From: Armatimonadota bacterium | Lineage (GTDB): Bacteria > Armatimonadota > SYMT01 | Direction of reading: 5' to 3' | DNA: 64,000 nucleotides | Assembly: GCA_046292385.1 (NCBI GenBank) | Contig: JBKBRF010000016.1 | Coordinates: forward strand, 32,001-96,000 | Shown here: piece after piece, positions 1-64,000 of the stretch | Layout: the number at the start of each line of letters is the position of its first letter | How positions within the stretch are numbered: the first letter of the stretch is position 1 | Program-made: the position numbers and the translations under genes | Notes under the pieces: generated by a model | What the model was told of the DNA's origin: nothing | What the model saw: only the letters and a program-made list of their open reading frames with translations | Databases searched by the model: none

Positions 1-116
1 GCCTGCTCGGGCCGGGGATCGTCTCCTACATCGCGGCGCTGCTCATCGCGGGTCTGGCCACCGGCTTCGTCTTCTGGCCGATGGGCGAGAAGCAGGGCGA
101 GCGGGAGTGGCTGTAG
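1..116 (+). CDS. 3' end of a membrane protein (partial, runs off window)
   Basis: Frame 3 reads LLGPGIVSYIAALLIAGLATGFVFWPMGEKQGEREWL then TAG at 114-116; hydrophobic helix, GC3-rich codons. Confidence 0.6.
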   Translation, partial: LLGPGIVSYIAALLIAGLATGFVFWPMGEKQGEREWL

Positions 117-379
117 CTTTCGGAGACGGAGAGACAGAGGGACGGAGAGAGCTGCAAACGAGAGGCCGGCCCCGCTTAGCGCGCTTCAGCGTGCTTCAGG
201 AGGTAGCAGCCGGGTCTTTCAGGGCCCGGTGTCGGGAGCGGCCGCAGCCCTCGCGATCCGGCGAGGCCGTGCCGGAGCAGGAAGGTCGCCAGCGAGCAGG
301 AGCAAGAGTAGGCGCAGGACCACCCGCTAACGGACGGTTCGGACTTTAGCCTTTAGCCTTCTGCCTTTAGCCTTCAGAG

Positions 380-982
380 TCACCGTCCCCGCAGCGCGTC
401 CCAAACGCTCACGCCCGCGTCCATCCGCCCGCGCATCCACATCCAGCTTGCCACGAGCTCGTCCCACGCGTACGGCACCATTGCCAGCGATATGGCGACG
501 GAGACGAGGCAGAGCGTACACCAGGTGTCGTAGAGGGTCGGCTGCAGGATGAAGAGGGTGACGCTGGTGAGGCCGAACGGGATCACTGCGATGGCGAAGA
601 CGATCACCACCCATGGCAGCCGCTTCCAGCGCGCGGTGCCGCCCATCAGGCCGAAGACGGCGTCGGCGAGATACCCCGCGGCGCCAAGGACCGCGTCCGG
701 CACCGGCAGCACGTGGGAGACGCGGCCGGTCAGGATCCGGTGGCTTCCCTCGCCGAAGAACGGCTCCCAGATCGACGGGATCAGCTCGAGCTGAAAGAGG
801 GAGAGCCAGGAAGCGACCAGGAAACCGACGAACGCGAGCACCACGATCGGCACGCGCTGGGCCCACGATGACGGGTTGTAGACCCACCCCGGAGGAGCGT
901 CCTCTACCGGGTCTCGCCGGATCGGGACCTCTCGCTCTCTCGCCCTGCGGCGCACGCTGTCCATCTGGGTCCTGGCCTCCAC
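380..982 (-). CDS. Vitamin K epoxide reductase (VKOR)-like membrane protein
   Basis: YNPSSWxQR, PVPDAxLG, WCTLC (CxxC) motif, several TM helices; start may be the ATG at 964. Confidence 0.8.
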   Translation of the reverse strand: MEARTQMDSVRRRAREREVPIRRDPVEDAPPGWVYNPSSWAQRVPIVVLAFVGFLVASWLSLFQLELIPSIWEPFFGEGSHRILTGRVSHVLPVPDAVLGAAGYLADAVFGLMGGTARWKRLPWVVIVFAIAVIPFGLTSVTLFILQPTLYDTWCTLCLVSVAISLAMVPYAWDELVASWMWMRGRMDAGVSVWDALRGR

Positions 983-1246
983 TGCGCTCTTACCCGCGCC
1001 ATTCCCACCTCAAGCCGGCGTCTCCCCTGGCTGCGAGGCACCTACCGGCTCACCCTGTTGCGGTCTCCGTCCCTAGTCGGCTCCCAAGATCCTTCAGTTC
1101 ATCCCGGGTGGCAACTCCGCAGCGCCTCGCGGTCCGTCTCGCCTGCAGCCTTCCGTTTCCAGGCCGTGCGCGTGGGGAAGAGTGCGATAGAAGCCAGGTC
1201 GGTCGACCGCCAGGCTCGGCCGGAGAGAGCAGGAGCTGCGCAAAGC

Positions 1247-1699
1247 ATGAATTCAATTGTCGCTGGAGCCGTCGCCGGATTTCTCGCCACTGCGCCGATG
1301 ACCGCCGCGATGCTGGCGCTGCACCGGCTGGTGCCTCCGCCCGAGCGGGAGCCGCTGCCGCCGGAGGAGATCACCCAGGAGCTGGCCGCGCGAAGCGGCG
1401 CCGGGGAGCTGCCGGAGCCGGCGCTTAACGCCGCCACGGTTGCGGCCCACTTCGCCTACGGCGCCGCGGCGGGCGGAGTCTACGGCGCGCTCTCGCCGGA
1501 GGCGCGCCGCCGCCCCGTTGCCACCGGTATCGGCTTCGGGCTCGCGGTCTGGACGGTGAGCTACCTCGGGTGGCTGCCCGCTGGCGGCATCCTGGAGCCG
1601 GCGACCCGCCAGCCGGCGAGCGAGAACGCGCTGATGATCGCCTCGCACGTCGTCTGGGGCGCCATCACGGGAGCCCTGACCGACCGCCTGGCAGATTGA
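1247..1699 (+). CDS. DUF1440-like membrane protein
   Basis: GAVAGFLATAPMT...AHFAYGA...SYLGWLP...SHVVWG pattern; AGGAG upstream of the ATG at 1247. Confidence 0.7.
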   Translation: MNSIVAGAVAGFLATAPMTAAMLALHRLVPPPEREPLPPEEITQELAARSGAGELPEPALNAATVAAHFAYGAAAGGVYGALSPEARRRPVATGIGFGLAVWTVSYLGWLPAGGILEPATRQPASENALMIASHVVWGAITGALTDRLAD

Positions 1700-1861
1700 G
1701 CGGTCCCTTCCCCGGCCCGCGGGCTCCGTTTCCTCGCCCCGCGGCGGTGGGTATGACCTCTTCAGAAGAAGCTCGGTTGAGGTGAGGCCGAGCGAACGAG
1801 GCAGCCGGCTGCGGCAGACCAGGCCTGTTCGGTAAGGCTCGGAAGCAGCCGAGGGATTACT

Positions 1862-3829
1862 TTGGCAGCGTTGCCCACCGTCAACTGGCTGGTCGCTCCC
1901 GCCGACCGGGAGATCATCGCGCGCTGGACTCGCGGCGGCGCGGGGGCGCGACACGAGCTGGCGCTGCCGCCCCCGGCCGACCGCGAGCGGTTCTCGTTCC
2001 TGGTGCTGGGGGACACCGGCGACTCGGAGATCGCCGGCTCCGCGTACTCGCCGCAGGAGGCAGTGGCGCGGGAGCTGGTGCGCGACTGCCGCCTGCCGGA
2101 GACGGGCGGCGCGGCGGAGTACGTGCTGCATACCGGCGACGTGGTCTACATGGCGGGCGAGAAGCGGCTCTACGAGCGCAGCTTCCGGGTGCCGTACGCG
2201 CCGCTCCTCACGCCGGAGAGCACGGTCGAAAACCTCGTCTTTCGCCTCCCTTTTCTGCCGGTGCCCGGGAACCACGATTACTACGACTTCGCCGGCTGGG
2301 GCCGCCTGCTGGCGCGGGCGCCGGTGCTGGGGGCCGGCGTGCGGGCGCTGGCGCGGGAGCTATTCGCCTACAGCGTGCCTCGCGGCGGCTCCGGCATGGG
2401 GCGGAGCTACATGGAGGCGTTCCTCGACCCGGAGCCGAAGGCCGATCCCCTCCCCTATCGGCCGGGCGTGCGGACGCGGCTGCCGAACCGCTACTACCGC
2501 TTCACACTGGGGATCGCCGACTTCTTCGCGCTCGACTCCAACACGTTGAACTCCCCCGCGCCGCGGGACGCGGCGCGCACCCGCGAGGAGGCGAAGGCCG
2601 AGCAGCGGCGCCTGGAGCGCCGGGCGCGCGCCCTCCAGCGCGAGCTGGGGCGAGACGAGCGCGCCCTGGAGCGGTGGAAGGAAGGCTACCGGCAGCACGT
2701 GGCGGCGACACCGGCGGTGCGGAGCCGCGCCGCCGCGGCCACCCGTGCCGTGCACGAGGCACTTTCCCGCGCGGAGCTGGTGGCCGGAACCGCCGCGGGG
2801 TCCGAGCCAGGGTGCGGCACCGCCGCGGCGGCGATCCGGACGGCGCGGGAATGCTGGGGTGAGGGGGCGGAGCGGCTGGAGACCTCCCGCCGTACCACCG
2901 CGGCTTACGAGGCGCTGGAACAGCTCGCCCGGTCTGCGGCGGCGGTGACGGAGGCGCTGCGGGAGCTGGAGCGGTGCCAGAGCCGCCTTTCCGAGGGGGT
3001 GCTGCGCGCGGACGTGTCGCAATCGTGGGCCGCGGTGGATCAGGCGCTCTGCTGCTGGCGGGAGGAAGTGGACGGGCGCCCGCCGGAGGAGCTCTGCGCG
3101 CGGCTGCAGCGGCTCTCGCAGACGGCGCTCGACGTGCAGCGGGACCTCGCCCGCGAGCGGCGCCTGGCGAGCTACCGGGCGGAGGACTTTGACGCGGCCC
3201 AGCTCGCGTGGCTCGACGCGGCGCTGGAGGAGTCGGAGCGGGAGCGGCCGGGACACTGGCGGATCGTCTACCTGCACCACCCGCTCTACACCTCCATCGG
3301 CAACCACTGCGAGCACAGCGACGTGCAGGGCGTCCGCGAGAACCTGCTGCCGCTGCTCCGGGGGCGCGTGCACCTGCTGCTGAGCGGGCACTCGCACGCC
3401 TTCGAGTGGGTCCGGGCGGCGGCGCTGTCGGAGACGGGGCTGTTCATCACGGGGGGCGGTGGCCAGGTGACGCTCCGGCGCTCCGTCCTCGATCCGCGTC
3501 GACTGGCGCGGTACGGCGAGCGCTATCAGGCACTGCGGGCGGCTGGGGCTCTGGAGACCGCGGTAGCGGGAAGGGGTCCCGCGGCCGAGGACGGCGAGAG
3601 CGGCATGCTCTACCACTACCTGCGGGTAGAGGTGGAGCCGGAGCGGCTGCGAGTGGTGCCGATCGGCGTCCGCCGGCGGGCGGAGGGCTACCGGCGCGAA
3701 GAGCCGCTGCCGGTCTACCACGCGCCCTTCCTTCCGCCCGGGGCGCCGCCGCGGGAGCGGAGGTACTTGCAAGCGGTGGAGATCCGGCGGGGTGCGCCGC
3801 CCGCCGCGCTCTGGAGCCGGGGCGGATGA
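1862..3829 (+). CDS. Calcineurin-like metallophosphoesterase with a large helical insertion
   Basis: Motifs GDTG, GDVVY, GNHD, HHP, GHSH; stop overlaps the next ATG (ATGA). Confidence 0.85.
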   Translation: MAALPTVNWLVAPADREIIARWTRGGAGARHELALPPPADRERFSFLVLGDTGDSEIAGSAYSPQEAVARELVRDCRLPETGGAAEYVLHTGDVVYMAGEKRLYERSFRVPYAPLLTPESTVENLVFRLPFLPVPGNHDYYDFAGWGRLLARAPVLGAGVRALARELFAYSVPRGGSGMGRSYMEAFLDPEPKADPLPYRPGVRTRLPNRYYRFTLGIADFFALDSNTLNSPAPRDAARTREEAKAEQRRLERRARALQRELGRDERALERWKEGYRQHVAATPAVRSRAAAATRAVHEALSRAELVAGTAAGSEPGCGTAAAAIRTARECWGEGAERLETSRRTTAAYEALEQLARSAAAVTEALRELERCQSRLSEGVLRADVSQSWAAVDQALCCWREEVDGRPPEELCARLQRLSQTALDVQRDLARERRLASYRAEDFDAAQLAWLDAALEESERERPGHWRIVYLHHPLYTSIGNHCEHSDVQGVRENLLPLLRGRVHLLLSGHSHAFEWVRAAALSETGLFITGGGGQVTLRRSVLDPRRLARYGERYQALRAAGALETAVAGRGPAAEDGESGMLYHYLRVEVEPERLRVVPIGVRRRAEGYRREEPLPVYHAPFLPPGAPPRERRYLQAVEIRRGAPPAALWSRGG

Positions 3830-4704
3830 ACGAGCTGCTGATCTTCGCGAACCGCCACGCCGGGGCGCTCTCACGCCTCGGCGGCCCGGCGCCGTTCGAG
3901 CGCTACGCGCGCGCCGCGGGGTTCGAGCCGCGGATCGTGTATACGCGCAACTCCGCCCATCTCCGGCGACTGCTGCGAGAGGAGGTGATTGGAAAGCACT
4001 CGCGGGTGGCGGTGGCCGGGGGCGACGGAACGATGCACTCGGTCGCCCAGGCGCTGGCCGGCACCGAGACCGCGCTCGGGGTGCTGCCCCAGGGCACTGC
4101 CAACAACTTCGCCACGGCGCTGCGGCTGCCGATGGACCTCCCCTCGGCCTTTCGCGTGATCGCGGAGAACCAGGTCCAGCCGGTCGATCTCGGCCAGATC
4201 GGCGACGAGTACTTCATCGAGGCGGCCGGCGTCGGCATCTTCGCGGACATGCTCGCGATCACCGGGGCGAGCCACCGCCTGCGAAACATCGTCCGCGCGA
4301 GCTGGGCCTTTCTCAAGATGATGCTCACCCGCCACAGCCGGCGGGTGCACCTGCTGATCGACGGGGAGCCGTTCGTGGAAGAGGCGTTAAGTGTTACCGT
4401 AGCCAACTCGTTCTGCGTCGGCTACAACCTGCCGATCGCTCCCCACGCGCGCCTCACCGACGGCAAGCTCGACCTGGTGGTGATCGAGGCGCTCGATCGT
4501 CACGAGTGGCTGCCGTACTACCGGGCGATCCGCGCGCAGGTCCACCCGGAGCTGCCGAAGATCCACTACACCCGCGCCCGTGAGGTGCGGATCAACGCCC
4601 GGAGACCGGTACTGGTCCACGTAGACGACCGCGCCTGGCGCCGCACCCCGGTCACGATCCGCGTCGTCCCCAAGGCGCTGAACGTACTCGTGGATCGCCT
4701 TTGA
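3826..4704 (+). CDS. Diacylglycerol/lipid kinase family protein (YegS/DAGK-like)
   Basis: NxxAG, VAGGDGT, LPQGTANNFA, DGKLD motifs. Confidence 0.9.
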   Translation: MNELLIFANRHAGALSRLGGPAPFERYARAAGFEPRIVYTRNSAHLRRLLREEVIGKHSRVAVAGGDGTMHSVAQALAGTETALGVLPQGTANNFATALRLPMDLPSAFRVIAENQVQPVDLGQIGDEYFIEAAGVGIFADMLAITGASHRLRNIVRASWAFLKMMLTRHSRRVHLLIDGEPFVEEALSVTVANSFCVGYNLPIAPHARLTDGKLDLVVIEALDRHEWLPYYRAIRAQVHPELPKIHYTRAREVRINARRPVLVHVDDRAWRRTPVTIRVVPKALNVLVDRL

Positions 4705-4760
4705 GGGTTTTTCGACACAGAGGGACGCAGATTGCACAGAAGAACCCACACAGCGCCGCT

Positions 4761-5084
4761 GATGCCGCAACCAAACTCACGGCGGCGGGAGAATGCTCGC
4801 TTAGTCGAGACCGTCATCGCTTCGGGAGTCCACCCCGCGCCCTCCCCACCCGGAGCGGCCCTGCCGCGTGGGTGGCCCTTCGCGGCCCTTTCACCCTCCG
4901 GCTGCGCCTCCGCTAGCGGGCGCTGCGGGCGTGCCCATCGGTTGGCTCCGCTCCGCGTTCGTGGCCTGCGGCAGTGGCGATGCGGCGACTCACGGGCCGC
5001 TCCGGGCGGCTCAAGCGACCACCCCTACCAGGGGTGGTCACAAGTGAACCCCTCCAGCCCTGCCTCCGGCAGCGCCTCCGGGCT
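4761..5084 (-). repeat. Structured dispersed element, copy A
   Basis: Reverse complement is collinear and highly similar to 45426-45750. Confidence 0.85.
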
Positions 5085-5173
5085 TCGCAGATCCCTACGC
5101 CCGGGGCATCAAGCCGGTCGTGCTTGCACCGGCTTAAGACAACCCGACGGCGGCCAACCGTGCCCAAACCAGA

Positions 5174-5438
5174 GGCGCCCGGAGGGCGCCAGTTGTGACC
5201 ACCCCTGGCAGGGGTGGTAGCTCGAAGGGTCGGGAGGCAGCCCGTGAGCTCCCCTGTCGGCACGGGTAACGCTTCCTGGCGCGGGAAGAGCTTCTCGACG
5301 TGAGCTCCCGCAGCGGCCTGCTAACGGAGCGCAGCGGAGTGTGAAAAGGCCGCGGAGGGCCTTCGTCGCGGGAGGGCTGCCTCCCGGCACAAGGGCTCGG
5401 GGTCGGGTTTCGGGATCGAAGCTGCATCTCGCAGAGAA
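5174..5438 (+). repeat. Structured dispersed element, copy B
   Basis: TTGTGACCACCCCT..AGGGGTGGT hairpin, CGGGAGGCAGCCC/GGGCTGCCTCCCG stem, GCTA..GTGAAA; closest to 31241-31510. Confidence 0.8.
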
Positions 5439-5688
5439 GCAAAACGCCTCGAGACTGGCCCCTCCCGCTTCGCACGGCCCACGCGCGATGACCGCCGGCG
5501 GATCTGCGCATCGCGGCAAGATCCTCGCGGTGAGTAGTACAAAAGAACCGGCACAGACGAGCCCTCGAGAAGGCCGCTCTCCCGGAACCGGTCCACGGTT
5601 CCGCAGGGCCGGCCCAGTCGTGGGTTCTAATCTGTGTCGGTTCTTCTGTGTCCGAGCTGTGTCCCTCTGTGTCGGAAAAGCAGCGCGC

Positions 5689-6120
5689 CTAGCTTCCGGC
5701 GCTCGCTACGCTGCCCTCGAACTCGGTGTGCTCCGTAATCGCCGCTGCCAGCGCTTCGGGGTTCGTCTTCGCGGGATCGTACACCACCTCTACCGTCTGG
5801 GTGGTGACGTCTGCCTTCATCTTCTGGAATCCATCGACCCTGACCAGGGCCTTCTCCACCTTAGGCGGTCAGCCGGCCGGTCAGGTCATGCCCTTCGCGT
5901 TCAGGACTGCGGACTCCATTCCTTCCGGCACTTCCAGGGTGGTGGTGCTGGCGGTCTGCGTCGTGTTCGGCGTCTCCGAGGTCTCCGGCGTGTTCCCCGC
6001 GGGGGAGTTCGCCGCTGACGACTCGGAGGTCTGCGGCTGCTCGGTGGGAGCGCATCCCACCAGGCCGCCGAAGAGGATCGCCGCCGCGCCGAGTGCCAGC
6101 AGGGTCGAGCTCAATCGCAT
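5689..6120 (-). CDS. HMA-domain (MerP/CopZ-like) lipoprotein, putative selenoprotein with two in-frame UGA codons
   Basis: AGGAG RBS, lipobox LVGC, ...NAKGMT-UGA-PAG-UGA-PPKVEKALVRVDGFQKMKADVTTQTVEVVYDPAKTNPEALAAAI... to TAG at 5689-5691; 143 codons. Confidence 0.8.
5836..5851 (-). promoter_or_regulatory. Candidate bacterial SECIS hairpin
   Basis: GGCCCU-GGUC-AGGGUC stem-loop; loop starts 23 and 35 nt after the two UGA codons. Confidence 0.6.
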
Positions 6121-6222
6121 CGTTGCTCCTCTCTGCTTCGCGTCTCGTGTCAAACGAGCTTCCAAGAAGAGTTTACGAGCATTGGCAATTCTTATGACCC
6201 GGGCTGCGGGAGATCGGGAAGC

Positions 6223-6678
6223 TCACTGGTCGGAACGGGCGCCGGCCGGCTTCTCCTGCTCCACGTGCGCGGAGTCTCCGATGTGCTGACCGCCGCTCGG
6301 GTCGAGCTCTCCGGGGCTGCGGGAGATCGAGGCCTTCCGGCTCATCCTGGCGTTCAACGTCTGCAGGAGCAGCTCCGGATTGGTGCGCGCCGGGTCGTAC
6401 ACCACCCGGGCGGTCTCCCGCTCCAGGTCCGCCTTCAGCCCCTTGTAGCCGTCTACCCGCTCCAGGAGCAGCTCCACCCGCTCCGACTCCGCCTTCAGTC
6501 CCGGCACCTTCAACTCCACCACGGAGAGGCCGGGCAGCGTGTTGAGTGCTACGGGACCGGCCGCAGGCTCGGCGGCATTCACGCCCGGTGAGCCCTGAGA
6601 GACGCATCCGCCAAGAGCGGCGGCAGAGAGAACAGCGGCAGAGAGCACGGCAACGGCAAGGGGCTTCCGGAACGACAT
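6223..6678 (-). CDS. HMA-like lipoprotein lacking the CxxC motif (paralogue of 5689-6120)
   Basis: Lipobox LGGC; RVDGYKGLKADLERETARVVYDPARTNPELL aligns with the neighbour. Confidence 0.75.
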   Translation of the reverse strand: MSFRKPLAVAVLSAAVLSAAALGGCVSQGSPGVNAAEPAAGPVALNTLPGLSVVELKVPGLKAESERVELLLERVDGYKGLKADLERETARVVYDPARTNPELLLQTLNARMSRKASISRSPGELDPSGGQHIGDSAHVEQEKPAGARSDQ

Positions 6679-6774
6679 CCACTACTCCTTCGACGGGGGA
6701 ACTGCGCCCGCACGACCACGACCACCCATATAGAGGACGAGGCTGCCCTCCAGATACGTGGAGAAGTTGTGCCG

Positions 6775-8271
6775 CTACCGGGTGACGGCAGGCTCGGGCT
6801 GGAGCTGCTCCTCGTCTGCCGCAGCCTCGGGAGCCGCCGGGAGGCGCACGCGGAAGGTGCTGCCGCGGCCCGCCTCGCTGTCGACCGAGATCTCCCCGTC
6901 GTGCGCTTCCACCGCCCACCGGGTAATGCTGAGCCCCAGGCCCGCGCCGCCCGCGGTGCGCGCGCGGCCCTCGTCCACCCGGTAGAAACGGTCGAAGATG
7001 TGCGGAAGATGCGCTTCGGGGATGCCGATCCCGGTGTCGCGCACTTCCAGGAGCGCGGTTCCGTCCTCTCGGCGCAGGCTTACGGTCACCGTGCCGCCCG
7101 CGGGCGTGTACTTGATGCCGTTGCTCACCAGGTTCACCAGCACCTGGCGGAGCCAGAGCGGGTCGCCGGAGATGGTGACGTCGTCCACCTCCTCGAACTC
7201 CACCATCACCCCCTGCCGGCGCGCCAGCGGCTCCACGTCTTCCACGGTCGCCACCGTGAGTGAGGAGAGCTCCACCGGCTCCCGGCGGATCAGCGCCTGG
7301 CCGGAGTCGGCGCGAGCGAGGAGCAGCAGGCTCTCCACCACCTCCGACATCCGCTCCGCGGAGTCGAGGATCGTCCGCAGGGAGCGCTGGTACTCCTCCG
7401 GCGAGGCAGGACGGCGCAGCGCCACTTCCGCCTCGCCGCGGATCACCGTGAGCGGGGTCTTCAGCTCGTGGGAGGCGTCGGCACTGAACTGACGCACCTG
7501 TTGAAAGCTGCGGTCGAGCCGCGCGATCATCTGGTCGAATGCGCGGGCGAGCCTGCCGATCTCGTCATCCGCGCCCGGGTGCTCGATACGGCGCCGGAGA
7601 TTGCTCCCCTGGATGTCGAGCGCGGTGCGGGTGAGGTCGTCGACCCGCCGGAGCGTGCGCCCGATCACCAGCCAGTTGCCTGCCAGCGCCAGCAGGAAGA
7701 CGAGCGGTGTCAGCAGGATCAGCACCCAGCCGGCCCGCTGGAGCGCCGCCTCCACCCCCTCCAGAGAGGTCCCCGCCTGGACCAGGAACGGGATCCGCTC
7801 GCCCATGCGCACCGGCACGGTCACGATCCGGACCGGGTGCTCGGCCAGGCCCGGGATCGTCTCGATGGTGGTCAGCCCCTGGAGCCCGCGGCGCAGGGCG
7901 TCCGGCGTCACCGGGAGCGGGTGGCTGTTGAGCCCGTCGGAGCGCTCGTAGACGTTTCCCTGCGGATCGACCACCTGCACGTACCGGCCCCACGACCGGA
8001 GCTCGTTGGTGAGGAAGAACGGCTGCCCGGCCTCGGCGGCGCGCGGGGTAAAGGGCCGGCCGGTCATGGCGGCCTGGGTCTCCAGGCGGTAGAGCCGGGT
8101 GGCGATCTGCCGCGCGCTGGCGTCTGCGTGCTCCCGGAGCGCGGCATCGGCGCGGGAGTGGAGCACGCCGATGAGGAGGACGTACGTCAAGCCGGCCAGC
8201 GCCACCAGCGTGAGCGCCATCAGGCCGGCGTGCCACGCGCAGAGCTGCGCGCGGAGCCCTCGCAGCCTCAC
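6775..8271 (-). CDS. Sensor histidine kinase (HAMP-HisKA-HATPase; CusS/CzcS-like)
   Basis: Two TM helices, FSADASHELKTPL, NLVSNGIKY, DTGIG, FDRFYR, GAGLGL; GTG start overlaps the regulator stop. Confidence 0.92.
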   Translation of the reverse strand: MRLRGLRAQLCAWHAGLMALTLVALAGLTYVLLIGVLHSRADAALREHADASARQIATRLYRLETQAAMTGRPFTPRAAEAGQPFFLTNELRSWGRYVQVVDPQGNVYERSDGLNSHPLPVTPDALRRGLQGLTTIETIPGLAEHPVRIVTVPVRMGERIPFLVQAGTSLEGVEAALQRAGWVLILLTPLVFLLALAGNWLVIGRTLRRVDDLTRTALDIQGSNLRRRIEHPGADDEIGRLARAFDQMIARLDRSFQQVRQFSADASHELKTPLTVIRGEAEVALRRPASPEEYQRSLRTILDSAERMSEVVESLLLLARADSGQALIRREPVELSSLTVATVEDVEPLARRQGVMVEFEEVDDVTISGDPLWLRQVLVNLVSNGIKYTPAGGTVTVSLRREDGTALLEVRDTGIGIPEAHLPHIFDRFYRVDEGRARTAGGAGLGLSITRWAVEAHDGEISVDSEAGRGSTFRVRLPAAPEAAADEEQLQPEPAVTR

Positions 8272-8945
8272 GCCGGCCCCTCCTTCAGCATGTAGCCGAC
8301 GCCGCGGACCGTCTGCAGCAGCTTGCGGTCCGACTTCGCGTCGACTTTCTTCCGCAGGAAGTTCATGTAAACCTCGAGCACGTTCGACGGGGTCTCGAAG
8401 TCGTACCCCCACACCTGCTCCAGCAGCTCCGCGCGCGTGAGAACCCGCTCGGGGTTGCGCATCAGGTACTCCAGCAGGGTGTACTCCTTGTTCGTCAGCT
8501 CGATCCGCTTTCCGGCGCGGGTGGCGGCGCGCGTGGCCGGGTCGACGGTCAGGTCGGCGTAGGCGAGCGCCGCCATCCGCGCCGCGGTGCTGCGCCGGAG
8601 CAGCGCCCGCAGCCGCGCCTGGAGCTCCTCGAAGGCGAACGGCTTCGGCAGGTAGTCGTCGCAGCCGGCGTCGAGCCCCTCGATCCGGTCGTCCAGCCCG
8701 CCGCGGGCGGTGAGGGCCAGCACCGGCGTGTCCTGCTTGCGCCGCCGCAGCTCCCGCACCACTTCCAGGCCGTTGATGCCCGGAAGCATGATGTCGAGCA
8801 CCACCGCGTCGTAATGACTCGCCGTCAGGTGCTCCAGCGCGTCCTCGCCGGTGTGGACGACGTCGACCTCCAGCGAGTCGGCCTGGAGCCCCCGCTGGAT
8901 CAACGACGCCACGCTCACCTCATCTTCAACTACGAGAATTCGCAT
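8268..8945 (-). CDS. OmpR-family response regulator (CusR/CzcR-like)
   Basis: MRILVVEDE, LDIMLP, DDYLPKPF, LLQTVRGVGY. Confidence 0.95.
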   Translation of the reverse strand: MRILVVEDEVSVASLIQRGLQADSLEVDVVHTGEDALEHLTASHYDAVVLDIMLPGINGLEVVRELRRRKQDTPVLALTARGGLDDRIEGLDAGCDDYLPKPFAFEELQARLRALLRRSTAARMAALAYADLTVDPATRAATRAGKRIELTNKEYTLLEYLMRNPERVLTRAELLEQVWGYDFETPSNVLEVYMNFLRKKVDAKSDRKLLQTVRGVGYMLKEGPA

Positions 8946-9151
8946 CTCTTTTCTCACTCGACGCGATACTGCTCCGATGCGCCACCCTGGCGCGGCCAGG
9001 CACCCTCACCCGCGTGTGCTCCTCGCGGCGCCCGGACGCCGGGCCCTGAAGGACCCGGCTGTCTCTCTGGAAAGCACCCTGAAGGGCGCTAATCGAACCA
9101 CAGCCCCCGCACAACGTTCTCCCCGTCTCCCAGTCCCTCTGTCTCTCCGTC

Positions 9152-10831
9152 TCAGGCACCCTTGCCCTCGCGCAGCTCCAGCACCTGGTCTGCTTCCGCG
9201 GCGCCGAAGCTCTCTACCGTGCCGTTCGGCCAGCGGACCTCGATGTCATCCACCCGGACTGCACCGCCGAGGCCAAACGTGGGCCAGAGGCTGTTCTGCG
9301 AGAGGTAGCTGGAGCCGCTGCGCACCATACGGCTCTGCGTCTGCCCGCCGGCGCGGATCCGCACGGAAGCCCCAATCGCACTCCGGTTTCCCCTGCGGCC
9401 GCGCAGACGGAGCTGGAGCCAGTGCGCGGAGGGTCGCCCCGACTGCCGCAGCAGCGCCGCCCTGCCGCCGCTCGTGGTGACCAGGATGTCCAGGTCGCCG
9501 TCCCCGTCGATGTCTCCGTAGGCCGCGCCGCGGGCCACGCGCGGCACGTTCAGCGCGCCCGCGGCGGAGGTGACGTCCGCGTACCGCCCGTCGCCCTGGT
9601 TCCGGAACAGGAGCGCGGCCTGGGCATAGCTCACGCCGCTGCTGCGCACCCCGGCATCGTCCTGGATGTGACCGTTCGCGACGAAGATGTCCTGGAGTCC
9701 GTCCAGGTCGGCGTCGAAGAAGAAGGTGCCGAAGCCGAGGTACCGCTGGCTCGGCGTGCCGATGCCGGCCCGCGCTGCCACGTCCATGAAGAGCCCCCGC
9801 TCGTCCCGGCGATAGAGGCTGAGCTGCTCTCCGGCGAAGTTGGTGATCAGGATGCCGTCCTGCCCGGTGTTGGCGTAGTCCGCCACGTCGATTCCCATCC
9901 CCGCCTTGGGGGCGCCGCCTTCCGCCACCGCCATGCCGGCCTGGACCCCCACCTCTTTGAACTTGCCGTTCCCCTGGTTGTGGAAGAGGAAGTTCGGGAC
10001 CATGTCGTTGCTTACCGCCAGATCGACCCACCCGTCCCGGTCGAAGTCGCAGAGCGCCACCCCGAGCGCCTTGGTGGCCGGCGCGTTGGCGACGCCGCTC
10101 TCCACCGAGACGTCCGTGAACCGGCCGCCCTCGTTCCGGAAGAGCTGGCACGCCTCCCCCTCGAAGCGGTCCGGCCGCGCGTACGAGCGGTTCACCCCGT
10201 CCAGCGAGAAGAACGGCTCGTTCTCCCGCGACCACCGCACGTAATGACAGACGAAGAGATCCAGCTTTCCGTCGCGGTTGTAATCGAGCCAGGCGGCGCT
10301 CGTCGGAAAGCCGGGCGTCCGGAGGCCCGTACGACCCGTCACGTCCTCGAAGCGACGGCCCCCCACGTTGCGGAGCAGCCGCGACCCGCCGAGGGCGGTG
10401 ATCAGCACGTCTTCGTAGCCGTCGTCGTCGTAGTCGCCCGCCGCCACGCCCATCCCGTAGAGGCCGCCGGGCACCCCGAATGCCTGAGTCGCATCCCGGA
10501 AGCGGCCATCCCCCTCGTTCAGGTAGAGCCGCGACTGCCCCCTTGCACCCCCGTCTCCCGGCCAGGAGGTGGAATCGACCAGGAACAGGTCGAGACGGCC
10601 GTCGCGGTTCACGTCGACCAGCGCGCAGCCGGAGCCCATCGTCTCCGGCAGGTGCTTCCGGCCGGCGGCGCCGTTCGTGTGGCGGAAGCGGATGCCGGCC
10701 TGCTCCGTCACGTCGTCGAAGTGGATCACCGCGGCCGCCGGCGTGGGAGCCGGCCGCAGCGGCGCCGGGTCCTGGGCGCAGCCCGCCAGCGCGAGGACGA
10801 GCCCGAGTCCGGGGAGCGCTCGCGAGATCAT
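9152..10831 (-). CDS. CRTAC1-family FG-GAP/VCBS repeat lipoprotein with ASPIC/UnbV domain
   Basis: Lipobox LAGC, ETMGSG, repeated DxxxDGxxDL, C-terminal GSSYLSQ...FGLG...VRWPNG. Confidence 0.9.
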   Translation of the reverse strand: MISRALPGLGLVLALAGCAQDPAPLRPAPTPAAAVIHFDDVTEQAGIRFRHTNGAAGRKHLPETMGSGCALVDVNRDGRLDLFLVDSTSWPGDGGARGQSRLYLNEGDGRFRDATQAFGVPGGLYGMGVAAGDYDDDGYEDVLITALGGSRLLRNVGGRRFEDVTGRTGLRTPGFPTSAAWLDYNRDGKLDLFVCHYVRWSRENEPFFSLDGVNRSYARPDRFEGEACQLFRNEGGRFTDVSVESGVANAPATKALGVALCDFDRDGWVDLAVSNDMVPNFLFHNQGNGKFKEVGVQAGMAVAEGGAPKAGMGIDVADYANTGQDGILITNFAGEQLSLYRRDERGLFMDVAARAGIGTPSQRYLGFGTFFFDADLDGLQDIFVANGHIQDDAGVRSSGVSYAQAALLFRNQGDGRYADVTSAAGALNVPRVARGAAYGDIDGDGDLDILVTTSGGRAALLRQSGRPSAHWLQLRLRGRRGNRSAIGASVRIRAGGQTQSRMVRSGSSYLSQNSLWPTFGLGGAVRVDDIEVRWPNGTVESFGAAEADQVLELREGKGA

Positions 10832-13104
10832 CGGACCGCCTCCAGCTCCCGCACCACCAGCGCCCGGCCATGCGGCGAGGCGGTGGCGCCGCGCAGCGCG
10901 GCCGGCGCGCTGTCGTCGCGCGCCAGCAGGCGGTAGAGCGTCTCCTCCCGCCGCGCCTCCGTGAGCCGGTTCAGGCGCTGGAAGCTCAGCATCAGGTTGT
11001 AGTGCGCGGCCACATCGACCGGATCGACGTCGAGCATCGCCTCGAACTCCCGGGCCGCCTCTCCGTGGCGCAGCTCCGCCATGTGCGCCAGGCCCAGCTC
11101 GTAGCGCAGGCGCCGGTCCCGCGGGAAGCGCTGGGTGAGCGGCCGGAGCATCGCCACCGCCGCGGCAGGCTGCCCCATGCGCCGGAGGACCGCCCCCAGC
11201 CAGGCCGCCGGCCGGTGATCGCCCGGCGCCAGGTGCCGCGCCCGCTCGAACTGCCCCTGGGCGGCCAGCAGGTCCCCTTCGTCCAGGTAGACCCGCCCCA
11301 ACGCCAGCAGCGCCTCCGCATCGGAAGGCGCCTCCGCCAGCGCGTGGCTCAGCGCCTGGATCGCGTGTGGATAGGCCTGCACCGCCCCGAGGGCGGTCCC
11401 GTAAGCAGCCCATCGGAGGGGGTTGGACGGAGCCCCCGCGTGGTCGCTGACTACCCCCGCGACGGCGTGGAGCTCCCGCTCCGGCCTCTCTCCCAGCCAG
11501 CGCGCCATCTCCGGACGGCGCCTCCGCAGGAGCCGCACCTCCACCCGGCCGATCCCGCCCGCCGGCATGCGCAGCTCGTAGCGGGCGAGGTCGGTCTCCC
11601 CGGCCGGAATACGCCGCCACTCCCGCACCGCCACCATCCGGTCGAGATCCCCGTGCCGGATCGCCTTCCCGTCGCGGTCGAGCGCCACCAGCCGGTAGGC
11701 GTGGACCTCCGCCGGCAGCGGCTCGTCCGGCCGGACCACCCCGGAGCGATAGACCTCTCGCCCCTGCCGGTCCCGCACCCGCACCTCCAGCCACGCCTCG
11801 TAGAGGTCCGGCATGCCGTAGGGGAAGTCGTGCCCCACCCCGTCGTTCCGCACCACCACGTCGAGCAGGAGCGGCTCCCCGGGCCTGGCATTCACCTCGG
11901 CGCCCGCGGGGGTGGGCAGCTCTCCCGGCATGGACGGGCGCCGGAAGAAGAGATCGAGCCCAAGCGGCCGCGGACGGTCGACATGCGGCGCGGTGTCTCG
12001 GGTGGTGTGACAGCCGGTGCAGCCGACCCGCCCCTCCGGCGTTCCGGCCGCGTAGAGCGCGGCGCCGCTGAACCGGCTCTCCTGCCAGTCTCCGTACTCG
12101 TCCGGCCCCGGCATCCACCGGTAGCGGTTCTGCGGCAGGTTCCACGCCTTGCGGTGACAGCCGGCGCACAGCTCCGGCGCGGTAAGGCGAGCCCGGTTCA
12201 GGTTCCGCTCCGTGTGCGCGTGGGGCCGCAGCCGCGCCGCCAGCAAGCTGCCGCCGGCCGGGGGCCCAGGCGGAATCGTGAGCGCCGCGCTGCCGTAGAG
12301 GCCGTGGACCTCCGCCGTGTGGCAGGAGGCACAGGAGAGCCCGCCCGCCTCGCTCGGCAGCGTCGCCCGCAGCGCCTCCGGCTCGTGGCAGCCCCGGCAC
12401 CACCGGGCCGCCTCCGTCCCCTGGCGCCGGGTGAAGTCGGCCAGCGTGGCCGGGTATGCCGCCCCGGAATCCTGGGCGGAGTGGAAGACGCCCGCACAGC
12501 CCTCCGGAGCGCGGTCATGGCAGGAGCGGCAGTCCGCGGGCGGGCGCCCCGTGCGGAGCGCGGAGGGGAACGTCTCGCTCTCCGCCTGCGCGGCGGTGGT
12601 CGCCGTCAGAAACCGGTAGGTGCTCTCGCCGTCATACTCCGGCGGCGAGAAGCTGGACCGCCGCGCCTCCGCAAAGGCGTAACCCGCGGAGAGCAGCACG
12701 AAACCGGCCGCGCCGGCCGCGATCCCATGCCGGGCGCTGAAGCCGCGCGCCTGCAGGAACGCCGCGGCCGCCAGCCCCAGCAGCAGCACGCCCGCGCCGA
12801 CGTGGGTCCAGACCAGCCCCGCCCGGAGGGAGCGCTCGAGCCCCGGCATCAGCGCCAGCAGTCCCCCGGCCGCGCAGAGCGCCAGCAGCACCGCCGAGAG
12901 CGGTCCCCGTCCCGCCGACCCGCGCGCCAGCACCAGGCCCAGCGGCAGAAGAATCGCGTGCAGAGGGATGGCGAGCACGTCGCCCAGCGATTGGAGATCC
13001 CAGCGCACCTCCGGCCCCCAGGCGAGCCACGCCGCGGCGGCGCCCCCCAGGAGGAGGCTGCCGCCGGCCAGAAGAGGAAGCGAGCGCGAGTGACGGAGAG
13101 ACAT
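10828..13104 (-). CDS. Membrane-anchored multiheme c-type cytochrome with C-terminal TPR repeats
   Basis: N-terminal TM helices, five CxxCH motifs (CRSCH, CRGCH, CASCH, CAGCH, CTGCH), GHDFPYG, TPR-like C-terminus. Confidence 0.85.
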   Translation of the reverse strand: MSLRHSRSLPLLAGGSLLLGGAAAAWLAWGPEVRWDLQSLGDVLAIPLHAILLPLGLVLARGSAGRGPLSAVLLALCAAGGLLALMPGLERSLRAGLVWTHVGAGVLLLGLAAAAFLQARGFSARHGIAAGAAGFVLLSAGYAFAEARRSSFSPPEYDGESTYRFLTATTAAQAESETFPSALRTGRPPADCRSCHDRAPEGCAGVFHSAQDSGAAYPATLADFTRRQGTEAARWCRGCHEPEALRATLPSEAGGLSCASCHTAEVHGLYGSAALTIPPGPPAGGSLLAARLRPHAHTERNLNRARLTAPELCAGCHRKAWNLPQNRYRWMPGPDEYGDWQESRFSGAALYAAGTPEGRVGCTGCHTTRDTAPHVDRPRPLGLDLFFRRPSMPGELPTPAGAEVNARPGEPLLLDVVVRNDGVGHDFPYGMPDLYEAWLEVRVRDRQGREVYRSGVVRPDEPLPAEVHAYRLVALDRDGKAIRHGDLDRMVAVREWRRIPAGETDLARYELRMPAGGIGRVEVRLLRRRRPEMARWLGERPERELHAVAGVVSDHAGAPSNPLRWAAYGTALGAVQAYPHAIQALSHALAEAPSDAEALLALGRVYLDEGDLLAAQGQFERARHLAPGDHRPAAWLGAVLRRMGQPAAAVAMLRPLTQRFPRDRRLRYELGLAHMAELRHGEAAREFEAMLDVDPVDVAAHYNLMLSFQRLNRLTEARREETLYRLLARDDSAPAALRGATASPHGRALVVRELEAVR

Positions 13105-13297
13105 GGTCCGATACGGTTTACGCAGGACTGGCCCCCGGCGTCCGCGAGCTTAACGAAGGCTAAGACTGCAAGCCCCGGAACGAACCGGCGGCGGTGGGCA
13201 GGACTCCCCGCGGCGGCTGCCGTATTGAGAGACCGGCGGGCGCGAGACCGCCGCGCCGGCACGACCTCGGGCCGCTGAACTCTGGAGGAACGCTGCA

Positions 13298-14746
13298 ATG
13301 TCCAGGCTCAACCGCAGACAGCTTTTTGAAGACGCGCTCTTCGCCGCCGCCGTCGCCGCCACCGCCGGCGGGGCCCGCAGCGCCGCGGCCCAGGCGCCGG
13401 TAGCCACCCGCAAGGTGGGCCCGAACGACCAGATTCGCGTGGCGGTCATTGGCGTGCGCGGGCGGGGCAAGGACCACCTGAGCGGCTTCCTGGCGATGAA
13501 CGACGTCCAGATCGCCGCCATCTGCGACTGCGACCTGAACGTGGTCGCGCCCGCGGTGAAGATGGTGACCGACAAGGGCCGCCCGGAGCCGAAGGTGGTG
13601 CAGGACCTCCGCCGGATCATGGACGACCCGACGATCGACGTCGTCTCGATCGCCACCTCCAACCACTGGCACTCCCTGGCCGGCATCTGGGCGATGCAGG
13701 CCGGCAAGGACGTCTACGTGGAGAAGCCGGTCAGCCACAACGTCCGCGAGGGGCGCGTGCTGGTCGATACGGCGCGCCGGTACCGCAAGATCTGCCAGGC
13801 CGGCACCCAGATCCGCTCGATGCAGGGCAGCCGGGACGCGATCCAGTTCCTGCACGACGGCAAGCTCGGCAAGATCCAGGTGGCCCGCGGCCTCTGCTAC
13901 AAGCCGCGCCCCAGCATCGGTAGGCTGGAGGCGGGCACGCCCCCGCCGGGGCTCGACTACGACCTGTGGGTCGGCCCCGCGCCGATGCGCCCGTTCCACC
14001 AGAACAAGTTCCACTACAACTGGCACTGGCAGTGGGACATGGGCAACGGCGATCTCGGCAACCAGGGCATCCACCAGGTCGACGTGGCCCGCTGGGGCCT
14101 CGGGAAGGACACGATGCCGGCCAGCGTGATCGGCTTCGGCGGACGCCTGGGCTACGAGGACGACGGCGAGACGCCGAACACCCACGTGGCGATCATGGAC
14201 TACGGCGACTCCCAGCTCATCTTCGAGACCCGCGGCCTCAAGACGAACGACTACCGCGGCGCGAAGGTCGGCAACGTCTTCCACTGCGATGACGGCTACG
14301 TGGTGCTCACCAGCTACACCGGCGGCGCCGCGTTCGACAGGAACGGCCAGATGGTCGCCAAGTTCCAGGGCGGCGGCGACCACTACCGCAACTTCATCGA
14401 CGCGGTCCGCAGCCGCAAGCACGAGACGCTGAACGGTGAGATCTACGAGGGCCATCTCTCCAGCGCCCTCTGCCACCTCGGCAACGTCTCCTACCTGGTC
14501 GGCGAGAAGGCGTCGTTCGATACCACCCCGCCCGGCATCAGCGGCAACGAGGAAGCGCTGGAGACGTTCGAGCGCTACAAGCAGCACCTGGGCGAGAACG
14601 GGGTCGACCTCTCCAAAGAGACCTACACCCTCGGCCGCAAGCTGACGATCGACCCGAAGAAGGAAAACTTCGGCAAAGACCGCGAGGCGAACGCGCTGCT
14701 CACGCGGGAGTACCGCAAGCCGTTCGTCGTGCCGAAGAAGGCGTAA
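13298..14746 (+). CDS. Tat-exported Gfo/Idh/MocA family oxidoreductase
   Basis: NRRQLF twin-arginine signal, IGVRGRG, YVEKPV, GDLGNQGIH; GGAGG RBS. Confidence 0.92.
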   Translation: MSRLNRRQLFEDALFAAAVAATAGGARSAAAQAPVATRKVGPNDQIRVAVIGVRGRGKDHLSGFLAMNDVQIAAICDCDLNVVAPAVKMVTDKGRPEPKVVQDLRRIMDDPTIDVVSIATSNHWHSLAGIWAMQAGKDVYVEKPVSHNVREGRVLVDTARRYRKICQAGTQIRSMQGSRDAIQFLHDGKLGKIQVARGLCYKPRPSIGRLEAGTPPPGLDYDLWVGPAPMRPFHQNKFHYNWHWQWDMGNGDLGNQGIHQVDVARWGLGKDTMPASVIGFGGRLGYEDDGETPNTHVAIMDYGDSQLIFETRGLKTNDYRGAKVGNVFHCDDGYVVLTSYTGGAAFDRNGQMVAKFQGGGDHYRNFIDAVRSRKHETLNGEIYEGHLSSALCHLGNVSYLVGEKASFDTTPPGISGNEEALETFERYKQHLGENGVDLSKETYTLGRKLTIDPKKENFGKDREANALLTREYRKPFVVPKKA

Positions 14747-14773
14747 CGGCGGCGGTTTCCGAGGCTTAGCTGA

Positions 14774-14811
14774 CAAGAGGGGCGCCTTCCGCGATGGAGG
14801 CGCCCCTCTTG
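14774..14811. terminator. Hairpin between convergent genes (likely bidirectional terminator)
   Basis: CAAGAGGGGCGCCT...AGGCGCCCCTCTTG. Confidence 0.7.
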
Positions 14812-14833
14812 CGGTACGGCACGTTGAAACACG

Positions 14834-15853
14834 CTATGCCGGCTTGAACCAGCGGCGGGTCCGGTTGGCGAAGGCGACCAGCGTGAGCATCACCGGGACC
14901 TCCACCAGTACGCCGACCACCGTCGCGAGCGCGGCGCCGGAGTGGAGGCCGAAGAGGGAGATCGCTACCGCCACCGCCAGCTCGAAGAAGTTGGAGGTGC
15001 CGATCATGCAGGCGGGAGCCGCGATGCGGTGCGGCAGCCGGAGGAGCCGCGCCAGCGCATACGACAGCGCGAAGATCCCGTACGACTGGATCAGCAGCGG
15101 CACGGCGATGAGCCCGATTACGAACGGCTGGGAGACGATCGTCTCCGCCTGAAAACCGAAGAGTAGTACCACCGTCGCCAGCAGCCCGGCGATCGACAGC
15201 GGCTTGAGCCGCGAGATGAAGGTGTTGAGGGCCTCGGCGCCGCGGAGCTCCAGGTGGCGCCGCGTCAGGACGCCAGCCCCGAGCGGCAGCACCACGTAGA
15301 GCACGACGGAGAGGAGCAGCGTCTCCCATGGAACGGTGACGTTCGTCACGCCGAGCAGCATCGCGGCGATCGGCGCGAACGCGAAGACCATTATCAGGTC
15401 GTTCACGGCCACCTGGACCAGCGTATAGTTGGGATCCCCCTCCGTGAGCTGGCTCCATACGAAGACCATCGCCGTGCATGGAGCCACTCCCAGCAGGATC
15501 ATGCCGGCCACGTACTCCCGAGCCGGCCCGGGCTCCACCAATCCTGCGAAGAGGTGGTGGAAGAACAGGACGCCGAGCGCCGCCATCGTAAATGGCTTGA
15601 TCAGCCAGTTGACCACCAGCGTCAGGAACAGTCCCTTCGGCCGCCTTCCGACACCCCGTACGGCGGCGAAGTCGATCTGCAGCATCATCGGGTAGATCAT
15701 CACCCAGATGAACAGCGCGACCACTAGGTTGACATGCGCGACCTCCAGCCCCGCCACCGCCTGAAACAGGCCGGGCGCCTGCAGCCCGAGGAGCACGCCC
15801 GCGAGGATAGCGAGAGCCACCCAGAGGGTCAGGTGCCGCTCAAACAGTCCCAA
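14834..15853 (-). CDS. acr3: Acr3-family arsenite efflux transporter
   Basis: [48 protein letters not shown] start with GGAG. Confidence 0.95.
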
Positions 15854-15867
15854 GATAAAAAGCTCCG

Positions 15868-16290
15868 CTATCCCTGGACGTCGATCTGAGCGAGCTCCTG
15901 AACCAGAACCTCCACCCGCTGCCGCACCGCGTCCCGCACCGCGCGCACACCTTCCAGGGCCTGGCCATGCGGGTCCGGAAGTCCCCAGTCCTCGCTGATG
16001 TAGGTGCCCGCCGGACACACGGAGGCTTCCACACCGCACCCCATCGTGATGATGCGGCCCGCTCCCGACGCCATCTCCGGCGTCAGGAGCTTGGGAGCAT
16101 GTCCGGCCAGGCTAACGCCCACCTCTTCCAGCGCTGCGGCGGCGACGGGATTCACCCCGTCGCCTGGCGCCGTGCCGGCGGAGAGCGCCCGGACCCGCAG
16201 GCCGCGCTCGCTCGCCAGGTGGTTGAAGAATGCCTCCGCCATCTGGCTTCGGCCGGCGTTGTGCACGCAGACGAACAGCACCGGCTTCAT
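15868..16290 (-). CDS. arsC: Arsenate reductase, LMW-PTP type
   Basis: [21 protein letters not shown]...CP, DWxLxDP. Confidence 0.92.
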
Positions 16291-16833
16291 CTATCCCTCG
16301 CAGCAGACCCGCGGCCGATCCGCGACCTGACTCTGCAGCCGCGCCGGAACGGAGTGGACCTGTGACCCGGCGGCAGCGTTCTCGTCGTGCTCCGCGAGCA
16401 TGTCGTCGGTCAGCACGTAGACCTCCCACGCGTTCCCGTCCGGATCGTGCACCCACACCTTGTCCTGCCGCGCGAAGCAGCATACCGTGTCGCCCTCGTC
16501 GTAGACCGGGAGACCGGCGGCGGCGAACCGCTCGCGGGCCGCCTGGACTTCTTCCGGGGAATCGACCTGCAGCCCCAGGTGGTTGAGCGGCGTGCGGCCC
16601 TCACCGCTGGGCGGCAGCTCGTTCAGCGCCAGCTTCAGCGCCAGGTGGTCCGGCGCGAAGTTGGCGTAGCCGGGCCGGCGCTTGTGGGGGGCCACGCCCA
16701 GGAACGCCTGGTAGAACGCGACCGAGGCCTCGAGGTCCCGGACATTCAGCGAGAGATGGATGCGGGGCGACCCGCGGCGCGGCTCCTCCGCTAACAGCAC
16801 GCGCTCGCTCCCGGGGCAGCAACTTCCTGACAT
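16291..16833 (-). CDS. arsI: ArsI/CadI-family VOC metalloenzyme (putative C-As lyase)
   Basis: RIHLSLNVxDL, LNHLG, TVCCFARQDKVWVHDPDGNAWEVY. Confidence 0.85.
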   Translation of the reverse strand: MSGSCCPGSERVLLAEEPRRGSPRIHLSLNVRDLEASVAFYQAFLGVAPHKRRPGYANFAPDHLALKLALNELPPSGEGRTPLNHLGLQVDSPEEVQAARERFAAAGLPVYDEGDTVCCFARQDKVWVHDPDGNAWEVYVLTDDMLAEHDENAAAGSQVHSVPARLQSQVADRPRVCCEG

Positions 16834-17174
16834 GGTGCCGTCTCCTCATCTTCAGCGAAACTCCGGACCTGCTCCAGCACCTCCGGATTGACCGAACAGT
16901 AGATCCAGCGGCCCCGCTTCTCCATCCGGATCAGCCCGGCGAGTCGCAGCTCTTTCAGGTGATGCGAGATGGTCGACATGCTCCCGCCCACCCGGCAGCA
17001 GACTTCTCCTACCGATAGAGAGCCGGCCGGCCGAAGCTGACCCTCCTCGTCCATCTCCACGCCGCTGTCGGCTCCCGCGCAGCAGCGTAGCATCTGGAAG
17101 ATGGCGAGCCGCGTCGGATCACCCAGCGCTTTGAAGATCGAAGCGAGAGCTTCCACCGATGCTTCTACGTTCAT
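16791..17174 (-). CDS. arsR: ArsR/SmtB metalloregulator
   Basis: FKALGDPTRL, STISHHLKELRxAGLI, KRGRWIY; first gene of the ars operon. Confidence 0.9.
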   Translation of the reverse strand: MNVEASVEALASIFKALGDPTRLAIFQMLRCCAGADSGVEMDEEGQLRPAGSLSVGEVCCRVGGSMSTISHHLKELRLAGLIRMEKRGRWIYCSVNPEVLEQVRSFAEDEETAPCQEVAAPGASACC

Positions 17175-17453
17175 AGAAATATCGTATCTACAACTCGGCC
17201 CAACGTAAAGGAGCGTCCACGATTCTACTTCGCGGCGGCCCGATCGCACCGAGAGCGAACGACGGAGCGCCAGACGCGACACTTCTGGTGCTTGGCGAAA
17301 AACACGCCGGTAGCCGATGTATCAAAGTGGCGCTGGCGGTGTTTAGCTGAGCGGCTGCCGGGCAACCTATCAGGTTGGACCTGTCTCACAGTGGCCATTC
17401 ACTCTCTTCGCCCGCCCCCAAGCCGCGTCACCGGTGCGGCTGAAAGGTCCCGC

Positions 17454-20012
17454 ATGTCACCCGAGAAGCGTTTCTCTCCTGGCCGCGCGCTGCTGCTCGC
17501 GTCGGCAGGTATTGGCGCGGCATGTGCCGCCTGTGCTCTCGCGGCGCTGCCCGCAGCGTCTCCTGCGTCTGCGGAACCTGACTCGCGCGCGGTGAGCGGC
17601 GCCCTCGCTTCGCTGCCGCTCACCTTCGAGCCGAACGTCGGCCAGGCGGACGCCGGCGTACGCTTCGTCTCCTACGGCGCCGGCTCCACGCTGCACCTGA
17701 AGCCGTCCGAGGCGGTGCTGGCACTCGCGAACGACGTAGCGGCGGCGCGGGAGCTGGCGGAGGCGGAGCAGCCGTCGGTGGTCCGGATGCAGCTCGTGGG
17801 GGGGAACCCGTCCGCCGCCGGCGCACCCGAGGGAGAGCGACAGGGCGAGACGCACTACCTGACCGGCCGCAGCCGGGAGAGCTGGCGGAGTCACGTGCCG
17901 GGCTACGGGAAGGTGCGCTTCTCCTCCGTCTACCCCGGGGTCGACCTGCTCTATTACGGCAAGCAGAGCCAGCTGGAGTACGACTTCGTGGTGCAGCCCG
18001 GCGCGTCGCCGGACCGGATCCAGCTCGCTTTCGCTGACGGTCACGGGGGCCCGCTCTCGCTGAAGCTGGAAGCGGGCGGAGGGCTCCGGCTCGACACCCC
18101 GGCCGGCCCGGTGCGCCACTCCGCGCCGGTGGTCTACCAGGAGGCGCGCGGCCGGCGCGTGCCGGTAGAGAGCCGCTACACGCTGCTCGCCGCCAACCGG
18201 ATCGGGTTCGAGATCGGCGGGTACGACCGCTCCCGCCCGCTGGTGATCGATCCGGCGGTAAACTACTTCTCCGACCCGGGCGCCATGTGCAGCGACGTGG
18301 CGCTCGACCCGGACGGCGGCATCTACATCAACGGCTCCGCCTACAAGCTGGTGGAAGGCGAGCCGGGGAACGGCCTCTACGCCCTCGACAGCTTCGTGCG
18401 GAAGTACAGCGCGGACGGCACTCGCGTGCTCTTCACCGCCAACCTCGGCGGCACGGGCACCGACTACGCGGCCGGCGTGGCGGTCGATACGGAAAAGAAC
18501 ATCTACGTGACCGGAATGACCGACTCGTTCGACTTCCCGGTGGTGAACGCGTTCCAGCCCGAGTTGGTGATGGACGAGTGGGCGTTCTACGCCTTCGACA
18601 CGTTCGTGACCAAGATCAGCCGGGACGGGTCGGACATTCTCTACTCCACCTACCTCGGCGGCTCCGACTCCGAGAACCTGTTGGTCGAGGGCGGCATCGC
18701 GGTCGACGCGTCCGGCAGCGCGTACGTCACCGGCGCCACCGCCTCGCACGACTTCCCGACCCTCAACCCGATCCAGGGTCCCACCCCCGGTCTGGAGGAG
18801 GCGGACGGCTATCTCACCGATGCGTTCGTGGCGAAGCTGAGCCCGCAGGGGAACGCACTGGTCTACTCCACGTACCTCGGCGGCACCGATATCGACGGCG
18901 CCAACGCGATTGAGCTCGGCGCGGACGGCAGCGCCTACGTGGCGGGCTTCACCGCCTCGATGGACTTCCCGGTCGTCAGCGCGGCGCAGGTCGAGCGCGG
19001 CGATGGGGGCTGGGCGGCAGATGCTTTCGTCACCCGGGTAGCGCCGGACGGCGCCTCGCTGCTTTACTCCACGCTGCTGGGCGGCGACGAGTTCGAGGAG
19101 GCGTGGGATCTGGCGGTTGCCGAGAACGGCGAGTTGTTCGTGGCGGGCCAGACTACCTCGCTCGACTTCCCGACCGTCAACCCGATCCAGCCGGAGCTGG
19201 ACGGCGGCGTGCAGCCCAGCTTCGGTGAAGGCGACGCCTTCGTCACGAAAGTCAGTGAGGACGGCGCCTCGTTCCTCTACTCCACCTATCTCGGCGGCTC
19301 GGAGGTCGACGTGGCGCTCGGGATCGACGTCGATCCGCAGGGTCACGCGGTGGTGGTCGGCGTCACCGGCTCCTGGGACTTCCCGGTGCTCGACTCGCCG
19401 CAGCGCAGCGACAAACGACTCGACTTCGACGGCTTCTTCGCCAAGCTCTCACCGGACGGCACCGCCTTGCGCAACTCCTCCTACCTGGGAGACGAGGAGC
19501 ACGACGACATCGCCCTCGCCATCGTGGTGAACGACGCGGACCAGCAGTTCGTCGCCGGTTTTGGCGACCCGCTGCCGTTCGCCGGCGGACCGGACGGCTT
19601 CTCCGCGCAGGGAGAGATCTCCACCCGCGCATTCGAGCGGCCGGAAGCGAGCCGGAAGGGCCGGGCCTTCGTGGCTCGCCTGAAGGACAAGAAGCACAAG
19701 GGCAGGGGCCGGCTGCGCCTCTCCGCGAAGAAGATGAAGATCCGCACGGCGGCCAACTTCCCTCGTCGTGAAGTGCTGCGACTGGTCAACGTCGGCGGCG
19801 GCGCGGTCCAGGGCACCGTGGGAGAGGTGCCGGCACCCTTCCGGCTGGTGAGCGGCGGCGGGAGCTTTTCCCTGGGAAAGGGACAGATCCGGCACCTGGT
19901 GGTGGAATACGCCCCGGAAGCGTCCGGCAGCTACAGGGGGACGCTGACGATCCAGACCCAGAGGCCGCGCAAGTCCCGCATCCGCGTGCCGCTGGAGGGG
20001 CTCACGCGGTAG
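17454..20012 (+). CDS. Secreted SBBP-repeat beta-propeller protein with C-terminal Ig-like (ASH/choice-of-anchor-like) domain
   Basis: Signal peptide, FEPNxGQ, VYPGVDL, LEYDFVV, repeated YSTYLGG...DAFVTK. Confidence 0.85.
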   Translation: MSPEKRFSPGRALLLASAGIGAACAACALAALPAASPASAEPDSRAVSGALASLPLTFEPNVGQADAGVRFVSYGAGSTLHLKPSEAVLALANDVAAARELAEAEQPSVVRMQLVGGNPSAAGAPEGERQGETHYLTGRSRESWRSHVPGYGKVRFSSVYPGVDLLYYGKQSQLEYDFVVQPGASPDRIQLAFADGHGGPLSLKLEAGGGLRLDTPAGPVRHSAPVVYQEARGRRVPVESRYTLLAANRIGFEIGGYDRSRPLVIDPAVNYFSDPGAMCSDVALDPDGGIYINGSAYKLVEGEPGNGLYALDSFVRKYSADGTRVLFTANLGGTGTDYAAGVAVDTEKNIYVTGMTDSFDFPVVNAFQPELVMDEWAFYAFDTFVTKISRDGSDILYSTYLGGSDSENLLVEGGIAVDASGSAYVTGATASHDFPTLNPIQGPTPGLEEADGYLTDAFVAKLSPQGNALVYSTYLGGTDIDGANAIELGADGSAYVAGFTASMDFPVVSAAQVERGDGGWAADAFVTRVAPDGASLLYSTLLGGDEFEEAWDLAVAENGELFVAGQTTSLDFPTVNPIQPELDGGVQPSFGEGDAFVTKVSEDGASFLYSTYLGGSEVDVALGIDVDPQGHAVVVGVTGSWDFPVLDSPQRSDKRLDFDGFFAKLSPDGTALRNSSYLGDEEHDDIALAIVVNDADQQFVAGFGDPLPFAGGPDGFSAQGEISTRAFERPEASRKGRAFVARLKDKKHKGRGRLRLSAKKMKIRTAANFPRREVLRLVNVGGGAVQGTVGEVPAPFRLVSGGGSFSLGKGQIRHLVVEYAPEASGSYRGTLTIQTQRPRKSRIRVPLEGLTR

Positions 20013-20039
20013 CTCTCACCGGCAAACGGAAGCAAACGC

Positions 20040-20066
20040 GGGGCAGCCTCATCCGGGGCTGCCCCT
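20040..20066. terminator. Putative terminator hairpin
   Basis: GGGGCAGCC..GGCTGCCCC followed by TTCGTTCTT, between convergent genes. Confidence 0.6.
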
Positions 20067-20082
20067 TCGTTCTTGCCGGGCC

Positions 20083-20313
20083 TCACCAGCGCCGCGCCGG
20101 GCGCCCCACGGCGAGATAGACGATCGCCCCGACACATCCGCCGAGCAGGATCACCAGCACCCAGATCAGCTTGTTGCCCGCGCGGTAGTCGCTATCACTC
20201 GGCACCCGGATCGCGTCGACCAACGCAAAGAGCACCAGCCCCAGGTTAAGCAATCCCAGGACGGCCGGGATGAGCATGATCAAGAGCTCGGTGAGCTCCA
20301 GGTTGAACGGCAT
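20083..20313 (-). CDS. Small PLDc_N-domain membrane protein
   Basis: ALVDAI...KLIWVLVILLGGCVGAIVYLAVGR. Confidence 0.8.
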   Translation of the reverse strand: MPFNLELTELLIMLIPAVLGLLNLGLVLFALVDAIRVPSDSDYRAGNKLIWVLVILLGGCVGAIVYLAVGRPARRW

Positions 20314-20541
20314 CTCTTCGCTCCCGATCCCGAAAACAGCGCGCTGCTCTCACCAACGGCCGAGCAGACGTTGGGTTACGCCTCATCGCTACCAGGCGCA
20401 GCGTGCGCAGCTTCCCGCGGCGAAAGTTGAACACGCGGGGTCGCCCCTGCAACTCCGGCGGCGGCTAGCGCATCAGCCGCACAGACCCCGTCGCCCCAGA
20501 GTACCTGGCGAAACCACCCCCGGCTATCACCTCACACCCGG

Positions 20542-20775
20542 TCAGCCGCGTGCCGGACTCGGACGTCCTACCGCGAGATAGATCAGGGCTCCGAGACACC
20601 CAAGGAAGAGGATGACGAGCACCCAGGTAACCTTGGTGCCGGCGCGGTAGTCGCTATCGCTCGGCACCCGGATCGCGTCGATCAGGGCGAAGAGGTAGAG
20701 GCCCACGCTGACGACCATCACCAGACCGTAAACCAGCAGCACCACGAAGTCGAGATCGAACACCCGTCTCTCCAT
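20542..20775 (-). CDS. Small PLDc_N-domain membrane protein (tandem paralogue)
   Basis: ALIDAIRVPSDSDYRAGTKVTWVLVILFLGCLGALIYLAVGR; start could be the GTG at 20763. Confidence 0.8.
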   Translation of the reverse strand: MERRVFDLDFVVLLVYGLVMVVSVGLYLFALIDAIRVPSDSDYRAGTKVTWVLVILFLGCLGALIYLAVGRPSPARG

Positions 20776-21036
20776 CTCGCGGGAACGTAAGAGCAACCTG
20801 CCGCGTCACCAGTTGAGAGCGATCCAGCGGACGCTTGGTTGCATCATCCTCGTCAAGGCTGAGGGTGGTCTCCTGCGGAGTCCACCTTTCTGCTCCAAAC
20901 TTGAACACGAGTGGCTGCCCGCGCATTTGAGACGTCGCGGAGCCATCCGGCGGGCAGGAACGCGCCCGGTGAACGACTGAACTTCTCCCGCGGTCGTCCG
21001 CTGTCGTGACGTGCCGGATGCAGGGAGATCGACGGA

Positions 21037-23061
21037 GTGAACAGGCAAGGGGTACTCTTTAGCGGAGCCGTGCTGGCTCTCGGCGCGGTCGCCGCGGCGG
21101 TGGCGGACGGTCCCGCGGACAACATCCCGGAGAAGGTGCGGCCGGTGCCGCCCCCCGGGATTTCCGTTCCGGATGCCGACCGGACCGCCCTGACGGCGGG
21201 GCTCACGGCGCTGCAGTCGGAGATTGACGCGCTGCGCGGCAACGCCCGCGCGGCGGCCTGGCTCCCGGACGTCCAGATCTACACCAACGCCGTCCGGTAT
21301 GCCCTGGAGAACGGGGAGTTCTTCGCGCCGGCGGACCTGGCACGGGCAAAGGCGCTGCTGGCGATCGGCACGCAGCGGGCGCAGGCACTTCGCGAAGGAC
21401 GCACGCCGTGGCTGGAGCAGCCGGGCCCCACCGCCCTCGGGTACGTGTCGGAGATCGACGGCTCGGTGCAGCCGTACGGGCTCTACATCCCGGCCTCGTA
21501 TCAGAAGGACGGGCGGAAACACCGGCTCGATACCTGGTTCCACGGCCGCGGCGAGACGCTGAGCGAGGTCAACTTCCTCGACGGCGTCCACAAGAACGGC
21601 GGCCCGTTCGTCCGGCCGGACACCTTCACGCTCCAGCCGTACGGCCGCTACTGCAACGCGAACAAGCTCGCCGGGGAAGTCGATCTCTTCGAAGCGCTCG
21701 CCGACGCGCAGCGCCGCTTCCGGATCGATGAGGAGCGGATCGTGGTCCGCGGCTTTTCCATGGGCGGCGCCGCCTGCTGGCAGTTCGCGGCGCACTTCCC
21801 GTCCGAGTGGGCCGCCGCGGCGCCCGGCGCCGGCTTCTCCGAGACGCCGGACTTCCTCAAGGTGTTCCAGAAGGAGACGCTGCAGCCGACCTGGTGGGAG
21901 AAGAAGCTATGGCAGATGTACGACTGCCCCGAGTACGCGGCGAACTTCGGCAACCTGCCGGTGGTCGCCTACAGCGGCGAAAAGGACTCGCAGAAGCAGG
22001 CCGCCGACATCATGGCCGCGGCGCTGAAGAAGGAAGGGATCGAGCTGGTCCACGTGATCGGACCGGACACCGGGCACAGCTACCATCCGGCCTCCTCGGT
22101 GGAGATCAACCGGCGGATCGACGCCATCGCGGAGCGAGGCCGGGTGCGGGTGCCGCGGACCCTGAAGCTCCAGACCCCCACCCTGAAGTACCACCGCCAG
22201 GCCTGGGTGACGGTCGACGGCCTGAAGGAGCACTGGGAGCCGGCGCGCGTCGAGGCGGAGATCGTCGACGACCGGAACGTCCGCCTCACCACCCGGAACC
22301 TCACCGGCGTGACCCTTTCCATGGGGCCGGGCGACTGCCCGCTCGATCCCACGCGCGCGCCGGTGGTGACGCTCGACGGCCAGAAGCTCAAGGCGGCGCC
22401 GGTGCTCTCGGACCGCTCCTGGACCGCCAGTTTCCGCCGCGACGGCAGCCGCTGGGTCGCCGGCGCTCTCGCGGAGCAGCCGGGGCTGCGTAAGCGGCAC
22501 GACCTGCAGGGCCCGATCGACGACGCCTTCATGCAGAGCTTCATGATGGTCCGCCCCACCGGCACCCCGGCCGCGCCGGGCGTGGCGAAGTGGGTGGAGA
22601 GCGAGATGGCGCACGCGGAGAAGGAGTGGCGGCGGCAGTTCCGCGGCGAGGCGCGCGTGAAGAACGACTCCGAGATCACCGACGCCGATATCGCCGCGCA
22701 CAACCTGGTGCTCTGGGGCGACCCGGGCAGCAACCGGATCCTAGCGCGCATCGCGGACCGCCTCCCGATCCGCTGGGGCCGCAGCGAGATCGAGGTCGGC
22801 AGTCAGCGCTTCCCCACCTCCACCCACGCGCCGGTGCTGATCTACCCGAACCCGCTCAACCCGAAGAAGTACGTGGTGCTGAACAGCGGCTTCACCTTCC
22901 GCGAGTACGACTACCTGAACAACGCGCGGCAGGTGCCGAAGCTGCCGGACTGGGCGATCGTCGATACCACCACGCCGCCGAACAGCCGCTACCCGGGCCG
23001 CATCGTCACCGCGGACTTCTTCGGCGAGCAGTGGGAGTTGCGCCCGCCGCGGAAGTCGTAA
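21037..23061 (+). CDS. Secreted alpha/beta hydrolase (S9/prolyl oligopeptidase-like)
   Basis: Signal peptide, WFHGRG, GFSMGG nucleophile elbow, GEKD, GHSY. Confidence 0.85.
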   Translation: MNRQGVLFSGAVLALGAVAAAVADGPADNIPEKVRPVPPPGISVPDADRTALTAGLTALQSEIDALRGNARAAAWLPDVQIYTNAVRYALENGEFFAPADLARAKALLAIGTQRAQALREGRTPWLEQPGPTALGYVSEIDGSVQPYGLYIPASYQKDGRKHRLDTWFHGRGETLSEVNFLDGVHKNGGPFVRPDTFTLQPYGRYCNANKLAGEVDLFEALADAQRRFRIDEERIVVRGFSMGGAACWQFAAHFPSEWAAAAPGAGFSETPDFLKVFQKETLQPTWWEKKLWQMYDCPEYAANFGNLPVVAYSGEKDSQKQAADIMAAALKKEGIELVHVIGPDTGHSYHPASSVEINRRIDAIAERGRVRVPRTLKLQTPTLKYHRQAWVTVDGLKEHWEPARVEAEIVDDRNVRLTTRNLTGVTLSMGPGDCPLDPTRAPVVTLDGQKLKAAPVLSDRSWTASFRRDGSRWVAGALAEQPGLRKRHDLQGPIDDAFMQSFMMVRPTGTPAAPGVAKWVESEMAHAEKEWRRQFRGEARVKNDSEITDADIAAHNLVLWGDPGSNRILARIADRLPIRWGRSEIEVGSQRFPTSTHAPVLIYPNPLNPKKYVVLNSGFTFREYDYLNNARQVPKLPDWAIVDTTTPPNSRYPGRIVTADFFGEQWELRPPRKS

Positions 23062-23129
23062 CCGGCTCTGATCGGCTACTCTCGGAGTCGGGCTAGAGAG
23101 GAAGTGCTGCCGGAGTCGCGTCCCGGATC

Positions 23130-23153
23130 GCCTCGGACTGAAGTCGAGGCTAC
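23130..23153 (-). repeat. REP-like palindrome with GTAG foot
   Basis: Minus strand GTAG-CCTCGACTTCAGTCCGAGG. Confidence 0.5.
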
Positions 23154-23334
23154 AGAGAGCAAAGCCCCGAAAGCTTTCGGGGCTCAGACCTGCCGGTCCG
23201 AGAGGCTGGCGATACTCACTTCCTGCGCTTAGCGGGGACGATCTCACGGCGAACCGCCGGAGGCGTCCCCGTTTTGCTTTTACGCGCGCGAGTAGCTGCC
23301 GACAACACCCACAGGCAAACTCCCCCTGCGCAAG

Positions 23335-23380
23335 TTGACGCCGCAGAGCACCTGTTCTATAATTATAGAAATTAAGTTCG
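23335..23380 (+). promoter_or_regulatory. Sigma70 promoter overlapped by two LexA-like boxes
   Basis: TTGACG-17bp-TATAAT; GAGC-N4-GTTC (23346-57) and GAAA-N4-GTTC (23368-79). Confidence 0.7.
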
Positions 23381-23414
23381 CATCCCTCTGGCAGAGGCCC
23401 CCGACACATTGGAG

Positions 23415-23741
23415 ATGGAGACGATGGAAGCTGGAATGGTGATCCGGGTGGAGAGTGACACGATGCCCGCGCTGGAGCAGAGCGCGCAGCGGCAAGACGC
23501 GCACGCGCGGTACGAGCGGCTGGTGGCGCTGGCGCTGCGGATGGGAAGCTGGCTGAACGGCCCGCACGGCCGCGCGCTGCCGGAAGAGGAGTGGGAGCGG
23601 CAGTTCCTGCGGTACCAGGAGCACCTGGAGCAGGTGCGCCGCCTGGGCGACGAGCTGCGCCCGGTCACCCTGCGAGACCGGCGGGAGATGCTGGCGGGCG
23701 ACGCGCTGGTGGACGAGGTGCTGGAGTTGTTCGCGGCGTAA
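23415..23741 (+). CDS. Hypothetical helical protein
   Basis: ORF with GC3-rich codons directly downstream of a near-consensus promoter; start at 23415 or 23424. Confidence 0.7.
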   Translation: METMEAGMVIRVESDTMPALEQSAQRQDAHARYERLVALALRMGSWLNGPHGRALPEEEWERQFLRYQEHLEQVRRLGDELRPVTLRDRREMLAGDALVDEVLELFAA

Positions 23742-23827
23742 GCGGGCGGATGGCGATAGGCTGGCACTCCGGCGCGGCCTAACCCCCCGGCCCCCTTCCC
23801 TGAAGTGGAAGGGGGAGCAGGCCAACT

Positions 23828-23871
23828 CCGCACCCATAGCTCCTCTCAGGAGAGGGGAGCTATGGGTGCGG
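23828..23871. repeat. Long intergenic hairpin
   Basis: CCGCACCCATAGCTCCTCTC-AGGA-GAGGGGAGCTATGGGTGCGG, 20-bp stem with one wobble. Confidence 0.7.
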
Positions 23872-24053
23872 CCGCGTGAGAAGCAGCTGTAGCCACATTC
23901 TTATCCATGCCGGATGCCTGGAGCGGCATCGGCAACTCTGTGTGGGCCACGCCGCTACGACCGGCACCCACCCCAAAAGAGGGATTAGCCTTCCCTCCCC
24001 CGCAAGCTATCCCGGAAGTGGGCTCAACCGCGCTGCGAGCCCCGGGGATCTGC

Positions 24054-25319
24054 ATGCGTCTCATCTTTCTCGGTGCGGGCGGCTCGATGGCCACGCCCTT
24101 CCGTCACACCACCGGTCTTTATCTGCCGGATCACGGCATCCTGCTCGACGCGGGCACCAACGTCTACCCGCTGCGGGAGCTGCACGGCGACGGCCCACTC
24201 CGCGTGCTGATGTCGCACTTCCACGCGGACCACAGCATCGGCCTGTTCTTCCTCTCCGCGGGCCTCTTCGCGGGCCGCAGCCAGCCGGAGATCGAGGTGT
24301 TCGGGCCGGAGCGGTGGGACCGTTTCCGCGACCTCGGCGGCGACGAGAGCGCGCTCTGGCCGATCCCACTGCCTTTCCCCGTCCGCCCCGCGGAAGAGGA
24401 CTTCACCCTCGGCGGGGTGCGCGTCCGCACGCATCCGGTGAAGCACAGCGCGCCGGTGCTCGCCTACCGCCTCGACTTCCCCTCCGGCGAGTCGCTCGGC
24501 TACGTGACCGACACCACCGCTCCGGGAGACTACGTGGAGCTGATCCGCGGGGTCGACGTGCTGGTCCACGAGTGCACCTTCGCGCAGCAGCACGCGGAGT
24601 GGGCGGTGCCGACCGGCCATTCCGAGAGCGCCACGGTTGGGCGGGTGGCGCGCGAGGCGGGGGTCGGCACCCTGTATCTCACGCACATCGGACCGCTCTC
24701 GGACGGGCAGCAGATCCTCGCCGAGGTGCAGCAGGAGTTCCCCAACACGGTGCTGCCGGTCGACTGTCTGGAGTATCCTCGAGCCGTCTCCGTCGATCCG
24801 AAGCGGGCGCTCTTCGCCGGCAGCTTCGACCCGATCACGATGAGCCATCTCGACATCGTCGACGCGTGCACGCGGATGCTCCGCGAGGTGCACGTCGTGG
24901 TGGCGCGCAATCCGGTCAAGGACGGCCGCGCCCTCTTCACCCCGGAGGAGCGGGCGGAGCTGATCCGGCGCTGCGTGCCGAGGGGGGTGCAGGTCGGCAT
25001 CTCCAGCGGCCTCACGGTGGAGTATGCGCGCAGCGTTCAGGCCGGCACGATCGTCCGCGGTCTCGGCCGGGCGGAAGACTACTTCGGCGAGGTGCGGCTC
25101 TTCAAGACGAACGCGCTGCTCGAGTCGGAGATCCAGACGCTCTGGGTGCCGCCGCGCGCGGAGCACCTCGATATCTCCTCCTCGATGATCAAAGAAGCGG
25201 GCATCTTCGGCGGCTGGGAGAGCGTTGCCCACCTGGTCCCGGAGCCGATCCGCGAAGACGTCGGCCGCCGCCTGCAAGAGCGCCGCGCCACCCTCTCCAT
25301 CCCCGCCGACGGAGACTGA
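24054..25319 (+). CDS. Fusion of MBL-fold (RNase Z-like) hydrolase and phosphopantetheine adenylyltransferase-like domain
   Basis: N-terminal LLDAG, SHFHADH, YVTDT, HECTF, GHS, LTHI; C-terminal FAGSFDPITMSHLDI, LFTPEER, IVRGL, ISSSMIKE. Confidence 0.85.
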   Translation: MRLIFLGAGGSMATPFRHTTGLYLPDHGILLDAGTNVYPLRELHGDGPLRVLMSHFHADHSIGLFFLSAGLFAGRSQPEIEVFGPERWDRFRDLGGDESALWPIPLPFPVRPAEEDFTLGGVRVRTHPVKHSAPVLAYRLDFPSGESLGYVTDTTAPGDYVELIRGVDVLVHECTFAQQHAEWAVPTGHSESATVGRVAREAGVGTLYLTHIGPLSDGQQILAEVQQEFPNTVLPVDCLEYPRAVSVDPKRALFAGSFDPITMSHLDIVDACTRMLREVHVVVARNPVKDGRALFTPEERAELIRRCVPRGVQVGISSGLTVEYARSVQAGTIVRGLGRAEDYFGEVRLFKTNALLESEIQTLWVPPRAEHLDISSSMIKEAGIFGGWESVAHLVPEPIREDVGRRLQERRATLSIPADGD

Positions 25320-25321
25320 CG

Positions 25322-26050
25322 ATGCCGCACTCTGAGGGGCTGCGCTTCGAGGTCTCCGTCAACGGCGAGCGACGCTGCATCGCCGGCGTCCCGGCTTCCG
25401 GCGTGGTGACCGTCATTGTCCACTGCCCTCCCGATGATCCCTCCCACATCATCGTTGGCGGTCTGGCCGGTGAGGGACCGCACTGGGACTGGATCCCTCT
25501 CGAGGAGATCCCCGTCGGGACCGTAGCTCGAATTCGCGTGCTGCCTCCGGGAGAGTTCGACGATCCGGTTCGGATCAAAGATTACTCCGATCCGCAGCAG
25601 CCACCGCGACGCTCTGGCCGACTGCGGCCCCACGCTCGCTCGGATCCTGTTCCCCAAGACTTCAGAAAACAGAGCCTTCGCCTGGAGGTGAGTATCGACG
25701 GGCAGGAGCGCTGGCTGGCGGGGCACGATGGCCCCGGCAGCGTCTCAGCGCTCCTGGTCTGGACAGCGAACCGCCCACACGAGCTGCGGGAAAGGGGCTG
25801 GGAGACCACCGGAATGTTCCAGACTCCGCATCTCGTAGGAGACACCTTCTTGAACATCACTGGCACCGACTTCACTACCGAGGAGAGTCTCACCTGGGTG
25901 ATGGGTCGCCATGTGAACGCAGGATCGGAAGTACTGATTCGTGATCTCCCGCCCGGAGAACACGATCCCGCTGCCGAGCGACGTCCCAAATACGTGCGCC
26001 CCGTTACACGCAAATGGGGCCGGCTGCGACAGAAGCCGGTCTCTTCCTGA
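25322..26050 (+). CDS. Hypothetical protein with two tandem homologous beta-rich domains
   Basis: LRFEVSVNGERRCIAG...IRVLPPGEFDDP and LRLEVSIDGQERWLAG...IRDLPPGEHDP. Confidence 0.7.
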   Translation: MPHSEGLRFEVSVNGERRCIAGVPASGVVTVIVHCPPDDPSHIIVGGLAGEGPHWDWIPLEEIPVGTVARIRVLPPGEFDDPVRIKDYSDPQQPPRRSGRLRPHARSDPVPQDFRKQSLRLEVSIDGQERWLAGHDGPGSVSALLVWTANRPHELRERGWETTGMFQTPHLVGDTFLNITGTDFTTEESLTWVMGRHVNAGSEVLIRDLPPGEHDPAAERRPKYVRPVTRKWGRLRQKPVSS

Positions 26051-26052
26051 AG

Positions 26053-27702
26053 CTAACGGGGTGGCGGCAGAGCGAAGACCAACTCGGGGGCCGAGCCGCC
26101 GAAGCCGGAGGCGAGGGTGGGGGTCTGGCCGCCGCGGGTGCGCTGGGGCACGTCGGCGGCCAGCCAGGCGCGGAGCTCTTCCAGGGTGACGAGGCGGTCG
26201 CCGTCCCGGTCGGCGCGGCCTCGCAGCCCTGACTCGAGCGAGCTGGCGAAGGCGCTGCCTTCCGGAAACCGGTAGGTCTTTTGCTCCGCCGTGGTGCCAG
26301 CCAGGAGCGCGAAGCGGCGGCCCGGGTCGACCCCTCCTACCGTGCCGAGGGCGGCGGCGTAGTCGGTGTCTGCGATCAGCACGATCTCCTGCGCGCGGAG
26401 CGCCCCCAGCCACGCCAGCAGGTCGGAGCCGTAGACGAGCGTCTCGACCGGGCGGTCCGGGTCGGCGTCGTGCGGCGCGAAGGCGTAGACCCGGGTCCCC
26501 CCGTCCGAGGGCAGCGACGCGGGAACGGCCGCGCCCGCCAGGTAGACGTAGACGGTGTCCTTTCCGGAGACGGCCCGGGACTGCAGCGCGCGGACCGCCT
26601 GCCGGATGCCGTCTCCGGTCGCCTCGGCGTCGGTCAGCACCAGCACGTGGTCGGCCGGGATGCCGGCCGCCGCGGCGAGAGCACCGACCGCTTCCCGTGC
26701 GTCGTCCGCCGCCCCGGGCGCGTTGAAAGCCAGGCTCTGGTACGCTCCCACGCCGATGGCGAGCAGCCACTTCCGCTCCGGCGGTGCCGGGATGAACCGG
26801 GCCGGGACGCTGCTCTCGGCTTCCGGCGAGCGCCAGAGGGCAGTGGCCGGTCCGGGCTCCACGGCTGGCGACGGCGCGCCGCTTCCCGGCTCCTCCCGCG
26901 GCGAGCTGCCGTACGGTCGATCGGGGGCGAGCTCTCCGGGGCTGTCCTGCGCTGTGCCGGGGAGGCTGCGCGGAGGCGGGCGGTTGCCCGGCGGGGACGC
27001 GGGAGTGAGATGGATCGGGGGCTCCCGCGCGACCTCCGGCGCCGGCTCGCTCCCGGCGCCCAGGCGGGAGATCGCGAGAGCGGCCAGGAGCACCAGGAGC
27101 GTCCCGGCCGCGGCGGCAGCGAGCCGGCCGCTGCCGGTGCGAAAACCGCGCAGGAAACGGGTGTCGATCCGGTAGCTCCGGGTCGGCCGCGGCGGATAGG
27201 CGTAGGCCGGGGTGTCGCCGAGTGCCTCCGGAACGCGGCCGAACCCTTCCACGTGCGAGCCGAGCCGCGCGTAGGCCAGGGCCGTCAGCAGCACCTCGTT
27301 CGGCCGCGCGGCCTGTCGCAGGTAGATCGCCGCGTCGCGAGTCACCGGCGCCGGAAACCCTCCGGAGGTCTCCCGCGGCACCGCCGGCGAGTCGATCCCG
27401 ATCCGGACCTGCAGCGCCTGGGAGACCACGTTCAGCTCCCGGTTGAAGTCACCGATCTCGTCGACGAGCGTCCGCGCTGCGGCGACCGCCTGCCGCGCCG
27501 TGGGGAACCAGGCAACCGCCGCATCGGCGGTCCAGTCGATCTCCTCGCCGCCGTGGCGGACCAGCCGCTCCTCCACCCAGCTTCGGTAGGCGTCGAAGGT
27601 GAGCTGCACGTCGAAGCTGCTGGCGCCGGTACAGGCGGCGCGAGATTGCACCGGCTCTACCGCCAGGACGGTGGTCCCCGTGCAAGTAGACTGCGACTCC
27701 AC
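26053..27702 (-). CDS. Degenerate class III cyclase-like domain + TM helix + caspase (C14)-like domain
   Basis: LQVRIGID, QAARPNEVLLT; TM helix; KWLLAIGVGAY...LTDAEAT...DTVYVYLAG...IVLIAD...SAF...ADRDGDRLVTLEEL...QTP. Confidence 0.75.
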   Translation of the reverse strand: MESQSTCTGTTVLAVEPVQSRAACTGASSFDVQLTFDAYRSWVEERLVRHGGEEIDWTADAAVAWFPTARQAVAAARTLVDEIGDFNRELNVVSQALQVRIGIDSPAVPRETSGGFPAPVTRDAAIYLRQAARPNEVLLTALAYARLGSHVEGFGRVPEALGDTPAYAYPPRPTRSYRIDTRFLRGFRTGSGRLAAAAAGTLLVLLAALAISRLGAGSEPAPEVAREPPIHLTPASPPGNRPPPRSLPGTAQDSPGELAPDRPYGSSPREEPGSGAPSPAVEPGPATALWRSPEAESSVPARFIPAPPERKWLLAIGVGAYQSLAFNAPGAADDAREAVGALAAAAGIPADHVLVLTDAEATGDGIRQAVRALQSRAVSGKDTVYVYLAGAAVPASLPSDGGTRVYAFAPHDADPDRPVETLVYGSDLLAWLGALRAQEIVLIADTDYAAALGTVGGVDPGRRFALLAGTTAEQKTYRFPEGSAFASSLESGLRGRADRDGDRLVTLEELRAWLAADVPQRTRGGQTPTLASGFGGSAPELVFALPPPR

Positions 27703-27704
27703 CG

Positions 27705-28943
27705 TCAGCTCTCCGCCGTCCGCGCCGGGATGGGGAATACGAGCGGCGCCCCCAGCAGCGGCACGAGACAGAGCCCCTGGAGGGTGAGGCCGACCCCGCT
27801 CTGCTCCGCGATCCAGCCGAGCGGCCAGGCGGCGATGTGCGCGAGGCCCCACGCCAGCCCGGTGATCATGCTGGCAGCGATCCCGGCGCTGCGCGGCATC
27901 AGCTCCTGGGCCAGCACCACGTTGCCCGGGTGCGGCAGCATCAGGATAAAGGCGCCTACCGCCAGCAGCGCAATCAGCGCGCCGCCCGGCACCTGGAACG
28001 CCAGCAGCATCGGCCACGGCGCGGCGAGGAACGACCACAGCATGAGCCGCTTGCGCCCGAAGCGGTCTGCCAGCAGCCCGCCCAGCGGTCCCGCCGCCGC
28101 GCTGGCCAGCAGGAATGCGGAGACACTCAAACTCTTGGCGGTGGTCCAGTCTTCTTGCGGGTAGAGGCTCTCCACCAGGAACGGCAGGAAGGTGATGATG
28201 CCGATCTGGACCGCGCTCCGGATCACGACGGTGCCGGTGAGCGCCGCCAGCGCCCGCGGGTTGCCGGGACCGGCGGCCGGGGAGACGGCGCGGGCGACCG
28301 GCCGCCCGTCCCCGTAGCCGCGCGTGTAGAACGAGTAGGCCATCGCCGCGGCGAAGAGGAGCGCCGGCAGCGACGCCAGGTAGAGGCGCTCCGGACCGAA
28401 GGTGGCGACGAAGAACTGTCCCATGATCGGCGCCAGCCCGAAGCCGACGTTGCCGCCGACGGTGAAGGCGCTCATCGCCAGGCTGCTGCCGCGCCCGGCG
28501 GCCCGCGCCAGGGTGGCGCCCTGGGGATGGAACGCGCCGATTCCGATGCCTGCCATGAACATCAGCGCGGCGAGCTCCCAGTAGCTGCGCGCGTGCCCTA
28601 CGAAGCCGATGAAGAGCGCGGCGACCACCGGCCCGAGTGCAACCATGCAAACGCGCGGCAGGCGGTCCGAAACCCAACCGAAGAGCGGCTGCGCCAGCGA
28701 GGCGGTAAGCCCCATCATCAGCGGCAGCGCGCCGATGTCGGCCTTGGTGAGCGAGAGCCGCCGCTCGATGTCCGGGAGCATCGGCGAGAGCAGGCTCTGG
28801 CCGTACATGTCGGTGACGGCGTGTCCCACCGCCAGCAGGCTCAGCCGGCCGCGGTCGACCGTGGCGGCGGTCTTGCCGTCCTGAAGCTGGGGCAGCGTCG
28901 GGGATTGGGAAACCGGCGCCTGTTCCGTGCTGAGCTGCTGCAT
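27705..28943 (-). CDS. MFS transporter (Fsr-like)
   Basis: GHAVTDMY, QPLFGWVSDR, GAFHPQG, GGLLADRFGRK. Confidence 0.9.
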   Translation of the reverse strand: MQQLSTEQAPVSQSPTLPQLQDGKTAATVDRGRLSLLAVGHAVTDMYGQSLLSPMLPDIERRLSLTKADIGALPLMMGLTASLAQPLFGWVSDRLPRVCMVALGPVVAALFIGFVGHARSYWELAALMFMAGIGIGAFHPQGATLARAAGRGSSLAMSAFTVGGNVGFGLAPIMGQFFVATFGPERLYLASLPALLFAAAMAYSFYTRGYGDGRPVARAVSPAAGPGNPRALAALTGTVVIRSAVQIGIITFLPFLVESLYPQEDWTTAKSLSVSAFLLASAAAGPLGGLLADRFGRKRLMLWSFLAAPWPMLLAFQVPGGALIALLAVGAFILMLPHPGNVVLAQELMPRSAGIAASMITGLAWGLAHIAAWPLGWIAEQSGVGLTLQGLCLVPLLGAPLVFPIPARTAES

Positions 28944-29092
28944 GTCGAGGAGGGGTTCGCCCCAGAAATGAAAGACGACGGACGGGACCCCGTCCGTCGC
29001 CTCTGTCTAGTCTACCGTCTGCCCGTGCTGCTCGCCGCTCTGTCGCTGACCCGACCGGCGGGTTCCGCTTCCGAGCGGCGCCGGTACGCCAC

Positions 29093-31108
29093 TCAATTCT
29101 TCGGGGCCAGCCACTCCTCCAGCGCCCCGGCCTCCGCCGGGCCGTTCGAGAGCTCCAGCGCGCGGCTGCCTTCCAGCGCGTAGACCTCTCGCACCCAGGC
29201 GGTGGAGGGCGTCTCTCCCGCGTTGAAGAGGTAGAGCGGCTGCGGCGCGCTGAGCGCGAGGTAGGAGCGCATTCCGCCGTACCGCAGCGCCGCGGGCAGC
29301 GCCATCGGGTGGTTGACCGGCATGTCGGTGGTCCACTCGAACCCGGCGGTGTCGGCGGCGGTACGGCGGATCTTGCCGGCGAACGGCCGCGCCAGGAGCA
29401 CCAGCGGGCCCGCCTCGCCTACGCCGAGCAGGTTGACGCGGTCAATGCCACCGGCCAGCTCTTTCGCCTGCGCCTGCGCGTAGGCGACGCCGTTCAGCAC
29501 GTCCTGCACCCGCTGGGCCAGCACCGGCTTGTTGTAGGTGGTGTAGTACTGCGAAGACTGTCGCTGCCGCGCGGCCTCGGGCTGGCCGCCCAGGAAGGTA
29601 TCGAGCAGCAGGACGGCCTGTCCCCGCCCGATCAGCCCGGAGATCAGCGGCTTCAAGGTCGCGTCCTCCCGCGCCGCCTTCCAGCCGCCCGGGTGGACCA
29701 CCACCGTCACCGCCTTCAGCTTCTGCTCCACCGGCGCCAGCCAGAGCGCTTCCCGCACGCCGGACTCCCCCTCCCGTCCCAGGGTCATCACCACCCCGGA
29801 AGCGCCGCTGGGCGGCGACTGCGCCGGTCCCAGGTGGCTTGCCTTCACCGCGCCGGGCGCCGGCAGCTCGCACTGGAGAGCGGTGCGGAGGCCGGTCTCC
29901 AGCACTTCGCGGGAGCCGCGCCACTGCTCGCGCGAGCGCGGCGCCAGCGCCTGGACCTGCTCGTCGACCACGCCCCGCAAGAACCCCTTCAGCCGCGCCG
30001 GGTTCAGGGCGCGGTCCGGACGCGGGTGCTCCGCGCTCCAGGTGGAGATCGCCGTCTCCAGCTCCGGCACGAAGGTCGCCTCCTTCACCGGCTCCGGCTG
30101 CTTCTCGCCCCACAGGTGCTTGCGGAAGAAGGTGTAGACCGATTCGCGGCTCGCCTGGTTGTAGTTGTGGTCGGCCTTGTGCACTACCGCGTCGAGCCGG
30201 TCCTCCGCGCCGAAGAGCCGGTAGACCGCGCGGATCTCCGGCTCGCCCTTTTCCATGATCTGGCTGGTCCAGTCGCCCGTCGCGCCGATCAGGATCTGCG
30301 GCCGGGGCGCCACCATGGCGGCGAACTCCACGTTGTCGGTCCCGATCCGCAGCAGCGGCGCGTTCTCGCAGGAGCAGCCGCCCTGGAAGTGGTGCGAGAC
30401 CATGCAGACCGGTGCCGCCACGCGCACCCGTTCGTCCACCGCGGAGAGCAGAAAGGTCTGCGTGCCGCCGCCGCTCTCGCCGGTGCAGGCGACGCGGGCC
30501 GGATCGACCTCCGGCAGTGAGAGGAGCCAGTCGAGCGCGCGAATGCTGTTCCAGAGCTGCAGCCCCGGCAGGTTCATTCCGATGGCCGCCAGCTCCGGGT
30601 CCATGAAGGCGTGTCCGAACGCCGCCGAGTCGCCGTAGCCGACCATGTCGTACTGGAAGGCGATCGCGCCCATTCGCGCCTGTCCCGCGCAGCGGGCCTG
30701 CACGTCGGCATTGAAGCGGCCCTCGCCCCAGTGGCCGTGCGGGTTGAGGATGCCGGGCACCTTTCCGGTCACCGCGGCGGGCCGGTAGAGATTACCGGAT
30801 AGGAAGAAGCCGGGCAGCGTCTCCAGCACGACTTTCTCGACCGTGTAGCCTTCCCGCTCGATCTTGCCGTAAACGCGGGCGTTCAGCGGCGTCTTTGGCG
30901 GCAGCGGGTAGAGACCGCAGGAGACCAGGATCTGCTCCCGCAGCTCCTGACGCCGGGCGAGCCACTCTTTGCGGGTGGCAGGCGGCTTGAAGTCGCTCCC
31001 CTGCTGGTTCGTCCGCACCGGGCTCCCCGTGGATGGTGTTTGGAACGCCGCCGCACCCAAGGGGACCCCCGCGGCCAGAACTACAGAAAGAATTGCCAGC
31101 AAACGCAT
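29093..31108 (-). CDS. Secreted alpha/beta hydrolase (acetylxylan esterase-like)
   Basis: Signal peptide, GNLYRP, PHGHW, TGESGGGTQT, HNYN. Confidence 0.85.
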   Translation of the reverse strand: MRLLAILSVVLAAGVPLGAAAFQTPSTGSPVRTNQQGSDFKPPATRKEWLARRQELREQILVSCGLYPLPPKTPLNARVYGKIEREGYTVEKVVLETLPGFFLSGNLYRPAAVTGKVPGILNPHGHWGEGRFNADVQARCAGQARMGAIAFQYDMVGYGDSAAFGHAFMDPELAAIGMNLPGLQLWNSIRALDWLLSLPEVDPARVACTGESGGGTQTFLLSAVDERVRVAAPVCMVSHHFQGGCSCENAPLLRIGTDNVEFAAMVAPRPQILIGATGDWTSQIMEKGEPEIRAVYRLFGAEDRLDAVVHKADHNYNQASRESVYTFFRKHLWGEKQPEPVKEATFVPELETAISTWSAEHPRPDRALNPARLKGFLRGVVDEQVQALAPRSREQWRGSREVLETGLRTALQCELPAPGAVKASHLGPAQSPPSGASGVVMTLGREGESGVREALWLAPVEQKLKAVTVVVHPGGWKAAREDATLKPLISGLIGRGQAVLLLDTFLGGQPEAARQRQSSQYYTTYNKPVLAQRVQDVLNGVAYAQAQAKELAGGIDRVNLLGVGEAGPLVLLARPFAGKIRRTAADTAGFEWTTDMPVNHPMALPAALRYGGMRSYLALSAPQPLYLFNAGETPSTAWVREVYALEGSRALELSNGPAEAGALEEWLAPKN

Positions 31109-31240
31109 GCCGTACCTCGCTACACTGTCTCTTGCACGCTCCAGCAGTTGGGTAGTGCAGCCGCGCGATTCCTCTCTTCCGAGGCCGCTTTAGCCGCGGT
31201 CATGGGAATGGTAGCAGTATCTTGGGAAGATCCTGAACCA

Positions 31241-31510
31241 GGCCGTTCGGAGGCGGAGCCGGAGGACGGCACTTGTGAACCCTCCTGGGCGCAGGGGGGT
31301 TCGCTCGAAGGGCCGGGAGGCAGCCCGTGAACCCCGCCTGTGTCGTGGTAGGTCGGACTGGCGCGGGCAGAGCCGAACGGCGTGCGCTCCCGGAGCGGCC
31401 TGCTAGCGCCGGAGGCGCGTGAAAAGGCTGCGGAGGGCCTCCGTCGCGGGAGGGCTGCCTCCCGGCACAAGGGCGCGGGGTCGGACCCACGGGACGATGC
31501 TCCCGTGCCG
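31241..31510 (+). repeat. Structured dispersed element, copy C
   Basis: ACTTGTGAAC hairpin, CCGGGAGGCAGCCC/GGGCTGCCTCCCGG stem, GCTA..GTGAAA; similar to 5174-5438. Confidence 0.8.
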
Positions 31511-31531
31511 AGAGCGGAGTAAACGGAACAG

Positions 31532-32266
31532 ATGGAGATTCGTGGAAGAACCGCCCTGGTCACCGGCGGCGCCGTGCGGGTAGGGAAGGCGATTGCGCTG
31601 GAGCTGGCGCGCCGTGGGATGCACGTGGGGATCACCTACCGCAGCTCCGCGGCGGAAGCGGAGAGCACCGTCGAAGAGCTGCGCGCGCTGGGCGTTCAGG
31701 CGCATGCGGAGCGGTGCGAGCTCCGCAGCCCGGAAGAGATCGAGCGCGCGGTCCGCGGGATCGAGGCCGCGCTGGGACCGGTCGACGTGCTGGTGAACAG
31801 CGCCTCCATGTTCGAGCGGACTCCCCTCGCGGAGGCGTCGCTCGACGATTGGGACGCGCACCTGGAGACGAACCTCCGCGCCCCGTGGCTGCTCGCCAGG
31901 GCGGTCGGCCCCGGCATGGCGGCCCGCGGGGAGGGGGTGATCGTGAATATTCTCGACGTGGCGGCGGAGCGGCCGTTCAAAGACTACACCCCCTACTCCG
32001 CCAGCAAAGCCGGCCTCGCGTCGGTCACCATGGGCCTGGCGCGGGACCTGGCGCCGCACGTGCGAGTGAATGCCGTCGCCCCGGGGGCGGTGCTCTGGGG
32101 CAAGCACGCGAACGAAGAGTACCGCCGCTCCGTCCTCGCCAAGACGCCGCTCGGGCGCGTCGGCAGCGCGGAGGACGTGGCGCGCGCCGTCGCGTTCCTG
32201 GCGGAAAGCGGCGACTTCATGACCGGCAGCACCATCACCGTCGACGGAGGCCGCCGGCTCGTCTAA
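31532..32266 (+). CDS. SDR oxidoreductase, pteridine reductase/FolM-like
   Basis: TGGAVRVG, NSAS, YSASK, VNAVAPG, VDGGR. Confidence 0.85.
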   Translation: MEIRGRTALVTGGAVRVGKAIALELARRGMHVGITYRSSAAEAESTVEELRALGVQAHAERCELRSPEEIERAVRGIEAALGPVDVLVNSASMFERTPLAEASLDDWDAHLETNLRAPWLLARAVGPGMAARGEGVIVNILDVAAERPFKDYTPYSASKAGLASVTMGLARDLAPHVRVNAVAPGAVLWGKHANEEYRRSVLAKTPLGRVGSAEDVARAVAFLAESGDFMTGSTITVDGGRRLV

Positions 32267-32270
32267 CGGA

Positions 32271-32412
32271 CAGGTTAGCAGGTTGTCAGGTTGCAGGTTG
32301 GCAAGTTGCAGGTTGGCACACTGCAGGCAGGCGAAACAGCCGGCCGCCCTCGGGAGCGGGGGTTCCCAACCTGGAACCTGGAACCTGCCAACCTGCTAAC
32401 CTGGAAACCTGT
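32271..32412. repeat. Inverted arms of CAGGTTG/CAACCTG units, no gene inside
   Basis: CAGGTTAGCAGGTTGTCAGGTTGCAGGTTGGCAAGTTG... and ...CAACCTGGAACCTGGAACCTGCCAACCTGCTAACCTG. Confidence 0.8.
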
Positions 32413-32429
32413 AACGAGTTGCGAGACCT

Positions 32430-33023
32430 ATGCGCTCCCGACGCAGCATCGAGATCATCCCGCCGCAGCTTCTGGTGGAGGCCTACTCCCGCGGTTATTT
32501 CCCAATGGCCGACTCGGAGACGGGGAAGCTCGGCTGGTACACCGCCGATCCCCGGGCTACGCTGCCGCTCGACCCGTTCCACGTCCCGCGGCGGCTCCAG
32601 CGGGCGATCAAGTCCGCGCCGTTTACTTGCACCCGGGACACCTGCTTCGAGCGGGTGATGCGCGCCTGCGCCGACCGCGAGGACACCTGGATCAACGAGG
32701 CGCTGGTGCAGAGTTACACACGGCTCCACGAGCTCGGCTTCGCGCACAGCGTGGAGACGTGGGAGAACGGTGAGTTGGTGGGAGGCCTCTACGGCGTCGC
32801 TCTTGGCGGCGCCTTCTTCGGCGAGTCGATGTTCAACCGCGTCTCCGACGCCTCGAAGGCCGCCCTGGTTCATCTCGCCGGCCACCTGCAGGAGCGCGGC
32901 TTCCGCCTGCTCGAGATCCAGATGGTGACCCCCCTCACCGCCCAGTTCCGGCCGAAGCTCGTCTCCCGGCGGGAGTACCTCCCGCTCCTGTCGGAGGCGA
33001 TCGCCGCGGAAGCCCACTGGTAA
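32430..33023 (+). CDS. aat: Leucyl/phenylalanyl-tRNA-protein transferase
   Basis: AYSRGYFPM, TWI, AHSVETW, LVGGLYG, FFGESMF, DASKAAL. Confidence 0.95.
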   Translation: MRSRRSIEIIPPQLLVEAYSRGYFPMADSETGKLGWYTADPRATLPLDPFHVPRRLQRAIKSAPFTCTRDTCFERVMRACADREDTWINEALVQSYTRLHELGFAHSVETWENGELVGGLYGVALGGAFFGESMFNRVSDASKAALVHLAGHLQERGFRLLEIQMVTPLTAQFRPKLVSRREYLPLLSEAIAAEAHW

Positions 33024-33064
33024 GGCGCGTCCTAACCCGCACGCGGGGTCCGAGCCAGACGTGA

Positions 33065-33192
33065 TCCGAACGGACGCGAAGGTACGCGAATGACGCGAAG
33101 AGGCGCCGGAAGGGGACACCTGTAGGCCGGCTCCCAGGCCCGACTGGAAATTCGCGTCCTTCCCACCCTTCGCGCCTTCGCGTCCGTTCGGA
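33065..33192. mobile_element. Gene-less (MITE-like) copy of the CGCGAAG inverted-arm element that flanks the GxxExxY gene
   Basis: 18-bp perfect IR TCCGAACGGACGCGAAGG / CCTTCGCGTCCGTTCGGA; arm layout matches 49205-49263 / 49758-49814. Confidence 0.65.
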
Positions 33193-33213
33193 GTCGCTTT
33201 CGCGTGGGTACCC

Positions 33214-33618
33214 CTAGCGGCTCGCGCGGGTGACGTCCTCCTCACCGCGGAAGAGGAAACGGCTGACGAAGCCGCGGTTGCGGGCGACGAGCCAGTAGAC
33301 CGCCTCGACCACCCAGATAAACGGCGGCCAGCAGAGCAGCGCCGCCAGCGGCCCCCACCCCACGTGCTGCAGCAGGTAAAGGCTGGCGCGGCCCGCCCGG
33401 AGCAGGCGCCCCTCCGGGGTGATGACGTGGACCGCCCGCTCGCAGGCGCGCTCCAACTCCGGCGTCATCGGCGGTGAAGGCGCCGACTGGTACGGCAGCG
33501 TGTGAAACTGTTGAGCACGATCGCGGCGCTCCAGCCACTGGACGGTGCGCCGGCAGAAGCCGCACTCCCCGTCCCAGAGCACCCAGGTTTTCCCGTCCGG
33601 CGGCGGGGCCAGCCTCAT
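33214..33618 (-). CDS. DCC1-like thiol-disulfide oxidoreductase (DUF393)
   Basis: WDGECGFC motif, YWLVARNR. Confidence 0.85.
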   Translation of the reverse strand: MRLAPPPDGKTWVLWDGECGFCRRTVQWLERRDRAQQFHTLPYQSAPSPPMTPELERACERAVHVITPEGRLLRAGRASLYLLQHVGWGPLAALLCWPPFIWVVEAVYWLVARNRGFVSRFLFRGEEDVTRASR

Positions 33619-33771
33619 CGCGTCACGCTCCCCGGGCCGCACCCACGCCGGCCCGCTACTCTAGCCTATCGCGGCCAGCGGGCCATTCCGCGCCCGGGCT
33701 CCCCGGCATGCAGAAAGCCCGTCCGAACCGAAGTCCGGGCGGGCTCTCGAATGGTTTCGGCGCGGGTCGAG

Positions 33772-34392
33772 TTAGCTGCGGTCTTTGCTGCCGAAGACGG
33801 CGAGGCACGACTCCAGCGTGGTCCGGATCCGGTCCGCAACGGACATTCTCTGCGGTGCCGCCGGCTCCTCCACCGTGACCTCCTCGGCTTCCGGCGCGTT
33901 CGAGTCGACGATGAAAAGCGCCACCTCGCCGGGGCGGACCCACCCGCGCCGGCGCGCTTCCTGCTCCACGCCCGCCCGCGTCTTCAGGTAGGCGATGTCG
34001 TCCGTCAGGCCCGCGTTCGCACTCCGCTCCTGCGCAAGTACCGTCCGCAAACCCTGCACTTCCACGCCGGTGCGGTAGGTCACCATCAGCGGCTCGGCAG
34101 CCACCCGGGCCACACTCGCCAGCAGCGCCAGCGCCACCGTCGTCGTCACGATGCCGCTCGCCACCTTCAGGACGCCGGGCCGTACTTGCTCAGCCGGGCG
34201 GGGGGCAGCCTTGCGGCGAGGGCGCTCCGGACGACGGAGCGGGCGGACCAACGGAGCATCCAGCGCCACCGGACGAGCCGCCTGCTCCGGGGCAGGCGTG
34301 CGTCCGGTGGTGCTCCGGCGGGGAGCACGTGGGGCGGAGGTTCCGGGACGGGAAGCGACGAGAACGGGCTCGAGTTCAGCCAGGCGGCTCAT
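33772..34392 (-). CDS. Septum formation initiator family protein (DivIC/FtsB/FtsL-like)
   Basis: TM helix + coiled coil + GVEQEARRRGWVRPGE. Confidence 0.75.
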   Translation of the reverse strand: MSRLAELEPVLVASRPGTSAPRAPRRSTTGRTPAPEQAARPVALDAPLVRPLRRPERPRRKAAPRPAEQVRPGVLKVASGIVTTTVALALLASVARVAAEPLMVTYRTGVEVQGLRTVLAQERSANAGLTDDIAYLKTRAGVEQEARRRGWVRPGEVALFIVDSNAPEAEEVTVEEPAAPQRMSVADRIRTTLESCLAVFGSKDRS

Positions 34393-34576
34393 GGCGGTAC
34401 TCTCGGGGGGCGGCGGCGAGAATCGCGAACCGGGATGTCGAAGTTTTCCGACGGTTACTTATATCATCGGACGCTTCTACTTCAGCTCGACAGGAGATTT
34501 TTCGGCCGGATTCTGTGCAGGTTCAGCGAACGAAAGTAGGACAGGTGCACGAAGGCACATAGTTCTACGGAATCGT

Positions 34577-35992
34577 TCAAACTTTCTGCACCTTGATCAG
34601 GTTCGTGTGCCCCGGAGTTCCCACCGGCGCGCCGAGCGCCAGCACTACCGTATCCCCGCTCTGTACCCACCCCGCCTTGAGGGCTCCCTGGACGGTGGCG
34701 GCGAGCCGCTCGTCCGTGCTGGTGGTGCGTGGAACCAGCAGCGGACGCACGCCCCAGATGAGCGGCAGGCGCCGGTAGGTCTCCAGCTCGGAGGTCGCCG
34801 CGACGATCGGCATGCGGGGCCGCAGCCGGGAGAGCATGCGGGCCGTGTAGCCGGAGGTGGTGGAGCAGAGGATCGCGGAGACCTCCAGGTCCTCGGCGAT
34901 TTCCGCCACACCCTGGCTGATCGCGTCGGTGATGCTGGTCGCCTTGGAGAGGACCGCCTGGTGCATCCACGCGCGGTAGTCGAGCTGACTTTCGGTGTAG
35001 CGCGCAATCGACGCCATGGTGGAGACCGCCTGCACCGGGTAGTCCCCCATCGCCGTCTCGCCCGAGAGCATCACCGCGCTGGTGCCGTCGACGATGGCGT
35101 TCGCCACGTCGGAGACCTCCGCGCGGGTGGGACGCGGACTCTTAGTCATCGACTCGAGCATCTGCGTGGCGGTGATCACCGGCTTGCCGCACTGGTACGT
35201 GCGGCGGATCAGCTCCTTCTGGATCATCGGGACCTGGAAGAGCGGCATCTCGACCCCCAGGTCGCCGCGCGCCACCATGATCCCGTCTGCCGCGTGGACG
35301 ATCTCATCGAATGCCTCCACCGCCTCCGGCTTCTCCACCTTGGCGATGATCCGCGCGGGCGCCCCCGCCCTTTCGATGGCGGCGCGGACCGGCTCGAGGT
35401 CCTCCGCGCGCCGGACGAATGAGACGGCGACCCAGTCGACCCCCAGCTGCAGGCCGAAGTCGAGGTCGCGGAAGTCCTTCTCCGTGAGCGCCGGGATCTC
35501 GAACGGCACCGCGGGCGCCGCAATCCCCTTGCGGGAGCGGAGCAGGCCTCCCTGGCGCACCACGCAGAAGACCTCGTCCCCGCGGCGCTCCGTCACCTGC
35601 ATCTCGATCTGGCCGTCGTCCAGGAAGACCTGGTGCGACGGCTGGAGCGCCGCGACCAGCTCCGGGATCGGCAGCGGGATCCGCGTGGGCGCTTCCGGCG
35701 AGTACCGCTCCGGCGAGAAGCTGACCGTGTGGTCCGGAAACAGCTCCATCCCCTCCGGCGGCAGCTCGCCGATCCGCAGCTTGGGGCCGGAGAGATCCTG
35801 GAGGATGGAGAGCGGTCGCCCGATCTGCTCCTCCACGGAGCGCACCGCCCGGAACCGCTCCGCGTGCCAGGGGTGGACCCCATGAGAGAAGTTCAGCCGG
35901 ACGACGTCGAGCCCCGCCAGGGCCATGTCTCGGATCACTTCCGCGCGCTCGGACGCGGGTCCCAGGGTAGCAACGATCTTGGTGCGCTTCAT
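34577..35992 (-). CDS. pyk: Pyruvate kinase
   Basis: RTKIVATLGP, RLNFSHG, DLSGPK, IAKVEK, MVARGDLG, TATQMLESM, MLSGETA. Confidence 0.97.
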   Translation of the reverse strand: MKRTKIVATLGPASERAEVIRDMALAGLDVVRLNFSHGVHPWHAERFRAVRSVEEQIGRPLSILQDLSGPKLRIGELPPEGMELFPDHTVSFSPERYSPEAPTRIPLPIPELVAALQPSHQVFLDDGQIEMQVTERRGDEVFCVVRQGGLLRSRKGIAAPAVPFEIPALTEKDFRDLDFGLQLGVDWVAVSFVRRAEDLEPVRAAIERAGAPARIIAKVEKPEAVEAFDEIVHAADGIMVARGDLGVEMPLFQVPMIQKELIRRTYQCGKPVITATQMLESMTKSPRPTRAEVSDVANAIVDGTSAVMLSGETAMGDYPVQAVSTMASIARYTESQLDYRAWMHQAVLSKATSITDAISQGVAEIAEDLEVSAILCSTTSGYTARMLSRLRPRMPIVAATSELETYRRLPLIWGVRPLLVPRTTSTDERLAATVQGALKAGWVQSGDTVVLALGAPVGTPGHTNLIKVQKV

Positions 35993-36240
35993 CCACTCCG
36001 CCTCGGCGCCCCGTGGGACGCAGGTGCCTGCAGACACGGGACATCCGCCCGTGCCGTCTAACTGATTAGAGCCTATCCCAACCAGGCGGCGTGAAGGCGT
36101 AGCAAAGCCGGTCGGCAAAGACTGGAGGGGATGGTGGAGGTGGAGATTTGGACGGCTCAAACCACGGTGCTCTCGGAACACCGCGGCCGGCACGTCTCGC
36201 TATCAGAGGTCGAGGAGACAGTGGATCCTGATGCGACGGC

Positions 36241-36456
36241 TCAAGCGGCGATAGCGATCCGTCCCGCCTCCGTCGTAGGCTCGGGCACCGGTTCGCCGGC
36301 TTCTTTCAACCCCTCGATGTGGAATTCGACGGCTTCCCGGATCAGCTGCTCGACCTCCCGGCGCGTTTCCGCGACTGCGACGCAGCCGGGCAGGTCCGGG
36401 ATATACGCACCCCAACCCGTGGAGCCACGCTCGTAGATCACCGTGTACTCGCTCAT
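36241..36456 (-). CDS. hicB: HicB-family antitoxin (short)
   Basis: YTVIYE...WGAYIPDLPGCVAVAET...EAVEFHIEGL...PEP. Confidence 0.88.
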   Translation of the reverse strand: MSEYTVIYERGSTGWGAYIPDLPGCVAVAETRREVEQLIREAVEFHIEGLKEAGEPVPEPTTEAGRIAIAA

Positions 36457-36647
36457 TACTGCTCCTCTAACTGCGCCTGTCGCCAGATCGAAGCCAGGGT
36501 TTTGGGTGGAACATCCGCACCCGGTTTACCTGACACCGTGACCGTTCCGGACTTCTCGGGGTGTTTGAACTGGCGGTGGCTGCCCCTCATCCGTACCTGC
36601 TCCCAGCCGTCGGCTTTCAGGCGATCCAGCACATCCCGTACTTTCAT
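36456..36647 (-). CDS. hicA: HicA-family mRNA interferase toxin
   Basis: LKADGW...RGSHRQFKHPEKSGTVTV...TLASIWRQA; TAATG overlap with hicB. Confidence 0.9.
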   Translation of the reverse strand: MKVRDVLDRLKADGWEQVRMRGSHRQFKHPEKSGTVTVSGKPGADVPPKTLASIWRQAQLEEQ

Positions 36648-36772
36648 TGTTTCCACCGGTTCAGAGGCCCACGGAAGCAACCCCCGTTGGCGGTTTGCCG
36701 CTGCGACGGGTATTCCTTCATCCTACTATCATGCCGGTAACGTTCTCGCGGCGCAGGACCCTGAAACAGAAC

Positions 36773-36800
36773 GCGCCAGGCATTTAGAAATGCCTGGCGC
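36773..36800 (-). terminator. Terminator after tRNA-Asn
   Basis: GCGCCAGGCATTT..AAATGCCTGGCGC followed by GTTCTGTTT on the minus strand. Confidence 0.7.
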
Positions 36801-36806
36801 GCCGGA

Positions 36807-36878
36807 CTCCCCCGGGTGGATTCGAACCACCAACCCTCTGATTAACAGTCAGATGCTCTGCCGTTGAGCTACAGGGGA
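36807..36878 (-). tRNA. tRNA-Asn(GTT), CCA not encoded
   Basis: TCCCCTGTAGCTCAACGGCAGAGCATCTGACTGTTAATCAGAGGGTTGGTGGTTCGAATCCACCCGGGGGAG folds as a cloverleaf. Confidence 0.97.
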
Positions 36879-37007
36879 TCGCTCGTTCAACCGCGGGGTA
36901 GTGTAACAGAAGCCCCTGGACCCGTCAATAGCTCCGGCGCGCCGATTTCCGCCGGCCGCCAGGCGGCCGGTGCAGAGCATCCCAGGCAGGCGCGGCGTGG
37001 GTGGCGG

Positions 37008-37136
37008 TTAGAAGACGCGGACACCGAGGTAGAGGAGCAGCACGATGATGGCGACGATGATCAGCCCCGCGATGGCGATCCCGTAGGCAATGCCGCGGCC
37101 CGGCATCTGGTCTTCCGGCGGACGAATCTGGCTCAT
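37008..37136 (-). CDS. Small 42-aa single-pass membrane protein (absent from the ORF track)
   Basis: GGAGGAG RBS; MSQIRPPEDQMPGRGIAYGIAIAGLIIVAIIVLLLYLGVRVF. Confidence 0.7.
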   Translation of the reverse strand: MSQIRPPEDQMPGRGIAYGIAIAGLIIVAIIVLLLYLGVRVF

Positions 37137-37296
37137 CTCTGCTCCTCCCGACTTCTCGGCTCTGGGTCCTTCCCTCGCGGGACCCCTCAGCCCCGTTCTC
37201 CCCGCCCCGCCCCATCTCCAACCCCGCCGCGGAGTGATCCTCCGCCGGTGACGGGTAGACGACTATGGGGCGATCCGATGGCGAGGAGGTGTGGGG

Positions 37297-37566
37297 ATGG
37301 AGACGAGAGACGACCGCGAGCCCCTGGGTGAGCGCGTGCTGACGCCGACCGAAGAAGAGACCGACCGGGAGGAGCGGGACGATGCCGCTTCCCCGCAGCG
37401 CGCTACCGGAACCCTGGGCCACGACACGGTAGGCGTGACGCCGACCGGAGACCTGGGCCCGGGCTCGGCTTCCGGAGACCTGACGGGCGGTACTCCGGTC
37501 GGCATCGAGAACACCGACTCGACCGCCGGGGCGGAGTCGGTACGAGGCGCCGCGGGCCGGGAGTAG
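37297..37566 (+). CDS. Small acidic, low-complexity hypothetical protein
   Basis: AGGAGGT RBS; METRDDREPLGERVLTPTEEE... Confidence 0.7.
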   Translation: METRDDREPLGERVLTPTEEETDREERDDAASPQRATGTLGHDTVGVTPTGDLGPGSASGDLTGGTPVGIENTDSTAGAESVRGAAGRE

Positions 37567-37581
37567 GCGCGCCGGGTCAGG

Positions 37582-38346
37582 CTAGACGGCGTGGCGGCCG
37601 CCGTCGACCATCAGGTTGGTCCCGGTGATGTAGGAGGCATCTCCGGAGGCCAGGAACGCGATCGCGGCGGCGATCTCGGCAGGATCCGCCGGCCGCCCGA
37701 GCAGGCCGGTGGGGCTGTTGTATAACTCCGACGGGTCGGAACCTGCACGCTCCGCGCGGCGAGTGTGGAACTCCGTCACGGTGAACCCCGGACAGACACT
37801 ATTGACGCGCAGGCCATGCGGCGCCAGCTCGATCGCCAGGCTGCGGGCCAGGCTCACGAGAGCCGCCTTGGTGGCGTCGTAGATCGGCATCTCGGCGCGG
37901 CCGACCACCGCGTGCACGGAGGAAACCAGGACGAAGGCACCCCGGTCGCCAGCGGTCAGCATCGCGCGCGCCGCTTCTGCGCAGGTGAGGGCGGTGCCGC
38001 GCAGGTTGACATCCAGCAGCTCCCGCCAGTCCGCCTCGGAGGCGTTCAGCACCGAGCCGAACGCGCGGGCGCCGGCATTCGCCACCACCACGTCGAGGCG
38101 GCCCCACCGGTCATAAGCGGCCCGGACGGCACTCCGGCAAACCGCCTCGTCGGCAACGGTGCCGGGGACCGGCTCCACCTCCGCGCCGCCTGCTCTTAGC
38201 TCGGCTTCCGCCGCGGAGAGGTCGGCGGCGTCCCGGTCGACCAGGACCAACCGCGCCCCCTCCGCAGCCAGCCGGCGGGCCGTGGCCCGGCCGATTCCGG
38301 CGCCTCCCCCGGTGATGATCGCGACCTGGTCCCGGAACCGCTGCAT
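37582..38346 (-). CDS. SDR family oxidoreductase
   Basis: TGGGAGIG, ANAG, YDATK, VNSVCPG, VDGG. Confidence 0.92.
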   Translation of the reverse strand: MQRFRDQVAIITGGGAGIGRATARRLAAEGARLVLVDRDAADLSAAEAELRAGGAEVEPVPGTVADEAVCRSAVRAAYDRWGRLDVVVANAGARAFGSVLNASEADWRELLDVNLRGTALTCAEAARAMLTAGDRGAFVLVSSVHAVVGRAEMPIYDATKAALVSLARSLAIELAPHGLRVNSVCPGFTVTEFHTRRAERAGSDPSELYNSPTGLLGRPADPAEIAAAIAFLASGDASYITGTNLMVDGGRHAV

Positions 38347-38537
38347 AGGTACCTCAACGGACGCATCCCTGTCTCCCTCCCGTTCGAGCGCCCTCCGCTC
38401 GGGCACCTTCCTGCCCGCCGGAAAGGTATGGGGGCGCTGTGGGGAGAACTTAGCGGCACGCTCGGCCGAAGAGAGCCTCGCTCTCCTGCCGAGAATGAGG
38501 GTGAGGCCCCTGCATTCGGCACCGAGGAGGTCACACG

Positions 38538-39788
38538 TTGCCGGTCCGACACCCGATCGCTCCCCTGCTGCTCGCCGCCGCGCTGGTGCCCGCCGCGCTG
38601 GGGCCGGCTCCCGGCTCCGCGCAGAGCGAGAGACCTGCCCGGTATATCGTGGAGCTGCATTCCGGGCCGGACGGAGCCACGGAGGGCGCCCTCGCTCCGG
38701 CGCGGGTCCGGGCGACTCCGGTGCAGGTCTACTCGCGGACCCTCCGCGGCTTCGCGGCCGATCTCCTGCCGCAGCAGGTGGCGGCGCTGCAGCGCGATCC
38801 TTCCGTCCGCCGCGTCTGGCGCGACCAGCCGGTCAGTTTGAGTCCCGCGCCCCGCCAGTTGCTCTCCGCCGCCGGGAAAAGGAAGACGAAAGCCAAAGGC
38901 CAGAAGGTCCCGACCGGCGTGCGCCGGATCGGAGGCCTGAAGAGCGCGACCGCCGCCATCGACGGCATCGACTCGCCGCTGGACGTCGACGTGGCGGTGA
39001 TCGACACGGGCGTCGACCTCGACCATCCGGACCTCAACGTGGTCGGCGGCTTCAGTGTCTTCTCCGGCGACGCCGACGATCCGGAGGGGCACGGGACGCA
39101 CGTGGCCGGCACCATTGGCGCCCGCGATAACCGGCTGGGGGTGGTCGGAGTTGCCCCGGGAGCGCGCATCTGGTCGGTGCGGGTCCTGAACCAGCAGGGG
39201 CAGGGCTCCTGGTCCGGCGTGATCGCCGGGCTGGAGTGGGTGGCTGCGCACGCCGATACGATCGAGGTCGCGAACCTGAGCCTGGGCGGCCCGATGAGCG
39301 ACGATACACCGCTGCGAGTGGCAGTCGACGCGCTCGTCGCTGCCGGCGTCACGGTGGTCGCCGCCGCCGGAAACGCCGGGCAAGACGTGTCGACGTGGGT
39401 GCCGGCGAAGTTCGAGAGCGTGCTGTGCGTCTCTGCCCTGGCGGACAAGAACGGCAAGGCCGGCAAGAGCGCCGGGGTGTTCAAGTTCGGCAGCCGGGAG
39501 CGGGACGAGCGCTTCGCGTCGTTCAGCAATTGGGGCAGCGAGGTCGACCTGATCGCGCCGGGCGTCAAGATCCTCTCCACCTACAAGCACGGCCAGTACG
39601 CCTGGATCTCCGGCACCAGTCAGGCCGCGCCCCACGCGGCCGGCGCCGCCGCGCTCTACCTGGCGCGGCACCCGGGGGCCACCCCGGCCGAGGTCCGCGA
39701 GGCATTGGTGAACAGGGCTGTCGTCTTTTCCCGCCGGAACGATCCGGACGGCGTCTACGAGCCGTGCCTGGACGTCGCCGCACTTTAG
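38538..39788 (+). CDS. Subtilisin-like S8 serine peptidase with I9-like propeptide
   Basis: AGGAGG RBS, signal peptide, VAVIDTG, HGTHVAG, AAGN, GTSQAAPH. Confidence 0.93.
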   Translation: MPVRHPIAPLLLAAALVPAALGPAPGSAQSERPARYIVELHSGPDGATEGALAPARVRATPVQVYSRTLRGFAADLLPQQVAALQRDPSVRRVWRDQPVSLSPAPRQLLSAAGKRKTKAKGQKVPTGVRRIGGLKSATAAIDGIDSPLDVDVAVIDTGVDLDHPDLNVVGGFSVFSGDADDPEGHGTHVAGTIGARDNRLGVVGVAPGARIWSVRVLNQQGQGSWSGVIAGLEWVAAHADTIEVANLSLGGPMSDDTPLRVAVDALVAAGVTVVAAAGNAGQDVSTWVPAKFESVLCVSALADKNGKAGKSAGVFKFGSRERDERFASFSNWGSEVDLIAPGVKILSTYKHGQYAWISGTSQAAPHAAGAAALYLARHPGATPAEVREALVNRAVVFSRRNDPDGVYEPCLDVAAL

Positions 39789-39869
39789 TGGTGTGTCCAG
39801 CTACTTCTGATCTGTGGGAGTGGGAGCAAGGGAGAGTGGGGGCGTGGGCGACCGGCTCCCGTTTGTTTT

Positions 39870-39954
39870 CAGGTTGCAGGTTAACAGGTTGCAGGTTCCG
39901 AACCCCGCCTCCCGTGTTCCCAACCTACAACTTGCCAACTTGCAAACCTGCAAC
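39870..39954. repeat. Inverted arms of CAGGTTG/CAACCTG units, no gene inside
   Basis: CAGGTTGCAGGTTAACAGGTTGCAGGTT...CAACCTACAACTTGCCAACTTGCAAACCTGCAAC. Confidence 0.75.
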
Positions 39955-40267
39955 AGACGTCCCCCTCCATCCCGGACTGACGGAGTACTAGCCTGCCGTC
40001 CGGAGGCCATGGAGCAAGTAGGAGTAAAGCCCGGGGCTCGCTAACTGTGTGAGGGAGCGCCTCTTGCTTCCTCCCCGGCCGGACTGCTCGTCCGGTCCGG
40101 AAGTCGGCCGGCTCACAGGCGAGCTCGTCCCCACGCTCGCTTTGCCGTTCTCCCAAGCTGCTCCGCGGCGGATCCGTCGGACTTGCGAGTCCGGCCGGAC
40201 CCGCGTACTAAAGCTCGCCGGCGAATGACCGGCACCCGTCCCAGGGAAAGGATTGGAGACACCGTTC

Positions 40268-41260
40268 ATGTTCCGAAAGCTACTGCTGGCAGTGCCGCTG
40301 CTTGCCGGCCTGCTCCTCACCGCTGCCCCGGTGGAAGCACGCCCCAGCCGGTCGAGCCTCACGATTCAGTCGACTCCGGCGAAGGCCTCCGTGCTCCTGG
40401 ACGGAGCTCCGGCTGGTAGGACCCCCCTGACGCTTAAAAATGTGCCGCCGGGGGAGCACACTCTGGTGTTCTCCAAGCCGGGCTACGAGACCGTCACGAA
40501 AGAAATCGTCTACGAGGGCGGAAAGTCGAAGGTCAGGGTCAGGCTGAAGAAGACCCCCAAGCTCTCCGACGAGGAGCGCGCCGCGCGAGCCGGCATCCTC
40601 CGCCGCGAGATCGGCAACGTGCGAGAGCTGCGGTCCATCCTCGGCGCCGCGCTGTACGGTACCAGCCTCTCCGGGCAGGCGCTGCAAGATCCGTTTACCG
40701 GCTACTACGTCAGCATCTCGACCGGGTTCGACGGCCAGAACCGCCCGACGTTGACGATCGCGTTCTACCTGAATAAGCAGTTGACGCAGTCTGCCGGCTC
40801 GATGACGGTGGCGCTCAGCGCCTTCGCGTCCGAGGCGGACTATCAGTTCACCGCCGGGAGACTGGCCGGCGCCTCCGGGCATCTGAGCGCCGCCCCCGCG
40901 GGCCTGACCGGATACCTGATCGACGGCAGCGGCACGATGTCGGACGGCTCCGAGTGGACCGCGCTCCTGCAGGTCACGTTGGGCGACGAAGGCGTTTCGA
41001 TCACCGGGACGGCGTCGGTCACGCCGGACGGCGGCACCCCCAGCGAGTGGGCGCTGACGGTGGAGCCGGTGGCCTCCGTTGCCACGATCACGACCCCCGA
41101 GGGTTTCACGATCGTCTTCAACTCGCAGGACGGTGTCTCCAGCGGGACCCTCTCCCAGCCGGAGAGCGGAGTGGTGCTGGCGACCTTCTACCTGGATAAG
41201 AATGGCGACCTCGTCGTCGTGTTCTCGGACGGGCGGCGACAGGTGATCGACCTGTCGTAA
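40268..41260 (+). CDS. Secreted PEGA-domain protein
   Basis: Signal peptide; LTIQSTPAKASVLLDG...GRTPL...PGEHTL...KPGY. Confidence 0.8.
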   Translation: MFRKLLLAVPLLAGLLLTAAPVEARPSRSSLTIQSTPAKASVLLDGAPAGRTPLTLKNVPPGEHTLVFSKPGYETVTKEIVYEGGKSKVRVRLKKTPKLSDEERAARAGILRREIGNVRELRSILGAALYGTSLSGQALQDPFTGYYVSISTGFDGQNRPTLTIAFYLNKQLTQSAGSMTVALSAFASEADYQFTAGRLAGASGHLSAAPAGLTGYLIDGSGTMSDGSEWTALLQVTLGDEGVSITGTASVTPDGGTPSEWALTVEPVASVATITTPEGFTIVFNSQDGVSSGTLSQPESGVVLATFYLDKNGDLVVVFSDGRRQVIDLS

Positions 41261-41468
41261 CCCCGGTTCCGCAGACGCGGAGCCGCGTCCAGGTCGGGAC
41301 TCGGCTCCGCGTCACGCACGCCTCGGCTGTGCAGGTATTCCCTGGAAAGCTGCACAGTCGAGGCGTTCTGATCCCGGCCGGGTGGTGCCTCCCCGGGCGG
41401 TTGGGAACTCAGACCGGCCGCTGCAGCGGATAGGCCATGTGGCCCGTACCCGCCCTGGAGGAGGCTCC

Positions 41469-41918
41469 ATGATCCGAAACCTGAGCGTGCTCACTCTCTC
41501 CCTAGCCGTCTGTCTCCCCGCTACGGCGGCGCCCTCGACGGTCAAGGTCGACGCGCGGGGGCGGTTGGTGATCCCCGCGGCGGTCGTAAAGAAGCTCGGC
41601 GTGGCTCCCGCAAAAGACGGCCTGGTGGAGCTGCAGTTCGCCGACGTGCAGCCAAAGGAACCGGAGGAGCCGAAGGGGACCGGAGGGGAGCACTCGCATC
41701 CGCTGCCGAAGCCCCGCCCGCCGCAGACGTGGGTCCACCTGCAGCGGGACGGCTCGGTGCTCCTCGCGCGGACCCGGGTGAGCACTTACCAGCTTTACGT
41801 GCCGGGGAAGCCCGGGACCACCTACGTCTTGACCGGCGAGAAGAACCGGATTATCCTCCGCAGCCCTGCACCTAAGGCCGCTCCCGCCCGCGGCTCAAGC
41901 AAGCCCGGCCGGAGATAG
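41469..41918 (+). CDS. Secreted hypothetical protein with an AbrB/MraZ-like motif
   Basis: GGAGGAGG RBS, signal peptide, VKVDARGRLVIPAAVVKKLG. Confidence 0.65.
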   Translation: MIRNLSVLTLSLAVCLPATAAPSTVKVDARGRLVIPAAVVKKLGVAPAKDGLVELQFADVQPKEPEEPKGTGGEHSHPLPKPRPPQTWVHLQRDGSVLLARTRVSTYQLYVPGKPGTTYVLTGEKNRIILRSPAPKAAPARGSSKPGRR

Positions 41919-41927
41919 ACTTAGCCT

Positions 41928-43013
41928 ATGGCAGGCAGCACTTTCGGCACCGCGTTCCGCGTGAGCACCTGGGGCGAGTCGCACGGCCCCGCCGTCGGGT
42001 GCGTCGTGGACGGGTGCCCGCCCGGTATCCCCCTCCCCCTGGAGCTGATCCAGGCGGACCTCGACCGCCGGCGTCCGGGTCAGAGTCACATCACCACCCA
42101 ACGCCGCGAGGGCGACGAAGTGGAGATCCTCTCCGGCGTCTTCGAGGGGGTGACCACCGGCACCCCGATCGGGATGCTGGTGCGGAACGCGGACCAGCGC
42201 TCCAAAGACTACAGCGAGCTGAAGGAGCTGTATCGCCCCAGCCACGCGGACTACACCTACGCGGCGAAGTACGGGGTGCGCGACTACCGGGGCGGCGGCC
42301 GGGCTTCCTATCGCGAGGCGGTGGGACGAGTGGCGGCCGGCGCCGTGGCGCGGCAGCTCCTCTCCCACCGGTGCGGCGCGGAGATCATCGGCTACGTGCT
42401 GCAGGTTGCGGAGATCCGGGGGGAGGTAGACCCTTCGGCGGTGACCCGGCCGGACGTGGAGGCGAGTATCGTCCGGTGCCCGGACGCAGCCGCGGCGGAG
42501 CGGATGATCTCGGCCATCGACGCGGCCCGGCGGGACGGCGACTCGCTGGGCGGGATCGTGGAGGTGGTGGCGCGCGGCGTCCCCGCGGGGCTGGGAGAGC
42601 CGGTCTTCGACAAGCTGACCGCCGACTTCGCCAAGGCGCTCATGTCGATCCCCGCCGCCCGCGGGTTCGAGGTCGGCGAGGGCTTCGGAAGCATTCACTT
42701 CCGCGGGTCCAGCCACAATGACCCGTTCGTCTCCCGCGAGGGTCGCGTGCGGACGGAGACGAACCGCTCCGGCGGCATCCAGGGAGGGATCTCCAACGGA
42801 GAGGAGATCCTGCTGCGGGTCGCCTTCAAGCCGACCGCCACGATCATGCGGGAGCAGCGGACCGTCTCCACGTCCGGCGAGGAAGTCACCTTCCAGGCAC
42901 GGGGGCGGCACGATCCGTGTGTCCTCCCGCGCGCCGTGGCCGCGGTCGAGGCGATGGTGGCGCTGGTCCTGGCCGACCACCTGCTCCGCCAGGAAGCGAA
43001 CGTCCGCCGTTAA
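41928..43013 (+). CDS. aroC: Chorismate synthase
   Basis: [37 protein letters not shown]. Confidence 0.97.
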
Positions 43014-43079
43014 AGCACCGATTCGGTCCCCTGCCGCGTCTTATCGGTAGGGGGCGTAAAGTGGGCTACGGAGGGAACG

Positions 43080-43739
43080 ATGATACGCGGGTACCCGGCT
43101 CTGCGAAGCTCACCGGCGCGGCGCGGCTTCACGCTGGTCGAGCTGCTGGTGGTGATCGCGATCATCGCCATCCTCGCGGCGATTCTCTTCCCGGTGTTCG
43201 CCCAGGCGCGAGAGAAGGCGCGGCAAACGAGCTGCGCCAACAACCTGCGCCAGATCGGCATGGCGAGTGCCCTCTACCGGAGCGATTACGACGAGTGCTA
43301 CGTTCCGACCGAGGCGGGCGGGCTGCCGTGGCTGAGCGTGATCCCGGGCACCGACGGGCTGCTGAACCCCTACGTGCGGATGAGCACGCCGCTCCAGTGT
43401 CCCTCCCGGCGGGCGCCGAAGGCGCGCTATGCCCTGAACGTCTGGAAGGGCGTTCACTTCGACCGCCGCGAGACCTCTCCCCAGGGGCAGCCGGATAGCG
43501 CCGTGCCGCGCCCTTCCACGACGCTGCTCGCCTGGGAGCACCAGGTCGACGCGATCGACTGCCTGACCGGCCAGGACGGCGGCGACCCGCTCCACCCCGC
43601 GCCCACGGCGGGCGACACGCACTGGGACACCGCCCACAGCGGCGGCTTCAACGCGCTCTGGTGCGACGGGCACGTCAAGCGCATGCGCTACACGCAGCTC
43701 CTGCGGACGTTCTTCACCATCGAAGAAGATCCGGAATGA
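43080..43739 (+). CDS. Prepilin-type N-terminal cleavage / H-X9-DG (DUF1559-like) protein
   Basis: [46 protein letters not shown]. Confidence 0.92.
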
Positions 43740-44073
43740 GCGACTGAGTGGGCGCGAAGGAGAGTGAGTGGATCGGGCTGGCAGTTTTTCAGGTCGGGAA
43801 GTCCCGGAGCCTGCATACCGGGAGGCACCGGCCAACCTGCAGCAGGCCGCACCCATTCGCCCACTCTCCCTTGCCTCCCCCGCGCCTGCGATTCCCGCCT
43901 CCGAGCGAATACCCGCTCCCGTGTGGGGGCGACCGGGGGGAGGTGCGTGCATTTCGGAGACGCAACTTTCCCTGTCGGCGGGGGAACACACTCACGTTCC
44001 GGCCGGTTCCGCTCGTCTTGATCTCTGTAGGGAACGAACGAGCGCCGCCGCGAACGGCGGAAGGAGAGCGCGA

Positions 44074-45315
44074 ATGGCGCGAGTGAGCGTGTGGGTGCGA
44101 GTGGCAGGCCTGGTCGCCGGAGCGGGGCTCCTCGCGGCGGGCGCGGCGCGGGCGGAGGACTGGCCGCACTGGCGCGGTCCGCGCCGCGACGGGATCTCCC
44201 GGGAAGCGGGCCTGGTGAAGAGCTGGCCGGCCTCCGGCCCGAAGATCGCCTGGGAGAAGGATCTTACCGGAGGATGGTCGACCCCGAGCGTGGTCGGCGG
44301 CAAGCTGTACGTCACCACGGAGGACAACAAAGAGGAGATCGTCCTCTGTCTCGACGCCGCCACCGGCAAGCCGGTCTGGGAATATCGCTATCCCTGCGAT
44401 TACGACCAGCATCCCTCGCTCGACCAGCGCTTCAAGAGCGGTCCGCGCTCCTCCCCCACCGTCGATGACGGCCACATCTACACCCTCGGCACCACCGGGC
44501 TCCTCCACTGCCTGGACGCTGCCAGCGGCAAGCCGGTGTGGAAGACCGACCTGCTGGCAATGGCAAAGACGGAAGCGCCGATCGCCGGCTACTGCAGCTC
44601 GCCGATGATCGAGGGCGACACCCTCTACGTAAACCCCGGCGGCGCCGGGACTTCGGTTGCCGCGCTGAACAAGAAGGACGGCCGCGTGCTCTGGCAGACC
44701 GGCGACGACGCGATGGGCTACGCCACGCCGGTCCTGCTGGAGAGCCAGGGAGTGCGGCAGGTCCTCTACTTCACCGGCGGCGGCCTCGTCTCCGTTTCGC
44801 CCACCGATGGGAAGCCGCTCTGGCGGTTCGACTGGAAGACGCCGTTCGATCTGAACGTCGCTACGCCGATCCACCACAACGGGGAGGTCTTCATCTCCAC
44901 CAACTATGGGCGCGGCTGCGCGCTGCTGCGGCTCAAGGGCGCGGCCCAGCCGGAAGAGGTCTACCGCAGCGCCAACATGCAGAACCACTTCGCCACGTCC
45001 GTGCTCTGGGACGGCCACCTCTACGGCCTGAGCAACGACCGCCTCCGCTGCGTGGAGTGGGCGACCGGCGAGGTGAAGTGGGACCAGCGCGGCATCGGCC
45101 GGGGCAGCGTGATGATCGCGGACGGCCAGCTCATCATCCTGGGCGAGCGCGGCGAGCTGATCCTGGCGGAGCTCTCCCCCATCGCCTTCACCGAGAAGGC
45201 TCGCTGGAGGGCACTCAACGCCCCCTGCTGGTCGCCGCCCTCCCTGGCGAACGGCCTCCTTTACATCCGCAATGAGGACAAGTTGATCGCCGTCGACATG
45301 CGCGCCGGACAGTAG
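44074..45315 (+). CDS. PQQ-binding-like beta-propeller protein
   Basis: Signal peptide, DWPHWRGP, CLDAATGKPVW repeats. Confidence 0.9.
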   Translation: MARVSVWVRVAGLVAGAGLLAAGAARAEDWPHWRGPRRDGISREAGLVKSWPASGPKIAWEKDLTGGWSTPSVVGGKLYVTTEDNKEEIVLCLDAATGKPVWEYRYPCDYDQHPSLDQRFKSGPRSSPTVDDGHIYTLGTTGLLHCLDAASGKPVWKTDLLAMAKTEAPIAGYCSSPMIEGDTLYVNPGGAGTSVAALNKKDGRVLWQTGDDAMGYATPVLLESQGVRQVLYFTGGGLVSVSPTDGKPLWRFDWKTPFDLNVATPIHHNGEVFISTNYGRGCALLRLKGAAQPEEVYRSANMQNHFATSVLWDGHLYGLSNDRLRCVEWATGEVKWDQRGIGRGSVMIADGQLIILGERGELILAELSPIAFTEKARWRALNAPCWSPPSLANGLLYIRNEDKLIAVDMRAGQ

Positions 45316-45804
45316 GTTGCAGGTTGGCAGGTTGCAAGTTCCAGGTATGCCGACCGCTTGCTGTGCTACGCGCCGTGAGAATCTAGTCGGGACGCGCAGC
45401 TTCTGCGCGGGGAGTGCTCCTAAGGAGCCCGGAAGCGCTGCCGGAGGCAGGGCGGGAGGGCTTCACTTGTGACCACCCCTCGGGAGGGGTGGTCGCTTGA
45501 GCCGCCCGGAGCGGCCCGTGAACCGTCGTCTCGCTGGAGACGCCCCTTTCGGACGCGGAACGCAGCGCGCCGGGGAGCACGCCCGCAGCGCCCGCTAGCG
45601 CAGGCGAAGCCGGAGCGTGAAAGGGCCGTGGAGGGCCCCCCACGTGGGAGGGCCGCTCCGGGTGGGGAGGGCGCGGGGTGGACGCCCGGAGCGATGACGG
45701 TCTCGCCCAGAGAATCTTTCTCCCGCCGCAGTGAGTTTGGTTCCGGCATCGGCCGCGCTCTGGTTCTCACCTGCAACCTGTCAACCTGCAAACCTTCAAA
45801 CTAC
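45314..45804. repeat. CAGGTTG/CAACCTG inverted arms (45314-45346 / 45769-45804) enclosing structured element D
   Basis: AGGTTGCAGGTTGGCAGGTTGCAAGTT ... ACCTGCAACCTGTCAACCTGCAAACCT. Confidence 0.75.
45426..45750 (+). repeat. Structured dispersed element, copy D
   Basis: Collinear with the reverse complement of 4761-5084. Confidence 0.85.
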
Positions 45805-45807
45805 AGC

Positions 45808-47721
45808 CTATCGTTCCCAGCCCGGGAGCAGATAGAGCTGCAGGCTGCGGACGGTGCGGCGGTCGTTCCCCACGTGGAAGTTGAACCGGTAGCTGTCCAG
45901 GCGGATCTCCGGGCCGGAGAGGGTATAGCTCCCGCCGCCGAACCGGTTGAGGTTGAAGAGGTTCGGGGGCCCTTCGCGGTCGCGGCGAAACATCGTGGTG
46001 ACGTTGCCCTTCTCGTCCTGGGCGCACTGGGCGAGCATCGCCTCCTGCTTCAGCGAGAAGCCGCCCCAGTGCGGCGGCAGGCCCTGCACCGGGGGGATGT
46101 TGACGAAGTCCTCCGGAAAACCGGGGTTCTCCAGCGGCAGGGCGAGCGCCCGGGTGGCGAAGCGGCGCTGGGACGGGGTCATGGCGGCGACGGGGAGTGT
46201 CTGTCCCGCCGCGACTGCCTCCCGCTGCGACGGGGAAAGGCTCCCCCACAGGCGCAGCGCGTCCCGGAAGCCGAAGAGCTCGCCGGAGCCGTAGGGGGCG
46301 GGGACGCCTGCGTCTTGCAGGTACCAGCCCCAGTAGTCGCTCATCCCGCGGAGCTGCCGGTCGGTGAGCGCCAGCGCCAGCCGGGAGAGTTGGTCCAGGG
46401 AGAGCTGCGTCTGGCCGGCCAGCTGCTTGCGGAACGGCCGCAGCACCCGCTCCGGGACCTCCATGCTCCGGTCGAGCAGCGGATCGCGGGCGCGGAGGAG
46501 CAGCAGAGTGCCGTCCTTCTGCCAGGTGTAATCGAGCTCCTTCGCCAGGTGATTCAGCACCTCGCGAACGGTGTGCTCCTGCTGCAAGAAGGCCGGCTCC
46601 AGGCGGGCGCGGACGAAGCTGTCCGCCGCCACTTGCAGCCCGGTCGCCTGGTGAAGCTGGCGCGCGAGCTCGGAGAGGCGGACCATTCCCCCCGGCCAGC
46701 GGCCCAGCACCTGCGCCGTCAGGCCAATCTTCGAGATCGCCGGCATCGCGGCCGGGTCAGGCAGATCCAGCTTGATCTTCTGGTCCAACACCGGGTCCGG
46801 TGCGGGATCCGGGGTGAACGGCAGCACCGGATCCGGCTGCGGCACCCGGACACCCCAGTTCACCATCGAAGAGCCGGCGGGCTGGCCGTTGACGCCGTTC
46901 ACCAGGGTCAGGTAGCCGAACACCCGCACCGACCGCGCCGCCCGCGGCGACTCCCAGGTCGCGTCGCTCTCCTCGATCTGGAAGGAGCAGTCGACGTGCA
47001 GCGGGCTGGTATGCGGCCCGGCGCGCAGGGCCTCGGCTGCTGCGGCCAGCATCGACTGCGGTAAGTCGCCGTGGGTGGTGGAGAGCCGGACGTAGCCGAG
47101 GGAGCCGAGCAGGCTCCGCTGCGCGGGGTTGAGCCCGCGGTAGATCCCAATGATCACCGGCACCGCGCGGCTGTGACGGTTCAGGTCCCGGAGCGCGTCC
47201 AGCTCTTCGGAAAGCTCCCGCCGCCGCTCCGGCGCCAGTGCCTCGTCTTTCAGCGCCTCTTCCAGCTCTCGAAAGCGCCGGTTCCGGTCCGCCTCCGGAA
47301 GCGCTGCCACTTGCTGGAGGCGAGACATCCAGACGTCGCAGGCCCGCAGCAGCCGCGTGGTGAGGGTCCGCTCCCGGCGCGTGACCGCGGGGTCCTGCGC
47401 GGCAAGGAACCCGCTTTCGGAGCGGAGCCACCGCAGCTCCAGCGCCTCTTCCAACGTGCGGAGCACCTCCGCCGCCGGGCGGTCGCGGAGGAAGAGGGTG
47501 ACCTTGTCGTCCCGCACGTCCGACCCCGCGCGCAGCGGGACGCCCAGGCGCCGGGAGAGTCCGGACAGCACCTCGGAAAGCGGGCGGTCCTGCTCCGTCA
47601 CGGTGAGGCTGCGCTGCAGCCGCGGTTCCGCGGCCAGTACGTCCCGTTCGGGCGCCGCCGCGGCGGCAACCGCCAGCGCCAGCAGAAAGGTGCAGGGAAA
47701 CCAGGCGGTCCGGGGTCTCAT
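45808..47721 (-). CDS. Secreted hypothetical protein with STN-like domains
   Basis: Signal peptide; PLSEVLSGLSRRLGVPLRA...KVTLF and LSELARQLHQATGLQVAAD segments. Confidence 0.7.
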   Translation of the reverse strand: MRPRTAWFPCTFLLALAVAAAAAPERDVLAAEPRLQRSLTVTEQDRPLSEVLSGLSRRLGVPLRAGSDVRDDKVTLFLRDRPAAEVLRTLEEALELRWLRSESGFLAAQDPAVTRRERTLTTRLLRACDVWMSRLQQVAALPEADRNRRFRELEEALKDEALAPERRRELSEELDALRDLNRHSRAVPVIIGIYRGLNPAQRSLLGSLGYVRLSTTHGDLPQSMLAAAAEALRAGPHTSPLHVDCSFQIEESDATWESPRAARSVRVFGYLTLVNGVNGQPAGSSMVNWGVRVPQPDPVLPFTPDPAPDPVLDQKIKLDLPDPAAMPAISKIGLTAQVLGRWPGGMVRLSELARQLHQATGLQVAADSFVRARLEPAFLQQEHTVREVLNHLAKELDYTWQKDGTLLLLRARDPLLDRSMEVPERVLRPFRKQLAGQTQLSLDQLSRLALALTDRQLRGMSDYWGWYLQDAGVPAPYGSGELFGFRDALRLWGSLSPSQREAVAAGQTLPVAAMTPSQRRFATRALALPLENPGFPEDFVNIPPVQGLPPHWGGFSLKQEAMLAQCAQDEKGNVTTMFRRDREGPPNLFNLNRFGGGSYTLSGPEIRLDSYRFNFHVGNDRRTVRSLQLYLLPGWER

Positions 47722-47776
47722 CGCTCGTCCTCCGCACCGTTCGACGCGGAGGATGAGGAGAGAGTTACGCGTCGAC

Positions 47777-49111
47777 CTACACCAGCTCCGGGAGGGGCTG
47801 GTGGCCGACGACTAGCCGCTGCGGACGCTCCGTGAGGTCCATGATCTCGGTCGCTTCCACGTTGATGCCGAGGGTGTGGTAGAGCGTGGCGAAGACGTCC
47901 CGGTAGTGGACCGGCCGCTCGTCCGCGTACTCGCCGAAGCGGTTGGTGCTGCCGATCACCTGGCCGGTGCGCATTCCGCCGCCCGCCAGGAGACAGAAGC
48001 CGACCTGCGGCCAGTGGTCGCGCCCGCCGTCTTTGTTGAAGCGGGGCGTGCGGCCGAAGTCGCCCCACACCACCACGCTCACGTGCTTGTCCAGGCCGCG
48101 GTCGTGGAGATCCGAGACGAGCGCGCTGAGCGCCTGGTCGAGCCGCTCCGACTGCGGCCCCGGCTTCGGGTCCCAGAAGCCGTGATAGTCCCATCCGCCG
48201 AAGCCGAGGGTGACGCAGCGGACCCCCGCCTCCACCAGCCGGCGGGCGGCGAGGAACTGGTCGTTCCAGTCCGGCGCGGCGTCGGTGATCGGCTGCGGCG
48301 AGCCCTTCCCGTAGCGCTCCCGGACCTTGGGATCTTCCAGCGTCACGTCGAGCGCCTTCACGAGCTTGTCCGAGGTGAGCAGGTCGAACGCCCGCGCGCT
48401 CACGCCGTCGAGCTGGTCCAGCACTCCGGAGCCGTCCACGACCCGGCGGTAGCGGTCGACGCTCTCCAGCAGCTTGCGGCGGTGCTGCAGGCGCGAGAGG
48501 GAGATGTCCTTCAGCGTCATGTCGGCCATCGTCTCGCTGGCGGGACGGACCGAGGAGTGCGCCAGGCCGAGGAAGCCGGGGTGGCCGGGGTTGGAATACG
48601 GCATGTGCGCCGTCTTCGGGATCAGCTCCACGAACGGCGGGATACCGGAGGCCTTGGGGCCGTAGAGCCTGGAGAGCACCGACCCGAGCGCCGGGTGGAA
48701 ATTGTCCCGGTTCTCCGCGATCGGGTAGCCGGTGAGGCAGAGGTTGGAGGCGTGCTCGTCCTTCGCGCCGACCAGCGAGCGGATGAGGGCGAACTTGTCC
48801 ATCATCTTCGCGATCCGCGGCATGTGCTCCGAGATCTGAATCCCGGAGACGTTCGTCTCGATCGGCTTGTACGGCCCGCGGATCTCTTCCGGAGCGTCCG
48901 GCTTCAGGTCGACCATGTCGAGGTGCGGCGGTCCCCCGGGCAGGTAGACCATGATGATGGCGCGGTCCGAGCTCCGGACGCCGGACTTCTCCTCCGCCGC
49001 CAGGATCTGCGGCAGGGAGAGCCCACCCATCGCCAACCCGCCGATCTTCAAGAAGCTCCGACGGCTCAGGCCGTCACAGAACCGCTGCCGCTCGCCCAGG
49101 ATCGTGAGCAT
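47777..49111 (-). CDS. DUF1501 family protein
   Basis: SRRSFL, YLPGGPPHLD, ARRLVEAGVR, GWDYH, GDFGRTP, GRDHWP. Confidence 0.92.
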   Translation of the reverse strand: MLTILGERQRFCDGLSRRSFLKIGGLAMGGLSLPQILAAEEKSGVRSSDRAIIMVYLPGGPPHLDMVDLKPDAPEEIRGPYKPIETNVSGIQISEHMPRIAKMMDKFALIRSLVGAKDEHASNLCLTGYPIAENRDNFHPALGSVLSRLYGPKASGIPPFVELIPKTAHMPYSNPGHPGFLGLAHSSVRPASETMADMTLKDISLSRLQHRRKLLESVDRYRRVVDGSGVLDQLDGVSARAFDLLTSDKLVKALDVTLEDPKVRERYGKGSPQPITDAAPDWNDQFLAARRLVEAGVRCVTLGFGGWDYHGFWDPKPGPQSERLDQALSALVSDLHDRGLDKHVSVVVWGDFGRTPRFNKDGGRDHWPQVGFCLLAGGGMRTGQVIGSTNRFGEYADERPVHYRDVFATLYHTLGINVEATEIMDLTERPQRLVVGHQPLPELV

Positions 49112-49204
49112 CGTCTCTTGCCTCGCTAACCGCTCCCACCTTACAAGCAGGTGCGACACCGCCCGCCGCTGAGGGTTACCACTCCACTTGAGGCAATTCT
49201 GTGA

Positions 49205-49814
49205 AACCACGGAACGAGTCCGAACGAACGCGAAGGCGCGAAGTTCACGCGAAGGACGCGAAGTATCTGAAGAGAACAGTTGTGAACTGTCTGCGATTCC
49301 TTTCCAAGCAGCCGGAGGTATTGATGGAGCACTCTGAACCCATTCGAAAGCGTACCGTTACCTTCGAGCCGGTTTCGCAGCGAGTGATCGGCGCCGCGAT
49401 CGCCGTGCTGAAGGCGGTGGGGCCAGGATTCCGGGAGGAGGTCTACGAGAACGCTCTCTGCATCGAGCTTGAGAGCCGAGGGATCCCCTACGAGCGCCAG
49501 GTCCAGGTCCCCGTCTTCTATCGGCGTCGAAATGTCGGCACGCACATTCTCGACTTGCTCGTCGATAAGACGGTTGTGATTGAGCTGAAAGCAGTCTCCT
49601 CGCTCGCAAACCTACACGCAGCACAGGCGGTGTCGTATCTTCGTGCAGCCAACCTGCGAGTGGGTCTCGTACTGAACTTCGGCGAGACGCCGCTCGGCAT
49701 CCGGCGCGTGGTTAACCGGTACGAGCCTACTTCTTGAGACTGGCCCCACCTGTCCCCCTTCGCGTCCTTCCAGTACTTCGCGCCTTCGCGTTCGTTCGGA
49801 CTCCTCCCGCGGTT
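49205..49814. mobile_element. Putative mini-element: GxxExxY gene between ~58-bp inverted arms
   Basis: 29-bp perfect IR 49216-49244 / 49775-49803 plus 13-bp perfect IR 49251-49263 / 49758-49770; interior appears lower in GC. Confidence 0.65.
49324..49737 (+). CDS. GxxExxY protein (PD-(D/E)XK nuclease-like)
   Basis: GPGFREEVYENAL, LDLLV, IELKAV, QAVSYL, GLVLNFG; GGAGG RBS. Confidence 0.92.
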   Translation: MEHSEPIRKRTVTFEPVSQRVIGAAIAVLKAVGPGFREEVYENALCIELESRGIPYERQVQVPVFYRRRNVGTHILDLLVDKTVVIELKAVSSLANLHAAQAVSYLRAANLRVGLVLNFGETPLGIRRVVNRYEPTS

Positions 49815-49884
49815 CGTGCCGAACGGTTGAGAGATCGTGCGTGCGGAGGAACCGGACCTGGCTCGGCCGAACCACCATCCGGCC

Positions 49885-51423
49885 ATGTCGCTGCTCGAGC
49901 TGAAGAACATTGAAAAGGCGTTCGGCGCCAACCGCGTGCTCCAGGGGGTTAGCCTGGAGCTCGACTCCGGTGAGGTCCACGCCCTGGTCGGTGCTAACGG
50001 CGCCGGCAAGTCTACCCTGATCAAGATCCTCTCCGGCGCGTACACGCGCGACTCCGGCGAGATCCTGATCGACGGCCGCCCCGTACAGATCCGCAATCCG
50101 CAGGAGGGGCTGGCGCACGGCATCGGAGTGATCTACCAGGAGTTCAACCTGGTGCCGGAGCTCTCCGTGGCGGAGAACGTGCTGCTGGGTCAGGAGCCGG
50201 TCCGCCGCCTGGCGGGGCTCCCCCTCCTCTCCCGCGGGGGCATGCTGGCGGAGGCCCGCGCCCACCTGGAGGAGCTGCGGCTGCCGCTGGAGGTCGATCG
50301 CCCCGTCAAGGAGCTGACCACCGGCGAGAAGCAGCTCGTGGAGATCGCCAAGGCGCTCTACCGCAAGGCGCGGGTGCTGGTGCTGGATGAGCCGACCGCC
50401 GCCCTCTCCCGCGGCGAGGCGGAGCAGCTCTTCCGCATCATGGAGAGCCTGCAGCAGCGCGGCATCGGGATGATCTACATCTCCCACCACCTGGAAGAGG
50501 TGTTCCGGATGGGCGACCGCATCACCGTGCTGCGGGACGGCCGCAACATCGCCACCTGGACCCGCGGCAGCGTGACCGAGCGCGACCTGGTACAGGCGAT
50601 GGTCGGCCGCGAGGTTGAAGAGGGCGAGCGCGCCGCGGCGCAGCTCGGCGACACGGTGCTGGAGACGGAGCGGCTCACCGGCGACGTCTTCCGCGACGTT
50701 TCCCTGCAGGTCCGCCGCGGCGAGGTGCTGAGCCTCACCGGAGCGGCCGGCGCGGGGCAGACGGAGCTGCTCTGGGCGCTCTACGGGGCGGCGCCGGTGC
50801 GGGAGGGCACGCTCCGCCTGCGGGGAGAGCCGGTGCGCTGGCGCTCGCTGCGGCAGGCGCGGAGCGCGGGGGTGGCGCTGGCGCCGGGCGACCGCAAGGC
50901 CTACGGCATCGTCCCCGGCCAGACGATCCGCACCAACCTCACCTTCGCGGACCTCGGCCGCTGGACCCGCGCCGGCGTGCTGCAGCGGGGAGCGCTCCAG
51001 CGCGCGTCGGAAGAGCTGATCCGGCGGTACGGCGTGCGCTGCACCGGGCCGGAGCAGGAGATCCAGAACCTCTCCGGCGGCAACCAGCAGAAGGTAGTGG
51101 TGAGCCGGGTCGCGGAGCGCGGCGCCGACCTCTACCTCTTCGACGAGCCGACCCGGGGCGTCGATGTTGGGGCACGGGAAGAGATTTACGCCATGATTCA
51201 CTCGCTCGCCGCGGGAGGCGCCGGGGTGATCGTGGCGACGCCGGACATCCAGGAAGCGCTGCGGCTGGGCGACCGGGTCGGCGTGCTGCGGCAGGGCCGC
51301 CTGGTCTATGAAGAGCCGCGGGAGCGTGCCGCCGAGCCGGAGATCCTGGCGGCGATCCTGGGCGCGGAGAGCGGAGGAGTGGAGCGAGTGGAGACGGTAG
51401 AAGGAGAAGCGACCGGTGCCTGA
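49885..51423 (+). CDS. Sugar ABC transporter ATP-binding protein (RbsA-like)
   Basis: GANGAGKST, LDEPT, LSGGNQQK, DEPTRGVD. Confidence 0.95.
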   Translation: MSLLELKNIEKAFGANRVLQGVSLELDSGEVHALVGANGAGKSTLIKILSGAYTRDSGEILIDGRPVQIRNPQEGLAHGIGVIYQEFNLVPELSVAENVLLGQEPVRRLAGLPLLSRGGMLAEARAHLEELRLPLEVDRPVKELTTGEKQLVEIAKALYRKARVLVLDEPTAALSRGEAEQLFRIMESLQQRGIGMIYISHHLEEVFRMGDRITVLRDGRNIATWTRGSVTERDLVQAMVGREVEEGERAAAQLGDTVLETERLTGDVFRDVSLQVRRGEVLSLTGAAGAGQTELLWALYGAAPVREGTLRLRGEPVRWRSLRQARSAGVALAPGDRKAYGIVPGQTIRTNLTFADLGRWTRAGVLQRGALQRASEELIRRYGVRCTGPEQEIQNLSGGNQQKVVVSRVAERGADLYLFDEPTRGVDVGAREEIYAMIHSLAAGGAGVIVATPDIQEALRLGDRVGVLRQGRLVYEEPRERAAEPEILAAILGAESGGVERVETVEGEATGA

Positions 51424-52396
51424 TCTCTCCCCCGCCGTGCGCAAGGCTGCGCCGGCTGGCTGGCTGACGCGGGTGCGCCCCTTCATCGGGGTGATCGCGC
51501 TGGTGGTCCTCTGCATCGTCTTCGGGCTCCGGGAGCCGCGGTTCCTCAGCGCCGCCAACCTTTTCCACGTGCTCAACACGATGGCGATCGTCGGCATCCT
51601 CGCCATCGGGCAGGCGTTCCCGCTCATCGGCGGCGGGTTCGATCTCTCCCAGGGAGCGGTCGCCAGCCTCACCGGTGCCGTCACCGCCAGCCTGATGAGC
51701 CAGTACGGCGTGCCGATGACGGTCGCCATTCCCGCCGGCCTCACCCTCGGCCTCCTACTTGGGCTCGTCAACGGCCTGCTGGTGGCGCGCGTGGGGATCA
51801 ACCCGTTCGTCGCCACGCTCGGCACGCAGATCGCCTTCTTCGGGCTGACCAATGTCTACGCGGATAACCAGCCGATAGGCATCGGTCCGTCGGCGGAGAC
51901 GTTCCGGCAGCTCTCCTTCGGCACGCTCGGCCCGTTCACCTGGGCTTCCCTGCTCTTCCTGGTGCTGGTGGCCCTGCTGGCATTCGTGCTGCGGATGCTT
52001 CCGTTCGGGCAGCACGTCTATACTCTGGGCGGGAACGAGGAGGCGAGCCGCCTGGCGGGGCTCAACACCGCCCGGATCAAGATCGCCACCTACGTGCTCT
52101 CCAGCCTCTTCGCCACGATCGGCGGGTTCGTCATCATCGCCCGCGCGGGCCAGGCGAGCCCGGCGGCCGGCACCGGCTACGAGCTGCAGAGCCTGGCAAG
52201 CTGTATCGTAGGCGGCATCGCGCTCGGCGGCGGCCTCGGCAGCGCCTGGAACGTGCTGCTCGGGGTGCTGACGCTGGGCGTGGTCGAGGTTGGCCTTCAG
52301 ATGGCGGTCAACGCCCCCAACTGGCGCCCGGTCATCCAGGGCGGGATCATTCTTCTGGCGGTCGCGGTCGACGCGCGCGCCCGCCTGCGGCGATAG
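51416..52396 (+). CDS. Sugar ABC transporter permease (RbsC-like)
   Basis: GGFDLS, PFVATLG, GGNEEASRLAG, GYEL. Confidence 0.95.
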   Translation: MPDLSPAVRKAAPAGWLTRVRPFIGVIALVVLCIVFGLREPRFLSAANLFHVLNTMAIVGILAIGQAFPLIGGGFDLSQGAVASLTGAVTASLMSQYGVPMTVAIPAGLTLGLLLGLVNGLLVARVGINPFVATLGTQIAFFGLTNVYADNQPIGIGPSAETFRQLSFGTLGPFTWASLLFLVLVALLAFVLRMLPFGQHVYTLGGNEEASRLAGLNTARIKIATYVLSSLFATIGGFVIIARAGQASPAAGTGYELQSLASCIVGGIALGGGLGSAWNVLLGVLTLGVVEVGLQMAVNAPNWRPVIQGGIILLAVAVDARARLRR

Positions 52397-52434
52397 GGCG
52401 GTAGCTTCCCGACGCGCCGTGCGGCGCACGGAAG

Positions 52435-52587
52435 CGTATTCCGTATTGCGTATTCCGTAGCGGGCGGCTGAAACGGTTTTCCGGTGGGTCGTGCCGGGCG
52501 GATGGCTGTGGGAGCATATCGCCCGGCACGACGTAACGGGAGACCGCATCGGCGGTTCGCTACGCAATACTCGATACGCACTACGGA
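52435..52587. repeat. Inverted arms of CGTATT(C/G) heptamer units
   Basis: CGTATTCCGTATTGCGTATTCCGTAG ... CTACGCAATACTCGATACGCACTACGG. Confidence 0.65.
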
Positions 52588-52727
52588 CTGCCCCGACAAC
52601 AACCAGGTTGCTCCCCGGGAGGAGCAGCTTTCAGCCTCGCTGAACGCGACCATGACGGGACCCCGGCGGTTGGCGCGGGTCCGGTCTTTCTTCACGAGCA
52701 GTAACGACCACGGAACGGTCCACTCAT

Positions 52728-53735
52728 ATGCAAAGAACACACACTCGCGCGGCGCTCGCCGCCCTCTTCGTGGCCTGCGGCCTCGGCCTGAGTGCCTGCA
52801 ACGGCAACTCCGCCGAGGGCGGCCCCGGCAACGCTGCTAACGGCACCCCCGCCTCGGCCGGCGGCAACGGCAAGAGCTACAAGCTCGCCGCGACGGTTCC
52901 TACCTTCAACCACCCGTTCTTCGTCTCCATGAAGCGGGGTCTCGAGGACGAGGCGCAGAAGGCCGGCTCCGAGATCAGCGTGAACGACGGCAAGAACGAC
53001 GCCCAGGCGCAGATCTCGCAGATGGAGACGTTCGCGGTGCAGCAGGTAGACGGGATCATTCTCTGCCCCACTGAGACCGACTCCTTGCCGCCGGGCGTGC
53101 AGCACGCCAACCAGAAGAACATTCCGGTTATCACAGTGAACCGCCGCGTTTCCGCGGGTGACGTGGTGACTTACGTCGGCGCGGACGACGTCGAAGGCGG
53201 CCGGCTCCAGGGCCGCGCCGTGATCGACGCGCTGCCGAAGGGTGGCAAGATCCTGCTCCTGCAGGGCGTCATCGGCTCCTCCCCGCAGCGCGACCGCGAG
53301 GCGGGCCTGCTGGAAGTGCTGAAGGGCCGGCCGGAGTACGAGATCGTCTCCCGCGCGCCGTATGACTTCGACCGCACCAAGGGCGTTTCCGTGATGGAGA
53401 CGGCGCTGAACCAGTTCCCGAAGGGCGCCATCGACTGCGTGGTGGCCCAGTCCGACGACGGCGCGCTGGCGGCCGCCGACGTGGCGGGCCAGCGGGGCCG
53501 CACGGAGCTGAAGATCATCGGCTTCAACGGCGAGTCGGCGGCATTCGATGCGATCACGGCCGGGAAGATCTACGCGACGGTGCTCCAGGATGCGGAGACC
53601 CAGGGACGCGAGGCGGTGAAGGCGACCCTGGCCCACCTGAACGGCGAGCAGGTGAAGAAGGAGATCATCACTCCGCTCTACCTGATCAAGAAGGACAACA
53701 TCGGCGAGCACAAGCCGGCGTGGCAGAGTAACTAA
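52728..53735 (+). CDS. Sugar ABC transporter substrate-binding lipoprotein (RbsB-like)
   Basis: Lipobox LSAC, NHPFF, IPVITVNR, YVGADD, IIGFNG, ATVLQ. Confidence 0.93.
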   Translation: MQRTHTRAALAALFVACGLGLSACNGNSAEGGPGNAANGTPASAGGNGKSYKLAATVPTFNHPFFVSMKRGLEDEAQKAGSEISVNDGKNDAQAQISQMETFAVQQVDGIILCPTETDSLPPGVQHANQKNIPVITVNRRVSAGDVVTYVGADDVEGGRLQGRAVIDALPKGGKILLLQGVIGSSPQRDREAGLLEVLKGRPEYEIVSRAPYDFDRTKGVSVMETALNQFPKGAIDCVVAQSDDGALAAADVAGQRGRTELKIIGFNGESAAFDAITAGKIYATVLQDAETQGREAVKATLAHLNGEQVKKEIITPLYLIKKDNIGEHKPAWQSN

Positions 53736-53817
53736 GCGGGTGAACGCGAGAGGGTGAGAGTGGGAGACCCCACGCCCGCTCGCCTCCCTCATTCACCAGC
53801 GGAATGGCGCCCCTTCT

Positions 53818-55113
53818 CTATCCGGAGAGGGGGCGCTTCTCCGTACCAGGCCCCTGCAGGTCTGCCGTGATCGGCAGCGACTCGGCCCGCTCCGGCGGTG
53901 CGGAAGCGGGCCGGGGCAGGTCGGCCGTCGTCTCCGGCGCCGCCGCCGACGGAAGCGGAAGGTCTTTGAGGCTCGCGGTGACGGACTCGATGACCGTAAT
54001 GGCGAGCTCAACCGTGCGCGTTACCTCGGCGCGCTCGAAGTAGCGCCGGCCCAGAAGGCTCCGAAGCAGCGGCAGAATGGAGCGCAGCCGCGGGTCAGGA
54101 TCCTGTTCCACAAATCCGAGCAGCAGCTCCAGCGAACGCAGACGAACTTCGGTCGGAGAGCTCTCGATCAGATCTGCTAATCCCGGTAGGGCGTCGGCGC
54201 CGATCTTCCGGAGCAGCTCCCCAGCTCGCCAGACCGCTTCCGGGCTGCCCCCAGCAAAGATCTGGGCGAGCGCGGGCGCAGCACCCGGTCCGAGCTCGGC
54301 CAGAGCGGTCCCAGCATTCACTCGCACCTGGCTGTCCGGGTCCTCCAGCGCGCGGCAGAGGGCCGGGGCGGCGCGGGGGCTTCCGAGGCGGCCGAGGGCG
54401 ACCGCCGCGTGGCGGCGGACTCCGGCATCCGGATCGCGCAGGGCGCGGCCCAGCACCGGGAGGGCGGTCGCCTCGCCGATCTCCCCCAGCGCCTTCGCCG
54501 CCTCCCGCCGCAGCTCCGCCGCCCCGTGCTCCAGCGTGCGGGCGAGCCGCGGCACCGCGCGGGGATCGCCGATCTTTCCGAGTGCCGCGATCGTCTCCAC
54601 GCGCAGGTCGACCGGCTGCTGCTCCATCGCGTCGATCAGCGGGTCGAGCGCCGCCGGCCCGAGCCGGCCGAGCGCGCGCACCACCTCCCGGCGCAGCAGC
54701 GGGTCCGGATCGTCCAGCCGCGCCGCGAGCGCCGGGACCGCGGACGGCTCCCCGATGGCGCCTAGCGCCGTCACGGCGGACCAGCGCGTGCCCGGGTCCG
54801 GACCACCGAGAGCGGCGCAGAGCCCCGGCACAGCGTCCGGATGCCGGATGGCGCCGAGAGCCCGCGCGGCCGCCTGCTGCAGGAACCGATCGCCCGCCGC
54901 GAGCGCGCCGAGGAGCGCGGGTACGGCGCGTGCGTCGGCGATCTCCCCGAGGATCTGGGCGGCGTGTCGGCGGCGCTCCACGGCCCCCTCCGCCACCGCC
55001 GCGCAGAGTGGCTCCACCGCCTCCGCCCCGAGCCCCCGCAGTAGCTCCGTCGCGGCCAGCCGCCGCTCGTAGTCGAGGCAGCCGAGTGCCTCCAGCGCGT
55101 CGTCCAGCGTCAC
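53818..55113 (-). CDS. HEAT-repeat (PBS lyase-like) protein
   Basis: Repeated AAxALGxIGDxxAVPxL; LPxP tail. Confidence 0.88.
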   Translation of the reverse strand: MTLDDALEALGCLDYERRLAATELLRGLGAEAVEPLCAAVAEGAVERRRHAAQILGEIADARAVPALLGALAAGDRFLQQAAARALGAIRHPDAVPGLCAALGGPDPGTRWSAVTALGAIGEPSAVPALAARLDDPDPLLRREVVRALGRLGPAALDPLIDAMEQQPVDLRVETIAALGKIGDPRAVPRLARTLEHGAAELRREAAKALGEIGEATALPVLGRALRDPDAGVRRHAAVALGRLGSPRAAPALCRALEDPDSQVRVNAGTALAELGPGAAPALAQIFAGGSPEAVWRAGELLRKIGADALPGLADLIESSPTEVRLRSLELLLGFVEQDPDPRLRSILPLLRSLLGRRYFERAEVTRTVELAITVIESVTASLKDLPLPSAAAPETTADLPRPASAPPERAESLPITADLQGPGTEKRPLSG

Positions 55114-55132
55114 TCCCCTTCCTGCACGATCA

Positions 55133-56071
55133 TTACCCGCCCGTGCCGGGTCGATGCGTCTCTTCCGGCTCCGCCGCCGGGCGGGGCAGGGTTTCTCCCG
55201 AGGGACGGGGGCTCTCCGCCGGGAGCGGGAGCGCGGCGGGGTCGGTTACCGCGGATGAGGGCCGCGGAAGGGCATGGATCCCCTCGGTCCGCGTCTCGAT
55301 CAGGCGGATCAGCTCGCGGCAGACACCGGGGAAGCGGTCCCACCCGGCGGAGCGCGCGAGGGCGAGCTCTCGCAGGCCGGGGATGAGCGCGCGCAGGGCC
55401 GGGTCCGGATCCCGCTCTGCGATGCTCCGGAGCGAGAGCACCGCCGCGAGGGCGACGTCGCCCTGCCCCCGCCCGGCCGCCTCCATCAGCGCCGGGGCCG
55501 AGCGCGCATCTCCCACCTGGCCGAGGGCGGCGGCGGCGGCGTACCGGAGCTGGAAGTCGGGGTCGGTGAGCAGCGGCTGTAAGGCAGGCACCGCTGCCTC
55601 GCCGCCGGCATCCGCCAGGGCGTGGACCGCCTGCACGCGCACCCACAGCAGGTCGCCGAGCAGCCGGGACAGCCGGGGCACGACCGAAGCGTCTCCCAGT
55701 TGCCCTACCGCGCGGGCTGCGGCAGCGCGGACGTGCGGATAGGGGTCGTCCAGCGCCTTCAGGAGCTGCGGGAGGGTCTCCGCCGCTTTCAGCCGCGCCA
55801 ACCCCTCCGCGCAGAGGGTCCGGGTCCACATCCGCTCCGAGTCGACGGCCAGGAGCGCCTGCGCCAGGGCGGTGGCAACCTCCTCCCCGCCCAGCTCGCA
55901 GAGGGCGTCCAGGGCCGCCCGCCGGACCCGCTCCTGGCTATCCCGCAGGGCAGAGAGGAGCGGCGGCACGGCGGCCGGATCGCCCCGCTCCCCCAGCAGC
56001 CGGGCCACGGCGGCCCGCTGCCGGATGTCCCCCGTGCGGAGGTGTTGTACGGCGTTCGCCAGCTCGTCCAT
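55133..56071 (-). CDS. HEAT-repeat protein
   Basis: HEAT repeats; LPxP tail. Confidence 0.88.
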   Translation of the reverse strand: MDELANAVQHLRTGDIRQRAAVARLLGERGDPAAVPPLLSALRDSQERVRRAALDALCELGGEEVATALAQALLAVDSERMWTRTLCAEGLARLKAAETLPQLLKALDDPYPHVRAAAARAVGQLGDASVVPRLSRLLGDLLWVRVQAVHALADAGGEAAVPALQPLLTDPDFQLRYAAAAALGQVGDARSAPALMEAAGRGQGDVALAAVLSLRSIAERDPDPALRALIPGLRELALARSAGWDRFPGVCRELIRLIETRTEGIHALPRPSSAVTDPAALPLPAESPRPSGETLPRPAAEPEETHRPGTGG

Positions 56072-56077
56072 CGGCTC

Positions 56078-56773
56078 TTACCCTCCGTCGCTCACCCGCG
56101 GCAGGTCGGAGCAGTCCCGCGGCGGGACGGCCGGAATCGGCAGCGCGTCTCCGGAGCGATCCGCGGCGGCGGGAACCGGCAGGTCGTGGAGCGACTGCGT
56201 GGCCCGCTCGATCGCCCGTGCCGCTTTCGCCATCTCCCGCCGCTCCGCCCGGCCGGTGAGCCAGTACTCCGCTCGTGCCGTCAGCGGTGGGAGCGCCAGC
56301 CGAAGGGCCAGGGTGGGCGCGGTGCGCGCCAGCTCCGCCAGACCCGCCGCCGCCTGGCAGCGCACCACCACGTCCCGGTCCTCGATCGCCCGGGCCAGTG
56401 CCCGGATGGCGACCGGCTCCGACAGCCTTCGCAGCGTCAGGACGGCGCGCCGGCGCACCTCCACCGAGCCGGTCTCCGCGGCCCGCGCCAGCACGCCGGT
56501 CGCGCCGAGTGCCAGCAGCGCCTCCGCGGAGCGCTCACGGACCAGCGCGTGTCGGTCGTCCAGGGCCTCTTCCAGCGCCGGGACCGCCGCGGGATCTCCA
56601 ATCTGGCCGAGCACCGTGGCGGCCCGCCAGCGAGCCCGGACCGATCCGGTCCGCAGCAGCTCGCAAAGCCCCGGCACCGCCGCGCCGCCGCTCGCCGTCA
56701 GGAGCTCGGCCGCGCGGCTGGCGCGCCACCGGTAGTCGCCCGCAAGCTCCTGCAGCGCTTCGGAGACCGTCAT
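56078..56773 (-). CDS. HEAT-repeat protein
   Basis: HEAT repeats; LPxP tail; ATGA overlap with the upstream paralogue. Confidence 0.85.
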   Translation of the reverse strand: MTVSEALQELAGDYRWRASRAAELLTASGGAAVPGLCELLRTGSVRARWRAATVLGQIGDPAAVPALEEALDDRHALVRERSAEALLALGATGVLARAAETGSVEVRRRAVLTLRRLSEPVAIRALARAIEDRDVVVRCQAAAGLAELARTAPTLALRLALPPLTARAEYWLTGRAERREMAKAARAIERATQSLHDLPVPAAADRSGDALPIPAVPPRDCSDLPRVSDGG

Positions 56774-58170
56774 CCGCGTGCCCCGCCCTCTCCCGGGCCC
56801 GCCGGCCGGGGCAGTCCCTCGGCGAATGCGGGAGCTTCCGCCGGCCGGGGCAGCGTCTCCTCGCTACCCGCCAAGGCCTGCGATGGGATCGGCAGGTCCT
56901 TCAGGCCCGCGGTCCGCGCTTCGATCTCCCGCAGGACCGCCTGGTAGATCTCCCCACCCGGCTCCAGTCCCCAGCGCGTGCGACCGCAGAGCCGCCCCAG
57001 CGCAGGGACGGCGCTGCGCAGCCCCGGCGACGGGCAGTCTCCCGCGAGGCGCAGCAGCGCCGCGGCGGCCCGCTGGCGCGCCTCCGGCAGGTCGTGGGAA
57101 AGGGTCCGGACGATCCCCGGTATCCAGCGCGGCTCATCGTCTCCCAGCTCGACCACCGCCAGCGCGGCGGCACCGGGAGCCCCCGCCGCCGCGGCGAACG
57201 GCCGCAGCCACTCCAGCGCGCGCGCGTCCCCCAGCTTCCCCAGCGCCAGCGCCCCAGCCTCCTGCAGCCGGGTCTCGCTCTCCTGCAGCAGCCGGACCAG
57301 CGCGTCGAGAGCCCGCGGGTCGCCGATCTCCCCGAGGAGGCGGGCGATCTCGGCGCGCACCAGGTCGGGCCCGCCGCCGAGCGATCCGCAGAGGGCGGGC
57401 ACCGCGGGCGAGCCGATGGCGACCAGCGCCCGTCCGGCGAGGGTGGAGGTCATTCCCGCCAGCAGCCCGCGCTCGTGAAGCTGTTCGATCAGCAGCGGCA
57501 CCCCGCGCTCGCCGAAGGAAGCGAGCGCGCTCACTCGCGCTGCCAGCGGGTCCTCGCCCTCTTCCCAGGTGACCCGGCAGAGCACCGGGATCGACTCGAC
57601 GTCTCCGAGCCGCGCCAGCGCCGTCAACGCCGCCTCGCGGTTGACGTAGGGACTGTTCCCGGAGGCCGCCTTGCGGAGCACCGGCACCGCCTCGGCGGCA
57701 CCGAGCCGCCCGAGCGCCTCGATCACCTGGGAGCGGTCGTCGAACTCCCAGCCGCGCATCGCCTGGATCAGCGCGGGCACCGCCGCCGGATCCCCGATCT
57801 TCCCCAGTGCCTCCGCGGCGCGCGGGCGCGTGAAGCGGTCGCCCCGTTTGAGCGCCTGCAGCAGCGCGGGGACGGCCGACGGGTCGCCGAGCTCCCCCAG
57901 CGCCAGCGCCGCCTGTTCCCGCAGGGGCCCTTCCCGGTCGCGGAGCATCCGCGTGAGGGCGGGGACTGACGCGGGGTCGCGGAGCGCGGCGAGCGCGGCC
58001 GCCGCTCCCCAGCGCGTGCTCAGGCCGCCCTTCACCACTGCCTCGCAGAGCGCCGGCACCGCGGCGGGCCCGATCGAGATCAGCTTGCCGACCGCGCGGT
58101 CGCGCCGCCCCGATCCGGGAAAGGCGAGCTCCCCAATCCACTTTTCCAGCTCGTCAGCCGCTGCCGTCAT
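56770..58170 (-). CDS. HEAT-repeat protein
   Basis: GGGAGG RBS, MTAAADELEK start, HEAT repeats; LPxP tail. Confidence 0.88.
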   Translation of the reverse strand: MTAAADELEKWIGELAFPGSGRRDRAVGKLISIGPAAVPALCEAVVKGGLSTRWGAAAALAALRDPASVPALTRMLRDREGPLREQAALALGELGDPSAVPALLQALKRGDRFTRPRAAEALGKIGDPAAVPALIQAMRGWEFDDRSQVIEALGRLGAAEAVPVLRKAASGNSPYVNREAALTALARLGDVESIPVLCRVTWEEGEDPLAARVSALASFGERGVPLLIEQLHERGLLAGMTSTLAGRALVAIGSPAVPALCGSLGGGPDLVRAEIARLLGEIGDPRALDALVRLLQESETRLQEAGALALGKLGDARALEWLRPFAAAAGAPGAAALAVVELGDDEPRWIPGIVRTLSHDLPEARQRAAAALLRLAGDCPSPGLRSAVPALGRLCGRTRWGLEPGGEIYQAVLREIEARTAGLKDLPIPSQALAGSEETLPRPAEAPAFAEGLPRPAGPGEGGARG

Positions 58171-58299
58171 CACCCTCCCGTTCGCCGGCCGGCCGCCGGG
58201 TTCCCCTCTCAGAGGTTCTCTCAGAGGTGGGAACGACTTTCGCGCAGAATCGGTCCGGGAAAGCGGGTAATAGCTTCCGGTGGAGCTGGAGTACGGGAC

Positions 58300-58752
58300 G
58301 TGACGCTGACTTGTGGGATTCTGCCGGCCGTCGAAGATCCGGACGAGGCCGACCTGCTCCGGACGCTGAAGGCGGTGCTCACGACGGACCTGGACGAGGA
58401 CTACCTGATCCTCCAGGCTTCCGAGGAGCCGTGCCGCTACCTGCAGGCGCGCCGGGACTGGACCGACTCGTTCCTGGTGGAATACCGGGACGGCGCTGCC
58501 GGCCGGCATTTCCGCTACAACACCGCCAGCCCGGCGCTGACGCAGTCGCTCTTCCTGAGCTACCTCCGCGGCGACGACCAGTGGCGCACCGCCGTGCTGT
58601 GGCGGGACATCTCCGACGCGTTCGAGGACCTCCGCAGCGAGCGCGCGAAGGAGTTTCGCGAGTCGATGCCGGAGCAGGCGTTCCGGCGTGACCCGCTGCC
58701 GCCCGAGTGGTACCGGGACATGGTCAATCGCGAGGCGTTCGATCCGGAGTGA
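58300..58752 (+). CDS. Hypothetical protein
   Basis: 150-aa ORF with GC3-rich codons. Confidence 0.65.
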   Translation: MTLTCGILPAVEDPDEADLLRTLKAVLTTDLDEDYLILQASEEPCRYLQARRDWTDSFLVEYRDGAAGRHFRYNTASPALTQSLFLSYLRGDDQWRTAVLWRDISDAFEDLRSERAKEFRESMPEQAFRRDPLPPEWYRDMVNREAFDPE

Positions 58753-58784
58753 CCGCCGCTCGGAAGCGGCCAGGAGATACCTCG

Positions 58785-59480
58785 ATGGACGATAACACGC
58801 CGCACCCCTTGAACGTGCCGGGCCCGTTCTACGTGGAGGACGGATGCTGCGTGGCGTGTATGGTGCCTCACCTGATCGCCCCGGATCTGATGGGATTTGA
58901 TGAGGAATCTTCTCATTGCTTCGTCCGACAGCAGCCCTCGAGCCCGGAGGCGGTGACGCGAGCGATCTTCGCGGTCCGGATCTCCGAAGTGGGGTGCCTC
59001 CGGTATGGCGGTACGGATCCCGACATCCTGCGGCGGTTCGCGGAGCTGGGCGAGGCGGGCGCCTGCGACCACGCGCCGCCGCCGGGCGCCGGCTTCGTGC
59101 TGCGCAATCACGTCTCGTTCGAGGCTCCGCCTGGAATGGACCTGGAATCGCTTGCGGAAAGGCTGCGCGGCCGGCTCGCTGCCAACCTGAAGCGCTACTC
59201 CGGGTTCCAGTTGACTCCCGTCACGCAGGAGGGTCCGGAGCTGAGGTTCAGCGTGGCCTGGTTTCAGGGCCAGTTTCGTCCCTACTGGATTGGCCCCGGG
59301 GAGCTGGGCACCCATCGCACGCTCATTCGCCACTCACCGGCCGCTATGCCGGGCAGCGTGTCGATGACCCTGGAGCTGGACGAGTGGCTCAAGTCTGAAC
59401 CTGCGTTCCGCGAGATACGGTGGTATACGGCCGACCAGTGGAAGCGCCAGAGCGACGACTGGCAGCCGCTTCCGTATTGA
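58785..59480 (+). CDS. Ferredoxin-like N-terminal domain protein
   Basis: NVPGPFYVEDGCCVACMVPHLIAPDLM...HCFVRQQP; AGGAG RBS. Confidence 0.7.
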   Translation: MDDNTPHPLNVPGPFYVEDGCCVACMVPHLIAPDLMGFDEESSHCFVRQQPSSPEAVTRAIFAVRISEVGCLRYGGTDPDILRRFAELGEAGACDHAPPPGAGFVLRNHVSFEAPPGMDLESLAERLRGRLAANLKRYSGFQLTPVTQEGPELRFSVAWFQGQFRPYWIGPGELGTHRTLIRHSPAAMPGSVSMTLELDEWLKSEPAFREIRWYTADQWKRQSDDWQPLPY

Positions 59481-59657
59481 GAACACCCTCAATCGTGTTC
59501 GGCGCAGTCAGCCTGCGGTCGCAGCGGTTGCCGGACCTCGCCTCGGGGTGAGAAACTCTGGCGGTGCGGAAGCGTTAAGTGAGCAGCCGGCTTACTATCC
59601 ACCCCGGCACGCCAGTACGGACTTGAAGCGCGCCCCGGCGCATGCTCTATTTCAACC

Positions 59658-60812
59658 ATGCTACGTACGACGGATTCCCCTGGCCAGGAGACGCGCTACG
59701 ACGCGGAGACGGTGCGCAAGGTCACGGCGCTCGCCCAGCAGCTTCAGGATCGGCAGCAGGAGACGCTGACCGCTCGGCAGATCGAGGAGATCGGCGGAGA
59801 AGTGGGGCTGGCGCCGGGGTTCATCCGACAGGCGCTTGCACGGCTGCGCCAGACCCCCGCGGATGAGCTGGAGCGACAGCGCCGGGCCGAGTTCAAGGAG
59901 CTGCTCGCCGCCTGGCTCTTCACAGCCTTCTGGGGCGCCGCCGCCTGGTTTCTCCGATTCGACACCGGCTGGGTAAACGGGTTCACCACCGTGGTGGCGC
60001 CGGCTCCCCTGGCGCTCCTGCTCGGGTTTCTCACCGGCAAAGACCGCGCCGGCGCCTGCGCCGGCCTGGCACTGATGGCGACACTGGCACCCACCTTCCA
60101 TCACGAGTACCTGAGGATGAGTCATGAATTCAACGGCCTGGGGTACGTCGTCTTCGGAGGGCCGGTGGCGGCGATCCTGGGATGGCAGGGCGCCCGGCTC
60201 CGATCCCACTTCTTTCCTCGCAAAGACGCTCCCCGGACTCCGCTGGGTCGAGCGGAGCTACTGGACCTCCTCTTCTCACTCCAGTCCCAGCTTGAGGGGC
60301 AGCGGCAGCGTCGGGCATTTTTGAGTGTAGACGTGGTCGGCTCCACCGCGATGAAGCAGGACGCCACGGACCTGGCGGCGGAGCACTCCTTCAACCGGTA
60401 CCGCGAGTGGGTGGAGGGCATCGTCAGCGGAGAAGGCGGCGAGGTCCAGAGCGCCGCCGGGGACGGGCTGATGGCGATGTTCCCGGATGAGGCGCGGGCG
60501 CTGCGGGCGGCGCGGCAACTGCAGGATGGCCTGGATCGCTTCAACACGGAGAGCAACCGGCTCCCGCGCCCTTTCCGGCTGCGGTGCGGCGTGAGCGCCG
60601 GTGAAGTACCGCTGGAGCCGGGCCGGCCCCTCGGGCACCTGCAGAGCGCCGTCATCGACCGGGCGGCGGTGCTCCAGAAGAGCGCCCGGCCGGGCGAAGT
60701 CGTGGTTGGCGGCGAGGCGGTGGCCGCAGCGCTCCTGGAGCTCGGTGCCGTCACCCCCGCTCCGGGCGCGACTCCTGAGTCGCCCGCGTTTGTCTGGCAC
60801 CGCAGCGCGTAA
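59658..60812 (+). CDS. Membrane protein with C-terminal class III nucleotide cyclase-like domain
   Basis: TM helices; FLSVDVVGST, AGDGLMAMF, LRCGV, IDRAAVLQKSARPGEV. Confidence 0.8.
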   Translation: MLRTTDSPGQETRYDAETVRKVTALAQQLQDRQQETLTARQIEEIGGEVGLAPGFIRQALARLRQTPADELERQRRAEFKELLAAWLFTAFWGAAAWFLRFDTGWVNGFTTVVAPAPLALLLGFLTGKDRAGACAGLALMATLAPTFHHEYLRMSHEFNGLGYVVFGGPVAAILGWQGARLRSHFFPRKDAPRTPLGRAELLDLLFSLQSQLEGQRQRRAFLSVDVVGSTAMKQDATDLAAEHSFNRYREWVEGIVSGEGGEVQSAAGDGLMAMFPDEARALRAARQLQDGLDRFNTESNRLPRPFRLRCGVSAGEVPLEPGRPLGHLQSAVIDRAAVLQKSARPGEVVVGGEAVAAALLELGAVTPAPGATPESPAFVWHRSA

Positions 60813-60854
60813 CAGGCAGGCAGGAAGGACGGGCGGTTTCAACCGCCCGGCAGC

Positions 60855-61364
60855 TTAAACATCCCGGAACGGCGGCGGGTACTCCAGCTCTCCCGCGATC
60901 CCGGCCAGGGTGCCCGGCTCCAGCTCCAGCGCCATGAGGGCTGGGCCGGAGTAGGCGCACCGGAGGGGCTCCGCCAGCCGGGCGGAAAAGCCGAAGCGGG
61001 GGTAGTACTCCGGATGGCCGAGGACCACCACGATCCGGTGGCCCTGCTCCCGGCAGCGGCGCAGCCCCTCCCGGATGAGACGGGAGCCGATCCCCTGCCG
61101 CTGATAGTCCGGCCGAACGGCCACGGGAGCGAGGGCCAGCGCCTCCACCGTGCCGGCAGGCGTGCGGATCGGGAGGCGGCTGAAGAGCAGGTGCCCGACG
61201 ATCTCCCCCGCCGCTTCCGCCACGAGCGAGAGCCGGGTGTACCCGCCCTCTCGGAGCGCGTCGACCAGTCGCCCCTCCGCCTCGCCGCCGAAGGCGAGCC
61301 GGTGCAGCTCCCGGATCTGCGACTTGTCCGCGGCGCTTTCTACTCGGATCTGTGATGGCGGCAC
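60855..61364 (-). CDS. GNAT N-acetyltransferase (YhbS-like)
   Basis: LAPVAVRPDYQRQGIG, VLGHPEYYPRFGF. Confidence 0.92.
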   Translation of the reverse strand: MPPSQIRVESAADKSQIRELHRLAFGGEAEGRLVDALREGGYTRLSLVAEAAGEIVGHLLFSRLPIRTPAGTVEALALAPVAVRPDYQRQGIGSRLIREGLRRCREQGHRIVVVLGHPEYYPRFGFSARLAEPLRCAYSGPALMALELEPGTLAGIAGELEYPPPFRDV

Positions 61365-61490
61365 GGTGTTCTGTGGGCGGGGATCGTAGGGCGTATTAAG
61401 AGCCGCGTTTCGATCGCGTCACGTAGCTCAGACTCTCGCCGGCGCACACGCTCGGCGGCGCCGGCGGCTTTTCCGCCGGCTGCGAGCGCG

Positions 61491-62729
61491 TCAGTGGTCG
61501 TGCGGATGCGGGTGGCGCTCGTAGTGCTGCCGCAGCAGGTCTTTCCCGTAGTCGTTGCCGTTGGGGGTGCGGACCACCGAATGGATATGCTCCCGGTTCG
61601 GCACCTTGGGCAGGTCGCGCAGCGCGATCGGCAGCTGGTGGTCGAACTCGATCAGGATCACCGGGCTCTGCACGCGGTAGTAGAAGACGCTGTCCGGGCC
61701 GGTCCCGCCGATCCAGGCGAACCAGGTGTCGCCGAGGTGCTTCCGGACCTCCGCCATCTTTACCTTCGCGTGACCCTCGGCCATGTTGCCCACGTGCTCT
61801 CCGATCAGCGCCAGCAGCCGCTCCTGCTGGCGGTCCGAGAGCTCCGACGCGCGGATGCCGGCGTAGTCGAGCACCACGTTGTCCTTCCACGCTTCCGAGA
61901 CGTTGTTGTTGCCGGTCTTGGAGACGGAGAGGATCGCCTTCTTCCGCTGCGCTTCGTCGAGCGCGTTGATCAGGGCGAGGCCCTTCGCCTGCTCCGCCTG
62001 CAGCACCGCCGTGCCCTGGTACTTTCCGGAGCGGGCCACGGCCGGCTCGGAGCCGAAGAAGGCGGGCGTCATCACCACCTGGTCACCCAGGACGAAGTAG
62101 TTGATGTTCAGGTGGTGCCCGTCGAGCTGCCAGCCCCAGGGCTCCTTCTCCGACGGCGTGCCCATCACCGTGATCCAGTAGAGCCCCTCGCCGTACTCCT
62201 CCGGGTTGTTCGTCATCTCGCCGAGGGTGTGGTTCAGCCGCATCACGTCGCGCGTCTGGCGCAGCCCCTTGGCGCTGAGCGAGGCTCGCAGCAGACCCAG
62301 GGCCGCTTCGCGCTGCCGCCCGGACATCTCTTTGAAGCTGACGCCCTGCCGCACGTAGAAGTGCTGGTTCATCCACTTCCGCCACTCCGGGTCGTCCACG
62401 GAGAAGGTGGTCCGCTCCCGCTGCTCCGGGGTGAGCGCGCCGAGGAACCCCTCCGCGGCGCGGCGGACCGGCGCGGTAGAGACGCCGGTCGAGCGGATCG
62501 GGAAGAGCCCGGGGAGCACCGTTCCGTCGGTGGTAATCCCCTTGAACGGCTCCGCGAGGCCGCGGGCTTCCGCTTCGCGAGACATCCGCAGGAAGCGGGC
62601 GTCACGATCCTCCGCGATCGGCTGCTGGGAGCGCGCGGCGCCGGCGTAGAGGCCGAGCCCCACCACCACCACGGCGCCCAGCCACAGCGCACGGGCGCGG
62701 CCCTGCAGAAAGCCAGTAAAACGGATCAT
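61491..62729 (-). CDS. DUF3500 family secreted protein
   Basis: [43 protein letters not shown]. Confidence 0.88.
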
Positions 62730-62902
62730 GCCCCCTCCTCGTCCTGCGAGCGTCGCCACCCGGCGCGATGACTCTGCTCCATCTTAACGCGAGTGCCACG
62801 GAAATCTCATCGCCGCGCCTCCGCGGACGCGCCGCTGTCGGTCCGGCCAGGAGCGTGAAATGGGGTTCGGCGGAAATAAGCTCTTGTCTCGCGAAAATCG
62901 GG

Positions 62903-62933
62903 TTGACTCTCACGTTACGTGATCCCCGAAACT
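62903..62933 (+). promoter_or_regulatory. MerR-type (TipA/Mta-like) promoter-operator
   Basis: TTGACT, 19-bp spacer containing the dyad TCACGT-T-ACGTGA, then GAAACT. Confidence 0.75.
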
Positions 62934-62979
62934 GACCTTCAGCCGCGGGGGCGTGAGGTCCGGAGTGGAGAGAAGACGG

Positions 62980-63843
62980 ATGGCATATACAGTCCGGCAG
63001 GTGGCGGCAATGTCGGGCGTCAGCGTGCGCACGCTTCATTTCTACGATGAAACGGGCCTGCTGAAGCCGGCCTACTGCGGCGACAACGGCTACCGCTACT
63101 ACGAGGAGCCGCAGCTTCTGACTCTCCAGCAGATCCTCTTCTACCGGGAGCTGGGCTTCGAGCTGAAGCAGATCCGGGAAGTCCTGGAGCGGGACGACTT
63201 CGAAAAGATCAGTGCCCTCGAGTCGCACCGGAAGGTGCTTCAGCAGAGCCTCACGCGGACGCGCGAGCTGATCCAAACGATCGATCGGACCATCGATCAC
63301 CTGAAAGGAGCCCACGTCATGAAGGTTGAGGAGCTATTCGCGGGGTTCAGCGTCGCCGCGGGGCAGGACCGCTTCGGCGAGCGCGTCCGTCTCGGGGAAG
63401 ACGGGGAGCCGGTCGACTGCAAGGTGTCGGCGCAGGACACCGACGGAGCGCTGTGCATTCTGGAGATGACCGCCTGCGGCGGTGGTCCTCCGCACCTGCA
63501 CCACGAGCAGGATGAGTGGATCTACGTGCTCGAAGGGGTCTGTCGCTTCGAAGTCGGCGGCGAGCGTTGCTGCCTGACCGCCGGGGAGAGTATCTTCATC
63601 CCGCGCAACACGGCGCACGGCTGGGCCTCGGACGGCTGGAAGGCAGGGCAGCCGGCGCGGATCCTCAACGTCTATCAGCCAGCCGGCACGATCGAGGAGT
63701 TCTTCCGGGAAGTGGGCCGCTGCGAGGACCTCCCGACGCGAGACGACGTGCTGAACAACACCTACCGCGAGGAGCAGGTCAGCACGCTGATCCGCCTGTT
63801 CGAGACCCACGGAATGAAAGTGCTCCCCCCCACTCTCGAGTAG
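62980..63843 (+). CDS. MerR-family regulator fused to a cupin domain
   Basis: YTVRQVAAMSGVSVRTLHFYD, GYRYY; C-terminal PPHLHHEQDEWIYVLEG...FIPRNTAH. Confidence 0.9.
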   Translation: MAYTVRQVAAMSGVSVRTLHFYDETGLLKPAYCGDNGYRYYEEPQLLTLQQILFYRELGFELKQIREVLERDDFEKISALESHRKVLQQSLTRTRELIQTIDRTIDHLKGAHVMKVEELFAGFSVAAGQDRFGERVRLGEDGEPVDCKVSAQDTDGALCILEMTACGGGPPHLHHEQDEWIYVLEGVCRFEVGGERCCLTAGESIFIPRNTAHGWASDGWKAGQPARILNVYQPAGTIEEFFREVGRCEDLPTRDDVLNNTYREEQVSTLIRLFETHGMKVLPPTLE

Positions 63844-63871
63844 GCGCGCCGCGCTCCGGCTCAAAAACGTG

Positions 63872-63901
63872 AAGAGGCCAGCCCGAAAGGGCTGGCCTCT
63901 T
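63872..63901. terminator. Bidirectional terminator hairpin
   Basis: AAGAGGCCAGCCC-GAAA-GGGCTGGCCTCTT between convergent merR-like gene and tRNA. Confidence 0.8.
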
Positions 63902-63904
63902 ACT

Positions 63905-63981
<77 letters not shown>

Positions 63982-64000
63982 TCGTCTTGCCAGCGTTCCT

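Follow-up and report, generated by a model that had tools for sequence, protein, structure and literature searches.

To our knowledge, the interspersed repeats described in bacteria are either simple palindromes, as with REPs and MITEs, or carriers of a guide RNA for a known nuclease, as with PATEs. REP units are palindromes of 20-40 nt, a RAYT gene is flanked by its own repeats, and roles as stabilisers, terminators or insulators have been proposed for REPs and BIMEs. MITEs such as Correia/NEMIS and ERIC are characterised by terminal inverted repeats and a target-site duplication, and the ends of IS200/IS605 elements are usually alike. PATEs, as summarised by Meers et al. (2023, PMC10055086), are gene-less derivatives of IS200/IS605 elements which carry a guide-RNA (omega-RNA) scaffold.

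The repeat family described here was recognised in a stretch of 64,000 nucleotides (the window) from a soil bacterium of the Armatimonadota, whose genome of approximately 7 Mb (G000) is assembled in 91 contigs. A first-pass annotation of the window had pointed to four copies of an element and suggested that it was either a new class of ncRNA or a non-autonomous mobile element. All four copies were present at the positions and on the strands assigned to them, and the suggestion gained support from the lack of an Rfam match, from covariation among 64 copies and from sharp ends held in common. Full-text searches of the literature listed no account of such an element.

Architecture, ends and distribution of the repeat family

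The four window copies could be aligned over 330 columns with a mean column identity of 74%, and the alignment contained each of the shared features that had been described, namely TTGTGA followed by a hairpin, a covarying long-range stem, the GCTA and GTGAAA strands and AGGGCnCGGGG. The copies had been treated as separate elements, and while they were correctly placed, A and B proved to be the two arms of one composite (Table 1), which lies between a plus-strand gene (3826-4704) and a minus-strand gene (5686-6165). Twelve such composites of approximately 800 bp were found in the genome, 81-100% identical over 770-857 nt and with common end points. The tail of arm A contains the subterminal hairpin GCGGC-ATCA-GCCGC and ends in ...GCGCTGTG(T) at 4748; matches to the A-type and B-type tails numbered 29 and 22 in the genome, respectively. 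Copy D, originally placed at 45426-45750, was likewise present, but the element extends beyond these limits and opens with approximately 60 nt of B-type terminus in reverse complement, followed by an A-type module (45426-45680) and an A-type tail. CTGT lies directly outside its left end, its right end reads ...GCGCTCTG, and seven copies of this type have both ends in common. The nearest relatives of copy C are 77-84% identical to it. In addition to the two subtypes originally distinguished, A/D and B/C, a third subfamily exists. Among 124 copies, 26 head-to-head pairs and no tail-to-tail pairs were counted, the arms within a pair being 48-75% identical. A scan of 4650-5650, which includes the central spacer, returned no sigma-70-like promoter and one terminator-like site, the level expected by chance.

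Table 1. Coordinates of the repeat elements and their parts in the window
Feature	Position	Strand	Description
Composite A-B element	4748-5545		Two modules head to head; A-type terminus on the left, B-type on the right
Arm A	4748-5084	-	Structured module (P0, TTGTGA, P1-P8) and tail of ~75 nt
Central spacer	5085-5173		Between the 5' ends of both arms; hairpin AAGCCGGT...ACCGGCTT
Arm B	5174-5438	+	Structured module with short form of P0
B-type tail and terminus	5439-5545	+	Hairpin AGAATCT...AGATTCT, then ...GGTGAGTAGTACA(G/A)A
Copy C	31241-31510	+	Lone, older module of B/C type; ends not defined
Copy D	~45365-45762	+	One-armed deletion form

The 12 composites and 7 one-armed copies lie at different, unrelated loci and share sharp end points, as is characteristic of a mobile element without genes; such ends were established for the young A/B/D subfamily only. 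Terminal inverted repeats had been reported as absent, and neither these nor a target-site duplication was found at the junctions of these 12 and 7 copies, although the ends are nonetheless well defined. They are asymmetric and possess subterminal hairpins, the terminal hairpins being dissimilar when compared by eye (GAGAATCT/AGATTCTC versus GCGGC/GCCGC stems). TCTGT is found outside the left end (T21 C27 T25 G29 T21 in the 35 matches for the left-end motif, which include false ones), and CTGTG inside the right end, which reads ...GCGCTG-TG; in the flanks CTGT is enriched 3-4 times, on the same strand only. No orientation bias was detected among 23 elements, either by gene-strand majority (12 versus 11) or by GC skew (10 versus 13), both of which are weak proxies for the direction of replication.

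A search of the whole genome with an nhmmer profile gave 151 matches, 135 of them near full length (covering at least 200 of the 289 profile positions), and a covariance model, R1, gave 137; approximately 0.5% of the genome is taken up by the family. None of the 135 near-full-length copies overlapped a called gene and all were thus intergenic. The copies are diverse, with a median pairwise identity of 0.63 and 83 of them more than 17% apart from one another, and they show some clustering, approximately 30 of the 135 lying on contig C8 and eight, co-oriented, on C40. The first-pass annotation had argued against a riboswitch on the grounds that three of its copies lay between convergent genes. 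In fact the genes on either side of copy C (29093-31018 on the minus strand and 31574-32266 on the plus strand) are divergent. The four classes of gene orientation around the 135 copies are mixed (37/32/32/28, while for six more a contig end leaves one neighbour missing), and this lack of a set orientation argues against a riboswitch or leader.

The family was found in only three of the eight genomes available for the host's order, and the 33 further genomes searched from the phylum did not contain it; an exact-motif scan of GTDB species genomes revealed no further holder, and viral contigs gave no match. Copy number falls between genera from 137 to 13 to 1-3, and four of six relatives within the host's family lack the element. 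In the second genus (G005) the same architecture was found, again with head-to-head pairs.

Fold of the module

The module of approximately 270 nt is made up of hairpin P0 on the 5' side, the motif CACTTGTGA, a second hairpin (P1) and a closing helix, P2. The long-range stem P3 comprises 15 bp, and the inner helices, P5-P8, surround invariant GCUA, GUGAAA and GCGGGAGGGC strands. The covariation noticed among the four window copies was borne out in the larger alignment. When the structure P0-P8, with 53 pairs, was placed on 64 diverse copies, 93.3% of cells were paired versus 78.2% in shuffles, and its covariation score of 0.405, against 0.147 for shuffled alignments, was reached by none of 500 shuffles. 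Both sides change in 32 of the 53 pairs, and one long-range pair occurs as CG (72), UA (25) and AU (23). Controls in which the structure was slid along the alignment were 39-48% paired, and the 3' domain by itself gave 95.1% versus 86.8%. Fixed sites hold interchangeable hairpins of differing length, and the fold is kept across three genera.

Module pairs contained 327 G-U wobbles as opposed to 39 A-C, an excess which indicates that one strand folds, and the minimum free energy was -145 kcal/mol for the given strand versus -120 for the opposite one. The folding strand is most likely RNA rather than ssDNA. In the young subfamilies, 30 private changes were counted in 2838 paired site-copies and 67 in 4248 unpaired ones, a mild depletion in stems, and half of the private stem changes disrupt the pair.

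Two further candidates were considered and dropped. A GUG/CGC helix beside P3, proposed by RNAalifold, was discarded because the G005 copies vary there without compensation, and a CsrA-type sponge, suggested by many GGA motifs, was discarded because the GGAG-rich P0 of the host genome is replaced in G005 by plain hairpins.

The module matched no Rfam family, in keeping with the novelty first claimed for it. A search of the whole window against Rfam 15 at the gathering score returned only two tRNAs, and in the region 4500-5700, which holds copies A and B, matches at E values up to 10 were limited to P10 (E 0.3) and SAM-Chlorobi (E 6.2), neither of which falls within a module. The omega-RNA families HEARO and IS605-orfB likewise gave no match to the modules.

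Candidate partners and competing explanations

It had been thought that copies might adjoin a transposase, HUH, reverse transcriptase or nuclease gene, and none was found near them. ORF clustering of genes within 3 kb of the 135 copies returned only large paralogous families, present at 5-8 elements each, with no transposase-like neighbour and no consistently adjacent gene family; in a metagenome scan, a neighbouring kinase-like protein had relatives only 23-50% identical to it, mostly 24-36%. TnpB was sought with PF07282 in the host genome, in G005 and G006 and in three relatives (G001, G002 and G004), and with PF01385 in the host genome, without a match. PF14239 (RRXRR/IscB-type) and PF00078 (reverse transcriptase) also gave none in the host genome, although the PF14239 search, which was empty in all 14 control genomes as well, proves little. 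Five Y1 transposase matches were found in the host genome. However, no copy lay within approximately 1.5 kb of any of the 11 Y1 loci tested (5 in the host genome and 6 in G005/G006). The two best Y1 genes of the host genome are flanked by hairpins other than those of the element, and Y1 genes occur also in relatives which lack it. Three metatranscriptome runs each contained 6-7% of the sequence words, and short contigs 90-95% alike covered parts of the module; these contigs show neither strand nor ends and carry no weight in either direction as to whether these copies are expressed.

We tentatively favour the interpretation that the repeats are lineage-restricted mobile elements, non-autonomous and belonging to a single Armatimonadota family, and that they need their folded module in order to spread. 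Each element would consist of one structured module or of two placed head to head, and the module would work single-stranded, in the orientation in which it was first given, probably as an RNA read outward towards the element ends. If only copies with an intact fold multiply further, the fold would be kept for that reason, and selection would bear on the element as a whole and not on its individual resting copies, as the only mild depletion of private changes in stems suggests. Movement may follow a single-strand HUH route, similar to the 'peel and paste' of IS200/IS605, with the enzyme supplied in trans; such a route is suggested by the asymmetric ends, the subterminal hairpins, the lack of inverted repeats and target duplication, and the placement of TCTGT beyond one end with CTGTG just within the opposite one. 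Against the interpretation stand the absence of copies near the Y1 loci tested, the occurrence of Y1 genes in relatives that lack the element, the dissimilar terminal hairpins, the missing orientation bias, the negative searches for TnpB and IscB-type genes and the lack of a sigma-70-like promoter.

It is somewhat unlikely that the modules are instead structured RNAs serving the host, that is, ncRNA genes or cis elements such as stabilisers, terminators or insulators, which were spread by transposition and are now kept for the cell. Such a role would agree with the exclusively intergenic placement (135/135), the conservation of the fold across three genera, the RNA-library contigs that touch modules and the regional clustering on C8 and C40. 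However, the copies favour neither an orientation nor a distance relative to their neighbours, no gene family is consistently adjacent, private mutations are near neutral with half of the stem changes breaking pairs, and copy number collapses between genera, with the element absent from most family relatives.

We consider it unlikely that the family represents a giant DNA element of the REPIN/BIME kind, in which an ssDNA fold would be recognised by a domesticated RAYT and the head-to-head pair would be the replicating unit. The 26 inverted pairs, all head to head and with pairs seen again in G005, would agree with such an element, G-T wobbles are tolerated in DNA hairpins too, hairpin P1 is the target of an IS110-family IS, and the Y1 genes of the genome include a RAYT-like one with REP hairpins of its own. 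That gene, on contig C51, nevertheless has a different repeat on its flanks, copies adjoin none of the 11 Y1 loci, and the low identity of the arms makes a single long REPIN hairpin impossible. The unit is moreover a multi-helix junction of 270 nt with helices spanning approximately 170 nt and invariant unpaired strands, as is typical of RNA tertiary folds.

A more novel interpretation, which we regard as quite unlikely, makes the module the RNA component of a mobile system and assigns the protein component to a family not yet recognised. The module might then be a guide- or scaffold-like RNA that runs outward over both ends and serves an effector in genomes without TnpB, IscB or reverse transcriptase; alternatively, it might be a catalytic RNA with a role in excising or homing the element itself.

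The genome also contains abundant genes of the IS110 family, and ends of an IS110-family IS sit at most contig ends, indicating that this IS is highly multicopy. It targets the loop of hairpin P1, much as IS621 and ISPpu9/10 target REPs, and the assembly is fragmented because the element serves as its landing site. The IS is a lodger in the element and not its parent. A derivation from IS110/IS1111, with the module as a bridge/seek-RNA-like guide of the IS110 recombinase and CTGT, directly oriented at both junctions (compare the CTTGT that flanks IS492), as crossover core, is very improbable, since model R1 found no match in the IS locus or a 1.4-kb IS contig (the best score was 11 bits, at E 0.063 and with filters off), the inverted IS ends (GATACTGTTGRCGAAATC) are unlike the element termini and the P1 loop is used as a target.

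Comparison with known elements

The element resembles DDE-derived MITEs such as Correia/NEMIS and ERIC in being short, gene-less, intergenic and multicopy, and in that it may fold when transcribed, but it lacks their terminal inverted repeats and target duplication, and its fold is no simple long hairpin. It is comparable to orphan large structured RNAs of bacteria (HEARO, GOLLD, ROOL, raiA and OLE) in size, in its many helices with invariant strands at the junctions, in its covariation and in having no assigned biochemical role; in contrast to these, it is present at approximately 135 copies per genome, has transposon-like ends, was found in three genera only and matches no Rfam family. As in REPs, BIMEs and REPINs, the copies are numerous, strictly intergenic, restricted to a narrow lineage and targeted by an IS110-family IS, and they form inverted pairs of two unit types, comparable to the Y and Z REPs of BIMEs. 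However, the unit is approximately 270 nt long and contains nine helices as well as long-range pairs, its two arms have diverged too far for mutual pairing, and the element flanks no RAYT gene.

Compared with PATEs, as far as these are summarised in the source cited above, the element is likewise gene-less and multicopy, has asymmetric ends with subterminal hairpins and no inverted repeat or target duplication, and has a short motif outside one end with a similar one inside the other. Its strand-specific structured module faces an element end, in the manner of a scaffold followed by a guide derived from the flank. In contrast to PATEs as described there, no TnpB was found in the three holder genomes, no IscB-type gene in the host genome and no omega-RNA match in Rfam; two modules face outward at both ends, a gap of 75-105 nt separates the module from the terminus, the hairpins of the two termini are dissimilar and no matching TnpA was found.

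In this family, transposon-like ends are joined to a nine-helix fold of 270 nt that contains dozens of compensatory pairs, and no known RNA-guided partner was found in the genomes concerned. One option is that the RNA is read by a protein not yet characterised, the other that some form of DNA mobility depends on the complex fold as such, and the approximately 135 natural variants provide a ready-made mutational series for both options.

Fold of the structured module

The four stretches carried all the features named in the first-pass annotation and were aligned over 330 columns with a mean column identity of 74%. The modules were without a match in Rfam 15, the window giving two tRNAs and nothing else at gathering scores; on 4500-5700, with E up to 10, only weak matches to P10 (E 0.3) and SAM-Chlorobi (E 6.2) were obtained, both outside the modules. 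The genome assembly (7.04 Mb, 91 contigs), in which the window is C16:32001-96000, was then shown to hold a large family, with 158 merged places found by BLAST using the four copies as queries, 151 matches to an iterated nhmmer profile (135 of them covering at least 200 of its 289 positions) and 137 copies found by a covariance model of the module, R1. The family is diverse, with a median pairwise identity of 0.63 among 124 full copies; at 70% identity it falls into three large groups (52, 38 and 21 copies) and small ones, and 83 copies differ mutually by more than 17%.

RNAalifold on the 124 copies and a scan for mutual information, with curation by hand, yielded the architecture of the module. 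In an alignment of 64 copies, the 53 curated pairs were paired in 93.3% of cells, against 78.2% in column shuffles, with both sides changed in 32 pairs, 520 doubly changed cells against 181 and a covariation score of 0.405 against 0.147; none of 500 shuffles reached any of these measures, a count that is not a probability because the copies are mutually related. The 3' domain by itself (19 pairs) was 95.1% paired, against 86.8% in shuffles. With the partners slid by 1-3 columns, pairing fell to 39-48% of cells and the covariation score to 0.04-0.11, and it is these slid controls, together with the many independent pair types, that carry the argument for the fold. At set positions, namely the P1 loop, P4, P6 and the tip of P8, hairpins of differing length and sequence stand in for one another, as they usually do in functional RNAs.

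G-U pairs far outnumbered A-C pairs (327 against 39) and copy C gave a lower folding energy on the given strand (-145 against -120 kcal/mol, with z-scores of only -2.1 and -1.7), which together mark one strand as the folding strand. The long-range helices and invariant junction strands argue that the module probably folds as RNA, single-stranded DNA being the alternative reading.

Features of the element and its surroundings (C-numbers are contigs of the genome under study)
Feature	Coordinates	Description
Copy A	window 4761-5084(-)	
Copy B	window 5174-5438(+)	
Copy C	window 31241-31510(+)	
Copy D	window 45426-45750(+)	
P0		hairpin at 5' end of module
Motif CACTTGTGA		after P0, before P1
P1		9-bp hairpin
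P2		5-bp helix closing the body; outermost pair CG 72 / UA 25 / AU 23
P3		long-range stem, 15 bp
P5-P8		around invariant strands GCUA, GUGAAA, GCGGGAGGGC
CTGT-containing flank arrays, e.g.	window 4700-4747, 45763-45810; C14 near 58835; C30 near 16700	
IS ends, e.g.	C51:49224-49485, C32:80648-80912, C22:111606-111983, C76:1-343	
Full IS copy	C6:~73.8-75.4 kb	locus L067
Second IS target, e.g.	C6:73829; C6 126082 (-)	

Element ends, pairs and insertion sites

Copies A and B do not stand independently of each other; window 4748-5545 recurs as one unit of ~800 bp. Twelve such composites, the window's own included, were found in the genome, with 81-100% identity and end points in common. Seven "single" A-type copies, D among them, begin with ~60 nt of reverse-complemented B-type terminus and are deletion forms of the composite in which one arm is left. 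The 124 full copies include 26 adjacent pairs, every one head to head (5' ends facing); 25 of these pairs have gaps of 56-107 nt and the remaining one a gap of 241 nt. The two P0 hairpins of a pair lie only ~30-60 nt apart. Identity between the arms of a pair is 48-75%, and in every pair the two arms belong to different clusters at 80% identity.

In the orientation of D the element reads (TCTGT)|ACTACTCACCGCGAGAATC ... GGTTGCGGCATCAGCCGCGCTG-TG|, with a subterminal hairpin at each end, the two being different. The junctions of composites and one-armed copies showed no terminal inverted repeat, in agreement with the first-pass annotation, and no target duplication. The five bases outside the left end were T21 C27 T25 G29 T21 among 35 motif matches, some of which are false. 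CTGT was enriched 3-4x on the same strand of the 65-nt flanks, its 0.52 and 0.60 occurrences per flank comparing with 0.16 for background intergenic DNA, at least two occurrences being present in 7 of 48 flanks against 1.2% of background windows, and its reverse complement showed no enrichment there. Several elements are bordered by tandem arrays of 7-10-nt units containing CTGT (AACCTGN; GGAACACAGA / TCTGTGTTCC), which may mark favoured sites of landing or be footprints. All 29 A-tail and 22 B-tail matches adjoin modules or contig ends, and among them no gene was seen between the two termini.

By a home-made gene caller using codon-position GC (5190 genes, 80% coverage), all 135 copies are free of overlap with genes. 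Their orientation towards the flanking genes was even (37/32/32/28, with six further copies at contig ends missing one neighbour). Convergent and divergent spacers were over-represented among copy sites relative to the genome as a whole; convergent genes border A, B and D, and divergent ones C. Copies are clustered by region: some 30 of the 135 lie on one 159-kb contig (C8, 6.9-124 kb), and C40 (13.6-40 kb) holds eight co-oriented copies spaced 1.4-6 kb apart.

The element is itself a target. An IS110/IS1111-family insertion sequence with inverted GATACTGTTGRCGAAATC ends, which are found at most contig ends, sits in the P1 hairpin loop (CCACCCCTGGCGA|IS|TGGCGAGGGGTGG), and a P1 half adjoins 10 of 47 IS-end matches; this insertion accounts for the copies cut off at contig ends and for much of the assembly fragmentation. 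Most often, however, in about 30 of the 47 ends, the IS occupies another repeated target (...GGAGTGACGCGCTTGCG|IS|CTTGCGCGGCCCTTC...). This target has the appearance of a further family of interspersed hairpin repeats, and its loop (CTTGCG) is similar to that of P1 (CTGGCG).

Distribution, selection and the search for a mover

R1 was run on 41 genomes, scoring up to 85 candidates per genome, and matched the genome under study, G005 of another genus (at least 14 matches) and G006 (at least 3), all in one family; among eight genomes of the order the same three carried the element. G005 has head-to-head pairs at four loci and two clusters of four copies each (C2:1214-1223 kb; C3:830-837 kb). An exact motif scan of species genomes, which misses diverged copies, matched 10 stretches, namely six loci (8 matches) ascribed to G005 and four elsewhere; these four single matches, in unrelated organisms, were not confirmed by R1 (best 11.9 bits, E 0.098). 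The same kind of scan gave no match in viral contigs.

Three RNA-library runs each matched 6-7% of words, with short contigs, 90-95% alike, on module parts; no inference was drawn from them. Contigs from three studies, two nearly identical, also lie on 5624-6135. In the window, 5686-6165(-) forms a single reading frame given readthrough of two in-frame TGA codons, and is a candidate double-selenocysteine protein with a lipoprotein signal and a heavy-metal-associated-like domain whose metal motif is GMT-U-PAG-U.

Private changes in the two clusters that are youngest, of 18 and 16 copies, affected 30 of 2838 paired site-copies, against 67 of 4248 unpaired, and half of those in stems (15/30) break the pair. 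Resting copies are therefore almost free to drift, whereas it is compensated pairs that distinguish the subfamilies; on these small numbers, the pattern fits selection on lineages that go on multiplying and does not fit every copy serving the cell.

A search for a possible mover found no TnpB (PF07282, PF01385) or reverse transcriptase (PF00078) in the genome, and PF07282 was also not found in G005, G006 or the related G001, G002 and G004. RRXRR/IscB-type PF14239 was likewise not found, a negative that proves little since the same search was silent in all 14 control genomes. Five Y1 transposase matches were present, the best being RAYT-like with a flanking hairpin that is REP-like and unlike the structured element. 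The first-pass annotation had proposed looking for copies next to transposase genes, and none of the 11 Y1 loci in the three carrier genomes had a module nearby; Y1 genes also occur in relatives without the element. The RAYT-like gene, a 145-aa Y1 (IS200-like) one at C51:25840-26420, has the hairpin GCGAGGGGTT(GAAA/TTCA)ACCCCTCGC on both sides, which is how a RAYT lies among REPs of its own; this layout has no relation to the structured element. Both IS110-family loci of the genome, which has two such genes, lacked an R1 match. Across 23 elements there was no orientation bias relative to gene-strand majority (12 vs 11) or GC skew (10 vs 13).

Comparison with known systems

The initial observation was confirmed, and its reading as a new ncRNA class or a non-autonomous mobile element is supported. 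We file the family as a non-autonomous, interspersed element whose covarying module is unusually elaborate and probably RNA; the whole-genome view made transposon-like ends visible beyond the structured RNA reading. No description of such an element was among the results listed by full-text literature searching.

The closest working model is the PATEs, gene-less IS200/IS605 derivatives that, according to Meers et al. (PMC10055086), "often encode" guide-RNA scaffolds used by TnpB in trans. The ends and the outside/inside motif of our element agree with this model, whereas the following do not: no TnpB or IscB gene was found, its terminal hairpins are unlike each other and it has two outward-facing modules.

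REP/BIME/REPIN sequences are known for high copy number, inverted hetero-pairs and service as IS110 targets, the REP unit being a short palindrome and the RAYT gene being flanked by the repeat. The unit of our element is no short palindrome, and no RAYT gene flanked by it was found, but copy number, inverted hetero-pairs and IS110 targeting are held in common.

Follow-up and report, generated by a model that had tools for sequence, protein, structure and literature searches.

A gene on the minus strand of the window (the whole stretch of DNA that was analysed, 64,000 nucleotides, from a source genome labelled G000) runs through two in-frame UGA codons at positions 5689..6120. By comparison with homologues, its product is most likely a lipoprotein precursor with a C-terminal heavy-metal-associated (HMA), MerP-like domain in which both ligand positions are selenocysteine (Sec). 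Alignment of relatives shows the gene to be whole, with both UGA codons conserved and exchanged with cysteine, and it is very probable that we are dealing with a genuine doubly recoded gene.

The coding sequence, delimited by translation and by its homologues, comprises 143 codons and a TAG stop; it and all features described below lie on the minus strand. The ATG start (6120-6118) is preceded, at a distance of 5 nt, by a Shine-Dalgarno-like AGGAG (6126..6130) and opens a putative signal peptide with lipobox (residues 1-23, 6052..6120) that was read by eye. Bacterial lipoboxes follow the pattern [LVI]-[ASTVI]-[GAS]-C; here, residues 20-23 read L-V-G-C, with Cys23 (6054-6052) as the predicted lipidated residue, and by eye a [LIVFS]-x-G-C box occupies the same place in the homologues. 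A linker of ~45 residues, rich in Thr, Ser, Pro and Glu, separates the signal peptide from the HMA domain. Past the linker, the order is NAKGMT, TGA (5883-5881), PAG, TGA (5871-5869), PPKVEKALVRVDGF...VEVVYDPAKTNPEAL...AGS and TAG (5691-5689). The first in-frame UGA (codon 80, 5881..5883) falls at the first metal-ligand position directly after G-M-T, and the second (codon 84, 5869..5871), 12 nt past the first, at the second metal-ligand position; with TGA translated as U, as was done for the read-through frame, the ligand loop is G-M-T-U-P-A-G-U-P. A conventional list of open reading frames ends the gene at KGMT and gives a separate 56-residue frame at 5689-5859. The frame 3' of both TGAs remains open and HMA-like, and the hidden gene that a preliminary description of this DNA had proposed, continuing beyond KGMT and through the second TGA to the TAG at 5689, is borne out by direct reading and translation.

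With C in place of U, as in all profile matching, residues 73-130 (5731..5904) match the HMA domain of Pfam (PF00403, E=1e-10, 42.2 bits against a gathering cut-off of 24.8). The AF2 model of the domain (pLDDT 96.3) adopts the beta-alpha-beta-beta-alpha-beta ferredoxin-like fold, its elements being E3-10, H18-26, E32-38, E43-48, H55-65 and a final strand. Foldseek aligned it with 31 solved HMA chains at E<=0.001, the best of which is MerP (1osd_A, TM 0.87, E=6.2e-7). The loop does not read G-M-T-C-x-x-C, the form of the HMA family with ligands two residues apart; G-M-T-U-P-A-G-U stands there instead, and all solved HMA domains aligned to the family profile have a loop one residue shorter than this U-x3-U loop. 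ATP7B, a second P-type Cu(I) ATPase and Bacillus CopA each lack one loop residue in the HMMER alignments. Both TGAs do, then, occupy the Cys-ligand positions of the HMA domain, as had been claimed at the outset, but the second does not sit at the classical CxxC spacing that the claim included.

Conservation of the UGA codons and the selenocysteine machinery

The selenoproteome literature recognizes a selenoprotein by a conserved in-frame TGA, conservation of the flanking sequence, Cys homologues and the presence of Sec genes. The in-frame TGAs are conserved in homologues of the present gene, with conserved sequence on both sides, and Cys homologues align at the TGA positions. Within the family of G000, TGA/TGA is found in five of the seven genomes, G000 included; G001 has Cys/Cys, and G006 gave no match at E<=1e-8. 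A survey of the phylum (401 genomes) located TGA/TGA at eight places in seven genomes, together with nine further places that have TGA at the first ligand only. The first position is TGA in all U/U and U/C relatives and Cys in G001; the second is Cys in G007, G338, G010, G038, G272, G244 and L191-L205. Among single-TGA forms, the putative Sec is at the first position in all nine relatives from the phylum survey and in all 17 from metagenomes, the latter retrieved with a scan pattern that fixed Cys at the second ligand and hence could not reach U/U forms.

At least 120 loci came up in a scan for the bare DNA motif; among the matches listed, 19 read into an HMA-like domain and 101 did not, and four of these 19 are the same records as G002, G003, G004 and G385. 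The loci that read into an HMA-like domain belong to Chthonomonadales, Armatimonadaceae, Planctomycetota (11 loci), Haliangium and Kofleriaceae; in addition to the eight places of the phylum survey, both TGAs are thus present at no fewer than 14 loci of Planctomycetota and Myxococcota. HMA-type models were matched at E<=1e-5 by 11 of the 12 motif loci scanned. The preliminary description had judged two chance nonsense mutations at these codons unlikely and had proposed a check of homologues; homologues that are 44-75% identical have the same in-frame TGAs and an open frame behind them, TGA/TGA, TGA/Cys and Cys/Cys are found at exactly these columns, and the C-terminal part is conserved, all of which upholds that judgement.

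The orthologue in G001 reads C-QGS-C at the ligands, with Cys at both positions, and G001 shares with G000 and G005 a synteny of ASPIC/FG-GAP, response regulator, kinase and HMA genes. This orthologue is on record as a 121-aa lipoprotein (P0076), the useful row of a profile search of 1.84 billion protein representatives that returned mostly multi-HMA proteins. The U/C genes L191-L194 share 89% identity with the U/U gene of G385; over the stretch between the first UGA and nt 56, the third base of the second-ligand codon is the only difference from G385 in L191-L193, and L194 has an additional difference at nt 51. That codon is TGC or TGT in L191-L194. Positions 5869-5883 are spanned without differences by contigs from three other studies (runs X2, X3 and X9), and these show TGA, not TGC/TGT, at both sites, which argues against the sequencing error that the preliminary description had named as a concern. 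A contig from the RNA library of run X13, spanning 5888-6135, ends short of the first UGA and is neutral as to transcription and read-through.

A search of G000 for the Sec machinery, likewise proposed beforehand, found all four components: selA (486.8 bits), selB (367.5 bits, cut-off 242.25), selD (362.3 bits), itself Sec-containing with an in-frame TGA, and one tRNA-Sec gene (selC, 66.6 bits). The Sec trait is heavily used in this genome, as indicated by eleven Redoxin/AhpC-type genes that each have one in-frame TGA followed by hairpins; the distance from UGA to loop is 16-17 nt in nine to ten of the eleven. A scan of G000 for GGUC loops gave five candidates, one of which, a 'GSFTUP' gene on C1, looks real. 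A genome-wide scan for in-frame TGAs with coding signal on both sides and hairpins yielded 582 candidates, mostly noise at 69% G+C, and was set aside.

Hairpins downstream of the UGA codons

Two hairpins follow the UGA codons. The distal one, hairpin B (5836..5851, GGCCCU-GGUC-AGGGUC over the codons (K)ALVRV), is the candidate SECIS. It has 6 pairs, one of them G-U, and a GGUC loop that starts 23 nt past the A of the second UGA and 35 nt past the first UGA; the preliminary description had reported this 6-bp hairpin at these two distances, and direct reading confirms it. Hairpin B pairs in 100% of 60 cells in 10 sequences (10/10 relatives), with compensatory changes at three pairs (two CG to UA, one GC to CG), and its covariation score is 0.285 versus 0.139 for shuffled data, with 0/500 shuffles as high. 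Tested by minimum free energy (MFE) against synonymous recodings, it gives p=0.004 in G000; across the 10 sequences, p<=0.004 was obtained in four and 0.09-0.43 in the other six, so that the test decides little for most of them, in part because the codon usage of G000 was applied to all. The hairpin employs the Arg codons AGG/AGA, which account for 2.3% of all Arg codons in G000. On the evidence of pairing and covariation, hairpin B is under RNA-level selection. A terminator scan returned 1 site versus 1.5 expected, which does not amount to evidence.

The bSECIS consensus, in the accessible text of PMC13188914, comprises a loop of 3-9 nt, a stem of 4-16 bp, a G in the first two loop positions, a spacing of 16-37 nt and an MFE <= -7.5 kcal/mol. 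By the consensus as quoted there, hairpin B conforms in its GGUC loop and 6-bp stem, in its spacing to both UGAs (23 and 35 nt) and in its MFE, which is -8.8 kcal/mol over mRNA nt 30-51 (numbering starts at the U of the first UGA). Genes with the first UGA alone retain it, with compensatory changes: G007 and G338 (35 nt), G016 and G369 (32 nt), and L191-L194.

The proximal hairpin A (5856..5868, CCGCC-UAA-GGUGG over the codons PPKVE) begins at the base after the second UGA and hence cannot serve that codon; its loop is 17 nt past the first UGA and 5 nt, out of range, past the second. Some proximal hairpin is found in 10/10 Armatimonadota-type relatives, but in three registers, and in 12/12 genes of the Planctomycetota/Myxococcota type; in the register of G000, 64% of cells pair. 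With its UAA loop, hairpin A has no G in the first two loop positions and departs from the G rule of the bSECIS consensus as quoted in PMC13188914, and it does not exceed synonymous recodings of P-P-K-V-E-K in stability (p=0.64). Measured against the Redoxin-type genes of G000, mostly at 16-17 nt, the 35-nt spacing of hairpin B to the first UGA is atypical for this genome and the 17-nt spacing of hairpin A is the typical one.

A single SECIS for both codons is favoured because the same hairpin B is conserved in relatives with the first UGA only, and we consider it reasonably probable that hairpin B is the only SelB-binding element. The preliminary description had raised this possibility, and it is the better-supported reading, with the qualification that a second, proximal hairpin accompanies all relatives. 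A single SECIS for two close UGAs is also proposed, for hydrogenases, in the accessible text of PMC13582414 (2026); the accessible part of the 2007 Olavius paper has nothing on two-Sec decoding.

Alternatively, each codon might have an element of its own, hairpin A recruiting SelB for the first UGA (17 nt) and hairpin B for the second (23 nt). The 17 nt of hairpin A matches the spacing in nine to ten of the eleven Redoxin-type genes and the 'GSFTUP' gene, and a hairpin at the proximal place recurs in 10/10 relatives; its register, however, varies among them, with the pairing frequency given above for that of G000, its UAA loop falls outside the consensus in the source quoted, and its stability is no higher than that of synonymous recodings. 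Some relatives also speak for two elements. The single-Sec forms of family f5 (G010, G038, G272, G244) are without hairpin B and have only a proximal hairpin, with a GUGU loop; in G369, the proximal hairpin presents an AGGUUCG loop at 16 nt; and in the Planctomycetota/Myxococcota genes (spacings 25/13 and 47/35), neither hairpin is within 16-37 nt of both UGAs, each having only one of them in that range. What a pair of SECIS elements leaves unexplained is the conservation of hairpin B in genes that have the first UGA only (G007, G338, G016, G369 and L191-L194), and we regard this arrangement as doubtful.

Sec insertion in E. coli is reportedly sensitive to the spacing between UGA and SECIS. 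We tentatively put forward, as a possibility, a more specific form of the single-SECIS reading, in which one SelB-binding hairpin recodes both UGAs, hairpin A acts as a collapsible spacer, and the product represents an uncatalogued exported di-selenolate U-P-x-G-U family of at least three phyla. With the ribosome at the first UGA and hairpin A folded, the 35-nt path to the SECIS loop would be shortened to about 18-22 nt; four codons later hairpin A would be melted, and the second UGA would see the same loop at 23 nt. In the Planctomycetota/Myxococcota genes, folding would bring the first UGA, 47 nt from the distal hairpin, to within 21-28 nt of it.

Possible cysteine decoding and the integrity of the gene

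We infer that Sec rather than Cys is inserted at both UGAs. The competing proposal is that one or both codons are read as Cys by a SelB-dependent tRNA-ReC or selC*, which would yield a CxxxC or mixed Sec/Cys HMA protein. The accessible text of PMC13582414 reports tRNA-ReC-like genes in 5/5 Armatimonadota genomes with UXXU hydrogenases and cautions that such UGAs may be decoded as Cys. ARAGORN gives two odd extra tRNA candidates in G000, and a tRNA-like element with a good T-arm is found at G000:C52:8260-8358; this element, however, has a score of 20 bits and lacks conservation within the family, and a tRNA-Sec model finds one strong match per genome (G000 and G001-G005), the next matches being tRNA-Ser/tRNA-Leu. 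As far as the tRNA-Sec model, ARAGORN and Rfam reach, cysteine decoding is, in our estimate, improbable. Two other loci were considered and rejected: C77:16947-17029, which pairs poorly as a recoding tRNA, and C11:92717-92813, a 97-nt 'tRNA-Cys' that is unseen by Rfam, lies on a repeat with 42 matches in G000 and is absent from six relatives.

That the gene is broken or truncated by pseudogenization or assembly error, with the UGAs as ordinary stops and only a 79-residue lipoprotein stub made, would accord with gene callers halting at the first TGA and with the window's own 79-aa stub being the only matching entry in a collection of 5.8 billion proteins, but it is hardly credible given TGAs and a downstream HMA frame conserved across three phyla, Cys in place of both TGAs in an orthologue, agreement of three independent assemblies and compensatory changes in the hairpin behind the TGAs.

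Relation to known metal-binding proteins and putative function

Bacterial HMA proteins with two Sec ligands (UxxU) are covered by a curated NCBIfam model and appear in reviews, and the novelty implied by the preliminary description was in this respect overstated. The model, NF041115 ('UxxU_metal_bind' metal-binding (seleno)protein), likewise describes an HMA-type domain in which both metal ligands are Sec, and it is the top NCBIfam match of the read-through protein (E=7.1e-11), at 42.1 bits, below the cut-off of 95; among 12 other U-P-x-G-U proteins none reaches the cut-off, the best scoring 65.3 bits. The motif of NF041115 is UxxU, going by the family name and review tables, whereas U-P-A-G-U has three residues between the Sec, and the 74 positions of the model cover the bare domain, whereas here a lipoprotein signal and the ~45-residue linker stand ahead of it.

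MerP (TIGR02052; PDB 1osd, 1afi), which binds Hg(II) in the periplasm and is encoded in mer operons, is likewise an exported single HMA domain. It differs in its GMTCxxC cysteines, which are replaced here by two UGA codons in a loop one residue longer, and in being a soluble periplasmic protein, where a lipoprotein anchor is predicted here; the score against TIGR02052 is 41.7 bits, below the cut-off of 92.55. In place of the mer operon setting, the neighbours here are a CusRS/CopRS-like two-component pair, and the ORFs surrounding the gene in the window include no merA, merT or merR. In NF045683, likewise, the first ligand of the HMA metal loop is Sec, and two relatives, G007 and L090, have MerT fused to an HMA domain with a U-P-x-G-[CU] loop; the present protein, with two Sec and no MerT or ATPase part, scores 37.2 bits against this model (cut-off 375), G007 79.5 and L090 52.4.

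A parallel in decoding is offered by the UXXU-type Group 4 [NiFeSe] hydrogenases, Armatimonadota included, which according to the accessible text of PMC13582414 likewise have a pair of UGAs, separated by a few codons, within a metal-ligand motif. Their SECIS is there described as unchanged between one-Sec and two-Sec forms, and a single downstream SECIS is proposed for both codons; unchanged downstream RNA between such forms is also found here, between G385 and L191-L194. The hydrogenases are unrelated proteins, with UGAs 9 nt apart as against 12 nt here, and in that text their single-Sec forms are mostly CXXU, with Sec at the second position, whereas here Sec is at the first. The U-x3-U HMA lipoprotein falls below every curated cut-off and is an uncatalogued variant of the bacterial di-Sec HMA selenoproteins.

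Upstream of the gene lies a paralogue (6223..6678), a 151-aa lipoprotein whose HMA-like domain (E=0.057) is without both ligand positions. Further upstream come a sensor histidine kinase with HAMP-HisKA-HATPase architecture (6775..8412; its true start is probably near 8270) and an OmpR-type response regulator (8268..8957), both assigned by profile match. The best NCBIfam matches of the pair are the heavy metal sensor kinase TIGR01386 (266.7 bits, below the cut-off of 292.55) and the heavy metal response regulator TIGR01387 (235.7 bits, below the cut-off of 279.2). In relatives, MerT, ArsR or a CopZ zinc-binding domain is either fused to the protein or encoded next to it; in the window, the gene has neither a metal transporter nor a reductase as its neighbour.

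A model emerges in which one intact gene, 5689-6120, would give rise to a membrane-tethered, exported MerP-like HMA protein. SelB carrying Sec-tRNASec would recode both UGAs, 12 nt apart, so placing Sec at both ligands of a loop one residue longer than usual, and a single SECIS (5836-5851, GGUC loop) would recruit SelB at an accepted spacing to both codons, 35 and 23 nt. A soft metal ion, Cu(I), Ag(I) or Hg(II), would be held between the two selenolates outside the cytoplasmic membrane, probably under control of the adjacent heavy-metal-type two-component system. A soft-metal binding role seems to us probable; metal binding and the choice of metal are inferred, as is the regulation of the gene by the neighbouring kinase and regulator. 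The combined reading, a di-Sec MerP-like lipoprotein with one SECIS, soft-metal binding and two-component control, we likewise hold to be the case with moderate confidence. Outside the cell, a diselenide, once formed, would not be easily reduced, which makes a simple chaperone role less clear.

Gene callers cut the U-P-x-G-U family at the first TGA, leaving the 79-aa stub as its sole trace in the 5.8-billion-protein collection; with no curated model reached either, a selenoprotein family of Armatimonadota, Planctomycetota and Myxococcota is invisible in current annotation. How two UGAs a few codons apart are decoded is a question that, going by the accessible text of PMC13582414, was raised in print only in 2026, and the family makes it directly testable, since nature supplies U/U, U/C and C/C versions with the same downstream RNA and two clades of differing hairpin geometry. 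Two selenolates and an extra loop residue outside the cytoplasm would make a very soft, high-affinity site, of interest for the handling of Hg, Ag and Cu.

A hidden lipoprotein gene with two in-frame UGA codons

On the minus strand, a reading frame begins at an ATG at 6120, with AGGAG five bases before it, passes through two in-frame TGA codons (UGA1, 5883–5881; UGA2, 5871–5869), and ends at a TAG (5691–5689). Translation with TGA as selenocysteine (Sec, U) yields a predicted N-terminal signal peptide with a putative lipobox, MRLSSTLLALGAAAILFGGLVGC, a linker of ~45 residues rich in Thr, Ser, Pro, and Glu, and then ...NAKGMT-U-PAG-U-PPKVEKALVRVDGF...VEVVYDPAKTNPEAL.... With Cys in place of U, the full-length protein scores 42.2 bits against Pfam HMA (cut-off 24.8), the match covering residues 73–130. 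Mechanical ORF calling splits the gene in two: a stub that stops after KGMT (79 aa counted from the ATG, listed as 94 aa with a TTG start further upstream) and a distinct 56-aa ORF. Direct reading and translation reproduced the coordinates (5689..6120), motif, and hairpin of the preliminary description. Sequencing error was excluded, as contigs from runs X2, X3, and X9, which represent three studies, match 5869–5883 without a difference. As read from sequence, the locus is very probably a genuine, hidden HMA lipoprotein gene in which two codons are recoded. One RNA-library contig (run X13) aligns with the 5′ portion of the gene (5888–6135), shows 2 differences, and stops 5 nt short of UGA1; like contig ends in general, this end is uninformative on transcription or read-through. 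The gene directly upstream (6223–6678, minus strand) encodes a 151-aa lipoprotein paralogue whose HMA-like domain has lost its ligand loop entirely (VPGLKAESERVELLLERVDGY). The TGA stop of this paralogue is in the reading frame of the Sec gene; among the genomes searched, the paralogue was present only in G000, the genome under study.

A genome survey translated through stops made comparison of the TGA codons possible. Five of the seven family genomes (G000, G005, G003, G004, and G002; 44–75% identity) carry TGA/TGA in the same two columns, G001 carries Cys at both (GMNCQGSCD), and G006 gave no match at E ≤ 1e-8. The gene order ASPIC/FG-GAP protein, response regulator, histidine kinase, and HMA lipoprotein is common to G000, G005, and G001; the G001 Cys/Cys protein is a true orthologue. 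Across 401 phylum genomes, TGA/TGA occurs at 8 places in 7 genomes, extending to two other families (G385 and G293), and TGA at the first ligand only occurs at 9 places, six of them U-P-x-[GS]-C and three classical U-x-x-C; a tenth candidate row, from G276, was dropped with its TGA outside the motif. No Cys-first/Sec-second form was found in this survey. Both TGA columns are thus conserved in relatives and exchange with Cys (C/C in G001, U/C in others), in keeping with the earlier placement of the two TGAs at the Cys ligand positions. G385 holds a second U/U HMA domain copy (L051, C58:4072–4275), identical to its C23 copy across the domain and divergent at both ends; this copy represents a duplicated fragment or else an artefact of assembly.

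A DNA scan for G-M-x-U-P-x-G-U-P, with one genome per species, returned at least 120 loci; among the matches listed, the reading frame stays open into an HMA-like domain in 19 of 120 and does not in 101. Four of the 19 are the G002, G003, G004, and G385 records, and the others listed comprise one Chthonomonadales, 11 Planctomycetota, and two Myxococcota (Haliangium, Kofleriaceae) loci. Judged by these reading frames, the U-P-x-G-U family reaches beyond Armatimonadota. Most of these loci encode a lipobox; L090 is a MerT fusion, and the frame of the Planctomycetota locus L072 looks broken downstream. Another Planctomycetota locus, L093, encodes a second HMA-like repeat, ...FHVTGMKKTKSGAT, followed by an in-frame TGA, possibly an additional Sec codon within a degenerate loop; its relative L057 has Pro at that site.

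Hairpins downstream of the UGA codons

The loop of the E. coli fdhF SECIS holds GGUC. The distal hairpin of the gene, hairpin B (5836–5851), spans nt 33–48 counted from the U of UGA1 (GGCCCU-GGUC-AGGGUC) over codons (K)ALVRV. Across ten genes of the Armatimonadota type (8 U/U and 2 U/C), 60/60 of its cells are paired, and three pairs have changed on both sides, two from CG to UA and one from GC to CG. Its covariation score was 0.285 vs 0.139 for shuffled alignments, with 0/500 shuffles as high, and sliding the partner by 1–3 columns left pairing at only 21–59%. One arm uses the Arg codons AGG/AGA, which make up 2.3% of G000 Arg codons, and only 0.4% of synonymous recodings of the G000 hairpin fold as well. 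The published bacterial SECIS model, as quoted in PMC13188914, constrains loop, stem, loop G, spacing (16–37 nt), and MFE; the 6-bp GGUC hairpin noted in the preliminary description agrees with the model on every one of these points whichever UGA is taken, its loop starting 35 nt after UGA1 and 23 nt after UGA2.

The same description proposed that a single SECIS might serve both codons, and this reading is the more probable one. Genes that carry only UGA1 retain the GGUC hairpin B: its spacing is 35 nt in G007 and G338 and 32 nt in the UxxC forms of G016 and G369, and the metagenome relatives L191–L194 have it too. Hairpin B therefore appears to act on UGA1. L191–L194 are 89% identical overall to the G385 U/U gene (L033, C23). 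Over nt 1–56, L191–L193 differ from it solely at nt 15 (UGA vs UGC/UGU), while L194 differs further at nt 51; the RNA was therefore left unaltered when the second Sec was acquired or lost. As read from this comparison, L191–L194 and L033 record a recent exchange between Sec and Cys during which the downstream RNA stayed fixed.

Against a single SECIS stands a proximal hairpin, present in some register in 10/10 Armatimonadota-type genes. In G000 this hairpin A (5856–5868; nt 16–28, CCGCC-UAA-GGUGG), the sole hairpin besides B, begins at the base directly after UGA2 and therefore cannot act on that codon, a point for a single element. An arrangement of two SECIS elements, with hairpin A for UGA1 and hairpin B for UGA2, seems unlikely: the loop of hairpin A lies 17 nt past UGA1, the spacing of 9–10 of the 11 Redoxin-type genes and of the C1 GSFTUP gene of G000, and the f5 single-Sec forms (G010, G038, G272, and G244) have a hairpin at the proximal position only, but the loop of hairpin A lacks G, relatives differ in register (64% of cells pair in that of G000), and its stability is not above that of synonymous recodings (p=0.64).

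The Planctomycetota/Myxococcota U-P-x-G-U genes, compared over nt 22–60 (L057, L060, L093, L097, L102, L136, L150, L151, L156, L169, and L170), also possess two hairpins after the UGAs. The distal hairpin, which spans L-P-[WG]-V and whose loop starts with G, is 91.7% paired and shows three compensatory pairs; for the proximal hairpin, pairing is 81%. Spacings from UGA1/UGA2 are 47/35 nt (distal) and 25/13 nt (proximal), so that no single hairpin lies in the canonical range of both UGAs, the distal one at 47 nt being outside the 16–37 nt quoted in PMC13188914. The U/C relatives L198, L202, and L205 keep both hairpins of this type. Both clades fit a model in which the distal hairpin would be the SECIS and the proximal hairpin a spacer. 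Folding of the proximal hairpin would shorten the path from UGA1 to the SECIS to 18–22 nt in G000 (UGA2: 23) and to 21–28 nt in the Planctomycetota/Myxococcota genes.

Selenocysteine machinery and tRNAs of the genome

The Sec machinery on which the preliminary description depended was found in G000 (7.04 Mb, 69% G+C, 91 contigs, with the window at C16:32001–96000): selA (486.8 bits), selB (367.5 bits; on the window's contig, about 25 kb before the window), selD, which carries its own in-frame TGA, and a single tRNA-Sec (66.6 bits) adjoining selD and selA. Going by gene content, the organism can make selenoproteins. Eleven Redoxin/AhpC-TSA-type genes, on contigs C17, C14 (two), C18 (two), C6, C22, C41, C4 (two), and C13, have one in-frame TGA each, in a UxxC-type site with hairpins after it; in 9–10 of the 11, a hairpin of 6–8 bp with an (A)GUU or GGC loop has its loop start 16–17 nt past the UGA. 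G000 is, on these predictions, very selenoprotein-rich, with tight SECIS spacing among the Redoxin-type genes. A candidate selenoprotein gene on C1 (TGA ~280484, plus strand; motif GSFTUP) has a 6-bp hairpin with a GGUC loop beginning 17 nt past the UGA.

Reading of one or both UGAs as Cys via tRNA-ReC is highly improbable: tRNA-ReC-like genes are reported in PMC13582414 (2026) for 5/5 Armatimonadota with UXXU hydrogenases, but the tRNA-Sec model gave one strong match per genome in six genomes, with one in each of five relatives tested (G001 among them), and no tRNA-ReC-like gene was found in G000 by ARAGORN, the tRNA-Sec model, or Rfam. Two extra ARAGORN candidates in G000 were rejected. One is a poorly paired stretch; the other, a 97-nt ‘tRNA-Cys(GCA)’ at C11:92717–92813, 2.8 kb from selA and unseen by Rfam, is a repeat-borne artefact, its core being a ~30-nt palindromic repeat with 42 matches across G000, one inside the window (~45314–45340). 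An intergenic tRNA-like element at C52:8260–8358 (plus strand) has a canonical T-arm and a 7–8 bp acceptor stem but lacks a clear anticodon arm; its score on the tRNA-Sec model is 20 bits, and DNA search did not find it in six relatives.

Fold, metal context, and relation to known families

The AF2 model of the domain (C for U, 11-row alignment) has a pLDDT of 96.3 and a beta-alpha-beta-beta-alpha-beta fold. Among solved structures, MerP of Ralstonia metallidurans (1osd_A, TM 0.87) matches it best, with ATP7A/B, CopZ, and CopA domains ranking behind. The solved chains in the printed profile alignments each carry C-x-x-C opposite the C/U-P-x-G-C/U of the U-P-x-G-U family, whose loop thus has one extra residue. 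The upstream kinase and regulator best match heavy-metal sensor and regulator subfamilies, both just under cut-off (266.7 vs 292.55 and 235.7 vs 279.2, respectively). In G293 the U/U gene adjoins genes for ArsR, a MerT-HMA fusion, and a CMD-family member; G007 encodes the U/C domain as a fusion with MerT, preceded by ArsR and a CopZ zinc-binding domain protein. Genomic context thus points to metals, and the two selenolates, outside the membrane, would bind a soft metal.

NCBIfam includes NF041115 (‘UxxU_metal_bind’) and NF045683, a MerT/CopZ fusion selenoprotein; the protein and 12 relatives score below every curated cut-off. No U-x3-U HMA form was found in the selenoprotein literature consulted. 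The main value of the gene is as a compact natural system for the question of how two UGAs are decoded.
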